DNA of 64,000 bases, from sequence record PZ166176.1. One strand, 5' to 3'. Below, piece after piece: positions 1 through 64,000 of the stretch. The stretch comes from a phage. The translations under genes and the position numbers were made by a program. How positions within the stretch are numbered: the first letter of the stretch is position 1; each line of letters opens with the position of its first letter. The notes beneath the pieces were generated by a model, which saw only the letters and a program-made list of their open reading frames with translations, searched no databases and was not told the DNA's origin.

Positions 1-110
1 ATTAACAAGGAAATAATAAACGATAAAAGATTTCCCGATTGTTACTGTCTTAGTAACCTCTACACGTTTAACACCTTGCATGTATTTTGCCTTACCGGAA
101 TAGAGTAAAA

Positions 111-392
111 TCATTTTGCATTCCTCTTGTTGTTGATAACATCCATAGCAGTATATGGTTTATTAGTGCCATGATACTCCAGAATCATTGGAGAGCCTTC
201 TTGCACTACTTCAAAGATACCATAAACAGAACTTTCAGCAAATACCATTTGCTTCGTGCCTTCATCGTTTACAACGAGAGAAAACTTCTTGCCTGTCCCG
301 TTGAGGATCTCGTATTTCTTGCCAGCAGTGAATAATCCAGAGTACCACTCATTATCTGTTGCTTTTACACACTTCAGAAAAGTCTTTATCAT
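111..392 (-). CDS. hypothetical protein (93 aa)
   Basis: ORF from the six-frame track; GAGGAG-like RBS upstream of the ATG on the minus strand; same orientation as neighbouring leftward genes. The antisense ORF 87-335 is discarded. Confidence 0.5.
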   Translation of the reverse strand: MIKTFLKCVKATDNEWYSGLFTAGKKYEILNGTGKKFSLVVNDEGTKQMVFAESSVYGIFEVVQEGSPMILEYHGTNKPYTAMDVINNKRNAK

Positions 393-742
393 TTCTTTTT
401 GCTCCTCTTTTTAGATTTCTCATACAAACCTAACACAGCCGCTTCTTTTGCACAAGTAGGAACTGAAGTCATTCCTCTTCTTTTTGCTTCTGGAAGATTG
501 AGTGTCCACCATCCGAACCAATAAATTTGGTCTGCCGTGAGTGGTTCAGCCATTGGATCTGCCTCCTGCTCCTCAAGACGTTGCAACGCTTCTTCAATCT
601 TCTCGATTGGTGTGTCAAAGACGAATGCCTCCGTATCAAATTTATCTTTCTTAGGAACTGATTTAGCTACTTTGAGAACCTCGTTTTTCGGTTTCTTAGT
701 AACGTTCTTTGGCTTTGATAACTTCTTCGGTGTTTTCGCCAC
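389..742 (-). CDS. hypothetical protein with lysine-rich N-terminus (117 aa)
   Basis: ORF with GTG start preceded by GGAGG; N-terminal KK/PKK-rich segment suggests nucleic-acid binding (inference only). Confidence 0.45.
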   Translation of the reverse strand: MAKTPKKLSKPKNVTKKPKNEVLKVAKSVPKKDKFDTEAFVFDTPIEKIEEALQRLEEQEADPMAEPLTADQIYWFGWWTLNLPEAKRRGMTSVPTCAKEAAVLGLYEKSKKRSKKK

Positions 743-935
743 TTACTACCTCCATACGATCTAAAAAGTCATTCACAAATCTCCAGTAACGTTGACCTGT
801 TCTAAGATCTTCATAGATAACCACAGGATCAAACACTTTAGATATTCCGGCAGGTTTTGGAAATTCCACTACCGTATATAAACCACCTTTTGCTACACAA
901 GAATAGGTTACGCCTGTAATTGGATAGTTGCTCAT
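696..935 (-). CDS. hypothetical protein (79 aa)
   Basis: ORF with GGAG upstream of ATG; 47-nt overlap with the downstream gene makes the exact ends uncertain. Confidence 0.4.
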   Translation of the reverse strand: MSNYPITGVTYSCVAKGGLYTVVEFPKPAGISKVFDPVVIYEDLRTGQRYWRFVNDFLDRMEVVSGENTEEVIKAKERY

Positions 936-1126
936 TTCTTTACGTACTCCATGATTGGGGTGTGGTCGCCAGTAAGCGTAACACGGCTGTAGGACACATC
1001 TTGTGTCTTCAGTGTATCAATCCACTCTAAGAAGTGTTCTTTCGCTTCTGTGTAGTTCTGTGTGCCTTTAACAACGTGTATACCATCTAGAGTTACACGG
1101 AATACCATTTGAATAACGTCTTTCAT
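932..1126 (-). CDS. hypothetical protein (64 aa)
   Basis: ORF with AAGGAGG RBS six nt upstream of ATG (minus strand). Confidence 0.5.
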   Translation of the reverse strand: MKDVIQMVFRVTLDGIHVVKGTQNYTEAKEHFLEWIDTLKTQDVSYSRVTLTGDHTPIMEYVKK

Positions 1127-1239
1127 TTCTTACCTCCTTTATTGTCAAAATAGCTTACCAGAATATCGTGAACCACACATAAGGCAAAAATCAGAACAAT
1201 TGTTGCCAGGACTGGATTCTCACTAATCAGTGCTATCAT
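1123..1239 (-). CDS. small hydrophobic membrane protein (about 38 aa)
   Basis: Internal Met of track ORF 1123-1320 preceded by GGAGGTGG; product MIALISENPVLATIVLIFALCVVHDILVSYF is a single predicted transmembrane helix. The longer N-terminus overlaps the upstream gene and is probably not translated. Confidence 0.3.
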   Translation of the reverse strand: MIALISENPVLATIVLIFALCVVHDILVSYFDNKGGKK

Positions 1240-1546
1240 CTTTAACCACCTCCAATTGTCTTTCGAGTTTGACCTTGTTTGAGAACTGATAATGACACAA
1301 CTTACATTGCATGTCAACAATCTGATAGTGATTTAACCCTACAATTTTAACTTCCTTTGCACCATCCCACTCCAAATACTCAAAGCCATCCAAATGATTA
1401 CTCTTGTCCAACAGGAATGCTATCTGCTGCCATTCAATCTGAATGTCATTTAAATGATATGCTGCACAGAAGATATCCTCATAGTAAAAGACGATCATTG
1501 TCATTGCTTCGTCCAGCACAACTACCTCTTGTCTTGTAAATCTCAT
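1223..1546 (-). CDS. hypothetical protein (107 aa), first gene of the leftward unit
   Basis: ORF with TAGGAGG RBS upstream of ATG; sits immediately left of the divergent control region. Confidence 0.55.
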   Translation of the reverse strand: MRFTRQEVVVLDEAMTMIVFYYEDIFCAAYHLNDIQIEWQQIAFLLDKSNHLDGFEYLEWDGAKEVKIVGLNHYQIVDMQCKLCHYQFSNKVKLERQLEVVKDDSTD

Positions 1547-1590
1547 TCTAGCCTCCTAAACGCGTCTCTGATGCACTTTTTATATATAAG

Positions 1591-1619
1591 ATGATAAATC
1601 ACCTTACCTAGTAAGTAAA
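1591..1619 (-). promoter_or_regulatory. sigma70-like promoter for the leftward genes (-35 TTTACT, 17-nt spacer, -10 TATCAT on the minus strand)
   Basis: Hexamers read directly on the reverse complement, correctly spaced and positioned upstream of the 1546 start. Confidence 0.4.
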
Positions 1620-1801
1620 CTTGCTCTACGAGCCTCTTATGAAGCTTATGTTATAGGCTATACTATTGCTACCTGTTTAAGCAAGGTTTTTGCACACAGA
1701 AAATAATTTTTAATAAAACTCTTGACTTTTGTGTTCGAAGTATGCTACCCTAGAAATCTATTAACGAGCGCAGCGAGTTAAGGTTTTAGGTTGTTGATGT
1801 A

Positions 1802-1833
1802 GTACTCTGTACTCAAGTACTGTACTCCGTACT
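1802..1833. repeat. array of five GTACT repeats within 32 bp
   Basis: GTACT at 1802, 1809, 1817, 1822 and 1829; further GTAC sites at 1888, 1907, 1911, 1989 and 1994 flank AT-rich tracts. Confidence 0.8.
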
Positions 1834-1835
1834 AG

Positions 1836-1882
1836 ATTAATAATTATTAAATATTAATAATAAATAATTATTAGATCTAACA
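1836..1882. repeat. AT-rich tract with internal palindromes (ttaataattattaa)
   Basis: Nearly pure A/T for about 45 bp between the GTAC clusters; a second AT-rich tract lies at 1921-1965 and a perfect 14-bp palindrome TGATCTATAGATCA at 1968-1981. Confidence 0.8.
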
Positions 1883-1966
1883 AACAGGTACAGTGTATCA
1901 GAACTGGTACGTACAGATCAACTTCTATCAATTAAAAATAAAATAATAAATTATTATAAATAATAC

Positions 1967-1995
1967 TTGATCTATAGATCAGTATGAAGTACAGT
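1967..1995 (+). promoter_or_regulatory. sigma70-like promoter for the rightward genes (-35 TTGATC, 17-nt spacer, -10 TACAGT), overlapping the palindrome TGATCTATAGATCA
   Basis: Hexamers and spacing read directly; AT-rich UP-like region upstream; the palindrome in the spacer looks like an operator. Confidence 0.4.
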
Positions 1996-2027
1996 ACGGA
2001 ACATCTTAACAAGAATGGAGGTGTGCA

Positions 2028-2213
2028 ATGATTAGCGAGAATCCGTGCAAATGGCATCATGTGCCTATTAAAGATTGTATGTCTTGTAATCCACGTTCTA
2101 TTTATAACATTGCATCTTATGATGATGACAATGTGTTAGACGATGATGAAGGCTGGGAGGATTTAGATTGGACTGGTTATGAAACCAAAAAGGATAAAAT
2201 TATTCCTAGTTGA
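2028..2213 (+). CDS. hypothetical acidic protein (61 aa)
   Basis: ORF with strong RBS (AATGGAGGTG) upstream of ATG; Asp/Glu-rich C-terminal half. Confidence 0.5.
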   Translation: MISENPCKWHHVPIKDCMSCNPRSIYNIASYDDDNVLDDDEGWEDLDWTGYETKKDKIIPS

Positions 2214-2286
2214 CTTAAGATATCCTTCGTGCTAAACTAGAAGTGAGGAGATGCCGATCACTCCCCATTTGGGGTTCGAAGGATAT

Positions 2287-2502
2287 ATGCAAAATAGCTT
2301 TTATTTTAGGTGCCGTGCTTGTAATAGGCATTTGACAAACCACTCCAGACGTGATAAAAATGGAGTCATCAAGGAATCAGACCTCTGTTCTATTTGCACA
2401 GGTTTGGCTTTTGATGATAGTCCCGAAAGGGTTTATCAGCATCAATGTATAACAGACGTTCTCGTGTCAAACTTGGTAGAGGACGAACAACTAACAGATT
2501 AG
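2287..2502 (+). CDS. hypothetical Cys-rich protein (possible zinc ribbon)
   Basis: Track ORF 2251-2502; start placed at the internal ATG after GAAGGA; CxxC...CxxC pattern (CRACNRH, CSIC). Confidence 0.4.
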   Translation: MQNSFYFRCRACNRHLTNHSRRDKNGVIKESDLCSICTGLAFDDSPERVYQHQCITDVLVSNLVEDEQLTD

Positions 2503-2510
2503 GAGGAACA

Positions 2511-2759
2511 ATGTCTCTATTAGAAAAACACGTGTTTGAAGATGGTAACGGCAATGCAGTTTTTCTTTTCCATCCAGAAAAATACACATCTGAAAACAAT
2601 GGTACAACTTCTATTGTAATCACTAAAGATGTTAAAGTTATTGATTTCTTGGCTCTGATGCGAGAGATGGATCTTGAAATTAATACTTTTAACGCAGAAG
2701 CTTTGGTTGTTGCTCTTCTGGAAAAGAAAGATAGTGAAGAAGTAGCAGAATATGCTTAA
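2511..2759 (+). CDS. hypothetical protein (82 aa)
   Basis: ATG at 2511 preceded by AGGAGG (2501-2506); the track ORF starting at 2445 is a longer in-frame artefact. Confidence 0.55.
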   Translation: MSLLEKHVFEDGNGNAVFLFHPEKYTSENNGTTSIVITKDVKVIDFLALMREMDLEINTFNAEALVVALLEKKDSEEVAEYA

Positions 2760-2766
2760 ATAACTA

Positions 2767-2796
2767 TTGACAAACGTATCCTTCATATGTTAGGAT
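2767..2796 (+). promoter_or_regulatory. promoter-like site (actattgacaa motif: -35 TTGACA, 18-nt spacer, -10 TAGGAT) with inverted repeat GTATCCT...AGGATAC
   Basis: Consensus -35 hexamer; weak -10; the 7-bp inverted-repeat arms at 2776-2782 and 2793-2799 overlap the -10 region. Confidence 0.4.
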
Positions 2797-3005
2797 ACGT
2801 TCATCAAGTGTGGTAACAGGGTCGTTGACTTTTGTTAAGAGGGGCTTGCACTGCGGTAGTGTTAGAGACTACTTCTTCAGAGGTTAGCTACCAAAGAGGA
2901 AAAGGAATAGTCTCGGCTCAAGAACTTTTACGCTGAAAGTTGGGCTTGGTCTTAGAGAATGTAGCGGTTCTCTACAATCGTCAGCGTCTCTGTTACCACA
3001 TTTAT

Positions 3006-3080
3006 GGCCCTGTAGCTCAATGGGAGAGCTGTCGGCTCATAACCGATAGGTAGCTGGATCGAAACCAGCCAGGGCCACCA
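3006..3080 (+). tRNA. tRNA with anticodon CAT (Met, or Ile2 if lysidine-modified), CCA encoded
   Basis: Cloverleaf folded by hand: acceptor GGCCCTG/CAGGGCC, D-stem GCTC/GAGC, anticodon loop CTCATAA, T-stem GCTGG/CCAGC, discriminator A, CCA. Confidence 0.8.
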
Positions 3081-3082
3081 AC

Positions 3083-3157
3083 GTCTTTATGGTGTAATGG
3101 ATAGCACAGGAGTCTTCTAAACTCTTAGTCAAGGTTCGATTCCTTGTAAAGACACCA
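3083..3157 (+). tRNA. tRNA-Arg (anticodon TCT), CCA encoded
   Basis: Acceptor GTCTTTA/TAAAGAC, anticodon stem GGAGT/ACTCT with loop CTTCTAA, T-stem CAAGG/CCTTG with loop TTCGATT, discriminator A, CCA. Confidence 0.8.
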
Positions 3158-3353
3158 GAACATTTTAACATGAATTAGCTCAAGTGATTTGAACCCACTA
3201 CTGATCATGGTGGCAGAGAATGAGGCAAGTATGTCAGACATTATAAACAAAGGCCACGGTTATATTAGAAGACATAAATGCTCGAAGAGCACCGTTCGTT
3301 GAGAACGGGGGTTGGTGGAGTCACCATTCATGGTAAAATGTTTTAAAAAACTA

Positions 3354-3383
3354 TTGACAACTAACATTATTTTATGTTAGATT
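3354..3383 (+). promoter_or_regulatory. promoter-like site (-35 TTGACA, 18-nt spacer, -10 TAGATT) with palindrome TAACAT...ATGTTA
   Basis: Same actattgacaa motif as at 2767 and 4103; lies just upstream of tRNA-Ser. Confidence 0.4.
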
Positions 3384-3391
3384 ATAAGTAT

Positions 3392-3482
3392 GGAAGGGCA
3401 AATCGACGTGGCGACGAAAACGGTCTTGAAAACCGCCGAGCTTGAAAGAGCCTTGGGAGTTCGACTCTCCCTCCTTCCGCCA
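3392..3482 (+). tRNA. tRNA-Ser (anticodon TGA), long variable arm, CCA encoded
   Basis: Acceptor GGAAGGG/TCCTTCC, anticodon loop CTTGAAA, long variable arm, T-stem GGGAG/CTCCC with loop TTCGACT, discriminator G, CCA; the D-arm is irregular. Confidence 0.7.
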
Positions 3483-3486
3483 GATT

Positions 3487-3572
3487 GGTAGATTGGTGAA
3501 ATGGTAGCCACGACAGTTTGCTAAACTGTAGTCGGAAACGGCGTGTAGGTTCGAGTCCTACATCTACCGCCA
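3487..3572 (+). tRNA. tRNA-Ser (anticodon GCT), long variable arm, CCA encoded
   Basis: Acceptor GGTAGAT/ATCTACC, D-stem GTGA/CCAC (read as in the analysis), anticodon stem ACAGT/ACTGT with loop TTGCTAA, T-stem GTAGG/CCTAC, discriminator G, CCA. Confidence 0.8.
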
Positions 3573-3578
3573 AATTAA

Positions 3579-3664
3579 GATGAGTTGGCTGAATGGTTTA
3601 AGCGGCGGACTGTTAATCCGTGTTCGAAAGAACGATATAGGTTCAAATCCTATACTCATCGCCA
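3579..3664 (+). tRNA. atypical tRNA: serine-like body (long variable arm, discriminator G) with anticodon GTT (Asn codons), CCA encoded
   Basis: Acceptor GATGAGT/ACTCATC (perfect), anticodon stem GCGGA/TCCGT with loop CTGTTAA, variable arm hairpin GTTC-GAAA-GAAC, T-stem ATAGG/CCTAT with loop TTCAAAT, discriminator G, CCA. Isotype cannot be settled by eye. Confidence 0.55.
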
Positions 3665-3671
3665 GAATTAT

Positions 3672-3750
3672 GGACTTGTAGAGTTAAGGTAAACCCCCAG
3701 TCGCCAAGAGGCTTCTGGAATTGCAGGTATCGAATCCTGCCGAGTCCCAG
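3672..3750 (+). pseudogene. degenerate tRNA-like element (no CCA, 8-nt T-loop, no clean anticodon arm)
   Basis: Acceptor GGACTTG/CGAGTCC and T-stem GCAGG/CCTGC are recognisable, but the D and anticodon arms do not fold canonically and CCA is absent. Confidence 0.3.
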
Positions 3751-3754
3751 CTTT

Positions 3755-3829
3755 GCTCCTATAGTATAATGGCTATTACAACGGTTTTGTAATCCGTGGA
3801 TCTCTGTTCGATTCAGAGTGGGAGCACCA
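3755..3829 (+). tRNA. tRNA-Thr (anticodon TGT), CCA encoded
   Basis: Acceptor GCTCCTA/TGGGAGC, anticodon loop TTTGTAA with a U-U loop-closing mismatch, T-stem CTCTG/CAGAG with loop TTCGATT, discriminator A, CCA. Confidence 0.75.
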
Positions 3830-4102
3830 ACACAACATTAAGAGCACTGTGATTGATCGTCGTATCCTGTGCACAAGGTCTGCTCGAAAGACAGTGTTCT
3901 TAGTATTGTGTTGATCACAAAAAGAGTTACCTGAAACTTGACCGGAGTAGGGTTGGATGGGGCAAAAGAAGAAGCGGCTCTCCCATCGACAGCAACGAAG
4001 AATAATATTTGACTTTGGTTTTGTATTATTTTAAGTTAGCTTACCGAACGTAGGGCTAGTCACCCAATGGGATACTCGTCACTGTCCCGCTCAATAAAAC
4101 TA

Positions 4103-4132
4103 TTGACAACCAATAGTAAAATGTAGTATAGT
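4103..4132 (+). promoter_or_regulatory. sigma70-like promoter (-35 TTGACA, 18-nt spacer, -10 TATAGT) with inverted repeat ACTATTG...CAATAGT
   Basis: Good match in both hexamers; lies upstream of tRNA-Gly and restarts transcription inside the tRNA region. Confidence 0.55.
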
Positions 4133-4143
4133 AAAGATGTAGG

Positions 4144-4217
4144 GCGTTCTTGGTGTAGCGGTAGCATTCCGTCCTTCCAAGTCGGCGGCACGAGTTCGAT
4201 CCTCGTAGAACGCTCCA
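4144..4217 (+). tRNA. tRNA-Gly (anticodon TCC), CCA encoded
   Basis: Acceptor GCGTTCT/AGAACGC (perfect), anticodon loop CTTCCAA, T-stem ACGAG/CTCGT with loop TTCGATC, discriminator T, CCA. Confidence 0.75.
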
Positions 4218-4315
4218 AATTATTTAATAAAGGGTTGCCAGAAAACTTTCTCTTTTACTCATGGTTTTCTCCTTCTCTCACACCTCTTCTGGTTGCCCTT
4301 CATTAAATGATTTAT

Positions 4316-4391
4316 TGGTTTGTAGTGTAGTCCGGTAGCACACGACACTTTGACTGTCGTAGGTTTGGTTCAAATCCAGACAGACCAGCCA
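4316..4391 (+). tRNA. tRNA-Gln (anticodon TTG), CCA encoded
   Basis: Acceptor TGGTTTG/CAGACCA, D-stem GTGT/ACAC region, anticodon stem CGACA/TGTCG with loop CTTTGAC, T-stem TTTGG/CCAGA with loop TTCAAAT, discriminator G, CCA. Confidence 0.75.
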
Positions 4392-4396
4392 TATAA

Positions 4397-4473
4397 CGGA
4401 ATTTAGCTCAGTTTGGTAGAGCATACGCTTTGGGAGCGTAGGGTCGCAGGTTCGAATCCTGCAATTCCGACCA
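4397..4473 (+). tRNA. tRNA-Pro (anticodon TGG), CCA encoded
   Basis: Acceptor CGGAATT/AATTCCG (perfect), anticodon stem TACGC/GCGTA with loop TTTGGGA, T-stem GCAGG/CCTGC with loop TTCGAAT, discriminator A, CCA. Confidence 0.85.
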
Positions 4474-4479
4474 ATCAAA

Positions 4480-4553
4480 TGTTTCGTAGTTCAATGGTAG
4501 AACCCACGACTGATAATCGTGAGACACAAGTTCGATTCTTGTCGAAACAACCA
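4480..4553 (+). tRNA. tRNA-Ile (anticodon GAT), CCA encoded
   Basis: Acceptor TGTTTCG/CGAAACA, D-stem GTTC/GAAC, anticodon stem CACGA/TCGTG with loop CTGATAA, T-stem ACAAG/CTTGT with loop TTCGATT, discriminator A, CCA. Confidence 0.85.
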
Positions 4554-4555
4554 GT

Positions 4556-4625
4556 TTCCCGTTAGACTTACAGGATAAGAGTTCCACAGCTTATTGTGAT
4601 GTTGGTTCGAATCCAGCACGGGATA
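4556..4625 (+). pseudogene. degenerate tRNA-like element (no CCA, irregular anticodon arm)
   Basis: T-arm GTTGG-TTCGAAT-CCAGC and an acceptor pairing with a 1:72 mismatch are present, but the anticodon region gives only a 4-bp stem with a 6-nt loop and ACA replaces CCA. Confidence 0.3.
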
Positions 4626-4631
4626 CATAAT

Positions 4632-4710
4632 AGCGGGATAGAGGAGTCTGGTCGTCCTCGCCAGTTTCATATGCTGGAGATCATCGGTTCAAATCCGATT
4701 CCCGCCTCCA
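4632..4710 (+). tRNA. tRNA with anticodon CAT and an A1:C72 mismatch (second Met/Ile2-type tRNA), CCA encoded
   Basis: Acceptor AGCGGGA/TCCCGCC, D-stem GAGG/CCTC with an 11-nt loop, anticodon stem CCAGT/GCTGG with loop TTCATAT, T-stem ATCGG/CCGAT with loop TTCAAAT, discriminator T, CCA. Confidence 0.65.
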
Positions 4711-4825
4711 AATATCGCTTGCCAGCGGTATCTTTGAAGACCTTGCCTGGTTCCTTCTAAGATGGAGGGGTGCGACTCCTTAACGCACAATTATAATAAA
4801 GCATTTCAAATTAACAGTATTTATT

Positions 4826-4848
4826 AGCCTCCTTATTGGAGGCTTTTT
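4826..4848 (+). terminator. rho-independent terminator after the tRNA cluster
   Basis: Hairpin AGCCTCC-TTATT-GGAGGCT followed by TTTT. Confidence 0.75.
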
Positions 4849-4867
4849 GCTATCTATTGAATAAAAC

Positions 4868-4896
4868 TTGACTTATTATTTTTTATATGTTAAGAT
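4868..4896 (+). promoter_or_regulatory. sigma70-like promoter (-35 TTGACT, 17-nt spacer, -10 TAAGAT)
   Basis: Hexamers read directly; followed by AGGAGG and the ATG at 4918. Confidence 0.5.
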
Positions 4897-4917
4897 AAAG
4901 TTTAGGAGGATTTTATT

Positions 4918-5214
4918 ATGCCTAAACTAAAACGTGGTCGTGGAAGACCAACAGCCGAAATGCAACAGATCTACGCAATGGATGCGGCGCAAGCAAGTGT
5001 AAAAGAATTATTTGCAGAGCATTATTTAGAAGCTATGCGATATATTGTTGAACTTGTTAATGATAAGGATGCAGCAAAACCTCTCCGCTTCCAAGCAGCT
5101 AAAGCTATTAAAGAGCAAGTAGAAGAATGGTTAGAAGAACATTATGAAGCTATGGAAGAAGAAACCCCTGCCGTGCAGAATACAGATGACGTTCCTAAAA
5201 AGATCGTAATCTAA
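4918..5214 (+). CDS. hypothetical protein with AT-hook-like KRGRGRP motif (98 aa); small terminase subunit possible
   Basis: Strong RBS; own promoter and two downstream terminators; N-terminal PKLKRGRGRPT motif suggests DNA binding; lies upstream of the large terminase. Confidence 0.5.
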   Translation: MPKLKRGRGRPTAEMQQIYAMDAAQASVKELFAEHYLEAMRYIVELVNDKDAAKPLRFQAAKAIKEQVEEWLEEHYEAMEEETPAVQNTDDVPKKIVI

Positions 5215-5229
5215 TCCCTCTCCTCTCTT

Positions 5230-5260
5230 GGGGCTTTGCCCCTCCTCCTTGTTATTTTTA
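5230..5260 (+). terminator. terminator hairpin GGGGC-TTT-GCCCC followed by a T-rich tract
   Basis: Read directly after the stop codon at 5214. Confidence 0.55.
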
Positions 5261-5263
5261 ACA

Positions 5264-5298
5264 CCCCTCTCCGAAAGGTTAGGGGCTTTTTTATTTTT
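5264..5298 (+). terminator. rho-independent terminator (stem CCCCT...AGGGG followed by CTTTTTTATTTTT)
   Basis: GC stem followed by a long T-run; second of two tandem terminators. Confidence 0.75.
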
Positions 5299-5303
5299 AA
5301 TGC

Positions 5304-5333
5304 TTGCAATTGTATATCATTTTGTGATAAGAT
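5304..5333 (+). promoter_or_regulatory. sigma70-like promoter (-35 TTGCAA, 18-nt spacer, -10 TAAGAT)
   Basis: Same -10 hexamer as the promoter at 4868; followed by GAGGAGGA and the ATG at 5355. Confidence 0.45.
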
Positions 5334-5354
5334 CAGATATGAGGAGGATAAAAT

Positions 5355-5525
5355 ATGCGCAATTTTGTAGTTAAAAATGATTTTAACCGTTCTTCTTATC
5401 ATAAAGATAAAAAGAATGATTACACACGGGTTTGGAACTTGGAGGAAGAACTTTATGATGACAGAGAAGACTTGGAAAGAGATCCTAGCGGAGGCTCAAC
5501 CAATGGAAGTGAAGAAGATAGTTAA
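5355..5525 (+). CDS. small acidic hypothetical protein (56 aa)
   Basis: ATG at 5355 six nt after GAGGAGGA; not in the track (below 60 aa). Track ORF 5377-5592 in another frame is the alternative. Confidence 0.3.
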   Translation: MRNFVVKNDFNRSSYHKDKKNDYTRVWNLEEELYDDREDLERDPSGGSTNGSEEDS

Positions 5526-5575
5526 CAACGCCCCTTCTCTTCCTAAAATAAAATTTTATGAGGAAGTAGAAGATA

Positions 5576-5968
5576 ATGAATCTAAAGACTAAAACTGTAT
5601 TAAGTTTTGTTTTAATTGTTGTTCTTATTCTTGCCGGAATGTTTGCTTATAACAAGATACGTGAGTCTGGCTACAAAGATGGTATTGCCTATCAAACGCA
5701 AGTATATCAAGCAGCCCAAGCAAAAGCAAAACAAGATTTCGATGTTCTTCAAAAAAGAGCGGATGAAGAAAGAGCATTATTAAATACTCAAATAAACAAC
5801 TTGTCTAAAAACAATGCACAATTAAAAGCAGATTTAGAGAAGAAGAAACAAACGATCAATGAGGATACAACGAATTATGCAAAAACTAATTCTGGCAGTA
5901 TGTCTTGCTTTGCCCCTAATGATGACGGGTTGTTCATCATCAACAAAAGTTTCCCCAGTTCTTATTGA
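5576..5968 (+). CDS. putative i-spanin (Rz-like): N-terminal transmembrane helix plus coiled coil
   Basis: GAGGAAG RBS; product begins with TM helix VLSFVLIVVLILAGMFAY followed by a Gln/Ala/Lys-rich coiled-coil region; overlaps a lipoprotein ORF in another frame. Confidence 0.45.
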   Translation: MNLKTKTVLSFVLIVVLILAGMFAYNKIRESGYKDGIAYQTQVYQAAQAKAKQDFDVLQKRADEERALLNTQINNLSKNNAQLKADLEKKKQTINEDTTNYAKTNSGSMSCFAPNDDGLFIINKSFPSSY

Positions 5969-6203
5969 TGAGTGTAAGGCTGTAGCCATAGAAAAGGTTA
6001 AAGGTCCAGATTCGGACTTGATGGATAAAGTATCGACACCTGTGCCATACACTAAAAATCAAATTGCAAAAGGGGTTAGTAGATCTGAAGTTGTTAACAA
6101 CCAAACTCAAAACAATGCTCTTTGGGAGCAAGATAGACGAAAGGTTCTAGGTTTACAAACATATATTAAAACACTGCAAGAAAAAGGTATTATTGCTGAA
6201 TAA
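5859..6203 (+). CDS. putative o-spanin (Rz1-like lipoprotein), overlapping the i-spanin gene
   Basis: Signal peptide ending in lipobox-like LMMTGC (Cys-first mature protein); probable start at the internal ATG at 5877; 110-bp out-of-frame overlap with 5576-5968. Confidence 0.35.
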   Translation: MRIQRIMQKLILAVCLALPLMMTGCSSSTKVSPVLIDECKAVAIEKVKGPDSDLMDKVSTPVPYTKNQIAKGVSRSEVVNNQTQNNALWEQDRRKVLGLQTYIKTLQEKGIIAE

Positions 6204-6212
6204 GGAGGGAAT

Positions 6213-8288
6213 GTGGCAAAGAAAAAGGCAGCAGGTAGTTTAGCTGGAGTAGATATTGAAGTAAAGGCTCAACCAGGTAAACAGACTCTTGCAATGGATT
6301 TAATGCCAGAAGTTATGATTTATGGTGGTGCCGCTGGATGTGTTTCTGCTGAAACAGAATATCTTACAAAAGATGGTTGGAGACAGATTAGTGAATATTC
6401 TGGAGAGGATATTTACCAATACAATCCTAAGAATAAGCGTTTAGAATTGGTAACACCTTATTTTGTAGAATACGATTTAAATGGAGATAACCTATACAGA
6501 ATAACAAATGGTGTAGGATTGTTCCAAGAACTTAGTATGGAACACCGTTTTGTATTCTATAAGAAAAAGAAATCAAAGAAACATTTCGAGATTCTTGTAG
6601 GAGATCTTATTGCATTACAGCAAATAGGAAAACCCCTGCAAGGTTATGTAGAAAATCCATTCGGTAAACGTGTTCCTTTTAACATACCTGGTAAAAAGAG
6701 CACTTACTTAAAAATACACGAGGTTATTTCAACAGATGATAAGAAATATTGTTTTGAGACTCCAAGCAGCTATATTGTCTTTAGACGTGGCGATCACTGC
6801 TTCGTTACTGGGAATAGCGGCAAGTCTCGTCTGCTATTGCTGAAAGCTTTAAAATACGCCTACAAAGACCCTTTGTTTGGTGGAATACTTTTCCGTAAGA
6901 ACACCACTGCTCACCGTAAACCAGGTGGTCTGTTTACAGAAGCAAAACGTTTGTATCTTCCTTTACAACCGCACGTAAAAGAAAGTACAATGGATATCAT
7001 TTTTGAAGCCACTGGTGGTGGAACCCTCAAATTTGACCATTTGGAAAATGATAACGTAACAGCAGAAACAAACCATCAGGGTACACAGTATTCAATGGTA
7101 GGTTTTGACGAGTTAACCCACTTCACACAATATGAAATGCTCTATCTTCTGGGACGTATGCGTTCAGAGTCAGAAACAAGTTTCATGTTGTGCACATGTA
7201 ACCCTGACGCAGATAGTTGGGTTTTGAATTGGGTGTTACCTTATCTTGATGAGGGTGGTTATCCTAGAGAAGATATGTGTGGTAAACAAAAATATTTCAT
7301 CATTGTTAACGATGAACCTGTTTTTGCTGACACACCTGAAGAACTGAAAGAAAAATATCCAGAAAACTGTTTCATGGAAAACCCTAATACAGGGGAGACA
7401 GTTGTTATTGAACCACAAACTTTCGTATTTATTGGTGGGACAATATTTGATAACCCAGAACTCATTAGGCTTAACCCTAATTACTTAGCACAGCTTAAAT
7501 CACAAACAGCGATTAAAAGAGCACAGCTTCTGGACGGTTGTTGGTTTGCACGTATTCAGAAAGAATCTTTCTTTCAACGTGAATGGTTACATAAAATATC
7601 TTATAAAGATGTTCCTAACAATCTTAAACTAATGCGAGCATGGGATAAAGCTGTTTCAGTTCCTACAGAAACTTACCGTTATCCAGACTATACAACATCT
7701 GTCAAAATGGGTAAAGACCAAGATGGTAATATCTACATCTTTGGCGACTATGATTATGATGCTGTGGATGAGAAAAGTAAAATTTTCGGAAGGTTTCGAA
7801 GACTACCTGGGGAAAGGGATAACCTGATTCTAAATCAATGTAAGATTGATGGACCAGAAGTTACAGTAGTGCTTCCTAAAGACCCATCTGGTGCTGGGAC
7901 AATAGAATACACAGAGTCTGCAAAGAAACTTATTCTAGAAGGTTTTGTTGTTAAACCAGATGCTATGCCAGGTAACAAGAAAAAGCTTCAGCGTTTTATG
8001 CCTTTTAGTAGTGCGTGTCAAAACGGTTTTGTTTATATTGTTGAAGATTCTTTCCCTAATGTGGAAACTTTAACCCACTTTTATAAAGAATTGGAATCTT
8101 TCAATGGTGAAAGATCTACAGCCACTATTAAAGATGACATTCCCGATGCTGCTGCCTCTTGTTTTAATACTCTGTCAAAAGAGAATACTTTCAAAGCAGT
8201 AGCTATCCCTACAACAACAAATGCTCCTACAGGATACAGTAGAATGAACAGCGGATTTCACCAACCGTATAGTGTCCGTAAAAGATAA
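6213..8288 (+). CDS. terL: terminase large subunit, interrupted by an intein in the Walker A P-loop
   Basis: Walker A (GGAAG...SGKS) is split by an inserted segment; Walker B-like MVGFDELTHF; size and position upstream of the portal gene. Confidence 0.85.
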   Translation: MAKKKAAGSLAGVDIEVKAQPGKQTLAMDLMPEVMIYGGAAGCVSAETEYLTKDGWRQISEYSGEDIYQYNPKNKRLELVTPYFVEYDLNGDNLYRITNGVGLFQELSMEHRFVFYKKKKSKKHFEILVGDLIALQQIGKPLQGYVENPFGKRVPFNIPGKKSTYLKIHEVISTDDKKYCFETPSSYIVFRRGDHCFVTGNSGKSRLLLLKALKYAYKDPLFGGILFRKNTTAHRKPGGLFTEAKRLYLPLQPHVKESTMDIIFEATGGGTLKFDHLENDNVTAETNHQGTQYSMVGFDELTHFTQYEMLYLLGRMRSESETSFMLCTCNPDADSWVLNWVLPYLDEGGYPREDMCGKQKYFIIVNDEPVFADTPEELKEKYPENCFMENPNTGETVVIEPQTFVFIGGTIFDNPELIRLNPNYLAQLKSQTAIKRAQLLDGCWFARIQKESFFQREWLHKISYKDVPNNLKLMRAWDKAVSVPTETYRYPDYTTSVKMGKDQDGNIYIFGDYDYDAVDEKSKIFGRFRRLPGERDNLILNQCKIDGPEVTVVLPKDPSGAGTIEYTESAKKLILEGFVVKPDAMPGNKKKLQRFMPFSSACQNGFVYIVEDSFPNVETLTHFYKELESFNGERSTATIKDDIPDAAASCFNTLSKENTFKAVAIPTTTNAPTGYSRMNSGFHQPYSVRKR
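6339..6815 (+). mobile_element. mini-intein (about 159 aa) in the terminase P-loop
   Basis: Begins CVSAETEYLTKDGW directly after GGAAG and ends ...DHCFVTGN before SGKS; excision would restore the P-loop GGAAGSGKS. Confidence 0.6.
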
Positions 8289-8291
8289 TTG

Positions 8292-8320
8292 TTGACAAAA
8301 GTCACTTTAAAGTGTATTAT
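8292..8320 (+). promoter_or_regulatory. sigma70-like promoter (-35 TTGACA, 17-nt spacer, -10 TATTAT) upstream of the portal gene
   Basis: Strong consensus match; the palindrome ACTTTAAAGT lies in the spacer. Confidence 0.6.
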
Positions 8321-8389
8321 AACTAGATAGGTGAGGTTGTATATAATACAGCCTTGCCTTAACGATTTTATACCTGACTGGAGGAACAA

Positions 8390-9955
8390 GTGTCAACAGG
8401 AAAAAGAACGTACACTAAAAAGTCAGAATACTGGGACAAAGGTGCTGCAAATAAAGCTGCTCTCTCTCCAACAAAAGAGGCAGAGAAAGAGAAAACGTTA
8501 CTCCTGTCACCTGAAATAGGAACGATCGGATTAAACTCAATCAAAGCATTTACGAATTTCATGCAACCTTATGAGACTCGTTTCCCAGAATGTATTCGCA
8601 CTTTTAAAGAGATGGGTGAAGACCCTGATGTAGCTACTGCTCTTGACGCTACATATATCTTTGTAGATAGAGCATTCTTTGATTTCAAGATAAAATACAA
8701 TGTAAACTCGGCAAAGTCAAGAAAAGCTGCTAAGTTTATTGATTACATGTTGCGCAATATGCAAGCCCCTCTACGTCAATATGTTAGATCACTTTTGACA
8801 TATAAGCAATATGGTTTTGCATTCGCAGAGAAAGTTTATGAGTTGGATGAAGATCCTAAAAGTCCTTACTTTGGGTATTGGCGATTAACCAAACTGGCTT
8901 TTAGACCACAAGACACTCTTCACATGGCTCAACCTTTTACATATTCGGCAGACGGACGTTCTATTCTATCTGTTAACCAGAATATCACCAATACGATGTT
9001 AGCTCCAGGTAATACAACTTTAGAAACGGGTATTAAAGAAATCCCTTTCAGTAAAGTTTTATTTGTTGGTAGCAACATTACAGAGAATAATCCACTAGGA
9101 GTTAGTCCGCTTTTAGCTGTATATCGTAGCTGGCGTGAAAAATCTCTTATTCAGGAATTTGAGGTTATTGGGGTATCTAAAGATTTAGGCGGTATGCCAG
9201 TTCTTAAGGTTCCAAGTGACATTCTAAACAGGGCATCTTTAGATCCTGCTGGGGATGAAGCACAATCTCTTCGAGTTCTCCAAGCCAACATCGCTAACCT
9301 ACACTCTGGTGAACAAGCCTACATGGTATTGCCTTCAGACGTTTATGAAGGCACAGTGATGCGTCAATACGATCTTGTATTCCAAGGTGTTGATGGCACG
9401 GGTAAACAGTTTGACACTCAAGCACTAATCAAACAACGCAAGCTAGATATTTATAACCGCTTTGGTGCGGGTGTGTTGATTATGGGTGATGGTGATGCAG
9501 GAAGTTTTGCGCTTTCTGACAACAAACAAACACTATTGTCTCATTTTATTGAGCGAGATGTAGATATTGTTGTAGAAGCTATAAACTCTCAACTGATCCC
9601 TCAAACACTACGACTAAACAATATCTTCCTTTCTGATGAAGATATGCCTAAGTTTGTCAGTGGTGAAATGGGTGATCCTGATATTGAAGTAAATGCTAAA
9701 GCTATTCAGCAGTTGGTAGCCTCTGGTGCAATACCTTTAACCCCAGAAGTTATTAACGAGTTCCTTGAAAAAATTGGTTTTGAATATCGCATCCCTGATG
9801 ATATTGTTGCCAATAAAGAGAAATTCTTTGAATTCATGGATAACTATATGCCTGACAAAACTTCACGATCAGGAGATGGTTTAGCTACAGCGGGAACTGG
9901 AACGTCTGATACTGTTTCTGCTCTAGATCCTTCAGCACAAAACCTGTCGAATTAA
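8390..9955 (+). CDS. portal protein (521 aa)
   Basis: GTG start after GGAGG; size and position directly after the large terminase; called by synteny. Confidence 0.7.
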   Translation: MSTGKRTYTKKSEYWDKGAANKAALSPTKEAEKEKTLLLSPEIGTIGLNSIKAFTNFMQPYETRFPECIRTFKEMGEDPDVATALDATYIFVDRAFFDFKIKYNVNSAKSRKAAKFIDYMLRNMQAPLRQYVRSLLTYKQYGFAFAEKVYELDEDPKSPYFGYWRLTKLAFRPQDTLHMAQPFTYSADGRSILSVNQNITNTMLAPGNTTLETGIKEIPFSKVLFVGSNITENNPLGVSPLLAVYRSWREKSLIQEFEVIGVSKDLGGMPVLKVPSDILNRASLDPAGDEAQSLRVLQANIANLHSGEQAYMVLPSDVYEGTVMRQYDLVFQGVDGTGKQFDTQALIKQRKLDIYNRFGAGVLIMGDGDAGSFALSDNKQTLLSHFIERDVDIVVEAINSQLIPQTLRLNNIFLSDEDMPKFVSGEMGDPDIEVNAKAIQQLVASGAIPLTPEVINEFLEKIGFEYRIPDDIVANKEKFFEFMDNYMPDKTSRSGDGLATAGTGTSDTVSALDPSAQNLSN

Positions 9956-9983
9956 AAATATTTAATATTTTTTAATTTTTCTA

Positions 9984-10011
9984 TTGACAAAACAACAAAT
10001 ATCCTGTAGAC
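9984..10011 (+). promoter_or_regulatory. promoter-like site (-35 TTGACA, 16-nt spacer, -10 TAGACT) with AT-rich upstream element
   Basis: ctattgacaa motif preceded by about 25 bp of A/T. Confidence 0.45.
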
Positions 10012-10048
10012 TAAGATTTATGGGATATCTGTTTTTAAGAGGTTTCAA

Positions 10049-10528
10049 ATGGAACTCAATAAAGATACACTGTGGGAACTCTTCAAAACCTTCGCTGGTT
10101 TTAAAGAGAATTCTGAATCCCAACAAGATTCTATACCATCTCAAAAACCTGAAACTCTAGTCAAACAAAATAAATTTGATGAAGAAAAGATGCAGGTTAT
10201 TGAGGTCTTGTATTGTCCACCTGAAGAAGACGATCTCCACGGAGAGCGCATGTCTGATTTGGAAATCAGGAAGATGGTTGACAACTTCAATGAGAATATT
10301 ACCAATATTAGCGGTAATCTTGGTCACATGAAGAACACCGATAAGTTTGCTCCAATTAAAGCTTGGGTAAATGAAGTCGATTGTTACATTGGTGACGAAC
10401 TCGTTGTGGAAGGAACTCCCCTCGTTAAAATCCAATTCAACGACCCTGAATTATATCAAGCTCGTAAAGACGGCGTTCTTAAAGGTTTGAGTATAGGCGC
10501 AATGGGCGTTAAAGTCAAGAAGGACTAA
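10049..10528 (+). CDS. head morphogenesis protein, function unknown (159 aa)
   Basis: ORF between the portal and scaffold-like genes. Confidence 0.4.
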   Translation: MELNKDTLWELFKTFAGFKENSESQQDSIPSQKPETLVKQNKFDEEKMQVIEVLYCPPEEDDLHGERMSDLEIRKMVDNFNENITNISGNLGHMKNTDKFAPIKAWVNEVDCYIGDELVVEGTPLVKIQFNDPELYQARKDGVLKGLSIGAMGVKVKKD

Positions 10529-10530
10529 TC

Positions 10531-11646
10531 GTGGCAAATACATATTTAACTAACGTAGACTTTTCTGGAAAAGCTACGGAAGAGTCACTAGGTGCTCATA
10601 TTGCTTACACTTTTGATTTTCAAGGTGGAGCGGCATCTGGTTATAATACCCCCCTTTTATTTAAGTCAGACGGATCTCCAGACATAACTTTTGAAAAGTT
10701 AGAAGCTCTCACTAAAATGGGAGAAGATGTTACAGAGTTACGTAAAAGCTATATTCAACAAGTGATGGATCGCATTTCTGAAAAAGTGCGTGAAAAATTT
10801 GAAGCTGGTTGGGATTGGGTTTACGTTATTGATGCTGACTTCGATGCGAACGTTGCAATTTTCTGTTCAGATAACGGTATGTTCTCTGTTGGCTTTAAAG
10901 TTGACGGACTGAATGTTGAAGTTGAAGAGGTTGCTAAACCTGTTGTTCGTGTTACTGATTATCAAGTTGTTGATGGTGATGTAATGATCTCCATTGATTT
11001 CTTTGAGGACGTTTTAGACGATGCTTTGAGTAATCTCGTTAAGAGTTCCTTGAAACAAAGTCAAGTTAAAGATTATTTAGTGAAAGCTCACGCTAAAGCT
11101 AATACAAACTCTGTGGATGCAGAGGCTAACCCCGCAGGTGATAAATCTGCAAACACAACTGGAATCAATAAAGGAGAAACCCCTTTGGAAAATATCAACA
11201 AAGAAGAATTCCTGAAATCTGCTGAATTCCAAGAACTGATGAAAGCACAGATCGCTGAAGCTGTAGAAAAAGCAGCCGCAGATGCACGTGCAGCCGCAGA
11301 ACTTGAAGCACAGGAAAAAATCGCTAAGGCAGAACAGGAAGCAGAAGAACTTCGTAAAGCTGAACAAGCTCGTATCGAAGAAGAATATACAACTGTTGTT
11401 AAATCCTATTCTTTCGTAGAAGAAGACAAAGTTGAAGCTCTCGTTAAATATCTGGTAGACAATAAAGATATCGCTGAAACTATCGTCAAAGCATTCGAAA
11501 AAGCACGTGCAGAAGTGGACGCAGTTAAGAAAGAATTTGGAACAGAACGTGGTGTTGACGTGATCAATACTCAACCTGTAGCTAAATCTTCTTCTGAACT
11601 GATTAGTCAGAAAGCTGCTGAACTTAAAAAAGCCCAGAAACAATAA
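10531..11646 (+). CDS. putative scaffolding / head core protein (371 aa)
   Basis: GTG start; C-terminal half is Ala/Glu/Lys-rich coiled coil (EAEELRKAEQARIEEE); lies just upstream of the decoration and capsid genes. Confidence 0.45.
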   Translation: MANTYLTNVDFSGKATEESLGAHIAYTFDFQGGAASGYNTPLLFKSDGSPDITFEKLEALTKMGEDVTELRKSYIQQVMDRISEKVREKFEAGWDWVYVIDADFDANVAIFCSDNGMFSVGFKVDGLNVEVEEVAKPVVRVTDYQVVDGDVMISIDFFEDVLDDALSNLVKSSLKQSQVKDYLVKAHAKANTNSVDAEANPAGDKSANTTGINKGETPLENINKEEFLKSAEFQELMKAQIAEAVEKAAADARAAAELEAQEKIAKAEQEAEELRKAEQARIEEEYTTVVKSYSFVEEDKVEALVKYLVDNKDIAETIVKAFEKARAEVDAVKKEFGTERGVDVINTQPVAKSSSELISQKAAELKKAQKQ

Positions 11647-11665
11647 TCTTAGGAGATTAAATTAA

Positions 11666-12064
11666 ATGGCTAAAGGAATTACTTTATCTAACTCTCGCCA
11701 GGAATTCGGACACCTGGTTCTGGGTGGAGTGTTTAGCTCTGACCTTGGACACTGTGTACGTGAAGTTAACCTGGTTAAAACAGCAACCATGAAAATTGGT
11801 TCTATCCTGAAAGCTGACAACACTGAAGCTGCTAAAGCTGAAGCTGCCGATGCTGCTAAAGTTCTGATTTGGACTGATGCTCTGTTCGGTATTGACGATG
11901 TAGCAGTAGGTGACACTTTCACCGCAGTTGTTGGCGTACGTGATCTTACTCTGAACCGCTTTGCAGTATACTACAAAGATGGCTCCCTGGTAGATGACGC
12001 TGGCGTAGCAGCACTGGAAACACATGATCTGAAACTGACCGAAAAAGTCGTTTTCACTTCTTAA
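11666..12064 (+). CDS. putative head decoration protein (132 aa)
   Basis: Small gene directly upstream of the major capsid gene; codon usage typical of highly expressed genes (CTG, CGT, GGT). Confidence 0.45.
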   Translation: MAKGITLSNSRQEFGHLVLGGVFSSDLGHCVREVNLVKTATMKIGSILKADNTEAAKAEAADAAKVLIWTDALFGIDDVAVGDTFTAVVGVRDLTLNRFAVYYKDGSLVDDAGVAALETHDLKLTEKVVFTS

Positions 12065-12085
12065 TTTTAATAGGAGATTAATATA

Positions 12086-13087
12086 ATGCCAGCAGTAATT
12101 TTAGATCAGGTTGTAGATTTCAGCCCTATGATCGAACTTCAGGATTCCCCTGATACACTGATTGCCAGCCTGAATCTGTTCAGTGTTGACTATCATTCAA
12201 CTACCGCTATTGAAATCGGTAAAGAAAAAGCTGAAGATGCTCTGATCTCCGCTCGTGAGCGTGGTGGTGAGCGTAACTTCCTGAGCATGAAAAATCCAGA
12301 ACTGAAAGCGTTCCGCATTCCGTTCTTCCCTCTGGATAAAAACATCAAAGCTCAAGATATCCAATCTTTCCGTAGCTTTGCAATGGCAGGAATCAATGAC
12401 TCTCTGCGCACAGACGCTGAAGTTGTTAACCGCTATATGTCCCAGATTCTACGTGACGTAGCAAAAACCAAAGAGAAAATCTTTGCAGAAGCAGTTATGG
12501 GTCGTGCCTATAACGGCGTAGGTGGTGCAGCTAACTCTGCATACAACTGGTATACCGAATGGGGTGCTACCCAGAAATCTGTTGCTGTAGACTTTGCTTC
12601 TACCACTATTTCTCCAGCAGCCACTATCGAGAAAGAAGCTCGTGCTTACATCATCGATACTAAACAAGATGGCTCTACCGCTACTCGTATCGTAGCTCTG
12701 TGTTCTCGTGAATTTTTCGCATCTCTGGTTAACTCTCCATTTGTTCGCCAGGCGTATCAGTATTTCCAGGGAACTCCTAACCTTCTGCGTGACCGCCTTA
12801 GCGGTAACATGGATGTTCAGGTGTTCGAATGGAACGGTGTAACTTACATTGAAGATATCCACGGTAACATCCCTGCTGGTGAAGCATATGTTCTGCCTAT
12901 GGGTATCGAAGGTATGTTCCAGGCGCACTACGCTCCTGCGGATACTCCAGAACTGGCTAACACCCAGGCTCGTGAACTGTATACCTTCATGATCAGCCAG
13001 CACCGCACTATTCAGCTTCAGTCTGAATTCTCGCTGCTCGCAGTTAACACCCGTCCAGAACTGGTAGTTAAACTGACTACGGCTTAA
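12086..13087 (+). CDS. major capsid protein (333 aa; lambda gpE-like family suggested)
   Basis: Size, position after the decoration gene, strong RBS (AGGAGATTAATATA ATG), high-expression codon usage, and a strong terminator downstream. Confidence 0.7.
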   Translation: MPAVILDQVVDFSPMIELQDSPDTLIASLNLFSVDYHSTTAIEIGKEKAEDALISARERGGERNFLSMKNPELKAFRIPFFPLDKNIKAQDIQSFRSFAMAGINDSLRTDAEVVNRYMSQILRDVAKTKEKIFAEAVMGRAYNGVGGAANSAYNWYTEWGATQKSVAVDFASTTISPAATIEKEARAYIIDTKQDGSTATRIVALCSREFFASLVNSPFVRQAYQYFQGTPNLLRDRLSGNMDVQVFEWNGVTYIEDIHGNIPAGEAYVLPMGIEGMFQAHYAPADTPELANTQARELYTFMISQHRTIQLQSEFSLLAVNTRPELVVKLTTA

Positions 13088-13108
13088 TAGAACTCTGTTA
13101 AGATTAGA

Positions 13109-13141
13109 GGCTCGTCCGTGATGGGCGAGCCTTTTCTGTTT
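13109..13141 (+). terminator. rho-independent terminator after the capsid gene
   Basis: Stem GGCTCGTCC / GGGCGAGCC with loop GTGAT followed by TTTTCTGTTT. Confidence 0.75.
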
Positions 13142-13171
13142 ACAATAAGAGTTTACAACGAGGAGATTGAT

Positions 13172-13516
13172 ATGTCAAACCCAGAATTGAAACGTTACTT
13201 TAGTTATCACGAAATGATTCGTGATTTCGAATCGCTTTCACCACTGATCGATGCTGATAAAACATTAGTATCTGCGCCACCAATGTCTTTCTATCTGAAA
13301 GATGGTCGTATTGCATTAGGTGGAAACTTCATCCACTTCCTCACACGTTTGAGAGAAGAAACAGGTATTCTTGTGCATCCTTTTGCAAGTGAAGAACACA
13401 TGGGTTACTATCTTGTAAGTTACGAAGACTATGCACCTGTAAAAATCAAAGAAGAAGTTTTAAAAGTAGAAGCGGTAGACACTCCAGCTAAAAAACGTTC
13501 CCTTCGTAAAAAATAA
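13172..13516 (+). CDS. hypothetical head-tail joining region protein (114 aa)
   Basis: ATG at 13172 preceded by GAGGAG; the track start at 13118 falls inside the terminator hairpin and is unlikely. Confidence 0.45.
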   Translation: MSNPELKRYFSYHEMIRDFESLSPLIDADKTLVSAPPMSFYLKDGRIALGGNFIHFLTRLREETGILVHPFASEEHMGYYLVSYEDYAPVKIKEEVLKVEAVDTPAKKRSLRKK

Positions 13517-13525
13517 GGTGGGCTT

Positions 13526-14074
13526 ATGCTGAATGCGGTAGAGTTGGCACCACTGATCCGAATTCTTGTTTATAACCCTTCTCAAGAAGTATTGCCAGAT
13601 GCAATGCTGATTCAGATCATCCAAACTTGGATTGATATTATAGGGAATGAAGATAAGGATAAGTGTGCAGTATTGTGGAACAGCTTGATTTCTGTTTTAG
13701 AGTATCTATGGAACAACGATGTTCTTAACAACAGTACTCAAACAGGAGGAGCTATGTCCCGCAGAGAAAAGATGGGTGAAGTCGAAGTTGAAGTTAAATT
13801 TAACAACGGTCAAGTAACTTATAAGTCTCCGTGGGAAGATATCTATCATAACTATTTAAACGGTCTTATGGTCATTCCTGGGTGCACGGCAGGACGAGGA
13901 GCAACCAGTAAAGTTCTTATTGGCGGTGTGGATGCTCGTGAGATTGATCGAGTAAACAGCGATCCTAACTCTGTGAATGGTCTTGGTAATGTTGCAAGTG
14001 TTGATCGTAATACACGTAACGTTAATTATTTGCGAAATTACGGACCTGTTTCTTTTTATCGTAGGGACAAATAA
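13526..14074 (+). CDS. hypothetical head-tail connector region protein (182 aa)
   Basis: AAGGTGG RBS; between the capsid and sheath genes. Confidence 0.45.
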   Translation: MLNAVELAPLIRILVYNPSQEVLPDAMLIQIIQTWIDIIGNEDKDKCAVLWNSLISVLEYLWNNDVLNNSTQTGGAMSRREKMGEVEVEVKFNNGQVTYKSPWEDIYHNYLNGLMVIPGCTAGRGATSKVLIGGVDAREIDRVNSDPNSVNGLGNVASVDRNTRNVNYLRNYGPVSFYRRDK

Positions 14075-14562
14075 TGGAAAGTGAGATCTTACCAGGTGAC
14101 GATACAGATTGGGAAACCATTATCAAAAAGATGATGGATCTTGAACAAGTTCAAATCGAAGCTGGTTTTTTAACAAACAAAAGGCATCCTGAATCAGATC
14201 TCACTATTCCTGCAATAGCAGCTATTCAACAATATGGTAATGAAACAAACAACATACCTGCTCGCCCTTTTATAACAGATGGTGCTGTTATCTCACAGAA
14301 CAATATCGCTAAAAAGATGAAGCAGGTGTTTGCAAATTACTTACTGAATAATGTCGGGTTAGCTGTTTTTGAGCCTATAGCGAGAGCCTCTAGAGAAGGA
14401 ATAGCTCAAGCGATTGCAATGCAACGTTATCGTCCTTTATCTCCTGTGACAATTAAGATACGACAAGATAAAGGCAACTATTCTAATCATATCTTAATAG
14501 ATACGGCACACATGATAAATGCAATCGAAACAAAAATCACAAAAAGCAAGTCTAAAAAATAA
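14074..14562 (+). CDS. hypothetical head completion / tail completion region protein (162 aa)
   Basis: Start overlaps the previous stop (ATAATGG). Confidence 0.45.
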   Translation: MESEILPGDDTDWETIIKKMMDLEQVQIEAGFLTNKRHPESDLTIPAIAAIQQYGNETNNIPARPFITDGAVISQNNIAKKMKQVFANYLLNNVGLAVFEPIARASREGIAQAIAMQRYRPLSPVTIKIRQDKGNYSNHILIDTAHMINAIETKITKSKSKK

Positions 14563-14563
14563 C

Positions 14564-14592
14564 TTGCATAAACTTTGTTTTTGATGTATACT
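14564..14592 (+). promoter_or_regulatory. sigma70-like promoter (-35 TTGCAT, 17-nt spacer, -10 TATACT)
   Basis: Good match in both hexamers; followed by AAGGAG and a GTG at 14608. Confidence 0.5.
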
Positions 14593-14607
14593 AAAAAGGA
14601 GATACAA

Positions 14608-15024
14608 GTGTTACTAGATCAATTTACTCTCCTTGATCTAACTGAATACCAAGGTCGTAGACGAGTCTACAAAGAGGCCGTTGGTTCAGTTATTGCTAAC
14701 TTAGAAAGTAGTGTAGAATATGAACAATTTACTATTGAAGCGGCAAGCTTACAACCGATATCTGGTAAAACACTGAATGCACTACCTGAAGGTTACAGAT
14801 CTAAGGCTCAATATAGTTTCTGGACTAAAACAGAAATGAAGGGGTTACAACAAGGAACAGAACAGTTATCAGATCAGATATTGATAGATGGTAAATGGTA
14901 TTCTGTTTATTCCCTTAAAGATTGGACCAGAACATCTTTCTTAGTCCATCATCACTGTGTTGCGATATTAGACGATCAAAACAACTCCTGGTCTTATGGA
15001 ACAGAAGGAGGAAACTTTGGCTAA
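14608..15024 (+). CDS. hypothetical protein (start uncertain; GTG at 14608 or ATG at 14584)
   Basis: Track ORF 14575-15024; the GTG at 14608 has AAGGAG seven nt upstream, whereas the ATG at 14584 lies inside the predicted promoter. Confidence 0.4.
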   Translation: MLLDQFTLLDLTEYQGRRRVYKEAVGSVIANLESSVEYEQFTIEAASLQPISGKTLNALPEGYRSKAQYSFWTKTEMKGLQQGTEQLSDQILIDGKWYSVYSLKDWTRTSFLVHHHCVAILDDQNNSWSYGTEGGNFG

Positions 15025-15655
15025 TATTTACCAACAAATAGAAGCATACGAAAATGCCATCTACTTAAATATAGGTGGCTTCCTTCAAGAATTAGTGGGG
15101 TTGCCAGTCTATGTTATGGATAAGCCATTCATTAAACCGGATACTCCTTACCTAGCACTACGTATTATCACTTCCAGCGATTCTGGAGGTTGGTCTTACC
15201 GAAGCTCTATTCAAAATGATATGTATTCCTACGAGATGGATAATACCTACGAGATTGAACTTGTAGCCTATCGTGGAAGACCTACCACTTTGATGAGCTA
15301 TGTTCTGGCTGCTCTCCGTGGTGCAGAGGAATTAAAATACAAACATCTCTATTCTAAAGGTCTTGGTTTTTTAGGAGCCTCCAATATAGCTCAAGCCAAT
15401 ACAATTGTAGACGGAGATAAGACTGAATTAAGAGCGCGTATGGTTATGACGTTCAACACTCGTATGAGTATTGAAGATATTGCTACTACACCAATAGAAG
15501 CAATCAACATGCACATCCGTTCATTCAGAGATAGTTACAATGATCCTATCCCTTTAGATTTAATTCTAAACAGGATTTATGCAATTACTTTGGTTCCAGG
15601 CGAATACTCGTCAGTCAATCAAAATGGATCATTATTTAACAACCCTACCGAATAA
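14996..15655 (+). CDS. hypothetical tail-associated protein (219 aa)
   Basis: ORF; GAAGGAGG RBS suggests the in-frame TTG at 15017 may be the true start. Confidence 0.45.
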   Translation: MEQKEETLANIYQQIEAYENAIYLNIGGFLQELVGLPVYVMDKPFIKPDTPYLALRIITSSDSGGWSYRSSIQNDMYSYEMDNTYEIELVAYRGRPTTLMSYVLAALRGAEELKYKHLYSKGLGFLGASNIAQANTIVDGDKTELRARMVMTFNTRMSIEDIATTPIEAINMHIRSFRDSYNDPIPLDLILNRIYAITLVPGEYSSVNQNGSLFNNPTE

Positions 15656-15689
15656 ACTCATTGGAATTAAGTTTCTAACAGGAGCATAA

Positions 15690-17063
15690 ATGGCAACTTT
15701 TCGTGAAAAGGTAGCAACCGTAACTTTACTGTATGGTGCTACATCAATTCGTGAAACCCAGTTCGATATTCCCCTGATCCTTACAGGTCAGAACGTAACT
15801 GGCGAAGCGATTCAATATTACTCTTCTTCCGATGCACTTTTGGAAGCAGGTTATGGATTAAATGATCCAGCGTATATTATGGCAGTCAAACTGTTTAACG
15901 GTTTGTTCCCACCAGATCAAGTTATGGTTGGTAAGCGTGAAGTTACAAACTTTACTCTAACTCCAATCGTAGAAGATAGTGCAACTTACACAATTACCAT
16001 CAAAAATGGTACCAAGAAAAAAGAATTTAAATTCATTGCTGATGACACTGCAACTGCACAAGAGATTGTAGTTGGTCTGACTGAAATGATCAATGCAGAT
16101 CTCGTTTATGGCCCACTGTTTACAGTAGCTAACAACGGCGCCGCAATGACTTTCACTCCAGTAGAAGGTAAGTTTGGTTCTATTGACAGCACAGGTTTCA
16201 CTCAAGAAACTGTCTATGCTAATGCTATTACGGAAGATATTGCTGCTCTGCATGATATTGATAGTAGCTGGTTCTGGACCCTTTCAGATTCCCATGAAAC
16301 AGAAGATGTTCTAGCTTTGGCTGCATGGGTAGAAGAGAATGATAAAGTTTACTTCTTCTCTAGCTCTGAACCTGGAATTAAAACGAAAGCAGAAGATAAC
16401 GTTCTGGAACGACTGAATGACCTCGGTTATAATAACACTTGCTTTGCTTTGTGGATGACCGATGCAGATTCTGTATTCCCAGAAGCAGCAGTTGTTGGTG
16501 CAATCTGTTCTCGTCAACCTGGTTTAACTACTCTTCACGGTAAAACACTGGTAGGCGTAGAGATCGAGAAACTGGATCAGACTTCGGAAAATAATATTGT
16601 TCAACAGAACGGTAACATCTATCGTAAAGAGCATGGAACTCTGTTCTATCGTGATGGATTGATGGTTAGCGGTTTCTTTGTTGATTATGTTGTTCATGCT
16701 TTGTGGTTTAAAGCTCGCACAGAAGAATCACTGTTTACACTGTTTAAACAACAGTCTATGCTGGGTGGCGGTGTTCGTGCTACTTCAAACGGTCTGGCTT
16801 TGATTCGACAAGCTGTTCTGGCTAACCCGATCCAAGTAGGTATCCTCAACGGTTCCATCGCTAATGAAGTTGTTACTTCTGAAGAGACTGGTTTGCGTGT
16901 CGATCTGAAACCTATTGTTTATATTCCTTCTCGTGCCGATATGACTGATGCGCAAATCAATGCTCGTCTGGTCGATGGGATGAAGATTGAATATGTTTAC
17001 GCTGGCTTCTTCCATTACGTTAAAGTTCAGGTCAACGTCCTGACTAACCGTACTGCAAACTAA
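15690..17063 (+). CDS. putative tail sheath protein (457 aa)
   Basis: Large gene followed by a 159-aa gene, two chaperone ORFs and the tape measure; high-expression codon usage; called by synteny only. Confidence 0.5.
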   Translation: MATFREKVATVTLLYGATSIRETQFDIPLILTGQNVTGEAIQYYSSSDALLEAGYGLNDPAYIMAVKLFNGLFPPDQVMVGKREVTNFTLTPIVEDSATYTITIKNGTKKKEFKFIADDTATAQEIVVGLTEMINADLVYGPLFTVANNGAAMTFTPVEGKFGSIDSTGFTQETVYANAITEDIAALHDIDSSWFWTLSDSHETEDVLALAAWVEENDKVYFFSSSEPGIKTKAEDNVLERLNDLGYNNTCFALWMTDADSVFPEAAVVGAICSRQPGLTTLHGKTLVGVEIEKLDQTSENNIVQQNGNIYRKEHGTLFYRDGLMVSGFFVDYVVHALWFKARTEESLFTLFKQQSMLGGGVRATSNGLALIRQAVLANPIQVGILNGSIANEVVTSEETGLRVDLKPIVYIPSRADMTDAQINARLVDGMKIEYVYAGFFHYVKVQVNVLTNRTAN

Positions 17064-17065
17064 TA

Positions 17066-17090
17066 CGGCGGGGGTTAAGCCCCCGTTATC
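17066..17090 (+). terminator. hairpin CGGGGG-TTAA-GCCCCCG after the sheath gene (weak T-run; attenuator-like)
   Basis: GC-rich stem-loop read directly; only a short U tract follows. Confidence 0.4.
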
Positions 17091-17109
17091 AAAATAAAGA
17101 GGATCTATA

Positions 17110-17589
17110 ATGGATAAAATGCTTACTGGCGTAATGGCCTACGACCCATCTCAAGTTATCCTTTCATTAGGTGGTTGGGAACCGTGGGGTTTTGCGGCTG
17201 ATACTAAAATCGTTATTGCTAAATCTAACGATATTATCAACCCTTATTCAGGGACTGATGGCGACGTTTCTCTAGCTTTGAGTCGTAACCGTTTGGGAAC
17301 ACTCACAATGTCTTTGCAACGCACATCTCCAGCTAACGAAGTACTTGCAACATATGCACAAACAATGTATTCTACTCGTCAAGTAGCGTTCAGTGTTTAC
17401 TTGGAAGACCCACGTGGCTATTACATTAGCACGATTGGATGGATTCAAAGTCAGCCTGAAGATACTATTGGTGAAATGATTACAGAGAACCAATGGGTTA
17501 TTGGTCTTAAAGATGCAAGCCTTCTGCGTAATGAAGTTGGTGTAGGTTTGAGCACCCTTAACTCAATCTCTGCTCTGACAATTCAATAA
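17110..17589 (+). CDS. putative tail tube protein (159 aa)
   Basis: Position after the sheath gene, size, strong terminator downstream; called by synteny. Confidence 0.5.
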   Translation: MDKMLTGVMAYDPSQVILSLGGWEPWGFAADTKIVIAKSNDIINPYSGTDGDVSLALSRNRLGTLTMSLQRTSPANEVLATYAQTMYSTRQVAFSVYLEDPRGYYISTIGWIQSQPEDTIGEMITENQWVIGLKDASLLRNEVGVGLSTLNSISALTIQ

Positions 17590-17594
17590 TAAAT

Positions 17595-17616
17595 AAAGGG
17601 CAGAAATGCCCTTTTT
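17595..17616 (+). terminator. rho-independent terminator after the tube gene
   Basis: Hairpin AAAGGGCA-GAAA-TGCCCTTT followed by TTTTT. Confidence 0.75.
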
Positions 17617-17634
17617 ATCATTAGAGAGGAAAAT

Positions 17635-18117
17635 ATGTCACAAGAACAAGATAACACAATTCAAAAATATGCTCGACCAGAAGAAGTAGTTGAGATTCCG
17701 TTAGATGGAAACAGATCTGTTACTTTCCGTATTATGAAGTGGAGTCCATCTAAAGTGTTTGACAGGATTCCAGAATTGGGTAGTGTTCTGGTTGTTCCTA
17801 TGACTATGTATAGCACAGCAACAATGTCCGCAGACGAAGACCTTGAGTCACGTATTGCTATGGCACTGATCCAACTTTTTTCAGGTTTGGAAGAAAAGAA
17901 TTTAACTGTCTTTTTGCGTAAAATTTTAGATGAGGTTTATACCCAAGACGGTTATAACGTTGCAGAAAATTTTGATGAATTATTTATGGCTCACCCAGAA
18001 CTAGTGTTAGATCTTACTGCTAAAGTTCTGGAGGTAAACTACGGCCCTTTTTTCAAACGAGGTTTCGGAAAACTGTTCACACAGCTTCAGGCGATGACGA
18101 GTTTAGCAGCAAATTAA
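17635..18117 (+). CDS. tail assembly chaperone (G-like, 160 aa)
   Basis: Located directly before the tape measure gene; contains a slippery heptamer near its 3' end and an overlapping -1 frame ORF. Confidence 0.5.
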   Translation: MSQEQDNTIQKYARPEEVVEIPLDGNRSVTFRIMKWSPSKVFDRIPELGSVLVVPMTMYSTATMSADEDLESRIAMALIQLFSGLEEKNLTVFLRKILDEVYTQDGYNVAENFDELFMAHPELVLDLTAKVLEVNYGPFFKRGFGKLFTQLQAMTSLAAN

Positions 18118-18383
18118 CACCTGCGATTGAACATGCTATCGACACAGCAACGAAAACCCTTACTTTGAAGTGGTATGAGGTTATTCTTTGCAAAGTCGTT
18201 AAAGATACCTCGGAAACACTGAAAACATTAGATAACTACGGTGTAGATTATCTTTTAAAACTATATGAGTATTTAACATACGAAGAGTATGTTGAAGCCA
18301 TGTATGTTAAAGACACTTCAATAAAGAGAAAACATCAAAACCAGACAAATAAAATGTCAGATTTGTTTAAGAAACTTGTTTAA
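18048..18383 (+). CDS. -1 frameshift extension of the tail assembly chaperone (GT-like fusion product)
   Basis: Heptamer T TTT TTC at 18048-18054 in the zero frame of 17635-18117; the -1 frame is open from 18024 to 18383 (track ORF 18165-18383 is in this frame). Confidence 0.45.
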   Translation, partial: FFQTRFRKTVHTASGDDEFSSKLTPAIEHAIDTATKTLTLKWYEVILCKVVKDTSETLKTLDNYGVDYLLKLYEYLTYEEYVEAMYVKDTSIKRKHQNQTNKMSDLFKKLV

Positions 18384-18403
18384 TCCAACACGAGGAACAT
18401 ACT

Positions 18404-20392
18404 TTGTTAGAAATTAACGCCTCCAAAATTAGTAACGTGGTTACGTTTAAGGTGGACAAGAACAGTCTCAAGGAAGCAAAAGATGCCGTGTTGAGTGTTC
18501 AGAAGTTTGCAAATAAAATGCAACCCACTATGAACATGACCAAGTTTAGACAACAAATGAAAGAGATTGAGCGTGAACTTAAGAAAGCTCAAACTCAAAG
18601 TCAAAAGCCTATGCGAGCACCTACTCCCGCTGGAGCGGGTGCTCCTGTAGGTGGTTCTGGTAGACCTAGAACTCCTAAAACGCCGCAAGGAAGAGAAGAA
18701 GAAAAAGCTCGTAAAGCTGCTGAACGCGAAGCTAAAGCAGCAGCACGTAGGGAAGACTTAGGTAATCTTCGTTTGCAGAACTTTAACTACCGAGCAAGAG
18801 CATTTAGTAAAGCAAGCCCTGGTGCTATGCAAGAAGCTAGAGACGTTATGGGTAAAGCCGTAGAGCAATACAAAAAGGGTGAAATAACTCTTCAACGTAT
18901 GAACCAAGCTCTTGCTCACCAGTTAGATGCTTTACGCAGATCTCATCGTGAAAAGAATGCTGAAATAGAAGACGAGGTTCGAGGTCGTCGCCGTATTCGT
19001 AGAGAGCTAGAAGCAGAAGCTAAAATGCGTATACGTATGCGAAATCGTGAACTTAGAGATATAGAACGCAACCGTAAGCGTGAATTAGCTCAACAGAAAC
19101 GTGATCGTGATCGTCGATATGGACAATTAAAAGAAGGTGCAGCAGGTCTTAATCCACGCATGATTGCATCCTCTTTGATTGGTGCTGGGCTGTTTGCAGG
19201 TGGTTCTGTAGTTGGTAACACGTTGATGAATACTAACGAAAGAATTAAACTTGTAAGCCGTGGTGCTGAAAACGTTCAGACAAACGCCAACGCTATTTTG
19301 GCAATGACAGCTTGGGGTGAACAGAACGGTGTAGACTCTGCAAATATTATTAAATCAATAGATAATATTAAAGACGTTCGTGAACGTCTTGGTAATACAG
19401 TTTTAGCTGCAAAGTGGAATGAGAAAGAAGGGAAGTGGAAAGGCGGTGATAATGGCATAACTGACATTATGAACTTGTTTGGATGGAATCCAGAACAGCT
19501 TAAACCTTTACAGAACGATCCTTTAGCTTTTATTCAGGCTACTGTTAATGAAGGTGAGCGTCGAGGTATGAACTCTGCTCAAATCGGGCGACTTCTTGAA
19601 AACCTTGGTGATGACCTTATGCACTACCAACGTATGTTTAGTAAAAACGGCGAAGGGTATAATGAAGTATTGAAGATGCTTCAAAGAACAGGTGCAACAT
19701 TAACTCAAGAACAAATAGATGCTTCTAAAGAGTTTACTCGTTTTGCTGCAACAGTTCAGCTTGTAGGTCAAGGTATGCAGAACCATTTCTTAGAAGGTTT
19801 TGTAAAAGCTTTACCTAAAGATGATTCTTGGTTGGATAACGTTAAAGTGCTAGATCAGTTCGCCAAAGATTTAGGTGAAGAACTCGGTAAGACAACAGTT
19901 CAATTAGGAGGTTTTGCTAAAGAATTGGGAGATGGTTTCGGATCTTTTACCAATTGGCTTAAAGAAACATTCCCAGATACATTCGGAGACAACACAGATC
20001 CTAATAAATCTATAGCACAAAAAGCATACGAGGCAACGCAAAGTGGAGACAGCAATCCTGTAGCAGATTGGTTGTACAATTTAACAGGTATTGATACACA
20101 AGATATTGGTCGTATGTGGAGAGGAGAACAAACAAGAACACGTGCTTTTGGATTTGGTAATCCTCTTGAAGATTTACGTGAATCAGCCTATACACCTAAC
20201 GTAAGTTTGGCTCGTAATCAACCTGTTGTTGAGAATACGGTAGCAATACCAAGTGATCTTATCAAAGTTACGATCAGCCCTTCTTCAGAGTTTGGAAATA
20301 TTCTTGATGCAAGAATTCAAAATAGCGGAAATAGCATTTTCCAACGTTTGTCTCTTTCAACTCTAAGTGGACAATCTAACACTGGTGGTTAA
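18404..20392 (+). CDS. tail tape measure protein (662 aa)
   Basis: TTG start after GAGGAACA; Arg/Lys/Glu-rich coiled-coil middle region; position after the chaperone pair. Confidence 0.65.
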   Translation: MLEINASKISNVVTFKVDKNSLKEAKDAVLSVQKFANKMQPTMNMTKFRQQMKEIERELKKAQTQSQKPMRAPTPAGAGAPVGGSGRPRTPKTPQGREEEKARKAAEREAKAAARREDLGNLRLQNFNYRARAFSKASPGAMQEARDVMGKAVEQYKKGEITLQRMNQALAHQLDALRRSHREKNAEIEDEVRGRRRIRRELEAEAKMRIRMRNRELRDIERNRKRELAQQKRDRDRRYGQLKEGAAGLNPRMIASSLIGAGLFAGGSVVGNTLMNTNERIKLVSRGAENVQTNANAILAMTAWGEQNGVDSANIIKSIDNIKDVRERLGNTVLAAKWNEKEGKWKGGDNGITDIMNLFGWNPEQLKPLQNDPLAFIQATVNEGERRGMNSAQIGRLLENLGDDLMHYQRMFSKNGEGYNEVLKMLQRTGATLTQEQIDASKEFTRFAATVQLVGQGMQNHFLEGFVKALPKDDSWLDNVKVLDQFAKDLGEELGKTTVQLGGFAKELGDGFGSFTNWLKETFPDTFGDNTDPNKSIAQKAYEATQSGDSNPVADWLYNLTGIDTQDIGRMWRGEQTRTRAFGFGNPLEDLRESAYTPNVSLARNQPVVENTVAIPSDLIKVTISPSSEFGNILDARIQNSGNSIFQRLSLSTLSGQSNTGG

Positions 20393-20399
20393 TAAAATA

Positions 20400-20422
20400 C
20401 CTCGCTTCGGCGGGGTTTTTTC
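20400..20422 (+). terminator. rho-independent terminator (CCTCGC-TTCG-GCGGGG plus TTTTTT)
   Basis: UUCG tetraloop hairpin followed by a T-run directly after the tape measure stop. Confidence 0.8.
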
Positions 20423-20429
20423 GTTTCCC

Positions 20430-20459
20430 TTGACACGAAGTTTCTATATGTGTTACAAT
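20430..20459 (+). promoter_or_regulatory. sigma70-like promoter (-35 TTGACA, 18-nt spacer, -10 TACAAT) for the baseplate genes
   Basis: Consensus hexamers immediately after the terminator. Confidence 0.55.
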
Positions 20460-20518
20460 AATCAATATGGGAAGATCTTGCATCTTCCTTTTGGCATTAT
20501 CATTACTACGAGGTTATC

Positions 20519-21220
20519 ATGGCAGCAATGACTCCACAACAGTCGGTGAGAGCCGTCTATAAGGCAGAACAGGAAATCAACTCTACCGAGAATAAAAATA
20601 CCTCGGCATCTACTGTAAAAGGTGATAATGGTTTCTGCATTTTAGCAAGTGTTTATAATAGTTCAAGTGATCAATACATTCAAAACTTTAAAGCAATTAC
20701 TTTCGATTCAGTCCCTGAAATAGGTGTAACTCGTGAGGCAGATGTTACAAGTTTTCCAGTAGAATCAGGATCAGATGTAAGTGACCACGTTCAAATAAAA
20801 AACAACAGATTTAAACTTTCAGGTATAATTACCGAAACACCAATTCGGCTTATGCGAGATCAATTATACAGTGCAGGTGTAAATGGAGCAAGGATTTCTC
20901 AAGCAATAGAATACCTAGATCAAATATTTGAGTCAAGACAACCAATAGTTCTTTTGACAGAACATAGAACTTTTGAAAATGTTATTCTCAAAGGTTATTC
21001 CTATGATTATAAATCTGAATTTGCTATGCAATTTGATTTAGAGTTTGAACAAATCCGTCTTGTTTCTAAGGCCACTACTAACGCTATTGCTGTAAAAACA
21101 GCACCAAATAAGTCAACTGGTGGTGATGTGAAAGGTCAAGTTGCTTCGAATGGTCCTAAGTCAGATATTACAGTAAGAACTGCTGAAGCTACTAATACCC
21201 CAACAAACAACGGAGGTTAA
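20519..21220 (+). CDS. tail / baseplate structural protein (233 aa)
   Basis: ORF in the post-tape-measure baseplate block. Confidence 0.45.
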   Translation: MAAMTPQQSVRAVYKAEQEINSTENKNTSASTVKGDNGFCILASVYNSSSDQYIQNFKAITFDSVPEIGVTREADVTSFPVESGSDVSDHVQIKNNRFKLSGIITETPIRLMRDQLYSAGVNGARISQAIEYLDQIFESRQPIVLLTEHRTFENVILKGYSYDYKSEFAMQFDLEFEQIRLVSKATTNAIAVKTAPNKSTGGDVKGQVASNGPKSDITVRTAEATNTPTNNGG

Positions 21221-21222
21221 TA

Positions 21223-21636
21223 GTGACAACTTATTCTAAAACAACAAGGTCTACAAGTAATACAGGCTACAGTGCAGTTTATCTGGAGGACCATTCTACT
21301 TATTTTGCATGGTATCTGAAAACTGAAGAGTACCCTGATCAAACATATACAGTTACATTGGATGGAGTTGATTATGACATTCGTTTAAGGTGGAACACTA
21401 GGGACGAGTCTTGGCAATGTCAGATGGGATTATCTGGAGATGATCCAAGTATAAGTTTCAAAGTTACAAATGGTTTAGATCTTCTTAAACCTTATAAATA
21501 TCTTGAAAGTGTTCCAGATGGTCAATTGTATATAGTAGATACAGTTAAGATTAATGGTCGTCCTGGGTATACAACTACAGGTCGAGATAAACGTTTTGTA
21601 TTGGTTTATATTGATAACAAACCTAATCAGGCGTAA
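21223..21636 (+). CDS. tail / baseplate structural protein (137 aa)
   Basis: ORF tightly packed with its neighbours. Confidence 0.45.
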   Translation: MTTYSKTTRSTSNTGYSAVYLEDHSTYFAWYLKTEEYPDQTYTVTLDGVDYDIRLRWNTRDESWQCQMGLSGDDPSISFKVTNGLDLLKPYKYLESVPDGQLYIVDTVKINGRPGYTTTGRDKRFVLVYIDNKPNQA

Positions 21637-21645
21637 GGAGATAAT

Positions 21646-22656
21646 ATGGCAGAAAGAGAGTATACAAAAGCTCCTGCCCCTAATTTAAACAGGGCATACA
21701 AATTATTAATTGGTTCTGCCACAAACACAATACAGAAGAGAACTAAGAACTCGGCATTTAAATCTACAGTAGATTTGGATACCAAGTTAGGGACAACAGA
21801 AAAATCCTCTTCTAATTTGTATTTGTTGCAAGACCATCAAATAACCTTCAGCATTAAGAAAGATAATAACAAAGATCCTAACCAAGCAGAGATTGTAGTT
21901 TATAACCTTTCGGATGATACTGTTAATTATATAAACCGTGGTATCCGAAATAACTTGGCTGTTGCTTTAGCGGTAGGATACGAAGGTGAAGAGTTGGTTA
22001 TGATCTTCAAAGGAACTATCCAATGGGTTAGTGATACTTTTGACTCGGTAGACAGGAAAACCACTTTACACTGTTTGGATGGCGGTATTAACATTGCAGA
22101 AGCAAGAACAAGCCGCAGTTATCCAAAAGGAACTAAAATCAAACGTGTTGTGACAGATTTGGTAAAGGATTTAGGAACTACAGAAGGTAATATACACGTA
22201 GATAATGATCAAACCTTATCTTCAGCAACAGCTATGTGTGGAAACACTTCACATTACCTAGAACATATTTGTAAAAGTATTGATCACAATGTGTCAATAC
22301 AAGATGGATCTGTTTATGTTACTCCTCGTTCACAAATGTCTAGTGCACGTAGCGCCTATATTAGCCCTGAAACTGGTCTGATAGGAAGTCCAGAACCATT
22401 CCACAACGATATAAAACCTACTAAAAAAGTTACCAAGTCCTCTAAGAAGGCAAAGAAACCTACAGATGGTGTTAAATTCAAATGCCAAATGAATGGTGCA
22501 ATATTACCAGAAAAAACAATCTGGTTAAAAAGCCGAGATTATGACGGTCCATTTAAAGTTGTTTCTGTTTCTCACAATGGTGATAAAGAGGGTAAAGAGT
22601 GGGTTACTGAAGTGGAGTGTGTATCCGTGTCTGAAATAATGACTAAGGAGAAATAA
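21646..22656 (+). CDS. putative baseplate hub protein (336 aa)
   Basis: Position after the tape measure; function not verifiable by motif. Confidence 0.4.
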   Translation: MAEREYTKAPAPNLNRAYKLLIGSATNTIQKRTKNSAFKSTVDLDTKLGTTEKSSSNLYLLQDHQITFSIKKDNNKDPNQAEIVVYNLSDDTVNYINRGIRNNLAVALAVGYEGEELVMIFKGTIQWVSDTFDSVDRKTTLHCLDGGINIAEARTSRSYPKGTKIKRVVTDLVKDLGTTEGNIHVDNDQTLSSATAMCGNTSHYLEHICKSIDHNVSIQDGSVYVTPRSQMSSARSAYISPETGLIGSPEPFHNDIKPTKKVTKSSKKAKKPTDGVKFKCQMNGAILPEKTIWLKSRDYDGPFKVVSVSHNGDKEGKEWVTEVECVSVSEIMTKEK

Positions 22657-23390
22657 TGGATGCATTGAATTTTGTCACAGCAATGCGTGGCTTAATGACA
22701 GAACAATTAGCAGAAGTCCATACAGCCTTGCCAGTCCGTGTGACTGGTGTTAATTATGGTGCTAAAACTGTCACTTTAGAATCTATTGTTAAAAACACAC
22801 GATCTAGTGAAGATGAAATAGATTATCCAACTTTCGAAGATGTTCCTTTCATGGTTAATGGTGGTGGGACAGGAAGAATCTCATTCCCTATTAAAGCTGG
22901 CGATTTAGGAACTGTTATATTTTCTGAAAGAGATCCTTCTAATGCACTGCAAACTAGTGGGGAAACCTCTTCATCATCCACTTTTATGCAGCCTTGTGGA
23001 TTATACCCTATTTGTTTTATTCCCAAAATAGCTACAGGAACAGATTCAACAGAAGCTGTAGATTCTGAAAAGGTAGTTATTTCTAATAACAAAAACACGT
23101 ACGCTTCTTTCGACCCTACAGGTAATATTTCAATATGGAATAGTCAAGGGATGAAAATAGATATTACTACCTCCGGTATTACTATTACAGATGGCACAGG
23201 AACTTTGGATCTAAAAGGTGGTAATTTAACTTTCAAAGGCGGCGTGGCAGATATCAATGGTCTTAAAATAGACCAGAACGGTTTGATGACAGATGGTAAT
23301 GGCATCGGATTCCATACTCACACGCACACGGTTCGTAACATTCAGAGCGGTAACTCAAGTGCCGAGTCCTTAAAACCAACAGGAGCCTAA
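22656..23390 (+). CDS. putative baseplate central spike protein (244 aa)
   Basis: Position immediately upstream of the baseplate wedge-like gene; start overlaps the previous stop. Confidence 0.35.
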   Translation: MDALNFVTAMRGLMTEQLAEVHTALPVRVTGVNYGAKTVTLESIVKNTRSSEDEIDYPTFEDVPFMVNGGGTGRISFPIKAGDLGTVIFSERDPSNALQTSGETSSSSTFMQPCGLYPICFIPKIATGTDSTEAVDSEKVVISNNKNTYASFDPTGNISIWNSQGMKIDITTSGITITDGTGTLDLKGGNLTFKGGVADINGLKIDQNGLMTDGNGIGFHTHTHTVRNIQSGNSSAESLKPTGA

Positions 23391-23391
23391 C

Positions 23392-24015
23392 ATGGGAATC
23401 CCTTTTGACTTAAAGCTTGGACCAAACAACGACCTCATCATGGACGATGGGGATTTGGTCCTCACCACAACCAGAACAGAAATTGCAGCACAAACTCTTG
23501 GGATAACTCTGAACACGTATCGTGGAGAGTGGTTTTTAAATACTAACTTCGGTGTTCCTTACTTACAAGAGATTATTGGTGTTGCTAGAAAGAAAGATAT
23601 TGTAGACAGAATATTTTTAGCGGAGATTGCCAAAAACGTTTACATAGATACAATAAACAGTTATAAATCTGCTTACGACATGGACCAACGTTATTACTCA
23701 ATGACAGTTATGGTGACAGTTGGAGCAGATACAGTAACATCCATATTCAATACTCAACCTTCTGAAGAGTTTATTTACCCTGAAGCTGGTGAAGACAATG
23801 CAGCGATCATTTGTGAAGCTTACAGTATTGTTGAGAATTCGAATAGACTTTATCGCTTTATCAACTTTGTTGGTTTGCCACGTGATACCTACTCTACTTG
23901 GTGGAATGAATGGTCTACAGAGTCAGCAGGGGAAAGAATCATGGTTAACGAAAAAGGTGATGCATTAGCTACAAACAATAATTTCGGTATAACAGCTATG
24001 ACAGGAGTAGAATAA
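23392..24015 (+). CDS. putative baseplate wedge protein (gp25 / GPW-like)
   Basis: N-terminal region MGIPFDLKLGPNNDLIMDDGDLVL resembles the gp25-like baseplate wedge family; position fits. Confidence 0.4.
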   Translation: MGIPFDLKLGPNNDLIMDDGDLVLTTTRTEIAAQTLGITLNTYRGEWFLNTNFGVPYLQEIIGVARKKDIVDRIFLAEIAKNVYIDTINSYKSAYDMDQRYYSMTVMVTVGADTVTSIFNTQPSEEFIYPEAGEDNAAIICEAYSIVENSNRLYRFINFVGLPRDTYSTWWNEWSTESAGERIMVNEKGDALATNNNFGITAMTGVE

Positions 24016-24488
24016 TGGCAGATTTAACTACGATCAAAGTTTCTGATCTTACACAAACAACCTCTGTATCTGATACAGATTTCTTTGTAACAGATCAGGC
24101 TGGAATAACAAAGAAGACTTCTTTGAAAGTGCTGTTGAGTGGTGCAGGGGTAACTAGAAACCGTTTAAATGCACGTGGAACAGTAACTAGCACCTTGGCA
24201 TTAGATATTAGTTCAGCAGAATATTTTTCGGCAACTTTATCTTCTGCAACATGCACAATTAGTTTTACTAATATTCCAGTAGCAACGAATGCAGTTTTAA
24301 ACTTTACTTTAGCTTTGCGTCAAGGAAGTGGCGCAAATAAAGTCGTATGGCCTTCTTCTGTAAAATGGAGTTTTGGTCGTTCCCCAGTTTTGAGTTATCG
24401 TCAAGGTGCAACAGACACTTTTGAGTTTATCAGTTATGATAATGGTGCAACTTGGACAGGTAGCTTAGTTTTAGCAGGAGTTATTTAA
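24015..24488 (+). CDS. baseplate-associated hypothetical protein (157 aa)
   Basis: ORF; ATGGCAG start overlaps the previous stop. Confidence 0.45.
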   Translation: MADLTTIKVSDLTQTTSVSDTDFFVTDQAGITKKTSLKVLLSGAGVTRNRLNARGTVTSTLALDISSAEYFSATLSSATCTISFTNIPVATNAVLNFTLALRQGSGANKVVWPSSVKWSFGRSPVLSYRQGATDTFEFISYDNGATWTGSLVLAGVI

Positions 24489-27364
24489 TGTCAAGAGTTA
24501 AGCACAATATTGACAACACGTTTCAGTTGATTGAAGGGTTGGTTCAGTTTTTGGAAAGAAATACTGGGCTTACCATAGATCCTACGGTTCAGCATTACAT
24601 TATCAACCCACAAAACGTATTGGCGAACAACAGACACTTTATTAACTGGACAGCGCAGGAAGGGCAACCAAACGGTGACGCTACTACCGAAGGTCAATCT
24701 GTGCTTATCACTGGTTTTGCTTATGCATATTTGGCTACAGGGGATAAAAAATATCTTGAATCTGCCGAGAAGTATTGGCAAGCCTATATAGATCACTTCT
24801 TCGGGGGCCAACCTATTCCTGATCCTCCGGCTAAGTATCGTCCCAACTGGATCATCAATGGTAAAGAACCACGTTTAGCACATTACCCTCTCACAGATGA
24901 TGGGTATCCTACGCACGGTGGGTTCAAAGGTAGCATGATGACTTGGATTAACGGAAGGACTGTTATTCCTAAAGGTGCACCGCATTGGGGGGAATACTTA
25001 GATAAAGCTTGGTTTGCTTTCAATGGCAATCTTGGTTGGAACTCCGTTAACGCAACAGTTTATGCAACTAATCCAGATGGTTCAACCAACTGGAAAGAAT
25101 ATGGAGATCAGTGGGACGTTGAATGGATTATAGATCGTCTAGGACGTAAAGTTGATTGGGATGGTAACATTTTATCTACAGATCACAGCTTCGCAGAATA
25201 TGGAACAGTGCAACTTAAAAATGCTTCTGTGAACGGTGATTATAAATTCAACTACGCTACATGCAACCCTGTAGAACACGGTGGATATCTGCTTAAGCGT
25301 AATGAGATGTGGCATAACCGTCCTGTAAACGTTCCGGTAGAGTTAGGTTATCAAGATAATGCTTCCGATGCTGAAACGTGGTGGTGTGATGCAAACTACT
25401 TGATGTATCAGATCACAGGAGAGAGAAAATACTGGCTTTGCTGGCAATCTTCTTTATTGTTGTGTCAAGACTACTCAAACATCGATATGTTTGATAAATT
25501 CTTCCGTAGATCTACGACAGCAATAATTCCTTTTACAGATGGTATCTCGTATGATTACTCATACCCATCTACAGCAATACCTAAATATTCTCGTGACGAA
25601 TTAGGATACACAGTAATTCGCCAAGATGTTTCAGCACAAACAACTCTAGAACAACAGGCAGTTTGGTTCAGAGTAGATCAGAATTCAAAACTGCGTATTG
25701 AGTTTCAAGGTGTAGATGATGCAGGGGAAGGTGTTCTTTTCCGTCCAGAGCTAGAATTAAGCAAAACTAAGAGTGAAACAGACACAGTGACATATCGTTG
25801 TGGCTTACCTCTTGGTGCAGCTAATATGACTAAGATGGATATACCTTTATCTAGTTTTATGCGCACCGAACCTCCTGGAGGTGGTGTATATATTATTGCT
25901 GAACCCAGAATTATTGTTGACTGGGGAAGCAATACTGTGATACAATATAAATATGCAACTGGTATTGCTGGGACAAATAGTGATCAGATAGTTTCTGCTA
26001 ATATGGATTCAGATGGTGGTTTTACTGTTGGGTTTTGGTTAACACCAACTAAAACAGCCAATTTAAAATCTATTACATATCGTTCATACGCAGATGATTT
26101 TAACATCACTATTACGGATTCCGCAGGTTGGAGATGGTGGGCCATGTTAGAAAAAACAAATTCTGCATGGGTTACTAAAGCTTTAAGTCCTGCTGATTTC
26201 AAATTAAGCACTTGGCAACCCAATCATAACGACACAGAGACAAAACCTTCGTCAATAAACCTGACTGCTGTTGATCAGATCAACATTGCATTGGATTCTG
26301 AACCTGCAAATGGCTTGACAGGGGCAATCGATTTTTATTGTGTTAACGATATCCCATCTTTGTATTCTTCAGCCGCTGGTGATGATTACACAATGTATTT
26401 CAGGGTTACAGTTTCATCTGAAAATCCTTATACAGCAAAACTTGGAGATTGTACAATACTGGACTATAAACTTGACAGTTTGAATTATACTCCAGGAATC
26501 ATTCCATTTTCCAATATTAGTGATCCTAACACAGCATTATATGACGGTTGGCGTGGTATTCCTTACCCAGGTTATCAATACCCATCCTTATATTGTTTTA
26601 AAGGGAGAGATATTGACTGGGTTCGTATGAACAACAGTATAGACTTTTTATATGATTCACAAATGTGGTTTTATAATAAGTTTGCCCCTGTAATGCCTGG
26701 GCCAATGGCACAAGCTTATGTTTGGGATCGTTGGGATGCTCATAAATATGGAAACAAAAATGAGTTCACAATGTATCATTGGAACGATAAAGCTTGGGAT
26801 GGTTATGAAGCACGAGCATTCTTCTGTGCGTGTCATACGGTATACGAACTAAAGCGACGAGGAGCCGAAGTTCCTGAAAAACTTTTAACAGTTTGTAAAA
26901 ACTGGATCAACTACCTGAAGTGGTTCCAAGATAACAACGAAGGAAGAACACCAACAATATTTTATCCCAACGGAGAAGTGGCTGCGCCTGTAGATGACTT
27001 TACAAGTCACATGTCTGCGCTCTTTATGGCGGGATGTGCTATAATGGGGATGGCTGGATATGATTCAGAAATTCCTAACATTAAAATAGTAGCAGACCGC
27101 TGTTTTGAACTTATTCAGGAAAACTATATTGTTCTTGGTCCTAATCACGTTATGAATGGTTGTTGGAGTGCTGCTCCTAGACCAGACAGTGATAACGGAG
27201 TCTTCTTTGGCTTCCACGCTGGAGAGTTGTTACGTGGTTTTGGGTTGTATGCTTTATACAAAAAACTTAATCCCCAAAATGCATTACCTGTTTTGGATTC
27301 GAGCAATATTCCTGCACTTACTGTTTTGACAATGGCAAACATTAGTGTGGACGTTACCGAGTAA
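24488..27364 (+). CDS. large tail / baseplate structural protein (958 aa)
   Basis: Long ORF within the baseplate block; no recognisable catalytic motif. Confidence 0.5.
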   Translation: MSRVKHNIDNTFQLIEGLVQFLERNTGLTIDPTVQHYIINPQNVLANNRHFINWTAQEGQPNGDATTEGQSVLITGFAYAYLATGDKKYLESAEKYWQAYIDHFFGGQPIPDPPAKYRPNWIINGKEPRLAHYPLTDDGYPTHGGFKGSMMTWINGRTVIPKGAPHWGEYLDKAWFAFNGNLGWNSVNATVYATNPDGSTNWKEYGDQWDVEWIIDRLGRKVDWDGNILSTDHSFAEYGTVQLKNASVNGDYKFNYATCNPVEHGGYLLKRNEMWHNRPVNVPVELGYQDNASDAETWWCDANYLMYQITGERKYWLCWQSSLLLCQDYSNIDMFDKFFRRSTTAIIPFTDGISYDYSYPSTAIPKYSRDELGYTVIRQDVSAQTTLEQQAVWFRVDQNSKLRIEFQGVDDAGEGVLFRPELELSKTKSETDTVTYRCGLPLGAANMTKMDIPLSSFMRTEPPGGGVYIIAEPRIIVDWGSNTVIQYKYATGIAGTNSDQIVSANMDSDGGFTVGFWLTPTKTANLKSITYRSYADDFNITITDSAGWRWWAMLEKTNSAWVTKALSPADFKLSTWQPNHNDTETKPSSINLTAVDQINIALDSEPANGLTGAIDFYCVNDIPSLYSSAAGDDYTMYFRVTVSSENPYTAKLGDCTILDYKLDSLNYTPGIIPFSNISDPNTALYDGWRGIPYPGYQYPSLYCFKGRDIDWVRMNNSIDFLYDSQMWFYNKFAPVMPGPMAQAYVWDRWDAHKYGNKNEFTMYHWNDKAWDGYEARAFFCACHTVYELKRRGAEVPEKLLTVCKNWINYLKWFQDNNEGRTPTIFYPNGEVAAPVDDFTSHMSALFMAGCAIMGMAGYDSEIPNIKIVADRCFELIQENYIVLGPNHVMNGCWSAAPRPDSDNGVFFGFHAGELLRGFGLYALYKKLNPQNALPVLDSSNIPALTVLTMANISVDVTE

Positions 27365-27372
27365 GGGGTAAA

Positions 27373-29526
27373 ATGAAACAAGCTATATTTACTGTCACGC
27401 GAGACAAGAGAGTAAATGCGAGTTCATTTAACTACACGACTGTTGACGGAACAGCAGTCGCTGGTAGAGATTATATTGCAAAATCGGGAACACTTGTGTT
27501 CCCTGATGATGCGGATTCTGCTACTATTGTGGTTGAAGTATTTGAACGACCAAAGAACTCAATAGATCTTAACTTCTCCCTCCAAGTTTCAGGGATTAGT
27601 CAAAATAACATGATGGTTGAAACGACCATTAATTGTATTATAACTACTATCCAAGAAAATACTACTCCAATAACTTGGACTACAAAAGACGTTAAAATGT
27701 TCTCTCCTATGTATTGGACAATAGATTCTCAAGCAACGGAAAGTTGTTCTATTGTATCTCATGGAGACTCTTTTACTGCAAGATTTGTAAACAGAACAAC
27801 AGCAGGTTTGGCAGGGGTTATCTGGAGCACAGTTGACAAATATGACCATAAAGGTGTTGGGTATTTGCCTCACACAGATTTAAGTTCAGAGAAACTTTGG
27901 TTTAAAATGGAAATTAGTCAAAACATGCCAGGTTTTAAAGAAGAACCTTTGGTGCCGACTTTGACTGTAACTCTCCTGGATAAAAGTGTTCATTATGTCA
28001 GTTTAGGATTCTACGCTTCAGATATTTCAGAAGATGGTAAAACAGCCACAATAAAGTTAGATTTTGGTAATATCTTTTCTGGCCCTAATAATGATATTCC
28101 TTTGGATATGAGTGCTGTAGATAATATTTTCTTCTCTTTGATTACAGCAAGGTATGAAGAAATAGAAGAGATTATACCTATTGCCAGTCAAGAGGCTTGG
28201 TTTACTTTCACTCTTCTTGAACCTACTTCTGGTTACAGTATGATGAAAGTCAGCAACCTTGTCCAGCCTGAACATGATATTCGCATGTGCACATCTTATG
28301 ATGATATGTATAACCTGACTCCAGAGAGAGTTATTTATAATACATATGCACTAGGTTATCGTGGAATGATTAACCATTACAACGGAATGTCTCACTATTA
28401 TGAGTTCTCATGGAACGGAACATCTTGGGCTTTAAATAGATCTGTTTTCCTGAATCCGGCTACAGAAGCTTGGCTTAACAGTTTCCATTCTATAGCTAAT
28501 GAAAATGGCTACACAATAATGAACTCTTTGAGTTTTGAGTTGATGAGCACAGTTTGTCCTGTTGAATGGGTCCAGCATGATTGGAACGATGCTCTTGCAG
28601 CAACAGGGTATAAGCCTCCTAGTTACGTGTTGTCTCCAACTATTGACGAAGGCATGGAATATTTGCAAAATGTTATTAACAAAATAGCATCTATTTCTCA
28701 AGCTAATAACATTCCAGTCGTAATTCAAATTGGTGAACCTTGGTGGTGGTATAATACAGCAAGTAAAATGCCTTGTATATATGATTACACTACCAAACTG
28801 GCATTCAATACAGAAACAGGCTTATTTGCACAAGACGCAGGAACAATAGATAATTATAAAACAGGAACACCATTTGACGAATACTATGCATTTTTGTCTC
28901 GTAAACTAGGGTTAAGAGTTACAAAGTTTGCAACAGACACCAGAGCAACTTATCCTGGAGCTAAAGTAACATTGCTTCCGTTCTTACCGTCAATTATTGG
29001 CAACGGTTTGATGGAGAAAGTTAACTTCCCGTCTGATTACTACATTCCTGAAGCTTTTGATTTTTACTGTTCAGAGTGTTACGACTGGCTTCTGGAAGGT
29101 AAAATGATGAAAGCATTCGATGCAATTACCATACCACATGAAAAATTAGGTTTTGAATATTCTGATATTCACTATCTTTCGGGTTTTGTTCCAGATGCTA
29201 CTCTTGCACCTTTGTATGGCTTCGATCCTGAATCAAACTACCGCACGTATCTTTGGAAAATGATTATAGGTAATATAGTGTTGAACGCCAATAAGTTCAA
29301 TGGGCTTACACAATATATATGGGCCTATCCTCAAATAATGCATGATTCCATCACGGTAGTTAATTCTCAATCCCAAGTTTTCTATATGGGTAATGTGCCT
29401 TTGAATTGTTATTTGCAAGATATCACTCTTAAACAAGCAAATGTTGAGATTGCTACCATAAGTGGAATTACATTAGCTACTAAATCTGGAGAAGATTTAG
29501 TAACAACACAAAAATTTTATATATAG
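27373..29526 (+). CDS. large tail-associated protein (717 aa)
   Basis: Long ORF following the 958-aa gene. Confidence 0.5.
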   Translation: MKQAIFTVTRDKRVNASSFNYTTVDGTAVAGRDYIAKSGTLVFPDDADSATIVVEVFERPKNSIDLNFSLQVSGISQNNMMVETTINCIITTIQENTTPITWTTKDVKMFSPMYWTIDSQATESCSIVSHGDSFTARFVNRTTAGLAGVIWSTVDKYDHKGVGYLPHTDLSSEKLWFKMEISQNMPGFKEEPLVPTLTVTLLDKSVHYVSLGFYASDISEDGKTATIKLDFGNIFSGPNNDIPLDMSAVDNIFFSLITARYEEIEEIIPIASQEAWFTFTLLEPTSGYSMMKVSNLVQPEHDIRMCTSYDDMYNLTPERVIYNTYALGYRGMINHYNGMSHYYEFSWNGTSWALNRSVFLNPATEAWLNSFHSIANENGYTIMNSLSFELMSTVCPVEWVQHDWNDALAATGYKPPSYVLSPTIDEGMEYLQNVINKIASISQANNIPVVIQIGEPWWWYNTASKMPCIYDYTTKLAFNTETGLFAQDAGTIDNYKTGTPFDEYYAFLSRKLGLRVTKFATDTRATYPGAKVTLLPFLPSIIGNGLMEKVNFPSDYYIPEAFDFYCSECYDWLLEGKMMKAFDAITIPHEKLGFEYSDIHYLSGFVPDATLAPLYGFDPESNYRTYLWKMIIGNIVLNANKFNGLTQYIWAYPQIMHDSITVVNSQSQVFYMGNVPLNCYLQDITLKQANVEIATISGITLATKSGEDLVTTQKFYI

Positions 29527-29534
29527 GAGTAAAA

Positions 29535-31481
29535 ATGTCAACTACAATTACTAATTTACCCGAAACATCAAAAGTTAATGGTTCTGATTACCTAGTTTTA
29601 GACCAATCTGATAAGACCGTTAAAAGCACAGTTTCTAACTTTCTTGCTGACACTGGGGTGGTTTTAGCCACCCAGTTGAAAGATACAAATGGAGCAGATT
29701 TAATACAATCCTCAAATGGTAATACTGTTCAGGAAGAGTTGAATAACAATCTTCTTAATGATCGTGAACAGTGGTGTCGTAGTCTTGCTGAGGCAGGGTT
29801 AACCCTTGTCAACGGTAGCTTTGAAGAAGGCGCTACATTAAATAATAAGACCGATGCTGTTTGGTATATTGCAGGCGGTCAGTGTTATTCATGGGATGGT
29901 GCACTACCTAAAGAAGTTCCAAATGGCTCAACTCCAGAAACATCTGGTGGTGTTGGTCTGGGTGCGTGGGTTAGTGTTGGTGATGCATCGTTGCGCACTG
30001 AACTTTCCTCTTTATCAGGGGCTAATCTTGTTGGGTATAGCGTTTCCATGAGATATAATGAAGAGACTGTTGGGTGGATGTTAGAAAATCTCACCGACAG
30101 AGCTTTATCATCAAGTGATTTCCCTGGAGACGATGCCGGAGAACAAATAAATAACGGTCTTGATTTTTTACGCTCCCAGAATGAGAAATATAGACAAGGG
30201 GGAACATTAAACCTACCCAGAGAAACACTGAATGTATCGACACCGATTACACTCGACAGAACTCCAAGCGGTGCGCCAGATGAAAATGATGAATATACAA
30301 TATCTGGCTCTGGAAAAGGAGGGACAGTACTGATAGCGGGTAATAGCTTCCCACCAGATAAAGCGGTTTTAACAACTAACTCTGCTAATGGTAATGCGGT
30401 TCAAGGTTTTAAATTAAAAGACTTTTCCATCAGGGGTGGCAAAAACGGACTTCGTATTGAAACCGCATCAAGAAGTATAATAGACAGCATCAAAGTTTCG
30501 GGATCAGGTTCGGACGGTATTTATGTAGGTAATAGCTGGGTCAATCTTTATAGTCAGGTGCTTGTAGATTCAAGCGGTGGTAATGGAATTACGTTCGATA
30601 ATAGTCTACAAAAAACAAGCACAACAGTACTTTCAGGATACCAGTTAAAAAACAAGGGGTCAGGTTGGGATTTTGGTTTTATGAACTATTCAGTGGCAAT
30701 TGCCACTGCTTCAGATCAGAACTCACAACATGGCTATAAAATATCAAGGTCGGAAGGATTTGTTCTTATATCTCCGGGAGCGGAAAGCAACGGGGGTGCT
30801 GGTATATTAGCTGAGGCATCAACATCTTTAGGGGAAAACAAGAGCGTCCTAATTCAAGGAGCTTTTTGCCACAATAATAATAAGATAGGTACTTACGCGA
30901 ATCTTTTATATGCGGTGAGTACTGCTAACACAATAAACCGTGTAAAAATAACAGATAGCACAGCACATTCCAGCCCTGTAGGTTCTCCAGATGTTGTTGC
31001 TGATGGGAACGAATGCGTTGTCACAATAGATAACTGCGTACTACCTAACGGCTGGGAATCCAGAAATGGTGGATATATTGACTGGGTTCATCATACCCTA
31101 TATGTACAGAAACCAGGAATCACAGGGGCAACAGCCATATGCAACTTAAGAGGAACTCAGGGGCACGGTAGAAATGAAGCTTCTGCTTCTGATAGTTTTG
31201 CTGGGGAAGTAACCATAGTAGCAAGTCCATTAGCGCCTTCAACAGCGACAAGACGACTTGCTATCTATAAACTTTTTATTTGCGTAGCAGCGGATACCGG
31301 CGTTCAATGCGAAGTGATAAAACAATTGGGTTACGTATCTGGAAATGTTCCAGGTTCGCCAAGTTTCACATGGAGCATCGGTTCATCTCATGAATTGATA
31401 GCAACCCCAATAGGGTCTACAGCCGGAACGTTCTATTTTGAAATCACAACGGATTCGCAAGTTGTAGCCCTCAAAAGATAA
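29535..31481 (+). CDS. putative tail spike / fibre protein (648 aa)
   Basis: Long ORF; Gly/Ser/Asn/Thr-rich middle region consistent with a beta-helix receptor-binding protein (inference). Confidence 0.45.
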   Translation: MSTTITNLPETSKVNGSDYLVLDQSDKTVKSTVSNFLADTGVVLATQLKDTNGADLIQSSNGNTVQEELNNNLLNDREQWCRSLAEAGLTLVNGSFEEGATLNNKTDAVWYIAGGQCYSWDGALPKEVPNGSTPETSGGVGLGAWVSVGDASLRTELSSLSGANLVGYSVSMRYNEETVGWMLENLTDRALSSSDFPGDDAGEQINNGLDFLRSQNEKYRQGGTLNLPRETLNVSTPITLDRTPSGAPDENDEYTISGSGKGGTVLIAGNSFPPDKAVLTTNSANGNAVQGFKLKDFSIRGGKNGLRIETASRSIIDSIKVSGSGSDGIYVGNSWVNLYSQVLVDSSGGNGITFDNSLQKTSTTVLSGYQLKNKGSGWDFGFMNYSVAIATASDQNSQHGYKISRSEGFVLISPGAESNGGAGILAEASTSLGENKSVLIQGAFCHNNNKIGTYANLLYAVSTANTINRVKITDSTAHSSPVGSPDVVADGNECVVTIDNCVLPNGWESRNGGYIDWVHHTLYVQKPGITGATAICNLRGTQGHGRNEASASDSFAGEVTIVASPLAPSTATRRLAIYKLFICVAADTGVQCEVIKQLGYVSGNVPGSPSFTWSIGSSHELIATPIGSTAGTFYFEITTDSQVVALKR

Positions 31482-31487
31482 AAACAA

Positions 31488-31510
31488 CCCCGCTTCGGCG
31501 GGGGGTTCTT
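31488..31510 (+). terminator. terminator-like hairpin CCCCGC-TTCG-GCGGGG (same module as at 20400)
   Basis: Identical stem-loop motif to the tape-measure terminator; downstream T tract is weak. Confidence 0.5.
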
Positions 31511-31530
31511 AGAAAAACAAAGAGGTACTT

Positions 31531-31842
31531 ATGAACGAGATGTTCTCACAAGGTGGTAAAGGTTCAACTGGAATCTTAACCAATAAACAAGCAGTAGCCC
31601 GTCACTTTGGAGTTAAACAATCTGAGGTTGTTTACTTCTCAGTTGGTGCACTGCTTGATGGGTACAAAGTTATCTATGATAAGGAGACGCAAAGGGCGTA
31701 TTCCCTACCTGCTGATATTGCCCCAGGTACTATTGCCATTAGTCTTAGTGCTGCCGGAGTATTAGTTCACTCTGCGGGTAATGTGGACCTTGGGGAATTA
31801 GCTGTATCTCGTGATTTAAAAAGTAATGAGAACGCACTATGA
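31531..31842 (+). CDS. hypothetical protein (103 aa)
   Basis: ORF with RBS AGAGG; sits between fibre-like genes. Confidence 0.45.
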   Translation: MNEMFSQGGKGSTGILTNKQAVARHFGVKQSEVVYFSVGALLDGYKVIYDKETQRAYSLPADIAPGTIAISLSAAGVLVHSAGNVDLGELAVSRDLKSNENAL

Positions 31843-32081
31843 GAAAATTTTTAATAGGTATGTTCTGTACATATCCTGATAATAAAGTCAGTTCTACGAA
31901 AGTCTGGAACGCTGTAGGCATGTCGGTTATGACAGGCATGTTTATCTTTTTAGGAATAGAAAAAGAAATTCCTGAATGGATGGGTTGGGCTTTTGTTTTC
32001 ATGATAACTCCTTCTCGCCTCATGAAAAATCTTATTGATTTACGCTGGGGCAGATCACAATCTACCAAAGAGGATGACTAA
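31839..32081 (+). CDS. small membrane protein with two predicted TM helices (holin-like topology)
   Basis: 80 aa; hydrophobic segments VWNAVGMSVMTGMFIFLGI and WMGWAFVFMITP followed by a charged C-terminus. Confidence 0.35.
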   Translation: MRKFLIGMFCTYPDNKVSSTKVWNAVGMSVMTGMFIFLGIEKEIPEWMGWAFVFMITPSRLMKNLIDLRWGRSQSTKEDD

Positions 32082-33568
32082 TGGACGAATATGGTTTGAC
32101 AGATGCGGGATTTGTAATCCCGACTTTTGACGATGTTTTAAACAACTACATGACAGCAGTAAAAAACACATTTGGTGCAGATGCAGCCACTTCGGAAGAT
32201 ACTGTGATCGGACAACTGTTTAGAATAATTGCATACACAGATTACACATTGTGGGAAGGTATGCAAGGTGTTTACAATACTCAAACACTGGATGGTGCAG
32301 AAGGTATTTATCTTGATGAAATCTTTTCTAAACGCGGTTTCTATCGAGCAGGGGCAGCAGCAAGTACAGGTTATGCATATGTTAAGAGTAATAACAAAGC
32401 AGCTTGGACTTATGAGCTAGGCACGGATATTTACTTCAACTCTGATAGTGATATGAACTACTATGTTAGCACACCAACTATGTTGAATGCTAAGATTGCA
32501 GCTTATCAAATCTCTCGTGCTAATGCAACTGCTACAGGTGTTCCAAATATTACTTTTTATGCACAAAGTGCGGTGGATGGAGGACTAAACAGTAAAACAC
32601 TTGCACCTGGTTCTTCTACATTTATAACCGATCTTGAAACTTTTATCAAGGCGAATTTAACAGAAGCTGATCGTAGTCTTGTATTTTCTGATTCAGGTAA
32701 CTTATCAATTGGTTTTACTTCTTTAACCAGCGATACTCCAGTGGGACTAGTAACTCCTATCAAATTTTATGCCAGTGTTCCAGTTGGAACCAAATGGAGT
32801 GAAATTCCAGTAGTTGCAGCAGAGAAAGGATACAATCCTGTTGGTGTGGAGTCTATTACAGGGATATCTTCTACCTTTACAGGTTATCTTGACAGTGGTA
32901 ACTTTTATTCATTTTCTCCTGGTCGGGATGTTGAGACAGATGCAGAATTCCGCTCTCGTTTCAATGACAACGTTGATGAAGCTAACGCAGGGACACGAGC
33001 AGCTATTGTGAAAGCTCTGTTACTTACAGATGGTGTTACTAAGGTGAAGATTTATGATAACCCTACGTTACATGATCAAGAACACGCTCCAGCTATGACT
33101 TTCCAGACTATAGTTTATGGTGGCAGTGCAGAAGAAATTGCAAATGTTATCTATAAAACCAAACCAATCAACACTTTGACACACGGAACAACTAACATAA
33201 CAGTTACAACAGAAGATGGAGGACAAGAAATTATTCGCTTCTCTCCTGGTGCTTCTGCTATGTATTCCGTAAAACTTGTTTATCAAACTGTCAACGGAAC
33301 AACTTTAAGTGGAACAGAAAAACAAAACATCGTAGAAGCTTTACAAAACCTGCAAGCTTACTTTGAGTTAGGTTCTTCAGTAACGAACGATCAAATCAAA
33401 GGTGTTATTTATGCAGCACTTGCTTTTGGACGCTTGACTTCTCTTCGTGTTTATGTTAAACTTAATACTGAGGATGACAGTAAATATACAGAGAATAATA
33501 TAGTTCCTGCTTATAATGTTGTCCCTTCTTTTGACCTTGATAACATTTCTTACGAGTATGGAGTGTAA
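32081..33568 (+). CDS. putative baseplate J-like protein (495 aa)
   Basis: Size and position (followed by a roughly 200-aa gene and a fibre gene, as in P2-type baseplate modules). Confidence 0.4.
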   Translation: MDEYGLTDAGFVIPTFDDVLNNYMTAVKNTFGADAATSEDTVIGQLFRIIAYTDYTLWEGMQGVYNTQTLDGAEGIYLDEIFSKRGFYRAGAAASTGYAYVKSNNKAAWTYELGTDIYFNSDSDMNYYVSTPTMLNAKIAAYQISRANATATGVPNITFYAQSAVDGGLNSKTLAPGSSTFITDLETFIKANLTEADRSLVFSDSGNLSIGFTSLTSDTPVGLVTPIKFYASVPVGTKWSEIPVVAAEKGYNPVGVESITGISSTFTGYLDSGNFYSFSPGRDVETDAEFRSRFNDNVDEANAGTRAAIVKALLLTDGVTKVKIYDNPTLHDQEHAPAMTFQTIVYGGSAEEIANVIYKTKPINTLTHGTTNITVTTEDGGQEIIRFSPGASAMYSVKLVYQTVNGTTLSGTEKQNIVEALQNLQAYFELGSSVTNDQIKGVIYAALAFGRLTSLRVYVKLNTEDDSKYTENNIVPAYNVVPSFDLDNISYEYGV

Positions 33569-33570
33569 AA

Positions 33571-34200
33571 ATGGCAGTGAGTGTTGACCATGTAACAACT
33601 TGGGCCAGTATCAATGAAGATGTTAAAAACCTTCTGATTGAAGATTTTAAATCTTCTCCTAACATTGTCAAGCTCCTCTACATCGTATCCAGTGAAAAGC
33701 AAAAGATAGATCAGGCAATGATCTATCTTGCTAAACACCGCTTGATCTCTACAGCCACAGGCAAATACCTAGATATTCTAGGGGAAGAAATGGGGATCGA
33801 ACGTAATGGCTCTGATGATGAAGAGTATAGAACAATATTAAAAATCAGGGCTTACCGCGTAGCCTCATCGGGGACTCGTGGTGACATAATTGATATCTTC
33901 GCCCGTTTCACAGGAACAGAGCGTGAAACGCTTAATACTTACGTAGGTTTGAATAAAACCTTTGATGTGTTTTTCTACAACCTGTGTCTTCAATCTGATC
34001 AAGCTTTAGAGCAGTTGCTAAGTGTTTTCCCTATTATTAGTAGCTACCGTCTTGGAGCAAAAGCAGGATCAGCTTTTGGTTTTAGTTCTTATTATGCTAC
34101 CAAACCGCCTCATGGTATTGGTGGTTTAGGTTCCCTGTACATGGAATCTACTGGGGATGAAACAGGACGCATGTGTACGCTTCTCAAGCAAATAGATTAA
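33571..34200 (+). CDS. putative baseplate protein (gpI-like position, 209 aa)
   Basis: Synteny: between the J-like and fibre genes. Confidence 0.35.
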   Translation: MAVSVDHVTTWASINEDVKNLLIEDFKSSPNIVKLLYIVSSEKQKIDQAMIYLAKHRLISTATGKYLDILGEEMGIERNGSDDEEYRTILKIRAYRVASSGTRGDIIDIFARFTGTERETLNTYVGLNKTFDVFFYNLCLQSDQALEQLLSVFPIISSYRLGAKAGSAFGFSSYYATKPPHGIGGLGSLYMESTGDETGRMCTLLKQID

Positions 34201-34209
34201 GGAGTTTAA

Positions 34210-35271
34210 ATGGCGAAGCCAATATATTATCCTGACTGGGCTACACAAACTGTAACGCTCCCAGGAACTTTAAACACAAACAAAATTAGACCTAAAGAAA
34301 CCATCCGCACAGTTGGTATGGATTATGGTCAAATCATGACTTGCGAAGAAATGAACTGGATTCTTAATAATATCGGTTTATGGATTCGCTATTTGGTGGA
34401 TGACTTTCTTCCAACTTTGCCTGATACTTACTTGCCTTTAGTGGGAACTAAGATTACAATGGCTGGTGACGCTACTGGTGAGGCTACTTGGAATGGTAAC
34501 AAAGAAGTTACTTTATCTATCCAGGTTCAAGATAACAGTCATAATCACTTGTCGGCAAACATTACAGATGCCACTAGTTCAACAGTAACACCAAACGTGC
34601 TGGTAAAACGTGATGCGGGTGGTGCTATTTATGGTGGCGATGTTTATGTTAACGGTACTTCCACAACAGATCCTGCAACACTGTTCTTCAAAAACTTTGC
34701 AGGACAAACAAATGGTGAGATTTCTGCCGAGTATCAAAGCGGAGGTCAGCTTTATATTTATCGTAGAAATCCTAGCACAGGTAGTGTATCGGCAGGTGTT
34801 CGTTTATATGATGCAGGTTATGTTCTAATAGATAATCCAAGATCAAACAGTGGACAAGATACTTCTAACGGAAATGCTTTAGTTCGTTTAGATTATCTGA
34901 ACTCTCGTTTGACTTCCCTTCAGAACACATTGCAGACGAATATTAACACTGTTCAAAATAACTTGAATAATGTTAACAGCAACCTTTCTTCCCGTATAAA
35001 CAATGTAGAAAGTAATCATCAAAGTCAGATTACAAATAACTACAATTATGCTAACGGAACCTTTGTAAGAGATATTCGTTATACTAGCCAAGGTGTGTAT
35101 TATCCACCAGGGAACGAGGTTTCTTGGACTTATATCTGTTCTTCTGGTTATGTTCTTTCTGGTATTATCGTACAGGAAACAGGACGTAGTTCTGCGGATA
35201 ACATCGGTGGGGTTTATTTCAAACGCCTCCAGCGCAACGTTAACGGAAACTGGTACGATATCGGAGGCTAG
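34210..35271 (+). CDS. tail fibre protein (353 aa)
   Basis: Asn/Ser/Thr/Gln-rich repetitive C-terminal region; followed by a chaperone-sized gene. Confidence 0.5.
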   Translation: MAKPIYYPDWATQTVTLPGTLNTNKIRPKETIRTVGMDYGQIMTCEEMNWILNNIGLWIRYLVDDFLPTLPDTYLPLVGTKITMAGDATGEATWNGNKEVTLSIQVQDNSHNHLSANITDATSSTVTPNVLVKRDAGGAIYGGDVYVNGTSTTDPATLFFKNFAGQTNGEISAEYQSGGQLYIYRRNPSTGSVSAGVRLYDAGYVLIDNPRSNSGQDTSNGNALVRLDYLNSRLTSLQNTLQTNINTVQNNLNNVNSNLSSRINNVESNHQSQITNNYNYANGTFVRDIRYTSQGVYYPPGNEVSWTYICSSGYVLSGIIVQETGRSSADNIGGVYFKRLQRNVNGNWYDIGG

Positions 35272-35272
35272 A

Positions 35273-35818
35273 ATGAGATTTACAAATTTTAAAAGATATA
35301 TTCCCGAAGATCCCGAACTAAAAGAATTGGTAGAAGTAGAGAACATTCTTTTTCTTCGTTGCGATCAAGGTTACGATTGGTATGATTTACGTAGCACAGA
35401 ATTCAATAACGATAAAATGAAAGTCGTTTTTGACGATCAAAATCGTATTGTGTTTTGGAATACTGATCCTACACTACTTTGCCCTGAAGATCTTTCTATA
35501 GCACAAGTAGACTTTAATATAGATACTTTTGAGGATATTAGGAACAAGGTTCTGGATTTAGAAACCTTAACTCTTAAGGATAAAGAGTATTCCCGTGAAG
35601 AGTTGATGACACAAGCTAGTGCAAAAATTCGCTCTTTACAAGAAACAGCGGTAGCACTTATAACACCTTTACAGTATGCTAAAGATTTAGAAATGGCTAC
35701 TGAAGACGAATTAGCTTATCTTAAAAATCTTCAAGTTTATGTAGTTAAACTAAATCGTGTTCCGCTTCAAAAAGACTATCCTTACGCTATAGATTGGCCT
35801 ACATTACCGACAGAATAA
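35273..35818 (+). CDS. putative tail fibre assembly protein (181 aa)
   Basis: ATG at 35273 preceded by GGAGG and directly after the fibre stop; the track ORF starting at 35093 overlaps the fibre gene and is unlikely. Confidence 0.4.
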   Translation: MRFTNFKRYIPEDPELKELVEVENILFLRCDQGYDWYDLRSTEFNNDKMKVVFDDQNRIVFWNTDPTLLCPEDLSIAQVDFNIDTFEDIRNKVLDLETLTLKDKEYSREELMTQASAKIRSLQETAVALITPLQYAKDLEMATEDELAYLKNLQVYVVKLNRVPLQKDYPYAIDWPTLPTE

Positions 35819-35827
35819 GGGATCACT

Positions 35828-36163
35828 ATGGAATTTCAAGAAGCATGGGGACTTGCAAAGGATGCAATAATCCCTTTAATCGGAGTCATCTGGTTCTTTT
35901 TCAAACAAAAAATGGATAAATTCGGCTCTGATCTTGAGGAAATGGAGGAGAAAAGTCGAGAGCTAGAGAAGAAGTTGGTCTTTGTTGAATCAACTTATGC
36001 AACTAAAGCCGAACTTACCCAGATGCTAAATCAAATTAACTCTACATTAATGGCAAATAATAACACCCTTGAGCAAAAAATTGAAAAGATTATGGACCTC
36101 AAGAATGCGACTATCCAAATGATGCTAGATGACATAGTTAAACGTACACAGAATAAGGGGTAA
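35828..36163 (+). CDS. small protein with N-terminal TM helix and coiled coil (111 aa)
   Basis: Hydrophobic AIIPLIGVIWFFF followed by a heptad-like EEMEEKSRELEKKL region. Confidence 0.45.
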   Translation: MEFQEAWGLAKDAIIPLIGVIWFFFKQKMDKFGSDLEEMEEKSRELEKKLVFVESTYATKAELTQMLNQINSTLMANNNTLEQKIEKIMDLKNATIQMMLDDIVKRTQNKG

Positions 36164-36166
36164 TTA

Positions 36167-39100
36167 ATGGCAACATTCCCAACATATCCAGCAACGTCTC
36201 TCGAACAGGGCGTAGACCTGGTTATTTTCTCATCTAACCAACTCCATGATGTTATTAATGGAAGTGCTACAGAGAGTATTGAAACAGAATCAGGGTTGAT
36301 ACCAACCCTGAGAAAAGCCCTTGTTGACAACTTTTTCTTTAAAAGCCCATTGGATTGGGCGCAAGGCACAAACGAAACAGTTTTTAACCAACTTCGTTAT
36401 TTCCAGAATGGAGTATTGAGCGGTTATTACTATGCCCCTAACGCTACATTGGTTAACCCAATCCCTATGCAAGGGACTCCAGTAGGAGATAACAACTGGG
36501 TATTGTGGGGACTGAAGACAGAACAATTGGCAACAGAAGTCACCCCTTGGGTATATTCTGGTGCAACTGGTTATGAAACAGTAATTAGTCCTCCTTACAT
36601 CTTTGATAGTGCTATTGTTACGATCAATGGTGTTATTCAGGTTCTGGGGGAAGCTTTCCGTATAGAAGACAGTAAGATCATCTTATCTGAACCTTTGGGA
36701 CACGATCCTGCAACAGGACTGCCAAACAAGCTTTTTGCTTATATTGGTAAAATCGTAGCTTCAGCAGATACAGATCCTAATCTAGAGAACCGTCTTGTTA
36801 GTTTAGAAACAAAAACGGAAGAACTAACAGAAAGCATGGATAAAGTCCCTCTGCAAGCTATTGCTCGTAAGTATGGTTTGTTAGATGATGAGGTGGCTTA
36901 CGCAACAGCAGGTCAATCGTTAACAGGGATTAAAGCTCTGTATGATCCGGTAGCACAGTCTTCCTACACATTACCTCCTAACATCACAGGAACTTTAACA
37001 TCCTTATCTGTTTCTGGAGTAATGACTTATTCTGGAGGATCTGTAGACCTTTCTGCACTGGCTGTTGAGCGTGGACAGTTTGTTCATTTGCCTACAAGCT
37101 TTGGTAATAACGTAACTCTGACAGCTAAAAATCAGACGATTGGACGTGGTGCTGGTCGTTATCGTTGGGCTGGAAGTTTACCAAAAAGTATTTTGGCCTC
37201 TGATACATTGGAGACAAGCGGAGGATTAGGTCCAAATGCATGGGTTCTGACTAATACAGAAGGACTGTTAACCCCTCGTGGTGGAACATACAACGATCTA
37301 TTCGATGTTGTCTACTTGTCAGAATTTGCTAACAATACAACTACCTATACCACACCAGAAGCAGCTTTCCAGGCGGCACTGTTAGCAGCAAAAGCTTCGA
37401 AAAGCAAGATTCTCGATGCTTACGGTTGCGACATGACTTTCACGACAAGCTCTTTTGATATTCAAGATATCACTTTGCGTGGTGGTGTGTTCCGTGGTCA
37501 ACGCGACTATCGTGTGCAGAATGCTACAGTAGAAGGCACAACTTTCCGTAACTCTCGTGTTATGTATTGGGGTGGTGCTGTGCGCATGTTCGATTGTTTG
37601 TGGGACGGTGCTCCTCGCGCAGGTCAAGTTGGTAGCTTGGTATTCCAAGGCAACCCAATATCAGGTACTTTTGAAATTGATAATTGTACTTTTAAAAACG
37701 GGTTATATGGCATTCTTCAACAAGGAACAGGGGAACCAGTAACACGCGGTGTCTTCCGTAACCTTACCTTCATGGACATGCAAGGTGATGCAATAGAACT
37801 GAACGTCATCAATAAACATTATGACGATGGTTGTGTGATTGAGAATATTTACCTGTCTAATATCGATGGGACTAACGCTCCTATTCCTCTGTCCAACTGG
37901 GGTATCGGTATCGGTGTAGCTGGTAAAGGACCATATGGTTACGGAATCCCTGATGATCAATATTGTAAGAACATTACAATTCGTAACGTTTTTGCAAAAC
38001 GTTGTCGTCAGATTGTCCACGTAGAAGTTGGTCGTAATATCTCTATCGAAAACATTCATGGCGATCCAGATCAAACCGTATCTGTTGGGACAGGTTTGGC
38101 AACTGGCGCAGTTGTAATGTATGGAAGTAAAGACTTTACGATTGATGGTGTTTATGGAGAGCCTAAAACAGACGGTAGCACACTTGCAAGTAATATCCGT
38201 ATGATTTACTTGGAGTGGGGAACTAACGCAGTTCTGGATGAAGAGGGTAATCCGGTAGTTCCGGCACAGGGCAGACCTTCAAACCCATGCTTTAACTATT
38301 CTGTTCGTAACATTCACACCAAAACTGGGCGTGTTTTTGCGGGAGTTTCCGCTGGGCCAGGTTATGAAAACAGAGTTAGCTTTGAAAATATTCGTTGCGC
38401 TGCCTTGCAGTTGTTCGGTATAGCTTCTTGGCTTTCAATGTCTAACATCACCTGTAATATCTTCGATTGTGTTGGTCAACCTGAATCTGGTCCAGGGACA
38501 TTTTATGATGGATTCTTCCGTAGAGAAAAATCTGTTCTTGAAATGGTTAACGTAAACTGTTACCCAGATGGCAAGACGATGGTTACTGGTCGTCCACAGT
38601 GGAGCCGTTGCCGTTACTCGGATATTCATCGTGTCAACTGTAATGTTGAAGCTAATATGTATACCAATATCGCAGGTGGTATTGGAGCTATTGTAGGGAC
38701 AACGGGCAAAGTTTATTACTTAGAGCCTAATCCTAGTCGAAACATTGATGGAATGCATTTCCCAACAGGGAAAGAGTTTGACAAAGGGGATATGATAGTC
38801 AAGGCGGATAATACGTTCTTCCTTGTAACAACAAGTGGGGCATATATTCCAGATATCCCAGCTTTCGGTATTCGAGCTACACAGGCAGGAGATACCTTCC
38901 TGACACAGAACTTGACTCCTAACGGGACAGCAACAAATGCTTCTTGGTTGTATCATTACCCTCTGTCAGCAGGGACACGTATCCGTATTCCTGGCGCTGG
39001 TGTAGGTGGAGCAGATTTGGACACAGTTATTACTCGTGCACCTTATCAAGATAATGATACGTGGACTAACCCAGTTAAAATAGACATTGCAGATCCAATT

Positions 39101-39220
39101 GTAACGCCTACAAGTGCTGGAGTTAGAATTAAAACCATACCTAATGATTCCAGTAATGTTTCTGTAGGTAATACTGCGGTTATTCGCCCAACGCCAGTAG
39201 TAGATGTGCCAACAACCTAA
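36167..39220 (+). CDS. large tail spike / fibre protein (1017 aa)
   Basis: Long ORF; Gly/Asn/Thr-rich repetitive middle region consistent with a beta-helix fold (inference). Confidence 0.5.
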   Translation: MATFPTYPATSLEQGVDLVIFSSNQLHDVINGSATESIETESGLIPTLRKALVDNFFFKSPLDWAQGTNETVFNQLRYFQNGVLSGYYYAPNATLVNPIPMQGTPVGDNNWVLWGLKTEQLATEVTPWVYSGATGYETVISPPYIFDSAIVTINGVIQVLGEAFRIEDSKIILSEPLGHDPATGLPNKLFAYIGKIVASADTDPNLENRLVSLETKTEELTESMDKVPLQAIARKYGLLDDEVAYATAGQSLTGIKALYDPVAQSSYTLPPNITGTLTSLSVSGVMTYSGGSVDLSALAVERGQFVHLPTSFGNNVTLTAKNQTIGRGAGRYRWAGSLPKSILASDTLETSGGLGPNAWVLTNTEGLLTPRGGTYNDLFDVVYLSEFANNTTTYTTPEAAFQAALLAAKASKSKILDAYGCDMTFTTSSFDIQDITLRGGVFRGQRDYRVQNATVEGTTFRNSRVMYWGGAVRMFDCLWDGAPRAGQVGSLVFQGNPISGTFEIDNCTFKNGLYGILQQGTGEPVTRGVFRNLTFMDMQGDAIELNVINKHYDDGCVIENIYLSNIDGTNAPIPLSNWGIGIGVAGKGPYGYGIPDDQYCKNITIRNVFAKRCRQIVHVEVGRNISIENIHGDPDQTVSVGTGLATGAVVMYGSKDFTIDGVYGEPKTDGSTLASNIRMIYLEWGTNAVLDEEGNPVVPAQGRPSNPCFNYSVRNIHTKTGRVFAGVSAGPGYENRVSFENIRCAALQLFGIASWLSMSNITCNIFDCVGQPESGPGTFYDGFFRREKSVLEMVNVNCYPDGKTMVTGRPQWSRCRYSDIHRVNCNVEANMYTNIAGGIGAIVGTTGKVYYLEPNPSRNIDGMHFPTGKEFDKGDMIVKADNTFFLVTTSGAYIPDIPAFGIRATQAGDTFLTQNLTPNGTATNASWLYHYPLSAGTRIRIPGAGVGGADLDTVITRAPYQDNDTWTNPVKIDIADPIVTPTSAGVRIKTIPNDSSNVSVGNTAVIRPTPVVDVPTT

Positions 39221-39281
39221 TGGAATAGAGGGGGATTCCCCCTCTTCTTCCAATAGAATGGTCTAATGATAGGAGAGATAA

Positions 39282-41306
39282 ATGAATTTAACAAGACCTA
39301 ATAGTGCGATAGCCGATCTGGTAGAAGCTACTTATCGAAAACGTCGCAGCTTTGAGGCAGGTTTTACATTACGTAATTCCCGTGAAGTTTTGCTGTTAGC
39401 AGCAGAAGGGAATTATTACCAATGGAAAGGAACTTTTCCTAAAGTTGTTCCAGCAAACTCTACGCCAGCCACCACAGGTGGTATTTCTTCCCTTGCATGG
39501 CAAAGTGTTGGGACCGCTGATGATATAGCAATTATCAATGCCAAGTTTACGGCAATGCAGCAACAGATTGATGATCTGTCGGAAACAATACCTGAAGCTG
39601 GTAAATCGGCTTATCAGATCGCACTTGATAATGGTTTTGTTGGAACAGAAGCACAATGGCTTGCTTCTTTGAAAGGGGATACTGGTGCTCAACTTAATAT
39701 TAAAGGATCATTAGCAAACACTAGTGAACTACCATCCACAGGTAACGTTGCAGGGGATGGTTATATCGTAGGTGATGTAATCTACGCTTGGGATGGTTCT
39801 GTTTGGAAACTTATTTCTTCTCTTGGGCCAGAAGGTAAATCAGCTTACGAGGTATGGTTGGCAGATGGTAATACAGGATCTGTTTATGATTTTCTTACCT
39901 CTATAAAAGGTGATAAAGGTGATGTTGGTCCTACAGGGCCACAGGGAGCACCTGGTGTTAACGCCAACGGTTTTGATTATCGTGGGGATTTGCCTTCTAC
40001 AAGTAACTTACCACAACCAAACTCTGAAAACGTAAGTCAAGCTTATTCTATCAATGGTAATCTTTATGTCTCTAATGGGACAGCTTGGGTCAACATGGGT
40101 AATATTGTTGGTCCTCAAGGTCCACAAGGTGAGGCAGGTAAAGACGGTCTTGATGGAACAGATGGAGATGAAGGGAAGTCTGCATATCAAAGTTGGCTGG
40201 ATGCTGGTAATGAAGGGACAGAAGTAGATTTTATTGCCTCACTTAAAGGTCCAAAAGGAGACAAAGGTGATCAAGGAGAGCGAGGTCCACAAGGTGAACT
40301 AGGTCCACAAGGACCAGTGGGTGCAACAGGATCAGGCTTAGATATTATCGGGGTTCTGAACAGTGAAGCTGAACTTCCTCCTACCGGAGAAGTAGGTGAT
40401 GCATATAAAATTAATAATGATTTATATGTTTGGGTTCAAGATGCTACGGAATGGATGAATGTTGGCAGTCTTGGAGGAACATCAATTACAGCTAAAGGTC
40501 ATGTTCCGAACAGTGAAGCTCTCCCTGTTTATAATAACTATGGCGATGCCTACTTAACTGAAGACACTAGTAATCTTTACATCTATACCTACGATCAAGA
40601 CACCAATTCCGCATCTTTTGTTGACATGGGAAGTATTAAAGGCGACAAAGGTGAAAAAGGGGATAAAGGAGATAAGGGTGATCCTGGAACAAACGGAACC
40701 AACGGTACTGATGGGACCAACGGTAAGGACGGCGCACAGTGGTTTGTAGCAACAACTAATCCAGTCGCAGGAGACGGTGTTATCAATGATTACGCCTTCA
40801 ATACTACCACTGGAGCAGTGTTCAAGAAAACAGATTCTTCTACTTGGACACTTATAGGAACTCTTCCTAGTATACCAGAAGCACCTCAAGACGGCTTGAC
40901 GTATGGTCGTTCTGATGGGAACTGGATTGAAATATCAGGATCAGATCCTACGGAAGCTATAACACCAACTAGAGTTACAGCAGGTTTCATGGAACTTGAA
41001 ACAACTACTGCCAACTCTGGAGCATCTTGGACCCCTTCTGGAACTTCCAATATGTATGTTGTTACAGTAACTGACGCTCTGACAGTTGGAGCATGGCCTG
41101 GTGTCACTGGCTCTACAAAGCCTAAAGCGTTTTCAGCAATGATTTATTTGATTCAAGATACAACGGGACACACGGTTACACTAGATGCGTCTTATGGAGC
41201 ACTGAATGATACAGAAATAGCAACTACTGCTAACGCAGTAACAATTTTGCAATTAACGTATCCTGGTGTGGGTAATGTCGTGGACATGGTTGTTGTAACA
41301 CGATAA
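39282..41306 (+). CDS. collagen-like tail fibre protein (674 aa)
   Basis: Several Gly-X-Y runs (GDKGDVGPTGPQGAPG, GPQGPQGEAGKDGLDGTDGDEG, GDKGEKGDKGDKGDPGTNGTNGTDGTNGKDG) and a threefold repeat GKSAYxxWLxxGNxGxxxDFxxSLKGxKGD. Confidence 0.6.
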   Translation: MNLTRPNSAIADLVEATYRKRRSFEAGFTLRNSREVLLLAAEGNYYQWKGTFPKVVPANSTPATTGGISSLAWQSVGTADDIAIINAKFTAMQQQIDDLSETIPEAGKSAYQIALDNGFVGTEAQWLASLKGDTGAQLNIKGSLANTSELPSTGNVAGDGYIVGDVIYAWDGSVWKLISSLGPEGKSAYEVWLADGNTGSVYDFLTSIKGDKGDVGPTGPQGAPGVNANGFDYRGDLPSTSNLPQPNSENVSQAYSINGNLYVSNGTAWVNMGNIVGPQGPQGEAGKDGLDGTDGDEGKSAYQSWLDAGNEGTEVDFIASLKGPKGDKGDQGERGPQGELGPQGPVGATGSGLDIIGVLNSEAELPPTGEVGDAYKINNDLYVWVQDATEWMNVGSLGGTSITAKGHVPNSEALPVYNNYGDAYLTEDTSNLYIYTYDQDTNSASFVDMGSIKGDKGEKGDKGDKGDPGTNGTNGTDGTNGKDGAQWFVATTNPVAGDGVINDYAFNTTTGAVFKKTDSSTWTLIGTLPSIPEAPQDGLTYGRSDGNWIEISGSDPTEAITPTRVTAGFMELETTTANSGASWTPSGTSNMYVVTVTDALTVGAWPGVTGSTKPKAFSAMIYLIQDTTGHTVTLDASYGALNDTEIATTANAVTILQLTYPGVGNVVDMVVVTR

Positions 41307-41311
41307 CAGAA

Positions 41312-41337
41312 GCCCCGAAAGGGGCTTTCTTTTTATG
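41312..41337 (+). terminator. rho-independent terminator (AGCCCC-GAAA-GGGGCT plus TTCTTTTTAT)
   Basis: GNRA-type tetraloop hairpin followed by a T-run. Confidence 0.8.
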
Positions 41338-41347
41338 GAGGGTTTAA

Positions 41348-44020
41348 ATGTTTCCAATTCCAATATTTACTATTATGACCAGCACTGGTGTCGTTCCTCT
41401 GCCAGCAGGTATTGTTAAAAAAGTAATTACTTTAGATTACCCAGATAATGCTGGTAATTCTAACAGCAGTTTAGCAATTTTGCTTAATGATGGTAGATTG
41501 TTTACTCAAGGCGCAAACCTCTTTGGTGAGATTGCAGATGGAACTCGTAGTGCACGATTCAATAATTTCCACTTAGCTTCTACTGTAGTAGCGGATGTGT
41601 TTACCGCAGATCGTTGTTTTGTTATTAAAACTAACAGTGGGGGATGGCAATATTCAGGATTGACAGCAGGGTTAGTAGGATCTATAGCAGCAGGTGGTAC
41701 GGATGCATGTGTAACTACTTGGACCAGCTTTCCATCTGTAATAACAGGGACTATCTCTTTAGCCAATCTTAAAGAGGTTAAGGGAGGATATAACAACACT
41801 CTCTGGTTAATGAATAGTGGTGTTCTTTATGGATCGGGTCAAAACACAGTAGGTAGTTTAGGTGCAAGCACTACTAACGAAGTTTCTACTCCTCGTCAGA
41901 TAACAAGTTCAGCAGTTGCTTTTGATGCAGGTTACAACCAATGCTCTTATGTCAACAATGTGGGAACCTTGCGTGTTTGTGGAGCTAGTAAAGGTTTAGC
42001 AGGTAATAATAACACAACAACAGCTTTTGTCAATGCCAAGATATCCGCTACTGAAACAGTGTATGTCAAAGATTACATCAATACAGTTTCCCAGACAATA
42101 GTTGTAGGAGATACCTCCGGTGGCACGGGTACAGTAAACTACTTATATGTCAGGTCTAATACAGAAACAACCTACACTAAACTGGATACCTTTGCAGCAG
42201 GTTTCTCAACATGGAAATTTCCACCAAGCCGCCACTCTTTTTTCGTTGGGATCAACAATTCCTTGTGGGCTATTGGTAAGAACTACACTGCAAACTTAGG
42301 TTTGGGGTATGATTCTGCGAGCGGAGATCCACTCCAAGTGGGAAAACCAGTTAAACCTGAAGGAGTGGGTTCTTGGGATATAAACAAGCTCACAAGCGTT
42401 CATACGCTGAATATGGATATTACTAACCAATTAGGTTATCAAGGAACCTTTTTCGTTTATAACGGGGATATGTATTATTCCGGTATTTGGAAAGATGGGA
42501 AAGCCTCGTATCTGTTCAACAGTGGTCTAAATTATAATAAATTCACACCGATAGCAAGCTCTGTGATTACGGGTGATATTCTGGCAACTGGTTTAACTAC
42601 AGATTCTTTAGGAATTTGTATTGTAGGTGGAACTAAACAGTTGACACATTCTGTTAGCCCAGAAGGAGGTAAACTTTTCAATATTAAATACACTTCTTCT
42701 GCCCCTGCAAACATGACAATATCATCCACTGGTTTAATGACTTTCCATGCAGAAGGTGGTTTTGATGCAGGTATGACAGCCTTAAACGCTGAAGGAACAA
42801 CTTTATCAGATACCTCTGGAGGATATGCTTCAACATTGAGTGTTTACACCCCTAGCTTATCTGCGATGGATGTAGGAACAACACAAACAATGGTAGCAGA
42901 AATAACGCCAACAGGAGCAGCAAGCTTACCTGGTATGGTTGTTGAGTATACAACTACAGATCCTAATGTTGCTACAGTAGATCCTACAACTGGTGTAATA
43001 ACTGGTGTTGGTGATGGTGGTTGTAGAATTGGTTGCACAGCTACGTATCAAGGTGTTGTTACCGCTTCTGATAGTTCTTATTTAACGGTGAACGCTGTTG
43101 CGGGAAAGGAGTTAGCTCCATCTCCGAGTAGTAGTTTAACGGTTCTAAACGGATATTTCAACCACTCGGCAGATGGGGCAATTACGTTCCCAATTTTATC
43201 GGGTACTGTCACACCAGCTAACTTTGTAGTTAAGGTGGATGACGTTGTAATACCTTCAAATAAAGTAATATTTAGAAATAAAGCTTTCTCTACAGTGGAT
43301 AGTTATCCAGCAGGAGAATATAGACTGGCTATTGAATTTGCAAGTGCTTCAGTAGTGAATAGTGTTGATGTGTCTATGGAAGCAAATCCAGATCTTTTAG
43401 AATTATGGGGCGGCAACAGAATTGGTTATTCTACAAGCCCAGCCTCACAATTCTTAAAAGGTTGTGCTAACTTAAGACGAATAACTTCTGATTGTTTTAG
43501 TAACACATCTTACACCGGAACATCTATAAGTGGTATCTTCTCTGGCTGTACAAGTTTGACAGCTATCCCTGAAGGATTATTCAGTGATGCTTTATTTCCT
43601 TCAATGACAACAATGTCAAGCACGTTTGAAGGTTGTACATCTTTAACATCTATTCCTTCAGATTTATTTAAGAATCTATCAAAAGTTACAAGATATTCTT
43701 ACACCTTTAAAGATTGCACCTCTCTTGCAGAAGTTCCAGCAGGAATGTTTGATAATATTCCAACGAAAGTGACCTCTTTAACAGCTACATTCCAAGGTTG
43801 TTTAGCACTTACAGATTTTAATAAAATCTTTAATGACAACCCAGGGTTAACGGTTTGTGGTCAACGTGGAGCATTATCTTCTTTCTTTAGTGGATGCACA
43901 AATCTTACAGGAACAGGAGTAACATTAACAAGCACATTAGGTGGAGCAGCTAATAGTTACCTATTCAGGTATTGCACAAAACTTTCTGATTATAACAATA
44001 TTCCTTCGGGTTATAAATAA
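41348..44020 (+). CDS. tail fibre / adhesin with Ig-like domain and C-terminal leucine-rich repeats (890 aa)
   Basis: Ig-like segment (TTTDPNVATVDPTTGVITGVGDGG) and repeated CTSLTxIPxxLF units resembling BspA-type leucine-rich repeats. Confidence 0.5.
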   Translation: MFPIPIFTIMTSTGVVPLPAGIVKKVITLDYPDNAGNSNSSLAILLNDGRLFTQGANLFGEIADGTRSARFNNFHLASTVVADVFTADRCFVIKTNSGGWQYSGLTAGLVGSIAAGGTDACVTTWTSFPSVITGTISLANLKEVKGGYNNTLWLMNSGVLYGSGQNTVGSLGASTTNEVSTPRQITSSAVAFDAGYNQCSYVNNVGTLRVCGASKGLAGNNNTTTAFVNAKISATETVYVKDYINTVSQTIVVGDTSGGTGTVNYLYVRSNTETTYTKLDTFAAGFSTWKFPPSRHSFFVGINNSLWAIGKNYTANLGLGYDSASGDPLQVGKPVKPEGVGSWDINKLTSVHTLNMDITNQLGYQGTFFVYNGDMYYSGIWKDGKASYLFNSGLNYNKFTPIASSVITGDILATGLTTDSLGICIVGGTKQLTHSVSPEGGKLFNIKYTSSAPANMTISSTGLMTFHAEGGFDAGMTALNAEGTTLSDTSGGYASTLSVYTPSLSAMDVGTTQTMVAEITPTGAASLPGMVVEYTTTDPNVATVDPTTGVITGVGDGGCRIGCTATYQGVVTASDSSYLTVNAVAGKELAPSPSSSLTVLNGYFNHSADGAITFPILSGTVTPANFVVKVDDVVIPSNKVIFRNKAFSTVDSYPAGEYRLAIEFASASVVNSVDVSMEANPDLLELWGGNRIGYSTSPASQFLKGCANLRRITSDCFSNTSYTGTSISGIFSGCTSLTAIPEGLFSDALFPSMTTMSSTFEGCTSLTSIPSDLFKNLSKVTRYSYTFKDCTSLAEVPAGMFDNIPTKVTSLTATFQGCLALTDFNKIFNDNPGLTVCGQRGALSSFFSGCTNLTGTGVTLTSTLGGAANSYLFRYCTKLSDYNNIPSGYK

Positions 44021-44022
44021 GA

Positions 44023-44052
44023 AAAGGAGCCAAATGGCTCCTTTCTTTTATT
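44023..44052. terminator. bidirectional rho-independent terminator between the convergent plus and minus modules
   Basis: Hairpin AAAAGGAGCC-AAAT-GGCTCCTTT with A-run upstream and T-run downstream, so a U tract follows the stem on either strand. Confidence 0.8.
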
Positions 44053-44542
44053 CAGCGTTCAACCCTTCCCCATGTTCTTGATGCCAAGCTTCATGGTGCA
44101 GAGGACACAGCCATAGAACATCTAACGGTTTATCATAATCACAATGATGAGCATGAACATCAACAGACCCACACACTTGGCAAGGTTGTTTTACTAACTT
44201 TCCATCTCGGAGTGCGTTACCTACAGCTATATGAGCAGAACGTTTTTTCGGATTCTTTTCGATGTAACGTTTCTTAGCTTCATTAGCCTTATCTTTACCT
44301 TTCCCTTTTGCGTAAGCCTCTTTCAAAGCTTTGCGCTCTGGGGTCTGATCTCTGCTTTTATCATACTCTTTGTAATATTCAGATTTATCTTTACGATTCT
44401 GTTTAACATCTTTCTTATTACATTCCTTGCATTTATTGACGTGACCGTCAGCCATAGCTTTATGTTTGTAAAATTCAGTGAGGGGCTTTAACACCCCACA
44501 CTTGAAACAAACCTTAGAAGCAATGCAGGAAGTTTCGACCAT
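44048..44542 (-). CDS. HNH homing endonuclease (free-standing)
   Basis: C-terminal HNH signature (VHAHHCDYDKPLDVLWLCPLHHEAWH) and upstream Cys cluster (CFKCG...CKEC); start placed at the Met of MVETSC; the longer track ORF to 44740 is out of context. Confidence 0.6.
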   Translation of the reverse strand: MVETSCIASKVCFKCGVLKPLTEFYKHKAMADGHVNKCKECNKKDVKQNRKDKSEYYKEYDKSRDQTPERKALKEAYAKGKGKDKANEAKKRYIEKNPKKRSAHIAVGNALRDGKLVKQPCQVCGSVDVHAHHCDYDKPLDVLWLCPLHHEAWHQEHGEGLNAE

Positions 44543-45446
44543 ATTGCAGTCCAATAGGGGCAAATGGAATATCATCATCGAAGTCCATTGGAGGTTCTTC
44601 TTGATTACTTGGAGTTGGTTCTGGTTGTGGTTCAGGCTTCTTAACTTCTTTCTTCTCTTCTTTCTTAGGTTGTTCTGCGGAACCACGGATGGCAGCAGCA
44701 ACTTTATCAGACAGAGCCAGAACTTTACGAGCAGAGTCAATCAGATCTTCTACAGATACAGTCTTAATGGTATGGTCTTTACAAGCATTGAGGATAGCGT
44801 GACCAACAGATGCCCCAAGATCATAATCATTAATATCAACGCCACGAGATTCAGCAATTTCCGATTTCAGTGTGACAGTTGCAGATTGAACAACCCCAGC
44901 GATATCGAAAGCATCGCCTTTAACACCATTACGAATCAGTTCCAGTGCACCATTTACTGCGTGACCAGTTTCCAGACCTACAGTATCACGTTTTTTATAG
45001 GATTGCTTAGGAGCAGCATCGTTGGAACCTTTATTGCCAGAAGATTTGTTAGACTTCTGAACACCATCGGTAGACAATACTGTAATACGAGATTTTTTAG
45101 TATTGTAGTAAGTTTTACCGCCTTTATTATCAACGCGATCAATATCAATACTTACTTCTACACCTTTTTCAATAGTGATCCAATTATCACCTTCTTTGAC
45201 TTGCAGGTTTTCATAACCTTCTTTCAGTTCAATGTCACCAAGAGAAATCCAAACACCTTTCTCATCTGGTTTAGCACCTTTCTCTTTCAGAACAAGAGAA
45301 GCTCGGTGAGTTGAAACAATCGTTTTTCCTTCCCAATGAAAAGTTTTAGGTTCAGCGAATTTATCCAGTTTAACGTAGTCTACGATACCAGTTGCATAAG
45401 TTACGGTTTTGCCTTTACGATCAGTTTCAGTATTAATTACGGACAT
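44514..45446 (-). CDS. ssb: single-stranded DNA-binding protein with internal DFDDDIPF acidic tip and a 15-aa C-terminal extension
   Basis: Sequence PPMDFDDDIPF matches the conserved SSB C-terminal tip, preceded by a Gly/Ser/Asn/Lys-rich linker; the ORF continues APIGLQYGRNFLHCF past the usual end. Confidence 0.6.
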   Translation of the reverse strand: MSVINTETDRKGKTVTYATGIVDYVKLDKFAEPKTFHWEGKTIVSTHRASLVLKEKGAKPDEKGVWISLGDIELKEGYENLQVKEGDNWITIEKGVEVSIDIDRVDNKGGKTYYNTKKSRITVLSTDGVQKSNKSSGNKGSNDAAPKQSYKKRDTVGLETGHAVNGALELIRNGVKGDAFDIAGVVQSATVTLKSEIAESRGVDINDYDLGASVGHAILNACKDHTIKTVSVEDLIDSARKVLALSDKVAAAIRGSAEQPKKEEKKEVKKPEPQPEPTPSNQEEPPMDFDDDIPFAPIGLQYGRNFLHCF

Positions 45447-45462
45447 TATTATCTCCTCTACA

Positions 45463-45855
45463 TTACATTAATTTTGCACAGAAAGAGCGGAGTCTTTCCA
45501 TATCATCTTGCTCTAACAGGTATTTACCTTTACCTATTCCAACTCCAATTTCACCATTAGGGAAATGAACTATTTGCACTGGAAAACCTCCGAGTTTAAT
45601 TGTGGCAGCTTTGCCTTCTTCGTCTATAACGTTTCGGATTGTATCTTGCAGTGAAATGAATTCTTTGTTTGTAACAGTGGTTTCAATTATTTCAGATGTT
45701 TCAACACGAGCAGTTAGCTTCTTGTTTCCACCTTGAATAACCAAAATTTGAAAATAAAAAGAGTTGTCAAGACCTATAACATTTTTCTCAACTAGTGTCA
45801 AACTGGTATAGTTTCCATAAACAGTTTCAACAGCTATCTTAGAACGTTCAGTCAT
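45463..45855 (-). CDS. hypothetical protein (130 aa)
   Basis: ORF in the replication module. Confidence 0.5.
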   Translation of the reverse strand: MTERSKIAVETVYGNYTSLTLVEKNVIGLDNSFYFQILVIQGGNKKLTARVETSEIIETTVTNKEFISLQDTIRNVIDEEGKAATIKLGGFPVQIVHFPNGEIGVGIGKGKYLLEQDDMERLRSFCAKLM

Positions 45856-45900
45856 TGAATGCTATCCTATCATAAAATGTTTAATATTGTCAAGCTTTAA

Positions 45901-46494
45901 TTACCAAGGAATATCATCTTCTTCCAATCTGGCATCTACTTTAGGTGGACGTGGAACCTTAACCTCTTTCACAAAACGAAGATATGGGAAACGTGTAGCA
46001 ATTTTAATAACATGTTTGGCATCTTCTCTAACATCTTTGTGCAAGAAGCAGATCCCTGTTTCCAAGGTTGTTTCAAAATCTTTAGAATAATAACAGTCCT
46101 TCCCATCAAATGCAGCCTGGCAGATGGACAGATCGAACTCATTTAGAAAGGTTGTCATTACGCTTGGTTCCATAATCATAAGGTTGCAAAGCTGACCATC
46201 ACGTTCAAACTCAAAAACGTGTTTAAGACCAGTAACACCTTCATAATTGTCAGAAGCCTCTTTGTTTCCTAGTTTACGAATATTGGTTCCCATTAAAGCA
46301 GATGCAATTAATCCTTGTATTTGTTCTTCAGTCTGATGTGCAGGAAGGGATGTATAGAAATCCAGATCACGTCCAGCAATATCAAGAATACGCCAATCAC
46401 GAACAGCACCGCCAGCCAAGACAGAATTAGGATCAGCGATCTTTAATACGGTAAGAATCTCTTTGGCAATATTGATTTGTTTTGATTTAGTCAT
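45901..46494 (-). CDS. nucleotidyltransferase with CCA-adding-enzyme-like head motif and SSB-tail-like C-terminus
   Basis: LAGGAVRDWRILDIAGRDLDF matches the GGAVRD...DxD signature of tRNA nucleotidyltransferase / poly(A) polymerase head domains; C-terminus EEDDIPW resembles the SSB tip. Confidence 0.5.
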   Translation of the reverse strand: MTKSKQINIAKEILTVLKIADPNSVLAGGAVRDWRILDIAGRDLDFYTSLPAHQTEEQIQGLIASALMGTNIRKLGNKEASDNYEGVTGLKHVFEFERDGQLCNLMIMEPSVMTTFLNEFDLSICQAAFDGKDCYYSKDFETTLETGICFLHKDVREDAKHVIKIATRFPYLRFVKEVKVPRPPKVDARLEEDDIPW

Positions 46495-46705
46495 TGATAC
46501 GCTCCACAGTTACTTTTACAACATCGTCCATATTAATCTCATCCCCCAAGACCTCAATAACACCTTCCTCATAAAGTCGAGCACATTCTTCCCACACTTC
46601 AGCTTCCGTCATTCCACCTGCAATCTTATTTGCAAGACCTTTAATAACATCTTCATTTTGTTCATCAACAAGAATTGAAACATTAAAGCTCACTAATTTA
46701 CGCAT
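46487..46705 (-). CDS. hypothetical protein (72 aa)
   Basis: ORF; acidic. Confidence 0.45.
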   Translation of the reverse strand: MRKLVSFNVSILVDEQNEDVIKGLANKIAGGMTEAEVWEECARLYEEGVIEVLGDEINMDDVVKVTVERIND

Positions 46706-46882
46706 TGTTTTCTCCTTATACTTCTAAACGGAAAGTTTCTTTAGATACAAAATCGTATCCACCTTTTTCAAGCCAGTTATTGTAAACCTCATCGGCTTGA
46801 GACTCTATCATAAAATACCGAGTGGTAACTTCGTCTCCGACAATACGCACAATTTTATAGCAAATCATGATACCATTTCCCA

Positions 46883-47074
46883 TTAATCTTCCTCCAGATC
46901 AATTTCATTGTAACAATGTATGCAGAAACCATCATTGTGCATATGTTGTTCATAAGACATATCTTTACCACAAGACCAACAACGGATATCCCCATCGTCC
47001 CATTCACGTTCTTCTTCACCTTCAAATTCATCTGGTAGGTAAGGCATACCAAGACAATCTAAATCGTAATGCAT
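46883..47074 (-). CDS. small zinc-ribbon-like protein (63 aa)
   Basis: CxxC...CxxC pattern (CWSCGKD...CIHC); GGAGGAG RBS upstream. Confidence 0.5.
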   Translation of the reverse strand: MHYDLDCLGMPYLPDEFEGEEEREWDDGDIRCWSCGKDMSYEQHMHNDGFCIHCYNEIDLEED

Positions 47075-47086
47075 ATCTCCTCCTAT

Positions 47087-47106
47087 AAAGGGGCAGAAGC
47101 CCCTTA
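47087..47106 (-). terminator. hairpin AGGGGC-(4-nt loop)-GCCCCT between the polymerase and downstream genes (weak terminator or stability element)
   Basis: Stem-loop read directly; on the minus strand it is followed by TTTAT and then the RBS of the next gene. Confidence 0.4.
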
Positions 47107-47122
47107 TAAAACAATGAGTTAA

Positions 47123-50100
47123 CTAGTGACAGGACGCCCAGGAATTACCCACATCATACCCAGCAGTAAGCTGAACATTAAGATTGTAAAATTCTCCAGC
47201 CTTAGTAACAGCTAAAGCAGCAAGTTCACCTGCCCGACTATAAGCTGTAAACCATCCACCTTTGGGAGATTCATGAATGTTAGCCCAAATTTGCCCTGTC
47301 TCTTTTTCCTTATTATGCTTCCATTCTTCGACTTTAGCAAGGCATTCTTTATCAATTTTCTTTTGTTCTTCAGGATCGTCTACTTTCTTCCAACCTAATG
47401 ATTCAGGTGAAAACCATTTAAATTCTACAAGGTTACGAGAAACTTCAAGCTGGGCTTCATCGTGATATGCAATCATTTGTTGCACGAAATCTTTATTCTT
47501 CCAGTCATCTTTAAAGAAGTCAACACTTAGCCCTTCTTCTTCGATCATGTCATCATAAATAACCATTGCACGTTTAGCACAGATAACCCCACCGCTTTGG
47601 AACAGAGAGTTAAGAATCGCGTGAGCAGAACGAGTAGGAACCTTACGACCGTCAATACCCAAAACATATTGTTTACCAGTCTTAACCCAGAAATCGTTTA
47701 AACGTTCTTTAAGACGCGCCAATGGGAATGCAGCTTCCCAGAAAGCATCGAACACCAATTGCCCTGTAAACTTGTCGCTACCAATTGTTTTAGCAACCTT
47801 GTCGGCTTGTGCACCATAGGTAATACCATACTTAACAGATTTAGCAGGACTACGTTCAAATTTACGTCCAATAGTTTCAGTGATACGTTTTGCCATCATT
47901 GTGTGAACATCATTAGGTTTCTCTAACAACAGAGCGTTACAATATTCGTGTGGCTCCGGCTCGTACCGCCAACAGTTTCCTGTGATGGTAATGCAGTCTT
48001 TCTGACGCATGACCCACGTACCAAGTTCTGTTTGTGGACACCAAACATCCTCTACACCCCACTCTTCAATAGTCAAACTTTGAACAGGAATGTGAGAGCG
48101 GTTAGTCAATGTTGCCACTTTTACTTTCTGCTCTTTTGTATTGAAAGCTACAGAGATATTGCCTCCATGCACCAGGTACGAGGCAGTTAAAGCTGCTTCA
48201 AAAAGTTCACCTGGGTTCTGCGCCCAACGCCAAACAGGTTTTTGTTTATGTTCGTGCCAGTAACCATCTGCAATCAAGAAACCTTCCAAGAAAGCTACAC
48301 GCTCGGCATGAGACATATTAACTACACGTTCTACCCACGGAACATCCCATTTACCTTGTTGAACAGAAGTTAAACTATTTACCTGATCTTGTTCCATGTT
48401 AAATGGAGCATTACAAATAATGTTATCTCCTGTGCAAAGCTCGGCAGTTGTTCTGACTTTAGGCACATAAGTATTCCCTTTACTACGGGTATTAACATAC
48501 CAACGGTGATCTGCTGTTGCACGGTAAGTGTGTGATTTCCCTTTAATCTCAAACGTCTTACTATTTTTATAGAAGACCTTACCTTTTACTTTAGTCCATT
48601 CTTTCAGACCTGTTTCAGCATTGTACCCTAAAATCTCATCCCCTTCCTTCAGGTCGTGATATCCTACCCAACCTTTACGAGTCAAAGCTTGAGCATCCAT
48701 CGGCACACAGTAATGCGATTCAATTTTTGCTTCCAAAGAGTCGAAGTCGTAGCCAATCTGGAAGTATTTAGGAACTTCTACACCAAACAAGTTACGCATC
48801 TCCCATCCAAACAAAGATGTGACACGAGGAATATTAGCTACAGATCTATGCTTCATACGAGAGGTTGCAGCATCACATGTAGCGGCTGGGGTAGGAATAC
48901 GCCCATCCGCCCTTACTGCGGCTAAGAAACCTTTATCGTATTCTTGATCTTCTTCATCTTCTTCCCAATCGGCACCGCCACCTAAAATAGAGTTCCTACG
49001 ATGCTTATACGTTAAGTATTCTACAATCTGTGTAGCATAAGGAAACTTCTCACCCAAAGCTTGCAGGTTAGGACAAATTTCTTTTTCCTGACCTTTGGTA
49101 AAACACGGGTTAGTCAATACTTTAAGACCGCGACCTTTACCTTTTGCTATACGCTCTTGAATCTTCCTTTCCAGGGTTTCCGGTGTGCACTCCAGATGAT
49201 CACAACGATCCTGACAAAAATTAGAAGATAGGGTTTGCTCAACGTAAGCTCGAATACCTTTCTGAAGTTCTTCCTCGCTCTTTTTAATTTTGGTGCCAGA
49301 TTTAAGCGTCAAGTCTTTATCTTTATATTCAGACGGTACCCAACCTAATCCTACGAGCCAGTTTTTAATATGGGTTGTATCGTTCAATGTTGCAGGGATG
49401 TTAGGATCACATAGAGGCTCATCTGCTGCAACTGGTAGTTTCCACTCTTTCCCCAACATAACTAACCACCAATCGCCATCCCTCTCTTCCAAATGACCAT
49501 CATGTTTCTTAGCAAAATTGATCATATGGTTAGTTGGCTCTAAGTTCTTTTTAATTTGCAACTTAGGTGGAATAAAAGCCTTAAGATAACCTTTTGTTGC
49601 TGGTTTAGGTGGCAAAATAGGCTCAACGAGTAAACGAAGACGCTCCATTTCTGCATCCAAAAAAGCAAGGTTCTCTTCTGCTTGCTTCATGTTAAAAGCA
49701 AACCCACGGTGTTCCTGGCGTGTAATAATGTCTGCTACACGTTGTTCAAGTTCAAACGGACCTTCCCATTTATCATAATCACCCCATTCTTCCATAAGGT
49801 AATTATATACGCTCGTATTGGCTTTGTTGTCATAGATACAGTAATAAAGCATGTCCGCAGCAAAAGTCTTAAATCGATCCTCTTCTGGAATCTCTTTACG
49901 GAAATCTATTTTTACATCACCACCTGCCTTTCGAGAAAGTGCTGCCAAACTATGTCCTGATTTGCCCTCAATCTTTCGATCTGGGTTTAACACTTTACTC
50001 AAAATCAAGGAGTCAATAAGTTTTACCTTATTTTTGCCCCACGTGTTATATTTAACACTGTAATCTAAGCCATAAAACAGTTTTGTAGCCAACCAGTCGT

Positions 50101-50455
50101 AGTTGATACCGTTGTGAGCCACAGCCATTTCAACCAGATATTCAGGCTTATCTTTAAAATAACCTTCATGATTAATAAAGTCTGGGAAATCTTTTAGTTG
50201 AAAATGTGTGTAATCTTGCGCCACATACTCTTTAAGAACATATGTGTATTTGCCATCTGACTCTTCATAAGGACGCCCATCAAAGATGTATTTAGGACCA
50301 TCGTGGAAAGCTACTATTTCTCCTGTTTCATGGTTCTCTAAGACAATACAGTGCATTTGAAATGTGTCTTTGAGACGATAAGGACTAGCTAAATAATCAA
50401 TAGTGTCATTATTCAACAATCCGTTTGCTTCAATATCCCATGTAAACTTACTCAC
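47123..50455 (-). CDS. family A DNA polymerase with 3'-5' exonuclease domain, interrupted by an intein
   Basis: Exo motif DIEANGL; motif A region GYDFDSLEAKIESHY; motif B ERSPAKSVKYGITYG; motif C HDEAQLEV; a 245-aa insertion separates motifs A and B. Confidence 0.85.
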   Translation of the reverse strand: MSKFTWDIEANGLLNNDTIDYLASPYRLKDTFQMHCIVLENHETGEIVAFHDGPKYIFDGRPYEESDGKYTYVLKEYVAQDYTHFQLKDFPDFINHEGYFKDKPEYLVEMAVAHNGINYDWLATKLFYGLDYSVKYNTWGKNKVKLIDSLILSKVLNPDRKIEGKSGHSLAALSRKAGGDVKIDFRKEIPEEDRFKTFAADMLYYCIYDNKANTSVYNYLMEEWGDYDKWEGPFELEQRVADIITRQEHRGFAFNMKQAEENLAFLDAEMERLRLLVEPILPPKPATKGYLKAFIPPKLQIKKNLEPTNHMINFAKKHDGHLEERDGDWWLVMLGKEWKLPVAADEPLCDPNIPATLNDTTHIKNWLVGLGWVPSEYKDKDLTLKSGTKIKKSEEELQKGIRAYVEQTLSSNFCQDRCDHLECTPETLERKIQERIAKGKGRGLKVLTNPCFTKGQEKEICPNLQALGEKFPYATQIVEYLTYKHRRNSILGGGADWEEDEEDQEYDKGFLAAVRADGRIPTPAATCDAATSRMKHRSVANIPRVTSLFGWEMRNLFGVEVPKYFQIGYDFDSLEAKIESHYCVPMDAQALTRKGWVGYHDLKEGDEILGYNAETGLKEWTKVKGKVFYKNSKTFEIKGKSHTYRATADHRWYVNTRSKGNTYVPKVRTTAELCTGDNIICNAPFNMEQDQVNSLTSVQQGKWDVPWVERVVNMSHAERVAFLEGFLIADGYWHEHKQKPVWRWAQNPGELFEAALTASYLVHGGNISVAFNTKEQKVKVATLTNRSHIPVQSLTIEEWGVEDVWCPQTELGTWVMRQKDCITITGNCWRYEPEPHEYCNALLLEKPNDVHTMMAKRITETIGRKFERSPAKSVKYGITYGAQADKVAKTIGSDKFTGQLVFDAFWEAAFPLARLKERLNDFWVKTGKQYVLGIDGRKVPTRSAHAILNSLFQSGGVICAKRAMVIYDDMIEEEGLSVDFFKDDWKNKDFVQQMIAYHDEAQLEVSRNLVEFKWFSPESLGWKKVDDPEEQKKIDKECLAKVEEWKHNKEKETGQIWANIHESPKGGWFTAYSRAGELAALAVTKAGEFYNLNVQLTAGYDVGNSWASCH
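47975..48709 (-). mobile_element. intein (about 245 aa) with LAGLIDADG-like motif, inserted after polymerase motif A
   Basis: Starts CVPMDAQALTRKGW, contains ERVAFLEGFLIADGYW, ends ...DCITITGN followed by Cys; the termini resemble those of the terminase intein. Confidence 0.6.
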
Positions 50456-51249
50456 TATTCCTCCTTTCTAATGTTCTCCAGAACCCACTGAAGTTCTTTT
50501 AAACTTAAACTTCTTACTCCCGCAGTTTTACTAGCTTCAGCTTTAAGTAACGGGTAAGCCTCAATGATACGCGTTTTAAGATCAGAAGTCAAGGCTTTTA
50601 AAAAATAGGTAGATGCTTCAGATAAAGAATCTTCTTCTGATAACACTTTACCTGCACTTGCTCCCGCTCTCCTAACAGCTATATCGTAGTCTTTACTGTT
50701 ACCTAATACGAACAGTCGATTCTCTCCTAAAACAACGGGAGAACGCTTCTCGTTGCGTTTAATCCATACTTGGAATACACAAGGAACATCCCAAGGTTCT
50801 CCATGAAGAATAAAAGATCCTTTTGGACATTCTTCTTCGTAAAGAAGATGCATATGGGGATTTAGTTTGTGTGCAAAAAAGATTTTTTGAAATGTGCGAG
50901 GCAAGATAAAACAAATACCACCTTCGTTATCCAGCATTTCAGCACAATGGTTAAAGAATTTAATGGCAAGACTAGCATTTTTTCCAAATGGAGGATTACC
51001 GACAAAAGCAGTTACACTACCAACAGACTCAACAGATTGAGCTAAAAAATCTGCCTCAATACAATCTTCAAACTTAGGGTCAATATCAAAAGAAGTTATG
51101 TTTTTAAAACAAGAAGAGAAAGCTCCTTCTCCCGCAGATGGTTCTACGTAGTTAGCTTCCTCTCCAAAAATTTCTTTGATCTTATCACATAAGAACCCCG
51201 CATAAGCGGGGTTAGTGTAATATTGATCAAGTGTGTTCAACTTGCTCAA
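50455..51249 (-). CDS. DNA methyltransferase (amino-methyltransferase, NPPF motif), no cognate nuclease seen
   Basis: SAM-binding motif EPSAGEGAF and catalytic motif VGNPPFG; upstream DQYYTNP motif. Confidence 0.6.
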   Translation of the reverse strand: MSKLNTLDQYYTNPAYAGFLCDKIKEIFGEEANYVEPSAGEGAFSSCFKNITSFDIDPKFEDCIEADFLAQSVESVGSVTAFVGNPPFGKNASLAIKFFNHCAEMLDNEGGICFILPRTFQKIFFAHKLNPHMHLLYEEECPKGSFILHGEPWDVPCVFQVWIKRNEKRSPVVLGENRLFVLGNSKDYDIAVRRAGASAGKVLSEEDSLSEASTYFLKALTSDLKTRIIEAYPLLKAEASKTAGVRSLSLKELQWVLENIRKEE

Positions 51250-51258
51250 TAGTCCTCC

Positions 51259-51690
51259 TTAGTTGTTAGCGAACTCAATAGTGAGGTCAACTTTACCATC
51301 ATCAGAAATAACCATGTTTTTAGTATTTTTAAAGATGATATCTACTTTACCTTCACTTACACGACAAAATGCAACACCATCTGCAACTTTATCGATATAA
51401 TATTTGTAAGAAAGAATACCCACTTTACTACGACCAGCACCTTTTGTGAAAGAAGGGCTTACATCGAAACGGAAACCTTTAGAAGAAACAACACGGTAAG
51501 AACGTCCAGTTGGGATATGTTCAATAACAGAAACATTGTTCTCAACAACTTTTACAGCAAACTCTTCAGGATGATCCTCAACAATCATATGTGGGATGGC
51601 AAATGCCAACGCTTGTTTGTGTTTAATAACACCAGCACCCAGAGCACCAGCAGCTTTAACTTTTGCATTCAGATCGATTGTCATACGCAT
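51259..51690 (-). CDS. hypothetical protein (143 aa)
   Basis: ORF with RBS; between the primase-helicase and methyltransferase genes. Confidence 0.5.
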   Translation of the reverse strand: MRMTIDLNAKVKAAGALGAGVIKHKQALAFAIPHMIVEDHPEEFAVKVVENNVSVIEHIPTGRSYRVVSSKGFRFDVSPSFTKGAGRSKVGILSYKYYIDKVADGVAFCRVSEGKVDIIFKNTKNMVISDDGKVDLTIEFANN

Positions 51691-51760
51691 TTTTACTTCT
51701 CCTCTTGTTTGGTTGATGAGACAAGTATAAGTCCCTTCCGCAAAGTTGTCAACAGGTATT

Positions 51761-51784
51761 TTTAATAAAAGGGCCGAAGCCCTT
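51761..51784 (-). terminator. rho-independent terminator at the 3' end of the primase-helicase gene (minus strand)
   Basis: Hairpin AAGGGC-TTCG-GCCCTT followed by TTTATTAAAAAT on the minus strand; overlaps the stop codon. Confidence 0.6.
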
Positions 51785-53561
51785 AATAGTTGCTATCCGT
51801 AGGCAAATTAGCAGGATTGTTGAAATACTGCTCTTTGTCATGCAGAGTTGCAGTTCTAATGTCATAGTAAAACTGCCCTGCCGGACCAGTTTCCGAGAAC
51901 TCACGGTTTTTTAGGATAAAGCAATGAGTCGTATTGCGTTCTACAGGGTCTTCAGCGGCTTTATCTCGTTCCAAAGCCAAGGTAATACCAGCACCTTTAG
52001 CCAAGAAACTACTACCCATTGCATCGTCCTCTGTTAAGTGTTCATTGCCACCATTAGCCGATTTCTTAACGTGTGAGATGACGATAATAGTTATAGCATA
52101 CTCTTTCATGATGCGCTTCAACCATGTTGCTAACTCTTCCTGGGCTTGAACATCCATACCAGAAAGCAAATCAGAATAAGGGTCGATAACAAGAATTGTT
52201 ACTCCAAAATAGATGATCATCTCCAAAACTTTTTCTTTGATAGACTCCACATCTGCTCCACGATCATCACACACATAAAAACGTGGTGATCCATCTTCTC
52301 TTTCGTAAAAATCTAGGATTTTTTCTTTATTCTCTTCCAAGATTTGAAATTTCTCTTCCGGTGTTTTCCTGTGCAGAGGAATATGCAGGAACGAGGACAA
52401 CAGGTTACGAGAGTATTTCTTATAAGTTGCTTCCAAGGACAGAATGCCGAGGGTATGTTCTGGGTGCGCAACAATAATATGTTTTGTGATCTCGTTCACC
52501 ATCAAAGTTTTACCGATACTGGTCTTTGCTAGGATGACTGTAATCTCTTCCTCTACTAAACCACCACCCAGCATATTTGCAGCAACACGCATAAAAGGGG
52601 GCAAGGTAATCATCTTGGATTCCAAGCATTCTAATGCAGCTTCATACAAGACATTAGAAGCATAAACACCTGCTGGGGTGTATAGACGAGCACTCCAAAA
52701 AGCCTTTACGAAATCCTTTGCACGACCTTCTTCCAGATACTGATTGGCATCCTTAAGATCCATCTGCATACGGTAGACTTTGTTACGAGGTAGCACCTTA
52801 ACAATATTTTCAAATGCCTCATTACCTGCTTTGTCATTATCCATGCAAACAATAATCTTCTTAAATTTTTCAAAGAAAGGATATTGTGCCTGAACTTGTT
52901 TATACATACTGGTTTCACCAGTTGTGCCACTAACTACTGCTGGAAGTTCATATTTGTTGTCCAAGTTTTCAGACAGCATTTGATAAGCTGCCAGAGCATC
53001 GTGTTCACCACCTGTAATTACCACAGTATGAGAACGGTCTGCAAAACGAATTTGTCCAAAAAGATCTACATCTTTACCTACTTGACCAATAGGTTTACTG
53101 AAATCTTTAGGATGAATACGACGCTTAAAACCAACCAATTCTTTACCGATGGTAGTTGGATATAAACAACTTTCTACTACCATCTGATCCCCTTCCTGAC
53201 GGTATTCATAACGAACACCATAGAAAGATGAAACTTTTTCTTTAATGCCTCGATAACCACGTGGGTTGGCTGATGTTTCTTGAACAATTTTACGATGAAT
53301 CTGTTTATTAAATTCCGAACCCACAATCTCCTCCTCTTCTTCTAAAACTTCACCATTTTCTCGTAACCATTCTACGCTAGGAATAGTGTATTCACACGCA
53401 AAGCACTTAGCACCTTTATGCTCTCCATTAGAATCTAATCCATAAACCATCAGGTTATTACGAGAGCGATCCTTGCCATTTTTCATGCAGCGCGGACAAC
53501 CTGTATGCCCTTCCTTGCTAAGATCAACATCAAATCCATATTTAGTTATAATGTGCGACAC
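51783..53561 (-). CDS. bifunctional DNA primase-helicase (T7 gp4-like)
   Basis: N-terminal zinc finger (CPRC...CFAC), Toprim region (VVITGGEHD, IIVCMDNDKAG), helicase Walker A (AKTSIGKT) and Walker B (LVIDPYSDL). Confidence 0.8.
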   Translation of the reverse strand: MSHIITKYGFDVDLSKEGHTGCPRCMKNGKDRSRNNLMVYGLDSNGEHKGAKCFACEYTIPSVEWLRENGEVLEEEEEIVGSEFNKQIHRKIVQETSANPRGYRGIKEKVSSFYGVRYEYRQEGDQMVVESCLYPTTIGKELVGFKRRIHPKDFSKPIGQVGKDVDLFGQIRFADRSHTVVITGGEHDALAAYQMLSENLDNKYELPAVVSGTTGETSMYKQVQAQYPFFEKFKKIIVCMDNDKAGNEAFENIVKVLPRNKVYRMQMDLKDANQYLEEGRAKDFVKAFWSARLYTPAGVYASNVLYEAALECLESKMITLPPFMRVAANMLGGGLVEEEITVILAKTSIGKTLMVNEITKHIIVAHPEHTLGILSLEATYKKYSRNLLSSFLHIPLHRKTPEEKFQILEENKEKILDFYEREDGSPRFYVCDDRGADVESIKEKVLEMIIYFGVTILVIDPYSDLLSGMDVQAQEELATWLKRIMKEYAITIIVISHVKKSANGGNEHLTEDDAMGSSFLAKGAGITLALERDKAAEDPVERNTTHCFILKNREFSETGPAGQFYYDIRTATLHDKEQYFNNPANLPTDSNY

Positions 53562-53573
53562 TTTGTTCTCCTG

Positions 53574-53852
53574 TTAAAATGGTTCGTTAGTCTCCATCAT
53601 ATATTCTGCTTCTAGTTCTTCCATATGCTTTCTAAATTGGAAAGCAATTTCTGCTACAGTTACATTTAAATCTTTTTCAAAAACTTCTGTAGAGCCTTCA
53701 TAAAAACGAATACCGTCAATTAAAAGCCCTCCGTGGTAATCCCAATCACTTTCACGAGAAAGCGGGTTAGGCTCTTCATAATAGTAATCCACCTCCACAA
53801 CTAAGGCTTTCCCGTTACGAGTGGTGTATTCAAAATCAAAAGTGTTAATCAT
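53574..53852 (-). CDS. hypothetical protein (92 aa)
   Basis: ORF; acidic. Confidence 0.45.
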   Translation of the reverse strand: MINTFDFEYTTRNGKALVVEVDYYYEEPNPLSRESDWDYHGGLLIDGIRFYEGSTEVFEKDLNVTVAEIAFQFRKHMEELEAEYMMETNEPF

Positions 53853-54796
53853 TATAGCTCCTCAAATAAAAGTCTACGACGCTCATTCAACACATCAATG
53901 TGATAATGAGTCCTGACATACTTAGCTAATGCTAATCCTTTCTCCATGCAAACATCGGGAGCACTTAATAAGTATTCCGTAATATCTTTCCACTCGGAAG
54001 GTGTTTCAGCAAAGAATAACAAATCTTTAAACTCTTGTGTATGATAATTCTCACGAGGAGAACAGATCAAAGGTAAACCCTTAGCACCTGCCTCAAGAAT
54101 TTTAAGATTGCTTTTTGCATTATTAAACACGTTATCAATCAATGGCGCAAGACTGATTTGATGACCATCGTAAGATTCCATGTAGTTGGCATATGGTCTT
54201 ACACCTTCATAAACACAAGTTGGTGCTACATTTTCTCTGATTACAGACCATTCACGACTACTTAAAACTTCAGAATCCCTACGAAAACCACATATTGTAA
54301 GATCTTTACCAAAATCGGGCAAGATAGCCAAATCTTGTTTATGTGTTTCACTTCCAGCCCAGACTAATGGAGTTTTGGAGTAGCGATCACGGGTCAACAC
54401 AAATTGACCTTCATCATAAGGAAGTCCATTAGGGATTATGTGCACATTATCATTGTATTGTGAAAGTTCAACTTGCAAGGCAGGTGTCGTAGTTGTAACA
54501 AGATCACTGTGCTCTAAAAACCATTTTAAATGTTCACGAATACCTGATTCAAAAATACCTTCTAACATGTGTCCTTTTGGAATAACTAAAGAGTCATCCA
54601 AATCCATAACCATTTTAAAGCCTAGGTTTTTAAGGGCTAAAAAGCCCTCTTTACCTTTTGTTGGCACTCCGTTAAAAACGAAAACGTTGTATTTAGGTTG
54701 TGAAGAGAACTGCCTTGAGTAAGGCAGCACTACCCTATGGAAATCGCAGACACTATAATTGATTCCGTTACGATTGTCAAGAATTATTTGTCCCAT
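53852..54796 (-). CDS. glycosyltransferase-like protein (paralog 1)
   Basis: Paralogous to 54804-55751 (shared blocks VWAG, KSNLKILEAGAKGxPxxCS, VRTHY); the blocks resemble nucleotide-sugar-binding GT-B enzymes (inference). Confidence 0.4.
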   Translation of the reverse strand: MGQIILDNRNGINYSVCDFHRVVLPYSRQFSSQPKYNVFVFNGVPTKGKEGFLALKNLGFKMVMDLDDSLVIPKGHMLEGIFESGIREHLKWFLEHSDLVTTTTPALQVELSQYNDNVHIIPNGLPYDEGQFVLTRDRYSKTPLVWAGSETHKQDLAILPDFGKDLTICGFRRDSEVLSSREWSVIRENVAPTCVYEGVRPYANYMESYDGHQISLAPLIDNVFNNAKSNLKILEAGAKGLPLICSPRENYHTQEFKDLLFFAETPSEWKDITEYLLSAPDVCMEKGLALAKYVRTHYHIDVLNERRRLLFEEL

Positions 54797-54803
54797 ACTT
54801 CAC

Positions 54804-55751
54804 CTACAAACTTTCAATAACCTGGCGTCGCAACTCATTTGCATCTGCCAGATTATAATGTGTTCGAACATGTTCAGCCAAGAACAAGCCACGATCTTCC
54901 CGATAGTTTGGATTGCGAAGAAGCTTAACAATTTCGTAATGCCATTCTGCTTTGTTCTCTGCGTAAGCAACAGCACGAGCATCTACAGGGTTAAAATAAG
55001 GTAATACCTTAGAACAAACAATCGGAATACCCTTTGCTCCAGCTTCTAGGATTTTGAGATTACTTTTACAATTATTAAAATCATTATCTACCAAAGGAGC
55101 TATAGCAATAGCATGACTTTCGTAAACACTCATGTAATTATCTAAATCTTTTACAGCAGCTTTATATTTAGCATTTGGTAAATTTCTGCGAATCTTAATC
55201 CACTCTTGTCCCGTGATGCTCTGCGATGCTTCATATCCCGCAATAGTAAGAAGTTCATCATCGAAAGTATTAGAGACTAGTCGTAAATCGGGTTCGTGAC
55301 TAGCACCGCCAGCCCATACAACAGGGGTACCGGATGAACGATCATTTGACAAAGTGAATTGTCCACTATCAAAAGGAAGTGCATTTCGGATCACAACAAC
55401 ATTCCTATTTAAGTGACGGATCTTATATGCCAAGTATTCCGTAGTCACAATAACCACATCAGCAAGCTTAACCATAGCCACAATAGCATGAGTGTTTGAC
55501 TCGTATAAACTTGCTAAATAATGCTCTGGATTAAGTTGGTAAAAATCATCTAAATCTACAACAACCTTAACACCTTGACGTTTCAAAGATAAAACGTATT
55601 CTGCACCTTTAGAGTGGATACGGTTAAACACAACAATATCTTTCTTAGGTTGAAAATTATTGTTGTTAAATGGCATAACAATACGATGATAGTCACAACC
55701 GCTATGAGGTTTTGCATCAATTTTTAGTTTAGACCATTTTTTATTTGACAT
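54804..55751 (-). CDS. glycosyltransferase-like protein (paralog 2)
   Basis: Tandem paralog of 53852-54796 with the same conserved blocks. Confidence 0.4.
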   Translation of the reverse strand: MSNKKWSKLKIDAKPHSGCDYHRIVMPFNNNNFQPKKDIVVFNRIHSKGAEYVLSLKRQGVKVVVDLDDFYQLNPEHYLASLYESNTHAIVAMVKLADVVIVTTEYLAYKIRHLNRNVVVIRNALPFDSGQFTLSNDRSSGTPVVWAGGASHEPDLRLVSNTFDDELLTIAGYEASQSITGQEWIKIRRNLPNAKYKAAVKDLDNYMSVYESHAIAIAPLVDNDFNNCKSNLKILEAGAKGIPIVCSKVLPYFNPVDARAVAYAENKAEWHYEIVKLLRNPNYREDRGLFLAEHVRTHYNLADANELRRQVIESL

Positions 55752-56424
55752 GTGCTAGTGCCTCCTCATAGGAAATTCGGATTTTCCCATTTTTAATATC
55801 CTCTAAAGATGCTTTATATTCTTCCCAGTTAATCCCGATAGCAGCTTCTTTCTCTTCTTTTGTCAGATTAGCAAAAGGCATAGGGTTGTTTCCAAAAACA
55901 TCGTCTGGGTGGATATAAGCCATGATACGAAGTGGACAAGGTGTTGCCTGAATACCATGATTCAAACCAGCAGCTTTCAAACGGTGTCCCCATTCGGCAT
56001 CTTCAAAACCATAACCGTGAGTGTAAGGGCGGAAATAACCCATCTTCTCAACAACGGCACGAGAATACATTGCAAATTGACACATTGCAAGTTCCCAGAG
56101 AATAACTTCTCCTTTGCTTCCAACAACTTTATCTTTGAAGTACTCCGGCATACCAAAGAAATCCCATCCTCCAGAAACAGCTTGATCTACAAAGTATGTT
56201 TCCCATCCTTCCATGACTGGGTAGCAATCGTCGTCAAAAATAAACCAATAATCATAACCTTCTTCATAAAACTGGTGCATAAGTTCATTCCTGGCATAAG
56301 CTACACCTTTACGGTCTGGATCGTTGAATACTCGAAAATCTGCACGTGGATCTGTTACAAGGTAGTCTTTAAGTGGGCGGACACCTACAGTGATAACACC
56401 CACTCCGATTTTAATATTTTCCAT
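55741..56424 (-). CDS. putative GT-A-type glycosyltransferase (DxD motif)
   Basis: Motifs GVAYARNELM and WFIFDDDCYP are typical of family-2-like GT-A folds. Confidence 0.4.
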   Translation of the reverse strand: MENIKIGVGVITVGVRPLKDYLVTDPRADFRVFNDPDRKGVAYARNELMHQFYEEGYDYWFIFDDDCYPVMEGWETYFVDQAVSGGWDFFGMPEYFKDKVVGSKGEVILWELAMCQFAMYSRAVVEKMGYFRPYTHGYGFEDAEWGHRLKAAGLNHGIQATPCPLRIMAYIHPDDVFGNNPMPFANLTKEEKEAAIGINWEEYKASLEDIKNGKIRISYEEALAHVK

Positions 56425-56432
56425 TTTCTCTC

Positions 56433-56996
56433 CTAAATAGTTTTACTGTGATCGTGACAGTGTAATAAATGATGTATAGACCGTTGAGGATTTGTTTGAC
56501 CTAATCTGTAAATGTGAAACAGATACATTCCCCGCATCAATCCTAACCTCTTTCCTTTTTCATGTAAAGTGCGAGAGAAAATTAAGTCGAATTGGATAGA
56601 TTTTTCTTCGAAATGAATTTCATTCCACAATGATTTTCTAAAAAGCAAAAAGAAACCTGCCAAAGGTGTTCCGAAAGGAACTTCTTCAACACTCACTTTA
56701 TGATATTCTCTTGCAATCTTAGCATATTCTATATGGTTTAGAATATCTGGATCATCGTTAATTTGGTTAGAGAAAAGCTGATAACCACTGCCTAACCTGT
56801 TACAAGTTGCACCTATTACATCAAAAGGCGGGTTTGACATAACAAGCTCTTCAAGCATAGATGGTTGATCAGGTAGGAGGAACATTGTATCGGTATCTCT
56901 TAAACACACCCAACTATCATCTGGAAGAACGGCAATGGCTTCATTGATAGCCTTGCCGATATTTCCTGTCAGATAGGGAGTAATATAATAAATCAT
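56433..56996 (-). CDS. putative glycosyltransferase-like protein (weak)
   Basis: Acidic DTD motif (CLRDTDTMF) in an N-terminal Rossmann-like region; clustered with three other GT-like genes. Confidence 0.3.
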   Translation of the reverse strand: MIYYITPYLTGNIGKAINEAIAVLPDDSWVCLRDTDTMFLLPDQPSMLEELVMSNPPFDVIGATCNRLGSGYQLFSNQINDDPDILNHIEYAKIAREYHKVSVEEVPFGTPLAGFFLLFRKSLWNEIHFEEKSIQFDLIFSRTLHEKGKRLGLMRGMYLFHIYRLGQTNPQRSIHHLLHCHDHSKTI

Positions 56997-57012
56997 TCTC
57001 CCCTCCGTTATA

Positions 57013-57204
57013 TTAACTGTCGGCTACAATCCCGCGTTTAATCATTTCCTGTTGGATTTGGATGACACGATCTCGTGCTTCCATGTATTCTTTAAAAGAT
57101 TCTTGAAGATGGTCACGAGCTACGTCTCGTAGCTTAATCAGCTTGTCGTTTGTCACTTCTTGAAGAGAGATTTCGCCAGTTTCATTGGTCCCAAGCGTTT
57201 TCAT
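57013..57204 (-). CDS. hypothetical protein (63 aa)
   Basis: ORF. Confidence 0.4.
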   Translation of the reverse strand: MKTLGTNETGEISLQEVTNDKLIKLRDVARDHLQESFKEYMEARDRVIQIQQEMIKRGIVADS

Positions 57205-57412
57205 TTACAACCTCCTTAATAGCTACTGCACAGTTCTTACAAATACATTGACCTTTGTTCTTAGAAATTTCAATGTAAGGTTCATTTTCGTTTTCTCCGC
57301 GTCGTGAGTCGTATATTACTGTATTGAAGCAGACAACGCAAATGTTTTTAATAACGACATATTTTTGCACTTTCTGTTTAGTGCGAAAATTGACTTCAAT
57401 GACTTCTCCCAT
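57182..57412 (-). CDS. small Cys-rich protein (zinc-binding?)
   Basis: Track ORF 57182-57460; start placed at the internal Met; CVVC...CICKNC pattern. Confidence 0.4.
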   Translation of the reverse strand: MGEVIEVNFRTKQKVQKYVVIKNICVVCFNTVIYDSRRGENENEPYIEISKNKGQCICKNCAVAIKEVVNENAWDQ

Positions 57413-57696
57413 CAGTGAATCTCCCCTAAAATATTGTTTTGAGACATTACTGCGGAGCATTCTACAGCATCATGAGTCCTTGCAAAACGCTCCCACAACA
57501 CAGCATCTACTTTAAGAACCATACAAGGATAAATACTGTCGTTGATCATGTCAATGCTATATTTATCTACATCCTTTTCATCTTCCATAAACAAAGTAGC
57601 GTATGCTTCTAAATGCTTACGGGTGTAGTATACATCCTCTTCAGTAAGACCGACAACCAGGTAACTTGCTACAACAACAGTATTATCTTCTTGCAT
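57412..57696 (-). CDS. hypothetical protein (94 aa)
   Basis: Track ORF 57412-57759; start placed at the internal Met (MQEDNTVVV) to avoid overlap with the upstream gene. Confidence 0.4.
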   Translation of the reverse strand: MQEDNTVVVASYLVVGLTEEDVYYTRKHLEAYATLFMEDEKDVDKYSIDMINDSIYPCMVLKVDAVLWERFARTHDAVECSAVMSQNNILGEIH

Positions 57697-57697
57697 T

Positions 57698-58219
57698 TTA
57701 ACTCCCCTTTGGTAGATAGAAACCATGCACTTTATCTCGATAAACAAGACGCATATCACGTTCCCAGTGTGTCCTTATATTCCGTTTCTTGAAGTATAGA
57801 GCACCTTTAGTAACATCTAAAACAGACCGCAATTCAGGAAAATGTTTCTCTAAATAAAGTAAACGCTCCGCTATTGCTTTTGCTTCCTGCCACTTATCTT
57901 TCTCTGTTACGTTAAAAGTTTTCGCATATGAGAATTGTCCTTTCTGGAACAAGACTCCTCTGACTGTGTTAGGGAAGTAGGTATCATTTCTTCTGTTGAT
58001 TACCACGTTCCCAACGGCATTCATTCCTTTTTTACCCAGACCGCGACCTTCTGCGTAAATTGCACAAGCTAATAGAATTTTATCATTATATTGCTTTGTA
58101 CATTTGTGAACTACTTTAGCGGTTTTTACGTTTGCAGCTTCGGCTTTCGCCACAACAGGTGTAAATGTAAAAGCAGTTAAGGATAGTAACGCAACTGTTA
58201 CAAAGTTTTTTATCAGCAA
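57698..58219 (-). CDS. secreted cell-wall hydrolase (SleB-like), candidate endolysin
   Basis: N-terminal signal-peptide-like segment (VTVALLSLTAFTFTPVVAKA) and motifs LACAIYAEGRG...GMNAVGNVVINR...VLFQKGQFS. Confidence 0.55.
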   Translation of the reverse strand: MLIKNFVTVALLSLTAFTFTPVVAKAEAANVKTAKVVHKCTKQYNDKILLACAIYAEGRGLGKKGMNAVGNVVINRRNDTYFPNTVRGVLFQKGQFSYAKTFNVTEKDKWQEAKAIAERLLYLEKHFPELRSVLDVTKGALYFKKRNIRTHWERDMRLVYRDKVHGFYLPKGS

Positions 58220-58318
58220 ATTTTGCCTCCTTTTTAAGTTAACGAATTTCTAGTATAGCACGATAGAGGCTTTATTGCAAGAGGGGTATTTCTCCCCCTC
58301 AAAATCATTTGTTAATTA

Positions 58319-58921
58319 TTATGGACATTCATACCATTCTTTTTTACCACCGAAGGCCATCACCACATCACAAATATCCAGACCAGCTTTACCTACACCA
58401 TATGCTTTCAGCTTCCATTCCCCATCTTCACGGACCAAGGAAGCCACGTGGCAGATTGTGTTGCCAGCTACTTCAGGAGCCAGGAAGTCAAAATCCAGAA
58501 TTTCCACATTGCGCTCGGAGTCGAAGATTTTAAGCATACCTTCAGAAGCATGACCAAAACGTTTCAGACCTGTATCATCATCAATGGTCAGAACAAAGGC
58601 AATCTCTTGTGCATCAGGAGAGATTTTAGCTAGAGTAATATCAATCTGCTCCATGCTGCCAGTTCCATCACGAACATCGTCACCAGCGAAGGTAGAACGT
58701 TCAGGATCAAACTTGTTAGCATAGCAAACCAGATGACGTGCAGACAGCATTTCAGGATTGCCAGCGGCATTGTGACGACAAACCAGTGCACTTACATCCA
58801 GATCCAGTTTAGAATCAGATTTCCAAGAGAATTCAAGGCGCAGTTCTTTCAGAGCCGGAGCAACTTTCTTCAGGGAAATTTTTTCGCTAGAGCCTTTTTT
58901 CAGGGAAATTTTATCAGTCAT
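58319..58921 (-). CDS. TerD-domain protein
   Basis: N-terminal KISLKKG repeats, DLDVSAL and later acidic segments characteristic of TerD-family proteins; 200 aa. Confidence 0.6.
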   Translation of the reverse strand: MTDKISLKKGSSEKISLKKVAPALKELRLEFSWKSDSKLDLDVSALVCRHNAAGNPEMLSARHLVCYANKFDPERSTFAGDDVRDGTGSMEQIDITLAKISPDAQEIAFVLTIDDDTGLKRFGHASEGMLKIFDSERNVEILDFDFLAPEVAGNTICHVASLVREDGEWKLKAYGVGKAGLDICDVVMAFGGKKEWYECP

Positions 58922-58936
58922 CTTTTGTCTCCTCTA

Positions 58937-59206
58937 TTATTTAAGTGTAATACCAGTTACAGTCAATTCTACTTCCAAAAGCTTAGATGTGTTTTGGATT
59001 GATACTAATTGTGCATGATGGTTTAGTTCTACAGCAGAACAATCATTTTCCCCATCATCTACTTTTAAATAAACAATGATTTCACTAAGGTCTAAACCAT
59101 TTTCGTCAAATGCATTTTCATAGACGAAAGTATCTCCTACATCCAAATCTTTAATGGTAAGGCATCGTTTATTTACTTTTTGCTCATCAATTTCGAAGTT
59201 TAACAC
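58937..59206 (-). CDS. small protein, paralog of 60228-60572
   Basis: Shares DLDVGxTF...NGLD...LEVELTVTGITLK blocks with the 114-aa protein on the other side of the vWA gene. Confidence 0.45.
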   Translation of the reverse strand: MLNFEIDEQKVNKRCLTIKDLDVGDTFVYENAFDENGLDLSEIIVYLKVDDGENDCSAVELNHHAQLVSIQNTSKLLEVELTVTGITLK

Positions 59207-59435
59207 TTCTTCCTCCTAATGTTATCTCCGGTTTGTATATACGAAGAATTATAGCATTTTCATTTTCTTTGTCAACCCATTCTTCATAATCGGGCCATAC
59301 ATGAATCTCTACTCTACTTACAATATCTTCCATTCGCACAGTCCCAATGAAATACTCTTTGAGACTGCGCATAATGAAAGCTTCTCTCTCGCGCCAATAA
59401 TTTTCTATGACTTGAGAGGCAAGCTCGTCGATCAT
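59187..59435 (-). CDS. hypothetical protein (82 aa)
   Basis: ORF between the TerD and vWA genes. Confidence 0.4.
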   Translation of the reverse strand: MIDELASQVIENYWREREAFIMRSLKEYFIGTVRMEDIVSRVEIHVWPDYEEWVDKENENAIILRIYKPEITLGGRSVKLRN

Positions 59436-60226
59436 TTTTTAGCACCTACTTTAACAACCCACTCTCCGAACTCTTCAGATAAGAGTTTGTCATAAAGCTC
59501 TGAATCTGTCAAGTCTAAATCTTTAATGCCAATAAAACCAACATTATCATAAGCATTTGCCAGTTCTTTCAGGAAGCCGAACTTCTCATTACCAACGCCA
59601 ACCATGAACCAATAAATAGGTTTATTCTTATTCTCTTCGATAAGACGACGAACAGCACTAGGATCACCATTCTCACCATCCGTCTGGAAGAATACAACAC
59701 CAGGGGTAACGTCAGCACCTGGTTCAGATACAGCTACAACTTTTTCACGCTCTACAGACACTGTTTCAGTTTTACCAAGCAGACGATTAAAGAAGCCTTT
59801 CTTTGGAGCCTCCTCTTGTACCACTTGTTTAGTGGTAATATATTTAGTAACAGTGCCAAAATACTCATCGTAGATATCCGCCATTACAGGGGCGTAATTT
59901 GTTCCACCTCCGATACGAACATTACGCATACATTTGCCAACATAGTCATCGTAAACATCTGCTGTTGCTGGAGTAAGCTCTTGGGAACTCGTATTGAAGG
60001 CCCACATATCAATTTGTTGATTATCGTCGAACAGCATACCAAAAGGAAGCAGTTTACCTACAAAATCACTCACTACCCCACTAGAATATAGACCATGCAT
60101 ACTACCAGAAATATCTAGAGCACATGCTACACGAAGAACAATCTTACCTTCATTCAGGTTCTTATTCTTTTTCAGAGAGAAAGCAAGGTTTTCTTGACGT
60201 TTTTTCAGGCTGATTTTCTCGGACAT
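59432..60226 (-). CDS. von Willebrand factor A domain protein (TerY-like)
   Basis: MIDAS motif ALDISGSM with downstream acidic residues; N-terminal KISLKK segment shared with the TerD gene. Confidence 0.55.
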   Translation of the reverse strand: MSEKISLKKRQENLAFSLKKNKNLNEGKIVLRVACALDISGSMHGLYSSGVVSDFVGKLLPFGMLFDDNQQIDMWAFNTSSQELTPATADVYDDYVGKCMRNVRIGGGTNYAPVMADIYDEYFGTVTKYITTKQVVQEEAPKKGFFNRLLGKTETVSVEREKVVAVSEPGADVTPGVVFFQTDGENGDPSAVRRLIEENKNKPIYWFMVGVGNEKFGFLKELANAYDNVGFIGIKDLDLTDSELYDKLLSEEFGEWVVKVGAKK

Positions 60227-60227
60227 A

Positions 60228-60572
60228 TTATTTCTCCTTCTTAAGTGTAATATTGGTAACTTCTAAATCTACTTCCACCATATTTGTATCTGGTGGGATG
60301 CAATGAGTATAGCCTCGTTGTGCTAGTGATCCATTAATACAAATCGCACTGTTTGTGGAATTTTTAATGAACACCAAGTTACGGTAGGTATCCAACCCTG
60401 CGTCTTCATAGGCATCATAATACATGAATGTGGCCCCTACGTCAAGATCTTCGAAAGCAATAGGTAAATCCTGACTTTTTTCTTCTTGAATATTGAATCT
60501 AAACACGCATACCTCCTCTACCAATTTTGAAGCCCAAATCGTAAGCTTCCTTAGTGATCTTTTGTAACTCAC
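60228..60572 (-). CDS. small protein, paralog of 58937-59206
   Basis: Shared blocks DLDVGATF, GLD, VEVDLEVTNITLKK. Confidence 0.45.
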   Translation of the reverse strand: MSYKRSLRKLTIWASKLVEEVCVFRFNIQEEKSQDLPIAFEDLDVGATFMYYDAYEDAGLDTYRNLVFIKNSTNSAICINGSLAQRGYTHCIPPDTNMVEVDLEVTNITLKKEK

Positions 60573-61062
60573 TTATAGGAAGTGTTACAAGAGGATCATC
60601 TTCTTCAATTTCCATCTTGTCATCTTCTGTTTCAATGAGAGTATTATGCACTTTGTGATAAGGGTTGTCAACACGTTTAAACTTATTCTTTTCTGTGCTG
60701 AAAAAACAATCTGGATCTTCTTCACCATCACCCCAACCTTGGTTAGGATCTCCGTCAGATTGTTCTGTAGGGATTTCACCTGTAAAGTACTCTTCCAGCA
60801 CCATAGCAATACCGTCCCTTGGATTTGAGGAATGCATTAAATCACAAACCTTACCCCAATCCATAGCCCATTCGAACCGTTCACGAACGCCATTTTCATC
60901 CTCCTTTCCAGAGAAAACACAACCATAACTATCATAGTTGCCATACATCTCTTCAATAACAACACCGTCCTTCAAAAGAAAGAGGTAGCAAGGTGATCCG
61001 TCGAAAGAAGTAGAAAGGGCAGCTTTGCCCGATTCTTTGCACAAAAAGCTAAAACAACCCAT
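60499..61062 (-). CDS. hypothetical acidic protein (187 aa)
   Basis: ORF; 3' end overlaps the downstream paralog gene by 74 nt. Confidence 0.4.
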   Translation of the reverse strand: MGCFSFLCKESGKAALSTSFDGSPCYLFLLKDGVVIEEMYGNYDSYGCVFSGKEDENGVRERFEWAMDWGKVCDLMHSSNPRDGIAMVLEEYFTGEIPTEQSDGDPNQGWGDGEEDPDCFFSTEKNKFKRVDNPYHKVHNTLIETEDDKMEIEEDDPLVTLPISELQKITKEAYDLGFKIGRGGMRV

Positions 61063-61265
61063 TACAAACCCTCCTTCAGATTATCAAGAGCTACAGTGGT
61101 TTCACAAGAGTCTCCATAAGTTTTATGATGTTCCAGAAAAGCTTCGGGTCCACCCCAGTCATTATCTTGTGTATTCCAGCCATCAATAAAAGCATCTTCA
61201 ATGATTGTGATCAGTTCTTGTCGGGTTAACTGGATAATATTAGGATCGTTATCGTAGTTAAACAT
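61062..61265 (-). CDS. hypothetical protein (67 aa)
   Basis: ORF with RBS. Confidence 0.4.
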   Translation of the reverse strand: MFNYDNDPNIIQLTRQELITIIEDAFIDGWNTQDNDWGGPEAFLEHHKTYGDSCETTVALDNLKEGL

Positions 61266-61430
61266 CTTCTTCCTCCTCTAAAATATGGAACCCGTAATTA
61301 CAATAATCCTGAAAGGTTTCGTGCGCAAGATCTTCTATATCCTCTTGAGACATATCATCTTCAATTTCGATATCCACAACCTCATTGCATCCACACCAAG
61401 CAGTTTCAATATTCACTCGTAATGTTTTCA

Positions 61431-61628
61431 TTACTCCTCCTCCTCATTGAAGTCAATATCTGCAAGGAGTTCGAATTTACGGAAGTTACGACAACCTTCA
61501 TAAATATAACAATCACGACAAACTGCTAGAACACTTGCGGGATATATACCTCCCATCGGTGCGAATCGTTTTTCGTCATCATAACGGACACCAATGTCTT
61601 CATCAATTATATAGATACGGATTCTCAT
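61431..61628 (-). CDS. hypothetical protein (65 aa)
   Basis: ORF; contains Cys residues; overlaps the upstream stop by 4 nt. Confidence 0.4.
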   Translation of the reverse strand: MRIRIYIIDEDIGVRYDDEKRFAPMGGIYPASVLAVCRDCYIYEGCRNFRKFELLADIDFNEEEE

Positions 61629-62737
61629 TTACCAAGCCCTCGTTTCACAGCAGCTACCATCCCGTCTTCCAGAGATTGAACTTCATTAATATAATCAACA
61701 CGAGCAGCACGGGCTTCCGTATTGATGCGGTTAGTTTCTTCCAACATCTTAACCAAGTTTTCCTGATCGTGACGCAGAGTTTCAATATCCAACACTTGAC
61801 GGTTAGCCAGTGCTGCTGCTTCGATCTGATTCTGTGTGGCAAGATCGCTACCCAGTTTAATTGCCAGGTTAAATTCATCAAGAACGTTATTCTGCGTCTC
61901 TGCTGCTTTCATTTGACGTAAGCTCTCGATATACATTGAGAAGTTAGCAGAGTAAGCAGGAATAACATTATTTACTATGTTACGCGCAGATCGCATTAAG
62001 CTTGCAGAAACTTTTTGCATACCTTGTACACGCGGTCCCATTTGGACACACAGTAGGCGCAATGCTTTTAAATCTGCAATACGAATCTCCAGAAGATCCA
62101 AAGTATCTCGGATCACTTGTCGCTGTTCTACTGCATCTTCTGGAAGAGCAGCCAAAGCTTGTTCTTCTTTTTCATAGGTTGCTGTTAGAAGCTGCATATC
62201 TCGGTTCAAACTTGCAGCATATTGTCCAATAGCTTGATGCAGCTTTTCAAGATATACCAAGGAATCTTCTTCTTTGCGAATATCCATTTGAAGGTTCTTT
62301 ACCAACTCTTCAATACGGTTATTAACATTATCAAACTCCCCGAACAGGTCTTCTTTCATACCCATAACTTTTTTAATGAGTTTAGTAATACCCTTGCTTT
62401 GTTTAATAGAGTTTGGATCAAGTTGTTTTGCCTGTTTAATCAAAGCTGTGAGTCGTTCACTCATCTGATCGCCTTGATTACTACGTTGATGTTTTAACAC
62501 CTCGGCATTCAAGGAACGCAAGGTTGTTCCTGCCTCTGCCCCAATCTCTTCAATCTCTTGTCGGGTCATAGAAGGCAAAACTGGAACTTCTTGCGGTGCC
62601 GCTGGTGCATAAACAGGACTGGCATCTAACACGCTTGGAGCGAATACAGATTTACTTGCATCTGTTGTTGCAGCGAATACACTCATTTCAGACTTCTTCT
62701 GACCACCAGTAGCTGCTTTTAAAAATGGACTTGTCAT
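61625..62737 (-). CDS. coiled-coil protein, possibly TelA-family (toxic anion resistance-like)
   Basis: 370-aa, largely helical, Gln/Leu/Glu-rich; size and architecture fit TelA-like proteins but no diagnostic motif could be verified by eye. Confidence 0.3.
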   Translation of the reverse strand: MTSPFLKAATGGQKKSEMSVFAATTDASKSVFAPSVLDASPVYAPAAPQEVPVLPSMTRQEIEEIGAEAGTTLRSLNAEVLKHQRSNQGDQMSERLTALIKQAKQLDPNSIKQSKGITKLIKKVMGMKEDLFGEFDNVNNRIEELVKNLQMDIRKEEDSLVYLEKLHQAIGQYAASLNRDMQLLTATYEKEEQALAALPEDAVEQRQVIRDTLDLLEIRIADLKALRLLCVQMGPRVQGMQKVSASLMRSARNIVNNVIPAYSANFSMYIESLRQMKAAETQNNVLDEFNLAIKLGSDLATQNQIEAAALANRQVLDIETLRHDQENLVKMLEETNRINTEARAARVDYINEVQSLEDGMVAAVKRGLGK

Positions 62738-63324
62738 TCTTCATTCTCCTCTTCTGCATCTCTTATATATGGTGAAACACCGTACTCTTTAGCTACTTTA
62801 ACCCAATCATCCCATTTATACAACCATAATTTTCCTTCAGTTCCTTCTTTATCTGATTTCAACCACATGTTAGGTTGCTTGCCTGGGTACATGCGATTAG
62901 GTTTACGATTATAACCTCTAACACATCTTGTCGCAAACCTATCTACCAGAACAAGAACATATTTATATTCGTGGTTCAACGGCTCTTTGGAAGTGGCTTT
63001 AGGATTAGCCCCTAACTCTGCTGCCAGTTTTTGCCAATGAGCACCGTGTCTACTAAACTTACCCATACAACCATCAATAGCATGAGCAATTTCGTGCTTC
63101 ATTGTATCCACGATCATATCTCTTGTGGAGTTCTTATGCAAGTGCCAATTTACAACAACAATTTTATCTCGGTAGTTGCACCAACCGAAAGAGTTATTCA
63201 CTTTGTTTCTAACACAAGCTTTATATCCTGCTTCACGTAACATGTTGTAGTAAACAGGAAAATCTTCTTTTATTTCCTGCATCACTTCCCACCACAAGAG
63301 TTGCAAGTCTCTCTCGGTATGCAT
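62734..63324 (-). CDS. SprT-like zinc metallopeptidase
   Basis: HExxH motif (MKHEIAHAI) followed by HGAHW, as in SprT-family proteases. Confidence 0.5.
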   Translation of the reverse strand: MHTERDLQLLWWEVMQEIKEDFPVYYNMLREAGYKACVRNKVNNSFGWCNYRDKIVVVNWHLHKNSTRDMIVDTMKHEIAHAIDGCMGKFSRHGAHWQKLAAELGANPKATSKEPLNHEYKYVLVLVDRFATRCVRGYNRKPNRMYPGKQPNMWLKSDKEGTEGKLWLYKWDDWVKVAKEYGVSPYIRDAEEENEE

Positions 63325-63327
63325 AAC

Positions 63328-63921
63328 TTACACCTTAAAAGCGAAATGCGTGGTCGTGGCTTCAAAATCAGGGCCAGATAAACTTGCACTGAAATCTGAA
63401 ATATTTGTAATTAAAAAGCTTTTATGCATACCTAACACAGCCACGCTTTCAATATCTTCTACTAACATTTCAATCATGTTAGAAACATGGCTGAACGTAT
63501 AGTTTTGTTTTTTGATGGTGTAGAAAGAAAGACTCCCACCTGCTGTATAAGATACCTCTTCAAAATCTTTAATCGTATATTGTGTGCCATCAGTAAAGAA
63601 AATGGTAGCTTTATTAGTAGCACGTTTCTTGTTTTTTGGTCCTTTTTTACGTTTACTGCGAGTAGGCAAACCGTTTGGAAATACTGTAGCTACAAATTCT
63701 TCAGGAGAAACCTCCTTACCGAAATCATAACCGTAAGAAACAGCGTCTATAAACTCGTCGTCTTCATTTTTAAAATAATGAAAATAGGGCCAATTTGAGA
63801 GATTATCGAGCATCTTATGCTCATCCACAGCAGAGAACGTATCCCTCAAAGCACGTGTGATTTGCAAAGCATTAGGCAAACTTTTAACACCTGTAATGGA
63901 AGTACGAATAGAAATTGTCAT
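63328..63921 (-). CDS. hypothetical protein (197 aa)
   Basis: ORF; basic patch KRKKGPKNKKR. Confidence 0.45.
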   Translation of the reverse strand: MTISIRTSITGVKSLPNALQITRALRDTFSAVDEHKMLDNLSNWPYFHYFKNEDDEFIDAVSYGYDFGKEVSPEEFVATVFPNGLPTRSKRKKGPKNKKRATNKATIFFTDGTQYTIKDFEEVSYTAGGSLSFYTIKKQNYTFSHVSNMIEMLVEDIESVAVLGMHKSFLITNISDFSASLSGPDFEATTTHFAFKV

Positions 63922-64000
63922 TGTTTTTCTCCTTATTAACGTCGCTTGCTACGAGATGAACTCTTTTTACTTAAAGGGCTATTGTAAGATTTACGAGTTG

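What the first reader, a model, noticed from the sequence alone, without database searches (positions are those of the whole stretch)
18024..18117. Programmed -1 frameshift site in the tail assembly chaperone (T TTT TTC heptamer)
Near the 3' end of the chaperone gene, the heptamer T TTT TTC (18048-18054) lies in the zero frame, and the -1 frame is open from 18024 to 18383. This is the conserved G/GT chaperone arrangement upstream of tape measure genes and supports the tail-gene assignments.
Basis: partly seen in the sequence, partly recalled or inferred. Interest (0 to 1): 0.4.

Follow-up and report, generated by a model that had tools for sequence, protein, structure and literature searches.

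The report
Tail chaperone −1 frameshift site, confirmed
The slippery T TTT TTC site is real and strictly conserved, so this E. coli phage almost certainly makes a short and a long tail-assembly chaperone from one gene by the classic lambda G/GT frameshift; this is an ordinary mechanism that the database records inspected leave unannotated for this phage group.

Summary
The window is a phAPEC8-like myophage (Phapecoctavirus, about 99% identical to phages SKA64 and tuntematon).

- **Gene order.** Sheath, tube, tail assembly chaperone (TAC, 17635-18117, Pfam PF21822), then tape measure (18404-20392).
- **Slippery site.** T TTT TTC (18048-18054) is in the zero frame. The -1 frame is open from 18024 to 18383. 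A shift gives a 249-aa long form beside the 160-aa short form.
- **Not chance.** Of 80 in-frame slippery heptamers in the window, only this site opens a long -1 frame: 109 codons, against 29 for the next best.
- **Conserved.** The heptamer and a 206-278 nt -1 extension occur in all 12 GenBank relatives, down to 23% protein identity, and in 39 of 39 metagenomic relatives.
- **Read in the -1 frame.** Codon-position variability switches to the -1 frame immediately after the TAC stop, upstream of any start codon. Two relatives have no -1-frame start for about 250 nt.
- **No RNA stimulator.** No downstream hairpin or pseudoknot exists. An upstream GGAGG is only partly conserved.

No inspected or sampled record joins the two frames. 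A 2025 paper reports the same arrangement in sister families. Verdict: a new, unannotated member of a well-known kind, of low to moderate interest.

The parts
17635..18117 (+). Tail assembly chaperone, short form (G-like, 160 aa), zero frame
   Evidence: ORF. PF21822 Phage_TAC_15 at 3e-23 and phrog_3840 'tail assembly chaperone' at 2.5e-50. Annotated as a tail assembly chaperone in SKA64, tuntematon and phAPEC8. The AF2 model matches annotated phage chaperones in BFVD.
18048..18054 (+). Slippery heptamer T TTT TTC (X XXY YYZ, zero-frame register), the proposed -1 shift site
   Evidence: Invariant in 12 of 12 GenBank relatives and 39 of 39 IMG/VR loci. U_UU.U_UU.C belongs to the efficient H_HH.U_UU.Y class in E. 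coli (PMC4066793).
18045..18051 (+). Overlapping second in-register heptamer C CCT TTT, found only in Stephanstirmvirinae. A slip here gives the identical protein.
   Evidence: Absent from Vequintavirinae, which have TGT or AGT before the T-run.
18024..18117 (+). Overlap window in which the shift must occur, between the last -1-frame stop and the zero-frame stop
   Evidence: The two heptamers are the only XXXYYYZ motifs in register within it.
18054..18383 (+). -1 frame extension (T-like part, 109 codons plus the stop), comprising a conserved RFRK motif, a variable linker and a conserved C-terminal domain
   Evidence: phrog_16039 (5e-44) and phrog_10409. Codon periodicity in the -1 frame starts right after the G stop. 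100% identical over its whole length in most sampled Phapecoctavirus records.
18030..18034 (+). GGAGG, a Shine-Dalgarno-like sequence 13 nt upstream of the heptamer and a possible 5' stimulator
   Evidence: GGAG or GAGG is present at this position in about 25 of 35 distinct relatives, so it is not universal. It also encodes the conserved L-E-V.
18165..18383 (+). 72-aa TTG-initiated ORF that some records call a separate hypothetical gene (phAPEC8 gp105). Interpreted here as the 3' part of the long chaperone form, not a gene of its own.
   Evidence: No SD sequence lies upstream (gcaacgaaaacccttact). The start is not conserved.
18404..20392 (+). Tape measure protein gene (662 aa, TTG start), the presumed client of the chaperone
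   Evidence: phrog_16051 at E=0. Annotated as the tape measure protein.
17110..17589 (+). Tail tube gene immediately upstream (context)
   Evidence: phrog_280 and PF11681. Annotated as tail tube.
15690..17063 (+). Tail sheath gene (context)
   Evidence: phrog_205 at 2.9e-100 and DUF3383.

Best explanation
[quoted passage not shown] Most ribosomes read 17635-18117 and release the 160-aa short chaperone. A minority slip back one base while tRNA-Phe occupies the P site (UUU, 18049-51) and the A site (UUC, 18052-54). Both tRNAs re-pair with UUU and UUU, and the next codon read is CAA at 18054. Translation continues in the -1 frame to the TAA at 18381-83. The product is a 249-aa long form made of 140 shared residues and 109 new ones, with the junction ...VNYGPFF|QTRFRK.... 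By analogy with lambda, the shared N-domain would coat the tape measure protein and the extension would recruit tail tube subunits, with the ratio of the two forms set by the slip frequency. What is shown: the site, its register, the open frame, its conservation, and coding constraint in the -1 frame across the junction. What is inferred: that slippage occurs on the ribosome, its efficiency, and the roles of the two domains.
For: 1. The heptamer is in register and the -1 frame is open for 109 codons.
2. This is unique among the 80 in-register heptamers of the window.
3. The gene is a TAC family member located between the tube and tape measure genes. The AF2 model (pLDDT 74) matches annotated phage chaperones in BFVD, including Moogle's 'tape measure chaperone', which is published as frameshifted.
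4. TTTTTTC is invariant and in register in 12 of 12 GenBank relatives with 23-82% protein identity (phi92-, rV5-, Hena1-, Av-05-, SSE121-, CR3-like and ChuuTotoro). Each has a -1 extension of 251-278 nt. It is also present in 39 of 39 IMG/VR loci.
5. The codon before the T-run varies (CCT, TGT or AGT, giving P, C or S) but always ends in T. The Phe codons are always TTT then TTC, although the window uses TTT and TTC at 441:321.
6. Positional entropy shows the zero-frame third position varying up to codon 132 and no variation at all at codons 139-144. Right after the G stop, variability moves to the third position of the -1 frame, already at codons 163-174, upstream of the TTG at 18165.
7. -1-frame start codons are not conserved and are absent for 243-255 nt in two relatives.
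8. In rV5-like phages a C>A change turns zero-frame GFG into GLG but keeps -1-frame RFR (CGG>AGG).
9. The U_UU.U_UU.C class is frameshift-prone in E. coli and is used by IS elements (PMC4066793).
10. The same arrangement, with a poly-T motif, has been reported for the sister families Vandenendeviridae and Andersonviridae (PMC12846349).
Against: No protein-level evidence is available, because chaperones are not virion components and no mass-spectrometry or reporter data were found. No downstream stimulatory structure exists: fold z-scores range from -0.5 to +1.0 and RNAalifold predicts 0 pairs. Efficiency may therefore be low, and no stimulator has been identified. None of the annotated records inspected joins the two frames, and all 43 database homologues are short-form only. 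The relatives are phylogenetically non-independent. One of the two patterns used for the IMG/VR scan contained the FF motif at the amino-acid level.
Confidence: 0.88

Rival explanations
1. Transcriptional slippage instead of, or in addition to, ribosomal slippage. RNA polymerase would add one extra U at the U6 run, and normal translation of the U7 transcripts would give exactly the same 249-aa protein.
For: The conserved element is a homopolymer run. No RNA structure of the kind that usually boosts ribosomal frameshifting is present. [quoted passage not shown]
Against: Productive bacterial transcriptional slippage is described for runs of about 9 A or T (PMC5009743), and this run has only 6. 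The run length and its reading-frame register are strictly fixed (always N-T TTT TTC). Ribosomal tandem slippage requires that, whereas polymerase slippage would not need the register. U_UU.U_UU.C is an experimentally frameshift-prone heptamer in E. coli.
Confidence: 0.07
2. Two separate genes. The -1 ORF would be translated independently from TTG 18165 as a 72-aa protein, as annotated for phAPEC8 gp105 and phi92 gp133, and the heptamer would be a by-product of a conserved Phe-Phe.
For: Several GenBank records call it a separate hypothetical gene. PHROG family phrog_16039 is a 72-aa family.
Against: No Shine-Dalgarno sequence lies before the TTG. Candidate start positions range from 90 to 255 nt past the heptamer among relatives. 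Two relatives have none before the middle of the conserved domain. The region upstream of the TTG shows -1-frame codon periodicity and conserved residues. The codon-level invariance of T TTT TTC goes beyond what Phe-Phe requires.
Confidence: 0.04
3. A chance co-occurrence with no function: a slippery-looking heptamer next to an accidentally open frame.
For: In-register heptamers are common, with 80 in this window.
Against: No other heptamer opens more than 29 codons. The arrangement is conserved in every relative examined. The extension has its own conserved protein families.
Confidence: 0.01

Closest known systems
Phage lambda gpG/gpGT tail assembly chaperones (Levin et al. 1993; Xu, Hendrix and Duda 2004, 2013, 2014; reviewed in PMC5009743)
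   Same: Two overlapping ORFs lie directly upstream of the tape measure gene. [quoted passage not shown] Neither form is expected in virions. No elaborate RNA stimulator is needed.
   Different: The heptamer is T TTT TTC (tRNA-Phe/tRNA-Phe) rather than G GGA AAG. The host phage is a 150-kb contractile-tailed myovirus. There is no detectable sequence similarity to lambda G or T; the Pfam family is PF21822. Here the product and the ratio are inferred, whereas in lambda they were measured (about 30:1).
Phage P2 E / E+E' tail chaperone frameshift (own knowledge; P2 efficiency noted in PMC5009743)
   Same: It is a myovirus. The chaperone pair sits between the tube gene and the tape measure gene, and the -1 shift occurs on a run of six T.
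   Different: I recall the P2 site as T TTT TTG, but I did not verify this here. The proteins are not detectably homologous.
TAC-N/TAC-NC -1 frameshift proposed for Vandenendeviridae (Pseudomonas phage Adele) and Andersonviridae (Moogle) (PMC12846349; PMC4319497)
   Same: These are sister clades of the same large-myovirus supergroup. They share the locus layout, a conserved poly-T motif (GTTTTT) near the 3' end of TAC-N, an uninterrupted -1 frame, and a downstream piece routinely mis-annotated as a hypothetical gene. Moogle's chaperone is a structural match to the model made here.
   Different: That paper did not analyse Stephanstirmvirinae or Vequintavirinae at this locus. Here the full seven-base X XXY YYZ motif is invariant, and Stephanstirmvirinae carry an extra overlapping C CCT TTT.
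E. coli dnaX and IS3/IS911-type -1 frameshifting
   Same: Tandem slippage on an X XXY YYZ heptamer. In this window an SD-like GGAGG lies 13 nt upstream, within the spacing range that stimulates the dnaX shift (own knowledge).
   Different: No 3' hairpin or pseudoknot is present. The SD-like element is not conserved in all relatives. The expected efficiency is far below the roughly 50% of dnaX.

Membership tests
G/GT-type tail assembly chaperone with programmed -1 frameshift | Located between the major tail (tube) gene and the tape measure gene, on the same strand | tested here: met
   Sheath 15690-17063, tube 17110-17589, TAC 17635-18117 and TMP 18404-20392.
G/GT-type tail assembly chaperone with programmed -1 frameshift | The upstream ORF belongs to a recognised TAC protein family | tested here: met
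   PF21822 at 83 bits against a cut-off of 22. phrog_3840, phrog_1613, phrog_1688 and phrog_11820 are all 'tail assembly chaperone'. BFVD fold matches to annotated TACs reach E=8.9e-7.
G/GT-type tail assembly chaperone with programmed -1 frameshift | Fold similarity to experimentally solved TAC structures | tested here: inconclusive
   [not shown]
G/GT-type tail assembly chaperone with programmed -1 frameshift | X XXY YYZ slippery heptamer in zero-frame register inside the overlap of the two ORFs | tested here: met
   T TTT TTC at 18048-18054 and C CCT TTT at 18045-18051. They are the only such motifs between the -1 opening (18024) and the zero-frame stop.
G/GT-type tail assembly chaperone with programmed -1 frameshift | The -1 ORF extends well beyond the zero-frame stop and lacks a conserved start or RBS of its own | tested here: met
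   The extension is 266 nt. Starts are inconsistent or absent, and there is no SD sequence.
G/GT-type tail assembly chaperone with programmed -1 frameshift | The arrangement and the shift site are conserved among diverged relatives | tested here: met
   12 of 12 GenBank loci and 39 of 39 IMG/VR loci. The -1-frame codon periodicity crosses the junction.
G/GT-type tail assembly chaperone with programmed -1 frameshift | The fusion protein is actually synthesised at a low fixed ratio and is required for tail assembly | not testable with these tools
   No proteomic or reporter data were found in the literature searches.
Structure-stimulated -1 PRF (dnaX / IS3 / coronavirus type) | Stable hairpin or pseudoknot 5-9 nt downstream of the heptamer | tested here: not met
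   The MFE is no better than shuffles in the window and in 5 relatives. There are 0 consensus pairs in 12 sequences. Rfam gave no hit.
Structure-stimulated -1 PRF (dnaX / IS3 / coronavirus type) | Shine-Dalgarno-like sequence 10-14 nt upstream of the heptamer | tested here: inconclusive
   GGAGG at 18030-34 lies 13 nt upstream. GGAG or GAGG is present in about 25 of 35 distinct relatives despite a genome-wide GAA preference of 821:307, but it is absent in the rest and is confounded with the coding of L-E-V.
Programmed transcriptional slippage | Long homopolymer run (typically about 9 A/T in bacteria), with heterogeneous transcripts | tested here: not met
   The run is 6 T and its length is invariant. 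The threshold comes from PMC5009743. Transcript heterogeneity cannot be tested here.

The most novel reading that the evidence does not exclude
The shift may be driven without any RNA secondary structure, by a signal not yet characterised. Candidates are the invariant block around the heptamer (AACUAYGGnn-UUUUUUC-...GGUUU), the nascent NYGxFF peptide, and the upstream SD-like pairing. Alternatively, the long form may arise from RNA polymerase slippage on a run of only six U. Either way, this would be a mechanistically distinct way of setting the chaperone ratio, fixed across at least two, and perhaps four, families of large myoviruses.
Probability: 0.12. Interest if true: 0.45.

Novelty: new member of a known kind. 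Interest (0 to 1): 0.25.

Why it matters
**Annotation.** None of the annotated records I inspected joins the two frames. These were the 16 regions, plus the feature names of two 60-record samples. The 3' part is either left as an apparent 287-nt gap or called a separate 72-82-aa hypothetical protein. Marking the slippage would correct one gene model across the Phapecoctavirus, Justusliebigvirus and Vequintavirinae records (359 records matched). It would also retire families such as phrog_16039 as stand-alone proteins.

**Biology.** The finding confirms the tail-gene assignments. It extends the known conservation of the poly-T chaperone shift site from Vandenendeviridae and Andersonviridae to two further subfamilies, which suggests a very old, frozen recoding signal. 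These phages are widely used as therapy candidates, and a correct tail-assembly gene model matters for engineering them. It does not change what is understood about frameshifting.

Tried and rejected
- **Downstream stimulatory structure.** I folded 60, 90 and 125 nt of the window and 60 nt of five relatives. All z-scores fell between -0.5 and +1.0, no better than shuffles. RNAalifold on 12 aligned relatives gave 0 pairs. Small hairpins 1-3 nt after the heptamer (AAAC-GAG-GUUU; CGAAA-GACGG-UUUCG in Vequintavirinae) start too close to the site to act as canonical stimulators and are not conserved in all lineages.
- **Rfam.** An E-value scan of 17500-18500 returned only two sub-threshold sRNA matches at the tube terminator.
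- **PDB sequence search of the fusion protein.** No hits.
- **Single-sequence AF2 of the 249-aa fusion.** pLDDT was 52, which is unusable.
- **Foldseek against the PDB for the short form.** Nothing significant.
- **Literature.** I found no paper reporting the frameshift for phAPEC8, phi92, rV5, Phapecoctavirus or Vequintavirinae. Searching for 'TTTTTTC' was uninformative. Vladimirov et al. 2022 is not held in the library.
- **Protein database.** I looked for an already-fused or already-annotated long form. All 43 homologues are about 160 aa.
- **Upstream nucleotide signal.** The invariant AACTACGG is not a nucleotide-level signal. Synonymous variants (AAT, TAT) occur, so it is explained by the conserved N-Y-G residues.

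Full report
**What the window is.** Megablast of 15600-20500 against GenBank phages found 64 records covering at least 80% of the query. The best are about 99% identical: Escherichia phages SKA64, PNJ1809-36, tuntematon, nieznany and others, all Phapecoctavirus in Stephanstirmvirinae. The local gene order on the + strand is:
- tail sheath, 15690-17063 (phrog_205, 2.9e-100);
- tail tube, 17110-17589;
- a 160-aa ORF, 17635-18117;
- a 662-aa tape measure protein, 18404-20392 (phrog_16051);
- a Dit-like protein, 20519-21220.

The 160-aa ORF matches Pfam PF21822 (Phage_TAC_15, 83 bits against a cut-off of 22) and phrog_3840 'tail assembly chaperone'. RefSeq records annotate it that way.

**Checking the observation.** The sequence reads ...GAG GTA AAC TAC GGC CCT TTT TTC AAA CGA... 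in the frame of the 17635 start. T TTT TTC at 18048-18054 is therefore in X XXY YYZ register.
- The -1 frame has a TAA at 18021-23 and then no stop until the TAA at 18381-83.
- The finding's interval, 18024-18117, is exactly the overlap in which a shift must happen.
A slip on either heptamer yields the same protein, ...VNYGPFF|QTRFRK....
- The long form would be 249 aa, made of 140 shared and 109 new residues. The short form is 160 aa.

**Is it more than chance?** I called 67 putative genes in the window and found 80 in-register XXXYYYZ heptamers. The -1 frame after them is open for a median of 6 codons and at most 29. The exceptions are the two heptamers in this gene, at 109 and 110 codons. 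They are also the only ones whose -1 frame runs past the zero-frame stop, by 266 nt.

**Comparative evidence.** A tblastn search with the conceptual fusion found 359 phage records. In relatives down to 31% identity the match came as two pieces in two frames.

I fetched 12 diverse loci: phiWec188, a phi92-like phage, Klebsiella 05F01, rV5_ev168, Hena1, a Klebsiella Mydovirus relative, Av-05, SSE121, DU_PP_IV, A73, ChuuTotoro and SKA64. Their chaperones are 23-82% identical to the window's.
- In all of them TTTTTTC is in register inside the overlap.
- The -1 frame closes only 9-36 nt upstream of the heptamer and extends 251-278 nt past the chaperone stop.
- The +1 frame is closed.

A scan of IMG/VR with a chaperone alignment gave 39 loci, 32 of them distinct, and all 39 have the same arrangement. 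One caveat applies: one of the two peptide patterns used for that scan included the Phe-Phe at the amino-acid level.

Across 35 distinct sequence contexts the codon before the run is CCT, TGT or AGT (Pro, Cys or Ser). It always ends in T, and the Phe codons are always TTT then TTC. The window's genes use TTT and TTC at 441:321. The conservation is therefore at the nucleotide level, beyond what the protein requires.

**Evidence that the -1 frame is read through the junction.** An alignment of the conceptual long forms shows four segments:
- a conserved NYGxFF;
- then, in the -1 frame, a conserved RFR(K/R);
- then a variable, Gly/Ser-rich linker, longer in Vequintavirinae;
- then a conserved C-terminal domain (...SSLxWxDYL...EYLD...).

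In rV5-like phages a C>A change turns the zero-frame GFG into GLG but is synonymous in the -1 frame (CGG>AGG, Arg).

I computed positional entropy over 12 distinct Stephanstirmvirinae loci:
- The zero-frame third position is the variable one through codon 132.
- Codons 139-144, which cover the heptamer plus KRGF, do not vary at any position.
- From codon 163, immediately after the chaperone stop, the variable position becomes the third position of the -1 frame.
- That switch lies upstream of the TTG at 18165, which some annotators use as the start of a separate gene.

The window has no ATG, GTG or TTG in the -1 frame between 18024 and 18165, and no Shine-Dalgarno sequence precedes the TTG. Among relatives the first -1 start lies anywhere from 90 to 255 nt after the heptamer. 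In Hena1 and the Klebsiella Mydovirus relative it falls in the middle of the conserved domain.

**Stimulatory elements.** The proposed check for a hairpin or pseudoknot was negative.
- Minimum free energies downstream of the site are no better than dinucleotide shuffles in the window (z = +0.67, -0.25 and +0.28). The five relatives tested ranged from z = -0.49 to +1.04.
- RNAalifold on 12 aligned relatives predicts no pairs at all.
- Rfam has no match.
- Upstream, GGAGG at 18030-34 lies 13 nt before the heptamer. From my own knowledge of the dnaX literature, that spacing is in the stimulatory range.
- GGAG or GAGG is found there in about 25 of 35 distinct relatives, even though the genome prefers GAA to GAG by 821:307. 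It is missing in the rest and overlaps the conserved Leu-Glu-Val codons.
- I rate it a possible, lineage-specific enhancer and not a defining part of the signal.

Sharma et al. 2014 (PMC4066793) place H_HH.U_UU.Y heptamers among the most efficient in E. coli. That class includes both U_UU.U_UU.C and C_CC.U_UU.U. Both exceed 0.1% without any stimulator, and U_UU.U_UU.C is used by IS elements. A low, unstimulated rate would fit what a chaperone pair needs. For comparison, the lambda G:GT ratio is about 30:1, and P2's frameshift efficiency is 2-3-fold higher (PMC5009743).

**Structure.** An AF2 model of the short form, built from 20 sequences, has mean pLDDT 74. It is confident for residues 11-140 and poor after residue 140, so the shift site sits at the end of the folded domain.
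- It matches predicted structures of annotated chaperones in BFVD: Rheinheimera phage (8.9e-7), Pseudomonas POR1, Burkholderia Maja and Citrobacter Moogle. Moogle's chaperone is published as frameshifted (PMC4319497).
- Matches to solved structures are not significant by Foldseek; HK97 2ob9 scores E=1.4.
- Fold membership relative to solved chaperones is therefore inconclusive, while sequence-family membership is clear.

**How it most likely works.** Tandem -1 slippage would occur with tRNA-Phe in the P site (UUU to UUU) and in the A site (UUC to UUU). E. coli has a single tRNA-Phe (anticodon GAA) that reads both codons; this is established knowledge. In Stephanstirmvirinae the slip could instead happen one codon earlier, with tRNA-Pro (CCU to CCC) and tRNA-Phe. 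Translation then continues to 18383.

By analogy with lambda (PMC5009743), the shared N-domain would bind the tape measure protein encoded 21 nt downstream, and the extension would recruit tube subunits. These roles are inferred.

I cannot exclude transcriptional slippage on the U6 run, which would give the same protein. It is disfavoured because the run is short compared with the runs of about 9 described for bacteria, and because the frame register is strictly kept.

**Comparison with what is known, and novelty.** This is the canonical arrangement of Xu, Hendrix and Duda (2004).
- None of the 16 annotated record regions I inspected joins the frames.
- None of the feature-name lists from two 60-record samples shows a second chaperone entry.
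- phAPEC8 RefSeq lists gp106 as the chaperone and a separate 72-aa gp105.
- All 43 homologues in the 5.8-billion-protein collection are the short form.
- I found no paper describing the frameshift for Phapecoctavirus, phi92 or rV5-like phages.
- A December 2025 paper proposes the same thing, with a conserved GTTTTT motif, for the sister families Vandenendeviridae and Andersonviridae (PMC12846349).

The finding is thus a new, unannotated member of a well-known kind. It is useful for annotation and mildly interesting for the depth of conservation of the poly-T site, but it would not surprise a specialist.

Noticed in passing
window 17595-17614: A terminator-like hairpin (AAAGGGCAGAAATGCCCTTT followed by a T-run) lies between the tail tube gene and the chaperone gene. 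The same site is annotated as a terminator in phAPEC8 and in the phi92-like phage PATM. It may lower expression of the chaperone and tape measure genes relative to the tube gene.
   Followed up: partly
window 3006-4710: A cluster of 10 tRNA genes: Met, Arg(tct), Ser(gct), Asn, Thr(tgt), Gly(tcc), Gln(ttg), Pro(tgg), Ile(gat) and Met. There is no tRNA-Phe. The phage tRNA-Pro(UGG) could decode the CCU of the alternative C CCU UUU slip site.
   Followed up: no
GenBank records (e.g. MG065650.1, MG065656.1, OP562383.1, MH252123.1): Records labelled as Campylobacter, Acinetobacter and Klebsiella phages carry this locus at 99-100% identity to E. coli Phapecoctavirus or Justusliebigvirus phages. The host labels of those records look doubtful.
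   Followed up: no
L054 (OY978784.1 57782-59353): In Klebsiella phage vB_Kpn_K18PH07C1 every CDS over the tube, chaperone and tape-measure region is annotated on the opposite strand, and most are flagged as partial or pseudo. This looks like an annotation artefact in that record.
   Followed up: no
[not shown]
   Followed up: no
window 18385-18406: The tape measure gene starts with TTG (18404), preceded by GAGGA at 18391-95, only 21 nt after the stop of the -1 extension. The long chaperone form therefore ends immediately before its presumed client gene begins.
   Followed up: partly
window 18055-18117 and relatives: The 20-residue tail specific to the short form (KRGFGKLFTQLQAMTSLAAN) keeps a conserved G-F/L-G motif across both subfamilies, although the model predicts it to be disordered. 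The short form's own C-terminus may therefore have a function, and the 60-nt overlap is constrained in both frames.
   Followed up: partly

Follow-up and report, generated by a model that had tools for sequence, protein, structure and literature searches.

What does a phage gain from seven large tail genes in a row? The stretch of phage DNA analysed here (the window; 64,000 bp, record PZ166176.1) carries seven closely packed open reading frames of 958, 717, 648, 353, 1017, 674 and 890 aa, which were originally predicted to be at least seven fibre or spike genes of a branched, broad-host-range adsorption apparatus. All seven lie on the plus strand at exactly the predicted coordinates, are ATG-started, and occupy 19.5 kb in total, with smaller genes among them.

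Identity and organization of the tail region

We conclude, with a probability of roughly 85%, that these 20 kb form the module of a Phapecoctavirus for the distal baseplate and receptor binding, with gene-for-gene orthology to gp140–gp152 of phage phi92. The phage is a phAPEC8-like myovirus of E. coli in the Stephanstirmvirinae. At the nucleotide level the region is 96.6–98.7% identical to Phapecoctavirus genomes over 88–92% of its length, with dozens of isolates matching, and the gene order from the tape measure gene through the last tail gene is the same as in ESCO5 and phi92. Phages ESCO5, EF1-1, dw-ec and DE16 have the same genes in the same order, with 96–100% protein identity for 11 of the 12 genes compared (958-aa to 890-aa). 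Synteny with phi92, a Justusliebigvirus, extends throughout gp140–gp153. Variable parts excepted, protein identity is 96–100% to ESCO5 and 60–87% to phi92, the latter range covering the orthologues of gp140, 141, 142, 145, 146, 147, 149, 150 and 151. The window also has in common with phi92 a colanidase spike, a short fibre with its chaperone, and the anchor (aa 1–54) of the gp143 tailspike.

The multivalent adsorption apparatus of phi92/phAPEC8-type phages has been in print since 2012, and the region is a re-finding of it in a near-identical isolate. [quoted passage not shown] The core idea of several receptor-binding proteins on one tail thus agrees with the literature on this group, to which the DNA is a 97–98% match, but it is not new. 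Less charted are the leucine-rich-repeat (LRR) tip of the 890-aa protein, one of two alleles exchanged exactly at residue 584, a rare head on the 648-aa tailspike, and an orphan anchor ORF of 103 aa.

Indirect evidence from the particles of related phages comprises cryo-EM for phi92 gp145, gp146 and gp147, and virion mass spectrometry for distant relatives in rV5; PMC10698182, although advertised as 'proteomics', contains no virion mass spectrometry for Phapecoctavirus. Minus-strand ORFs of 106–152 aa in the region were dismissed because they lie wholly inside strongly supported plus-strand genes. A promoter scan of the region gave 50 sites compared with 51.2 in shuffled sequence, with no excess, and therefore no promoter is claimed. 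Just beyond the last tail gene there is a bidirectional terminator-like hairpin (44022–44045, seen on both strands), where gene orientation switches and the sign of the GC skew changes; it marks the end of the tail module, beyond which lie the convergent replication genes.

Baseplate wedge, short fibre and small proteins

The genes described here and in the following sections are all on the plus strand. The first codes for a 157-aa small fibre-like protein (24015–24488) with 84% amino acid identity to phi92 gp140 and a match to phrog_9017 'tail fiber protein' (E 1.9e-68). Two baseplate wedge proteins are encoded near the middle of the block: a 495-aa protein of the P2 gpJ/phi92 gp145 type (32081–33568; Baseplate_J, 33.2 bits; 80% identity to gp145, a protein included in the published model of the phi92 wedge, PMC13450770), and a 209-aa protein (33571–34200) with 87% identity to gp146 and a match to phrog_4056 (E 6.8e-81). 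They are followed by the 353-aa short tail fibre (34210–35271), which matches 9cuy_c of the PDB ('Short tail fiber', E 4.8e-23) and shares 75% identity across aa 1–267 with gp147, the protein that cryo-EM fitting places in 'fibre III' of phi92 (PMC13450770). Immediately downstream are a 181-aa tail fibre assembly chaperone (35273–35818; Caudo_TAP, 50.4 bits; phrog_136, E 1.1e-41), with 23% identity to its phi92 counterpart, and a 111-aa lipoprotein (35828–36163) that is 76% identical to gp149 (phrog_15210, E 4.3e-70). An 80-aa small membrane protein (31839–32081; phrog_1322 'membrane protein', E 1.8e-27) occupies the position of phi92 gp144. The two wedge proteins, the chaperone, the membrane protein and the lipoprotein did not figure in the original prediction.

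The 958-aa and 717-aa proteins

The first of the large genes (24488–27364) codes for a conserved globular protein orthologous to phi92 gp141. Its structural model is a compact (α/α)6 glycosidase-like barrel split by two beta-sandwich insertions, and is not fibre-shaped. About 95 residues are invariant in the family, among them E68 (at least 90% conserved) and D294/E296; the position of the catalytic base in the barrel is not identifiable. Pfam gave no hit with the whole sequence, three fragments or five insertion-free constructs, GH76 on one fragment reaching 18.5 bits against a cut-off of 25.9, and GH76 alone appeared in a profile search against PDB sequences (E 0.044). Comparison with E. coli BcsZ (GH8) using hhalign, run with the family alignment against BcsZ, with a spliced alignment against BcsZ, and against a 116-sequence BcsZ alignment, gave E values of 0.035–0.27, the best (probability 1.5%) not being significant. 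The BcsZ alignment consists of BcsZ and 115 close orthologues, all at least 60% identical, and the GH8 profile is therefore too shallow. With no significant match by Pfam, PDB profile search or hhalign, assignment to a CAZy family, GH8 or other, was rejected at the sequence level.

The adjacent 717-aa protein (27373–29526) combines Calx-beta, NCTSP_N and TIM-barrel domains, and is an orthologue of phi92 gp142 (77% identity) and a homologue of N4 gp64. Pfam scores are 266.2 bits for PF23845, 59.9 bits for PF23844 (cut-off 27 for both) and 42.2 bits for Calx-beta, with the NCTSP_N and TIM-barrel_NCTSP families both passing the cut-off. The TIM barrel matches N4 Gp64 (PDB 9lc0_M, E 7.5e-30) and a 70-aa stretch matches N4 gp65 (E 1.4e-12). 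In the N4 sheath gp64 pairs with the receptor-binding gp65 (PMC13434306); here the 717-aa protein has an extra Calx-beta domain and its proposed partner is the 958-aa barrel protein rather than a gp65 homologue. The N4 sheath is non-contractile, whereas this myovirus has a true contractile sheath, and 'non-contractile tail sheath', as the 717-aa protein is annotated in relatives, is thus a transferred name and not a function. That name is misleading, and so is calling the 958-aa protein a 'long tail fiber protein' (PMC12695924).

These names bear on whether the seven large ORFs are seven separate fibres or spikes, each an adhesin of its own in a seven-fold branched apparatus. All seven are indeed large tail-module proteins, and annotation pipelines, like the published name of the 958-aa protein, label several of them 'tail fiber protein', but we regard this arrangement as very unlikely. 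In its model the 958-aa protein is a compact barrel carrying beta-sandwiches, the 717-aa protein has a TIM barrel, and the 890-aa protein described below combines a probable propeller with Ig-like domains and LRRs. Natural fusions in other phages join a gp141-like to a gp142-like protein in one chain, and others join Tail_P2_I to a gp141-like protein. With 43–55% identity across distant hosts, the 958-aa and 717-aa proteins are much too conserved to be specificity determinants. Finally, in the 2026 cryo-EM study of phi92 the gp145/gp146 wedge bears three fibre sets, not seven (PMC13450770).

The 958-aa protein is better viewed as a proposed proximal arm or scaffold, and possibly an enzyme; it could also be a catalytically dead scaffold. 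Phi92 gp141 and gp142 are listed as glycosidases (PMC5380687). It is a plausible, if somewhat less than even, prospect that the 958-aa protein (as a GH8-like inverting glycosidase) and the 717-aa protein (as a deacetylase-like TIM barrel) are active polysaccharide-modifying enzymes with only a secondary scaffold role; their substrate would be some conserved glycan, for example LPS core, enterobacterial common antigen or a PNAG/cellulose-type matrix. Against this, no sequence method gives a significant glycoside hydrolase family match, the catalytic base cannot be placed, and the structural description of N4 gp64 makes it a sheath subunit and reports no activity for it (PMC13434306). Baseplate scaffolds or enzymes had been named as the outcome that would contradict a multi-adhesin tail. 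These two proteins go part of the way towards it, but the overall reading survives because enzyme-bearing scaffold proteins belong to the adsorption apparatus in this phage group.

In phi92, gp143 forms the distal portion of fibre I, the arm of which has no protein assignment, as is likewise the case for fibre II; gp141, gp142 and gp152 are not mentioned in that paper (PMC13450770). The arm of fibre I could be made of the conserved gp141/gp142 pair.

Variable tailspike and orphan anchor domain

The 648-aa tailspike (29535–31481) occupies the position of the phi92 gp143 endosialidase. Residues 1–54 form a conserved anchor that is 94% identical to gp143, the remainder being unrelated; a Tail_spike_N domain follows at aa 92–150 (PF18668, 73.7 bits; cut-off 25), and then a rare beta-helix head. 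PDB matches are to CBA120 TSP-type N-terminal regions. The head is not covered by any near-DNA match, and it is here that Phapecoctavirus isolates differ: the equivalent spike is a 921-aa endosialidase in ESCO5 and a 739-aa spike in EF1-1. Among 50,697 phage records, one (LHE287, 65% identity) covers at least 80% of the protein, and none is more than 65% identical to the head.

Downstream is a 103-aa orphan tailspike N-terminal anchor domain (31531–31842), which matches phrog_7992 (E 8.3e-62; positions 1–95 of 770) and also phrog_18484. It is 86% identical to the N-terminus of CBA120 orf210 (TSP1) and 45% identical to aa 230–302 of the ESCO5 colanidase; ESCO5 itself is without this ORF.

Colanidase-type tailspike and collagen-like fibre

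The 1017-aa protein (36167–39220) is, by homology, a colanidase tailspike of the phi92 gp150 type with a predicted role in colanic-acid degradation. Residues 426–1000 match PDB 6e0v 'Phi92 gp150' (E 1.1e-78), the catalytic beta-helix being homologous, and the protein matches phrog_6117 'colanic acid degradation' (E 1.7e-282); NCBIfam gave a weak WcaM-like match and added nothing decisive. It is 99.4% identical to the ESCO5 colanidase, and differs from that of phi92 by an extra TSP-type anchor insert (aa ~216–400), within which aa 226–399 are matched by CBA120 TSP N-terminal regions. It also has a Tail_spike_N domain (PF18668, 37.6 bits; cut-off 25).

The 674-aa collagen-like tail fibre (39282–41306), 60% identical to phi92 gp151, bears out the expectation of interrupted collagen-like tracts and a threefold repeat. 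There are four Gly-X-Y tracts of 6–11 triplets each, at aa 210–227, 277–300, 323–352 and 454–486 (nt 39909–39962, 40110–40181, 40248–40337 and 40641–40739); they contain 35 triplets in all, compared with 4.2 on average, and 19 at most, after shuffling. Pfam Collagen (PF01391) passes with 46.2 bits against a cut-off of 27.2. A 'GKSAY...LKG' repeat of about 30 aa is present in three copies (from aa 107, 185 and 298), together with four 'LP..G..GD.Y' knobs of about 45 aa. The N-terminus has a Tail_spike_N domain (aa 12–77; PF18668, 70.5 bits; cut-off 25), and the C-terminus is matched by the tail fibre of phage phiTE (9cuy_g).

Three proteins in the window thus have the Tail_spike_N anchors of the branched tailspike complexes of Ackermannviridae (CBA120 TSP1–4) and G7C-like podoviruses, and the modular exchange of heads behind conserved anchors is reminiscent of CBA120. 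The difference is that CBA120 has a TSP4/TSP2 hub, whereas here a P2/Mu-type wedge and the gp141/gp142 pair would form the scaffold.

The 890-aa protein and its exchangeable tip

The last tail gene codes for an 890-aa protein with a conserved part (41348–43099), comprising a probable RCC1-like propeller (aa ~1–400) and an Ig-like region (aa 411–584), and an exchangeable tip (aa 585–890; 43100–44020), comprising a beta-sandwich and then seven LRR-type repeats. Over the whole protein RCC1 reaches 23.8 bits (cut-off 21.7), yet none of its stretches passes on its own; WD40_RLD stays at 42.9 bits (cut-off 150), and PDB matches of the N-terminal part are to RPGR, UVR8 and HERC (E 3e-4 to 1e-2). The propeller is absent from the original prediction. 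The predicted Ig-like domain preceding terminal LRRs is present: Big_2 (PF02368) passes at aa 505–565, directly upstream of the tip (36.5 bits; cut-off 22.8), and aa 411–584 are 66% identical to phi92 gp152. In phi92 there is a 202-aa gp152 (Ig only) and a separate 295-aa gp153, whereas here a single protein adds the propeller and the LRR tip.

The tip repeats have the consensus F..C.sLtsIP..LF with a period of 26–32 aa. LRR_5 (PF13306; 19.0 bits against 27.7, E 0.0013), DUF285 (15.1 against 25) and PARCEL TIGR02167 (18.3 against 30) all fail their cut-offs; the fold is that of an LRR solenoid, and homologues carry PF13306/PF03382. Bacterial LRR proteins of the BspA and DUF285 (PARCEL) families have a similar repeat consensus and solenoid fold, but they are found on the bacterial surface, whereas these LRRs form the C-terminus of a phage tail-module protein and fall below the Pfam and NCBIfam cut-offs. 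Homologues of the LRR domain are present in 57 of the 50,697 phage records, 36 of them phAPEC8-like (Phapecoctavirus/'Wecvirus') and 16 from Klebsiella phages; these 16 are mostly genomes of about 37 kb, one being a classified P2-like Peduoviridae phage with the repeats on a gpI-like baseplate protein. The prediction that LRRs are unusual in a phage receptor-binding protein is therefore fair, but not absolute. In the papers found, no coliphage tail protein is described as binding through an LRR solenoid at its tip.

The tip is exchanged as a unit. Residues 1–584 are 98% identical to the phAPEC8-type allele and similarity is gone beyond aa 584, with the two alleles about equal in frequency. ESCO5, EF1-1, dw-ec and DE16 carry the LRR tip; the alternative is apparently gp153-like, with 63%-identical relatives in phage alia and its kin. 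One assembly (L004) has a 396-aa fusion of a Tail_spike_N anchor to the same tip, which we do not accept as proof of tip portability, as a Logan assembly artefact is possible.

One reading, with a probability well below even, is that the 890-aa protein is a genuine, non-fibrous receptor-binding arm restricted to Phapecoctavirus/'Wecvirus', in which either the LRR or the gp153-like tip would bind a defined host surface molecule as a two-state host-range switch. A competing proposal, which we consider rather unlikely, places it on the head or on the tail tube or sheath, as a decoration or accessory adhesin (compare Hoc, or the C-terminal domain of lambda gpV) that would confer weak, reversible adherence to surfaces, mucus or biofilm matrix. 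The Ig-like part is homologous to phi92 gp152, annotated 'lambda protein V like fold', and PHROG matches include 'major tail protein' and 'structural protein with Ig domain'. Justusliebigviruses infect without the long form, and the 890-aa gene is separated from the fibre genes by a terminator-like hairpin (41309–41328, plus strand; a consensus match only, with an 8-bp stem including five GC pairs, then a T-run). However, the gene is the last of the fibre block, a sharp breakpoint marks the exchange of its tip as a cassette, as in genuine receptor-binding proteins, similar LRR repeats occur on the gpI-type baseplate protein of the P2-like Klebsiella phage, and in the single assembly above the same tip stands behind a Tail_spike_N anchor. 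As a receptor-binding arm, the 890-aa protein could account for an appendage density without an assigned protein in this phage group, although not for phi92 fibre II, because justusliebigviruses lack the long form.

Proposed arrangement of the apparatus and implications

Orthology, domain content, folds, breakpoints and the pattern of conserved and variable parts are as observed above; from them we infer who sits on whom, where in the particle the 958-, 717- and 890-aa proteins are, which receptors are bound and whether any protein acts as an enzyme. In the proposed arrangement, the 495-aa and 209-aa wedge proteins would make up the baseplate periphery, with the 353-aa short fibre, together with its chaperone, hanging below the wedge and probably making the last, irreversible contact, to the LPS core. 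The globular pair of the 958-aa (α/α)6 protein and the 717-aa N4 gp64-like TIM-barrel protein would bear the exchangeable tailspike, the 648-aa protein here and an endosialidase in phi92 and ESCO5, which may dock on it through its conserved first ~54 residues. The 1017-aa colanidase tailspike and the 674-aa collagen-like fibre, both with Tail_spike_N anchors, would form further arms, and the last gene would supply a non-fibrous adhesin in which an RCC1-like propeller and Ig-like domains carry an interchangeable tip, here the LRR solenoid.

As a whole the region is of little consequence, being a published tail seen again in a near-identical isolate. Exchange of two cassettes, the head of the 648-aa tailspike and the tip (aa 585–890) of the 890-aa protein, would be the main determinant of host range. 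Both have clean boundaries, after aa ~54–170 in the tailspike and at aa 584 in the 890-aa protein, a practical detail for engineering the host range of these broad-range phages, which are popular in therapy.

Identity and organization of the tail genes

The 19.5-kb tail module (24488–44020, + strand) carries seven large open reading frames of 958, 717, 648, 353, 1017, 674, and 890 aa, exactly as originally predicted. A DNA search with this region matched 231 phage records, the best 20 of which share 96.6–98.7% nucleotide identity over 88–92% of the region; all 20 are phAPEC8-like phages with hosts recorded as Escherichia or Shigella (e.g. dw-ec, EF1-1, DE16, and ESCO5). ESCO5 and Ro121c4YLVW, the two full records examined, are classified as Phapecoctavirus, subfamily Stephanstirmvirinae. 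ESCO5 has the same gene sizes and order, and from the 958-aa to the 890-aa gene all products but one are 96–100% identical in protein-by-protein BLAST; the syntenic region of the Justusliebigvirus phi92 spans gp135–gp152, with 60–87% protein identity among conserved genes (BLAST). Several near-identical Phapecoctavirus-like records are listed under 'Campylobacter phage' (A150, B15) or 'Pseudomonas phage PsgM04F', host labels that look doubtful given how closely these genomes resemble those of E. coli phages.

Conserved proteins at the left of the module

All seven products had been interpreted as fibres or spikes, which stands for others such as the 353-aa short fibre, the 1017-aa spike, and the 674-aa fibre, but not for the 958-aa phi92 gp141 orthologue (24488–27364), which is modelled as an (α/α)6 carbohydrate-enzyme fold. 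Two motifs, NGDATTEGQS and NASDAETW (aa 64–70 and 291–298), are conserved in it, and TTEGQS and NASDAE align with TTSEGQS and SASDGD of the E. coli GH8 enzyme BcsZ where an hhalign alignment is at its most confident, although as a whole this alignment is not significant; if the first beta insertion is left out of account, the motif spacing is comparable. The apparent GH8 likeness is treated here as a lead only. NASDAETW also resembles BcsZ SASDGDVW, and both motifs resemble the two GH8 signature motifs, again within an alignment that is not statistically significant.

Three homologues are natural 'Rosetta-stone' fusions that tie the 958-aa protein to its neighbours: in P0209 a P2-gpI-type wedge domain precedes a gp141-like body, in P0218 such a body comes first and is joined to the NCTSP_N and TIM-barrel domains that the next gene encodes here, and P0212 has a different distal extension (Gly_rich_2). 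That next gene codes for the 717-aa gp142 orthologue, with Calx-beta, NCTSP_N, and TIM-barrel_NCTSP domains (Pfam) and a match to N4 gp64 in a PDB search (E = 7.5e-30). The N4 sheath protein gp65, which binds the receptor, has gp64 as its minor partner (PMC13434306). The homology to N4 gp64 was noted by the BASEL authors, who proposed a deacetylase-like domain directed at ECA. Both gp141 and gp142 already appear as glycosidases in a 2017 review that cites the 2012 phi92 paper (PMC5380687).

Tailspikes, fibres, and module boundaries

Similarity of the 648-aa tailspike to phi92 gp143 (94% identity) and to the ESCO5 endosialidase (93%) is confined to its first 54 residues (BLAST). This anchor is followed by a Tail_spike_N domain and a terminal beta-helix head, which is found in only one other record among 50,697 phage records (65% identity). 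The gene is the hypervariable specificity cassette that other authors have described for this position. Downstream is a 103-aa reading frame (31531–31842, +) consisting of a tailspike N-terminal anchor domain and nothing else, 86% identical to the N-terminus of CBA120 TSP1 (orf210). It is kept as a short reading frame in EF1-1, dw-ec, and PD114, is absent from ESCO5, and could be what remains of a second tailspike that was lost, or else serve a docking site as a small adaptor or plug.

The orphan anchor is followed by genes for a small membrane protein, two wedge proteins, the 353-aa short fibre (gp147 type, fibre III in the phi92 structure), a Caudo_TAP chaperone, and a lipoprotein. Next is the colanidase spike of 1017 aa (match to 6e0v, E = 1.1e-78), and after it comes the 674-aa gp151 orthologue, in which the predicted collagen-like tracts were borne out: 35 Gly-X-Y triplets lie in four tracts of 6, 8, 10, and 11 (shuffles: mean 4.2, maximum 19), with a Pfam Collagen match above cut-off. 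The threefold fibre repeat is likewise present as three 30-aa GKSAY...LKG copies, together with a 45-aa knob motif that occurs four times. GC-rich hairpins lie directly 3' of the 648-aa tailspike gene (31488–31503), the 674-aa gene (41309–41328), and the 890-aa gene (44022–44045; bidirectional, where gene orientation changes to that of the convergent replication genes), all three at module or cassette boundaries.

The 890-aa protein and its exchangeable tip

The last gene closes the block, and both features predicted for its 890-aa product are recovered: an Ig-like domain (Big_2, aa 505–565; Pfam) precedes seven C-x-x-L repeats with a period of 26–32 aa (aa 706–876). Its own LRR_5 and DUF285 Pfam scores are below threshold; homologues of the last 306 aa are rich in PF13306/PF03382 proteins and include one named 'BspA family LRR surface protein'. 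The protein is modular: aa 1–584 are 98% identical throughout Phapecoctavirus, the phAPEC8-type allele included, and past aa 584 no similarity is left to the phAPEC8/Ro121c4YLVW allele. The LRR tip allele occurs in 36 phage records; the other occurs in about 39 and has relatives at 63% identity in phage alia and phages related to it. At this position phi92 has only the 202-aa Ig-like gp152, and a recent paper states that the 890-aa 'TfpM1' is missing from justusliebigviruses (PMC12695924).

Related tips occur in other settings. The P2-like temperate Klebsiella phage ST16-OXA48phi5.4 (L009, 1547–4573) encodes a 1008-aa 'tail protein I', a gpI-like baseplate protein that matches the tip in nine LRR-like repeats, which points to a recurrence of LRR-tipped baseplate proteins among unrelated phages. 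On a Phapecoctavirus contig (L004, Logan assembly SRR10359460; 8705–9895), a single 396-aa in-frame fusion of aa 1–74 of the 674-aa fibre (the Tail_spike_N anchor) to aa ~567–890 of the 890-aa protein, including the LRR tip, replaces both genes; the contig represents a natural deletion mutant (3.5 kb) or else an artefact of assembly. A more distant relative (L005, a 128-kb contig of Logan SRR17660019; 3929–6076) arranges these parts in a third way: its last tail gene is split into a 216-aa protein and, after it, a 494-aa Big_2 and LRR protein with a tip 56% identical to that of the 890-aa protein.

A proposed adsorption apparatus

In the published phi92 structure, a P2/Mu-type wedge bears three sets of fibres, with gp147 pointing down and gp143 at the tip of an L-shaped arm; gene products are assigned in that work neither to the arm nor to fibre II (PMC13450770). 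From the gene order, the natural fusions, and the conserved 54-residue anchor we propose that the 958-aa protein would dock on the wedge, the 717-aa protein on the 958-aa protein, and the variable tailspike on the 717-aa protein, with the colanidase, collagen fibre, and propeller-Ig-LRR protein as additional arms. The order of docking, like the receptors and any enzymatic activity, is inferred.

In sequence the region nearly duplicates known isolates, and a multi-adhesin tail with broad host range has been published for this group (PMC8594841, PMC10844046, PMC13450770, PMC5380687), so that this reading is established knowledge rather than new. Since our literature search found no mention of LRR or collagen features in these tail proteins, the domain-level observations, the cassette boundary at aa 584, the rare tailspike head, and the orphan anchor are small additions to that picture, and do not make the region a new kind of system.

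Follow-up and report, generated by a model that had tools for sequence, protein, structure and literature searches.

A conserved C-terminal module beyond the acidic tip of a Phapecoctavirus SSB-like protein recurs in many phage and prophage SSBs

The 64,000-nucleotide phage sequence analysed here (record PZ166176.1, hereafter the window) belongs to a Phapecoctavirus. In its replication module, downstream of the family A DNA polymerase gene (Pol A, 47123–50455), lies a gene for an SSB-like protein, whose 3' end overlaps the start of a gene for an HNH endonuclease. The features of this locus are as follows.

44022–44045, no strand assigned: bidirectional terminator hairpin between the SSB/HNH unit and a convergent tail-protein gene
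44048–44542, minus strand: free-standing HNH (beta-beta-alpha-Me) endonuclease gene, 164 aa, PHROG 2340 'endonuclease' (1.5e-48)
44072–44182, minus strand: beta-beta-alpha-Me catalytic core of the endonuclease, residues 121–157, CxxC...HH...C..H...H
44420–44518, minus strand: N-terminal zinc-knuckle module of the endonuclease, with C12, C15, C38 and C41 invariant (alignment A6)
44514–45446, minus strand: ORF of the SSB-like gene, PHROG 4477 family, homologue of Bas52_0087, 310 aa
44517–44561, minus strand: post-tip extension APIGLQYGRNFLHCF, a conserved C-terminal module, residues 296–310, 15 codons
44562–44585, minus strand: DFDDDIPF tip motif, internal, residues 288–295
44586–44687, minus strand: disordered Lys/Glu/Pro-rich linker, residues 254–287, AF2 pLDDT 45–67, without secondary structure
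44688–44981, minus strand: four-helix domain, residues 156–253, the best conserved part of the family
45072–45446, minus strand: N-terminal beta domain, predicted OB-like fold, residues 1–125

The SSB-like protein matched the PHROG 4477 profile with an E-value of 3.4e-97 and had 237 homologues, and its homology to PHROG 4477 and Bas52_0087-like proteins of Stephanstirmvirinae and Vequintavirinae extends over the full length. At three homologous loci (L005, L009 and L013) the gene likewise lies downstream of a family A DNA polymerase. The Pfam search gave no match to the SSB OB-domain model PF00436. NCBIfam PRK09010, for which the cut-off is 260 bits, scored 22.7 and aligned only with tail residues 254–295, the matches to this model and to the PHROG SSB families being confined to the tail. 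In the AF2 model the four-helix domain comprises helices 156–172, 179–201, 208–223 and 232–253 at pLDDT >90 and contains the conserved motifs ETGHAVNGALEL and LGASVGHAILNAC, and the tail is predicted to be disordered.

Bacterial-type SSBs normally end at an acidic tip, and that of E. coli SSB (...MDFDDDIPF-COOH) serves as a hub for SSB-interacting proteins. The DFDDDIPF of the window protein, and the PPM before it, match the E. coli SSB C-terminus, and the octapeptide ends a disordered linker that follows a predicted OB-like domain. Unlike E. coli SSB, however, the window protein escapes PF00436, has an additional four-helix domain and continues past the tip with 15 conserved residues. Translation of the ORF confirmed the initial annotation on this point: the frame runs 15 codons beyond DFDDDIPF (APIGLQYGRNFLHCF) and the protein ends ...EEPPMDFDDDIPF-APIGLQYGRNFLHCF-TAA, with the stop codon at 44514–44516, so that the tip Phe is not the last residue and does not carry the free alpha-carboxylate of a canonical SSB.

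The extension does overlap the start of the adjacent HNH ORF, as had also been noted. That ORF lies in the +1 frame relative to the SSB, from an ATG at 44542 to a stop at 44048–44050, and shares 29 nt (44514–44542) with the SSB-like gene, so that the last 9 extension codons are also read in the HNH frame. Of the in-frame starts, none but ATG 44542 retains the family-invariant C12/C15 pair; the PHROG 2340 alignment begins at HNH residue 9, and the annotation of phage PsgM04F gives the same 164-aa product. The start is formed by the T-ATG-G of conserved Tyr-Gly codons. Loci that lack an HNH gene have these codons too, and the endonuclease would thus borrow an ATG already made by the extension. 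Frameshifting around the junction was considered as well. The +1 and -1 frames after IPF show no nearby stop, which rules out a hidden early stop reached in this way. The +1 frame, which is the HNH frame, is open back to 44740; an SSB–HNH fusion through frameshifting is conceivable but unsupported.

The catalytic core of the endonuclease contains the invariant residues C121, C124, H132, H133, C146, H150 and H154, and thereby the conserved His and zinc-binding Cys of an HNH core. In the AF2 model (pLDDT 94.7) it consists of strands 130–133 and 142–145 and helix 147–157. Its best fold matches were Hpy99I (probability 0.95), the Cap5 HNH domain and T5 SciA, with weak E-values of 0.45–0.8. The Pfam HNH models did not match, NCBIfam likewise gave nothing useful, and a PDB sequence search returned only noise. 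The family occurs in 352 phage records, under variously annotated genes; annotations such as AAA ATPase, 5'-3' exonuclease and baseplate wedge protein rule out a family dedicated to SSB 3' ends. The endonucleases at L011 and L015 have the same zinc-knuckle module at their head with a different C-terminal domain. With free-standing phage HNH homing endonucleases, the window protein shares the beta-beta-alpha-Me core, the zinc-binding Cys, the intergenic position, the start overlapping an upstream gene, and a single locus at which intact copies, variants and decayed copies all occur; it differs from them in having its start codon inside a conserved coding motif of the neighbour and in lacking a Pfam HNH match. 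We infer that it is a putative homing-type endonuclease of the free-standing HNH class, promiscuous in its location and here placed directly 3' of the SSB ORF.

The extension was found far beyond this locus. Its pattern is P-F-[AS]-[PS]-[IVLM]-G-L-[QP]-Y directly after the tip, followed by 7–10 residues, a nonpolar end and the stop; the three final positions hold, almost without exception, an aromatic residue or His, a small residue and a hydrophobic one, in that order. The window fits this pattern (PF-APIGLQY-GRNFLHCF), and the length of the extension is fixed at 14–17 aa across the family. A related extension, of the form PF-[AS]-P-[IVL]-G-L-[QP]-Y plus 7–10 residues, follows the tip in 28 of the 120 homologues listed, and the window's own allele is also present in protein cluster P0001 (110 members). 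The module occurs at 94 IMG/VR loci, where 93 of the 94 ORFs stop 7–9 codons past the Tyr and the remaining one is cut by the contig end. It was further found in 14 bacterial species representatives; Providencia, Proteus, Vibrio and Pseudoalteromonas are among the genera whose full-length canonical SSBs bear the extension. GenBank has at least 154 phage records with it, HK75, mEp235, epsilon34, g341c, PVP-SE1, GAP31 and Mydo among them. In the collections searched here, about 154 of the 722 phage records matching the tail query, roughly one in five, carry it. The tail alignment was made on a 43-aa segment. Separately, a beta-clamp-binding motif (QL[SD]LF) or PIP box was considered and rejected, as the spacing, judged by eye, is wrong for either and the commonest variant has Pro in place of the Gln.

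Besides canonical SSBs with an OB fold, no fewer than four further core families (PHROG 4477, 32668/2544, 9002 and 3284) bear the module, at the extreme C-terminus in every case, whichever the core. The SSBs of lambdoid and P22-like phages (HK75, mEp235, mEpX2, epsilon34 and g341c) and of relatives of the Vequintavirinae (PVP-SE1, SSE121, GAP31, Mydo and KB57) have the same tip and module at their extreme C-terminus, with APIGLPYPRHAIYVI and APIGLPYGRNFIHCI as examples; unlike the window protein, these are mostly canonical OB-fold cores without a downstream HNH gene. The literature searched contained no study of the post-tip module of these two groups, its motif strings were not found in any paper there, and a keyword search for post-tip SSB extensions found nothing; the paper on the HK620 SSB describes a different tail, NDYPPF. 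The module is an alternative C-terminus that recurs in Gammaproteobacteria among the SSBs of numerous phages, prophages and plasmids, placed on several unrelated DNA-binding cores. It also exists independently of the endonuclease, as 90 of the 94 IMG/VR loci have no HNH gene, nor do L008 and L012, where the extension is present.

Codon comparison shows that this peptide is maintained as protein. Across eight loci chosen by whole-protein homology, the SSB frame of the extension had pS = 0.80 and pN = 0.088 (pN/pS = 0.11), whereas the other two frames gave 0.9 and 3.0. The extension DNA of the window differs from that of L005 by six changes, all synonymous in the SSB frame and non-synonymous when read in the HNH frame. 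Third-position periodicity was seen in extension codons outside the search pattern, and between module groups synonymous sites are saturated and the peptide pattern is kept. By these substitution patterns, purifying selection acts on the extension as protein, and in no frame other than that of the SSB. One subgroup departs from this picture: in APIGLPYPRHAIYVI, the largest prophage group, the 45 nt are nearly identical as DNA, synonymous sites included, which points to recent spread or a DNA-level role there rather than to long-term protein selection. Taken together, sequence comparison indicates that the extension is a conserved, selected tail module common to hundreds of phage and prophage SSBs.

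Within Phapecoctavirus the locus is polymorphic, with extension plus HNH-A on the one hand, IPF-stop plus HNH-B on the other, and decayed derivatives. In a census of 73 records, four phages had the extension with HNH-A and five had it with a deletion scar, and the rest ended in IPF-stop, as the protein does in most phages of the genus. The carriers were Mt1B1_P17, ZCKP1, nieznany, PsgM04F, DE16, 536P1, DIJ07P2, ECO340P2 and vB_Ec-G1. The allele series was read in genomes about 98% identical: ESCO5 has IPF-TGA without HNH, nepoznato has IPF-TGA with HNH-B, the window shares with Mt1B1_P17 the extension plus HNH-A, and DE16 has the extension with a deletion scar of ~430 bp. Presence or absence of the HNH gene thus varies among near-identical genomes, and decayed copies occur (the DE16 scar and a remnant in dw-ec). 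Both cassette types recur in PsgM04F and phiWec190, of an 80%-identity sublineage, and the terminator hairpin is common to all alleles, being kept in ESCO5, DE16 and nepoznato.

Since the extension within the genus is never found without HNH-A or its scar, the allele probably arrived together with an HNH cassette, and the existence of two cassettes makes it probable that the window allele entered with HNH-A by recombination, which would have been anchored in the conserved tip-coding DNA. The ESCO5-type sequence TTC TGA TCT TAT TGA TTT ATA A, considered as a possible decayed extension, aligns weakly with it (only 11 of 19 matches, one indel); the dw-ec record points instead to decay of an HNH-B cassette as the origin of this allele. 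Since viable phages carry either allele, the module is not essential.

What the module might do follows from what is known of the tip. Host SSB partners need the free alpha-carboxylate of the tip Phe, and to our knowledge the acidic tip of E. coli SSB works only as a free C-terminus. Addition of a single C-terminal Gly to E. coli SSB left no detectable affinity for chi and poor complementation (PMC3045619). Given this single mutant and what is generally known of the structure of SSB-Ct pockets, the lack of a free alpha-carboxylate on the tip Phe most likely leaves the tail masked or retargeted by the module. Canonical contacts with chi, ExoI and similar partners would be lost to the phage protein, which would instead offer a longer linear motif, ending in a new nonpolar C-terminus, to a partner that is probably encoded by the host. 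DFDDDIPF is equally conserved in extension-bearing and IPF-terminal alleles; a tip that had merely been disabled would not be expected to stay so, and the observation fits proteolytic unmasking or a longer composite motif equally well.

As a whole, the locus is best explained, with good though not full confidence, by a predicted OB-fold SSB-like replication protein that combines a host-type tip with a conserved 15-residue module. A bolder proposal, which we put forward tentatively, is that the extension is an unrecognised short linear motif, specific to mobile elements, that reprograms the SSB hub by capping the IPF carboxylate and adding Pro-x-Gly-Leu-x-Tyr and a nonpolar end. It could do so by keeping phage ssDNA from enzymes recruited by host SSB, such as ExoI; by evading defences such as DRT10/SbcB, in which tip-dependent interference would be sensed; by recruiting one specific host factor; or by acting as a pro-peptide. 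On this view an arms race would underlie the polymorphism, with near-identical phages switching repeatedly between capped and uncapped alleles.

The selected-module reading has to be weighed against others. The one that survives best, though unlikely, is that tip and extension DNA form a recombination linker or homing footprint, spread by gene conversion at the tip-coding sequence and tolerated without any function for the SSB. In Phapecoctavirus the extension is strictly linked to HNH-A or to its scar, so that a hitch-hiking component is real in this genus, and at L009, L011, L013 and L015 an HNH-type gene begins inside the final extension codons or a few bases past them. At 38 APIGLPYPRHAIYVI loci, moreover, the 45 nt together with 'TAACCAAAGGATATAACCATG' are ~100% identical between flanks of only 52–70% identity, with unrelated genes downstream. 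A neutral tail, however, would be expected to vary in length and sequence, whereas between groups the peptide pattern is kept at synonymous saturation; nor is the HNH family specific to SSB loci, and the great majority of IMG/VR loci lack it.

Somewhat less probable still is a pro-peptide or degron, in which the nonpolar C-terminus (..YVI, ..HCF, ..YAL or ..LYA) would target host proteases, either to expose IPF-COOH by trimming or to make the SSB short-lived. In E. coli a nonpolar C-terminus is a classic signal for degradation, as in the ssrA tag, and was reportedly described as such by Parsell, Silber and Sauer in 1990. A perfectly conserved tip upstream of the extension, the character of the final three residues and the predicted disorder of the tail would all suit such a role, but a simple C-terminal degron would not need the invariant Pro-x-Gly-Leu-x-Tyr core, and we know of no protease site at IPF/AP.

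The initial annotation had suggested that insertion of the HNH gene may have displaced the native stop codon, in which case the 15 codons would be meaningless read-through into endonuclease DNA, and had proposed a comparison with HNH-less relatives. This comparison cut both ways: ESCO5 and phAPEC8 do end straight after IPF (CCG TTC TGA), as read-through would have it, whereas L005–7, L008 and L012 are extended without HNH, and in L005–7 the identical 15-aa extension is found on a 66%-identical SSB. The accompaniment of the extension by HNH-A or its scar throughout the genus, and the nine codons shared with the HNH frame, also speak for read-through. Against it stand the same or related peptides at these loci and at the 90 HNH-free IMG/VR loci, which are just the observation named beforehand as fatal to it; the low pN/pS with saturated pS, restricted to the SSB frame; the window/L005 differences, which alter the HNH frame; and the fixed length. 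We consider it very improbable. A frameshift or sequencing error, offered there as the alternative, or an assembly error has nothing in its favour beyond the unusual position of the motif and a negligible probability, because nine independently sequenced Phapecoctavirus phages carry the same allele, each with HNH-A or its deleted remnant, as does cluster P0001. The extension is thus, as far as comparative data reach, neither an error nor debris of the neighbouring endonuclease gene.

Among the closest known systems is Bas52_0087 of Escherichia phage RudolfGeigy (Vequintavirus), an SSB-like protein that, according to a preprint, triggers DRT10, a reverse-transcriptase defence, with a link to SbcB/ExoI (bioRxiv 10.64898/2026.04.29.721553). 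For Bas52_0087 only, experiments have shown triggering of DRT10 or interference with SbcB, and the preprint passages searched do not mention an extension. BLASTP aligned it with the window protein across the beta and helical domains (E 1e-15, 33–34% identity). Both genes lie downstream of polymerase genes and encode the same tip motif. Unlike the window protein of 310 aa, Bas52_0087 has 408 aa, with two OB folds predicted by the authors of the preprint, and it ends at ...SFDDDIPF-stop, with a terminator next.

An internal tip followed by a conserved, selected module of 14–17 residues, in well-known laboratory phages among others, contrasts with the free-C-terminus view built on E. coli SSB. 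If the module alters which host proteins are engaged, it bears on how phages protect or process ssDNA, on how they trigger or evade SSB-sensing defences (DRT10, retrons), and on the varying transfer of recombineering SSB/annealase pairs between hosts. The Phapecoctaviruses offer near-isogenic natural pairs (ESCO5-type and DE16-type) in which the question of the module is directly testable. For annotation, the extension should not be treated as a frameshift. Also in need of correction is the HNH start in the one RefSeq record examined, that of Mt1B1_P17, where it has been placed too far downstream.

Re-deriving the open reading frame (ORF) from the window upheld both the coordinates of the SSB-like gene and the reading of its conserved tip as internal. 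The ORF at 44514..45446 on the minus strand encodes a 310-aa protein with the C-terminus ...EEPPMDFDDDIPF-APIGLQYGRNFLHCF-stop, the frame continuing for 15 codons past DFDDDIPF. The genome is a Phapecoctavirus, a myovirus of the phAPEC8/ESCO5 type, and its closest DNA match is Mt1B1_P17 (98.5% identity).

Features of the SSB-like locus
44562-44585, minus strand: codons of the DFDDDIPF tip, within the 310-aa ORF
44517-44561, minus strand: 15 post-tip codons of the 310-aa ORF (the extension)
44514-44516, minus strand: stop codon of the 310-aa ORF
44542 (ATG) to 44048, minus strand: endonuclease ORF, 164 aa, +1 frame relative to the SSB-like ORF
44022-44045, bidirectional: terminator, beyond the endonuclease ORF and before the convergent tail-protein gene

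Judged from its sequence, the label 'SSB' is less secure than it appears. A Pfam search of the 310-aa protein found no SSB domain, the SSB matches in PHROGs and NCBIfam are confined to the tail, and the whole length falls to PHROG 4477, annotated 'unknown function'; the protein also lacks two features that define a canonical SSB, the PF00436 sequence match and the terminal tip. A role as an SSB-like replication protein is nevertheless well supported, if short of demonstrated, because the protein is homologous to Bas52_0087 (E 1e-15) and its gene sits downstream of that for a family A DNA polymerase. Bas52_0087, an SSB-like protein and one of the nearest known systems, ends at IPF, whereas the window's protein runs 15 residues further. 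The AlphaFold2 model (mean pLDDT 80.9) has four parts.

Parts of the SSB-like protein in the AlphaFold2 model
Residues 1-125: beta domain
Residues 133-149: disordered segment
Residues 156-253: four-helix domain
C-terminal to the four-helix domain: disordered tail, extension included

The adjacent endonuclease ORF overlaps the SSB-like ORF by 29 nt. Its product matches PHROG 2340 'endonuclease' and has at least 999 homologues; in the family alignment Cys12, Cys15, Cys38, Cys41, Cys121, Cys124, Cys146, His132, His133, His150 and His154 are invariant. The predicted structure is confident (pLDDT 94.7), and its C-terminal beta-beta-alpha unit best matches Hpy99I, the Cap5 HNH domain and T5 SciA, with E-values that are all weak. 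We accept the protein as a predicted HNH-type nuclease; free-standing HNH homing endonucleases are among the nearest known systems. The start ATG is the T-ATG-G of conserved Tyr-Gly codons in the extension, and is found also at endonuclease-free loci. In the Mt1B1_P17 RefSeq record (L001 2646-3053) the gene is annotated from an internal Met, giving 135 aa and dropping the invariant first Cys pair; this start is probably too far downstream, and the PsgM04F annotation has the full 164 aa and the 29-nt overlap. The convergent tail protein (41348-44020, plus strand; 890 aa) has an RCC1-like beta-propeller match under the Pfam cut-off, a Big_2 domain and a repetitive C-terminal part.

A whole-protein homology search showed that the extension is shared. 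Among the 120 best homologues listed (identity down to ~31%), IPF is followed by a related extension in 28, and the remainder end exactly at [IVLC]PF. Examples are APIGLQYGRNFLHCF, APIGLPYGRNFIHCI, APVGLQYARHAISALYA, SPLGLQYPNHSMYALYA, APIGLQYGRSRIYAL and APIGLQYRELLNAM; extension-bearing tails all keep P, F, G, L and Y. The initial annotation had suggested that insertion of the HNH gene displaced the native SSB stop codon. This does not hold: at comparison loci L005-7 a 66%-identical SSB carries an extension identical to the window's, followed by a terminator and a methyltransferase gene, and tblastn found no HNH trace there. At L008 and L012 the SSB gene leads straight to a terminator and convergent gene, and 90 of 94 IMG/VR loci (see below) likewise lack the endonuclease, HNH lying downstream in only 4. 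On a large scale, the extension is independent of HNH. Where an endonuclease does follow an extension-type SSB, it is either a homologue of HNH-A, the window's variant (L009, L013), or a gene that keeps the N-terminal zinc-knuckle module of HNH-A with a different C-terminal part (L011, L015); all four start within or just past the last extension codons.

Several details of these neighbourhoods deserve mention. The L011 (3780-4394) and L015 (3414-3761) genes lie directly 3' of the SSB genes and have the module C-x-KCG...DGHLNKCKEC as in the window's HNH, and their C-terminal part, unlike the window's, is common to both; the L015 gene spans just 115 aa, and another partial match lies downstream of it. 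A Cas12f1-like TNB-domain ORF is present in L011 as well (4762-5085), and the L013 HNH homologue (3671-4213) itself ends SSB-tip-like, in ...VIPEIKIPF-stop. Because an N6/N4 DNA methyltransferase gene and a 143-aa ORF (4009-5128) occupy, between SSB terminator and tail gene in L005-L007, the slot of the window's HNH, this slot looks like a hot spot for insertions in general.

Within Phapecoctavirus, genomes ~98% identical show four states of the locus. ESCO5 has CCG TTC TGA, that is, IPF-stop, and no endonuclease; nepoznato has IPF-TGA followed by a second variant, HNH-B, whose TTG start overlaps the stop; the window and Mt1B1_P17 have the extension and HNH-A; and DE16 has an intact extension but only a scar of HNH-A, in which ~17 nt remain from each end of the gene, those of the 5' end lying after the SSB stop. 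When 73 records were classified with a junction-spanning query, the extension accompanied HNH-A in Mt1B1_P17, ZCKP1, nieznany and the 82%-identical PsgM04F, and the scar in DE16, 536P1, DIJ07P2, ECO340P2 and vB_Ec-G1; every remaining listed record, phAPEC8 among them, was IPF-stop. An 80%-identity sublineage repeats both cassette types (PsgM04F versus phiWec190). The linkage of extension and HNH in this genus is real even though the displaced stop is not. The extension itself is real: the same allele recurs in several records (Mt1B1_P17, ZCKP1, nieznany, DE16 and others), and this comparison rules out the frameshift or sequencing error offered as the alternative. Most likely, HNH-A and the extension allele entered Phapecoctavirus together as one cassette, through recombination for which the conserved tip-coding DNA served as anchor. 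The states are those through which homing-type endonuclease genes typically cycle, and the HNH polymorphism is in itself ordinary. Since dw-ec has a leftover of an HNH 3' end beside its IPF-stop allele, even the widespread 'empty' allele may have arisen by decay of an HNH-B cassette. In dw-ec (L115, OL739525; ~1870-1900) ~17 G and then 6 C stand exactly at the SSB/HNH-remnant junction, adjoining the ~40-nt remnant; this run is probably an assembly artefact.

Substitution patterns show that the extension is selected as protein. All 6 differences between the window and L005 in the 45 nt of the extension are synonymous in the SSB frame, and the 3 in the HNH-overlapping part are all non-synonymous in the HNH frame. 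Over seven core codons in eight loci ascertained by whole-protein homology, pS was 0.80 and pN 0.088 (ratio 0.11) in the SSB frame, versus pN/pS of 0.92 and 3.0 in the shifted frames; a larger locus set agreed. A 'QYPxLL' subgroup has clear third-position periodicity in its post-Tyr codons, which lie outside the search pattern.

The result goes beyond what the initial annotation had proposed, as the tail is a conserved, apparently undescribed module on many phage SSBs. A degenerate DNA pattern for D-[IV]-P-F-A-P-[IVM]-G-L-[QP]-Y matched 94 IMG/VR loci, 79 with an E. coli-type OB core; in 93 the ORF stops 7-9 codons past Tyr, and a contig end cuts the other. The pattern also matched 14 bacterial species representatives (including Providencia, Proteus, Moellerella, Vibrio, on a plasmid, Pseudoalteromonas, Oceanisphaera and Glaciecola), where complete ORFs are full-length SSBs. 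In a tblastn search with tip and extension, 154 of 722 matching phage records were covered over at least 80% of the query, hence including the extension; among them are HK75, mEp235, mEpX2, epsilon34, g341c, CP-1639, PVP-SE1, SSE121, GAP31, Mydo, KB57 and Vibrio phages. When 1.84 billion cluster representatives were searched exhaustively with a profile, the module turned up at extreme C-termini only, in proteins of 50-480 aa with cores of PHROG 4477, 32668/2544, 9002, 3284 and canonical SSB. A profile of the tail also picked up the module on fragments of canonical Gly/Gln-rich SSBs from Proteus, Providencia, Salmonella, E. coli and Klebsiella, and both of the two checked in context lie in prophage recombination modules. 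In these data, the extension is limited to phages, prophages and one plasmid, and it always forms the C-terminus. In a Proteus prophage (L016 3695-4231) a canonical extension-bearing SSB is split into ORFs of 82 and 76 aa, 57 nt apart, and represents either a pseudogene or an assembly error; its neighbour in a recombination module is a DUF3799 gene, and an integrase lies further downstream.

The APIGLPYPRHAIYVI subgroup (38 loci within L019-L112, e.g. L021 and L036) behaves unlike the other extension groups. Its loci share ~100% DNA identity over the final 45 nt of the SSB gene and the 'TAACCAAAGGATATAACCATG' that follows, which holds the RBS and start ATG for the next gene; identity falls to 52-70% in either flank, and the downstream genes are unrelated. 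Here the tail belongs to a mosaic junction or linker with sharp boundaries, and its spread is therefore partly recent and recombinational. The loci are prophages, some from Proteus and Providencia.

What we infer of function starts from the E. coli SSB-Ct interaction hub, among the nearest known systems. A single C-terminal glycine added to E. coli SSB makes chi affinity unmeasurable and complementation poor, since the Phe177 carboxylate contributes to the chi interface (PMC3045619). The 15-residue extension would likewise block canonical docking of the tip, and the tail would then be either a masked tip or a longer composite motif whose new nonpolar C-terminus serves a different partner. Any such partner is probably host-encoded, since both alleles alternate in near-identical phage genomes. 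The tip is fully conserved in extended alleles, which would also suit two alternatives, proteolytic unmasking or a degron on the one hand and frequent recombinational switching on the other. The literature searched, with most subscription-journal papers outside it, held neither the motif string nor a discussion of a post-tip extension.

Two other genes of the window stand out. The 197-aa gene at 45901-46494 (minus strand), annotated as a nucleotidyltransferase in relatives, had no match in a local Pfam search; its L005-7 homologues have the precomputed family PF26128 (Gad2), faint in L009, and an anti-defence (anti-Gabija-like) role is conceivable. The family A DNA polymerase (47123-50455, minus strand) has 1110 aa versus 829-864 aa in the L005, L009 and L013 homologues, with a Pfam Pol A match at residues 845-1009 only. 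The extra ~250 aa (roughly ...HYC|VPMDAQALT... to ...TITGN|CWRY...) look like an intein, and the Bas52 polymerase is annotated as a two-piece join.
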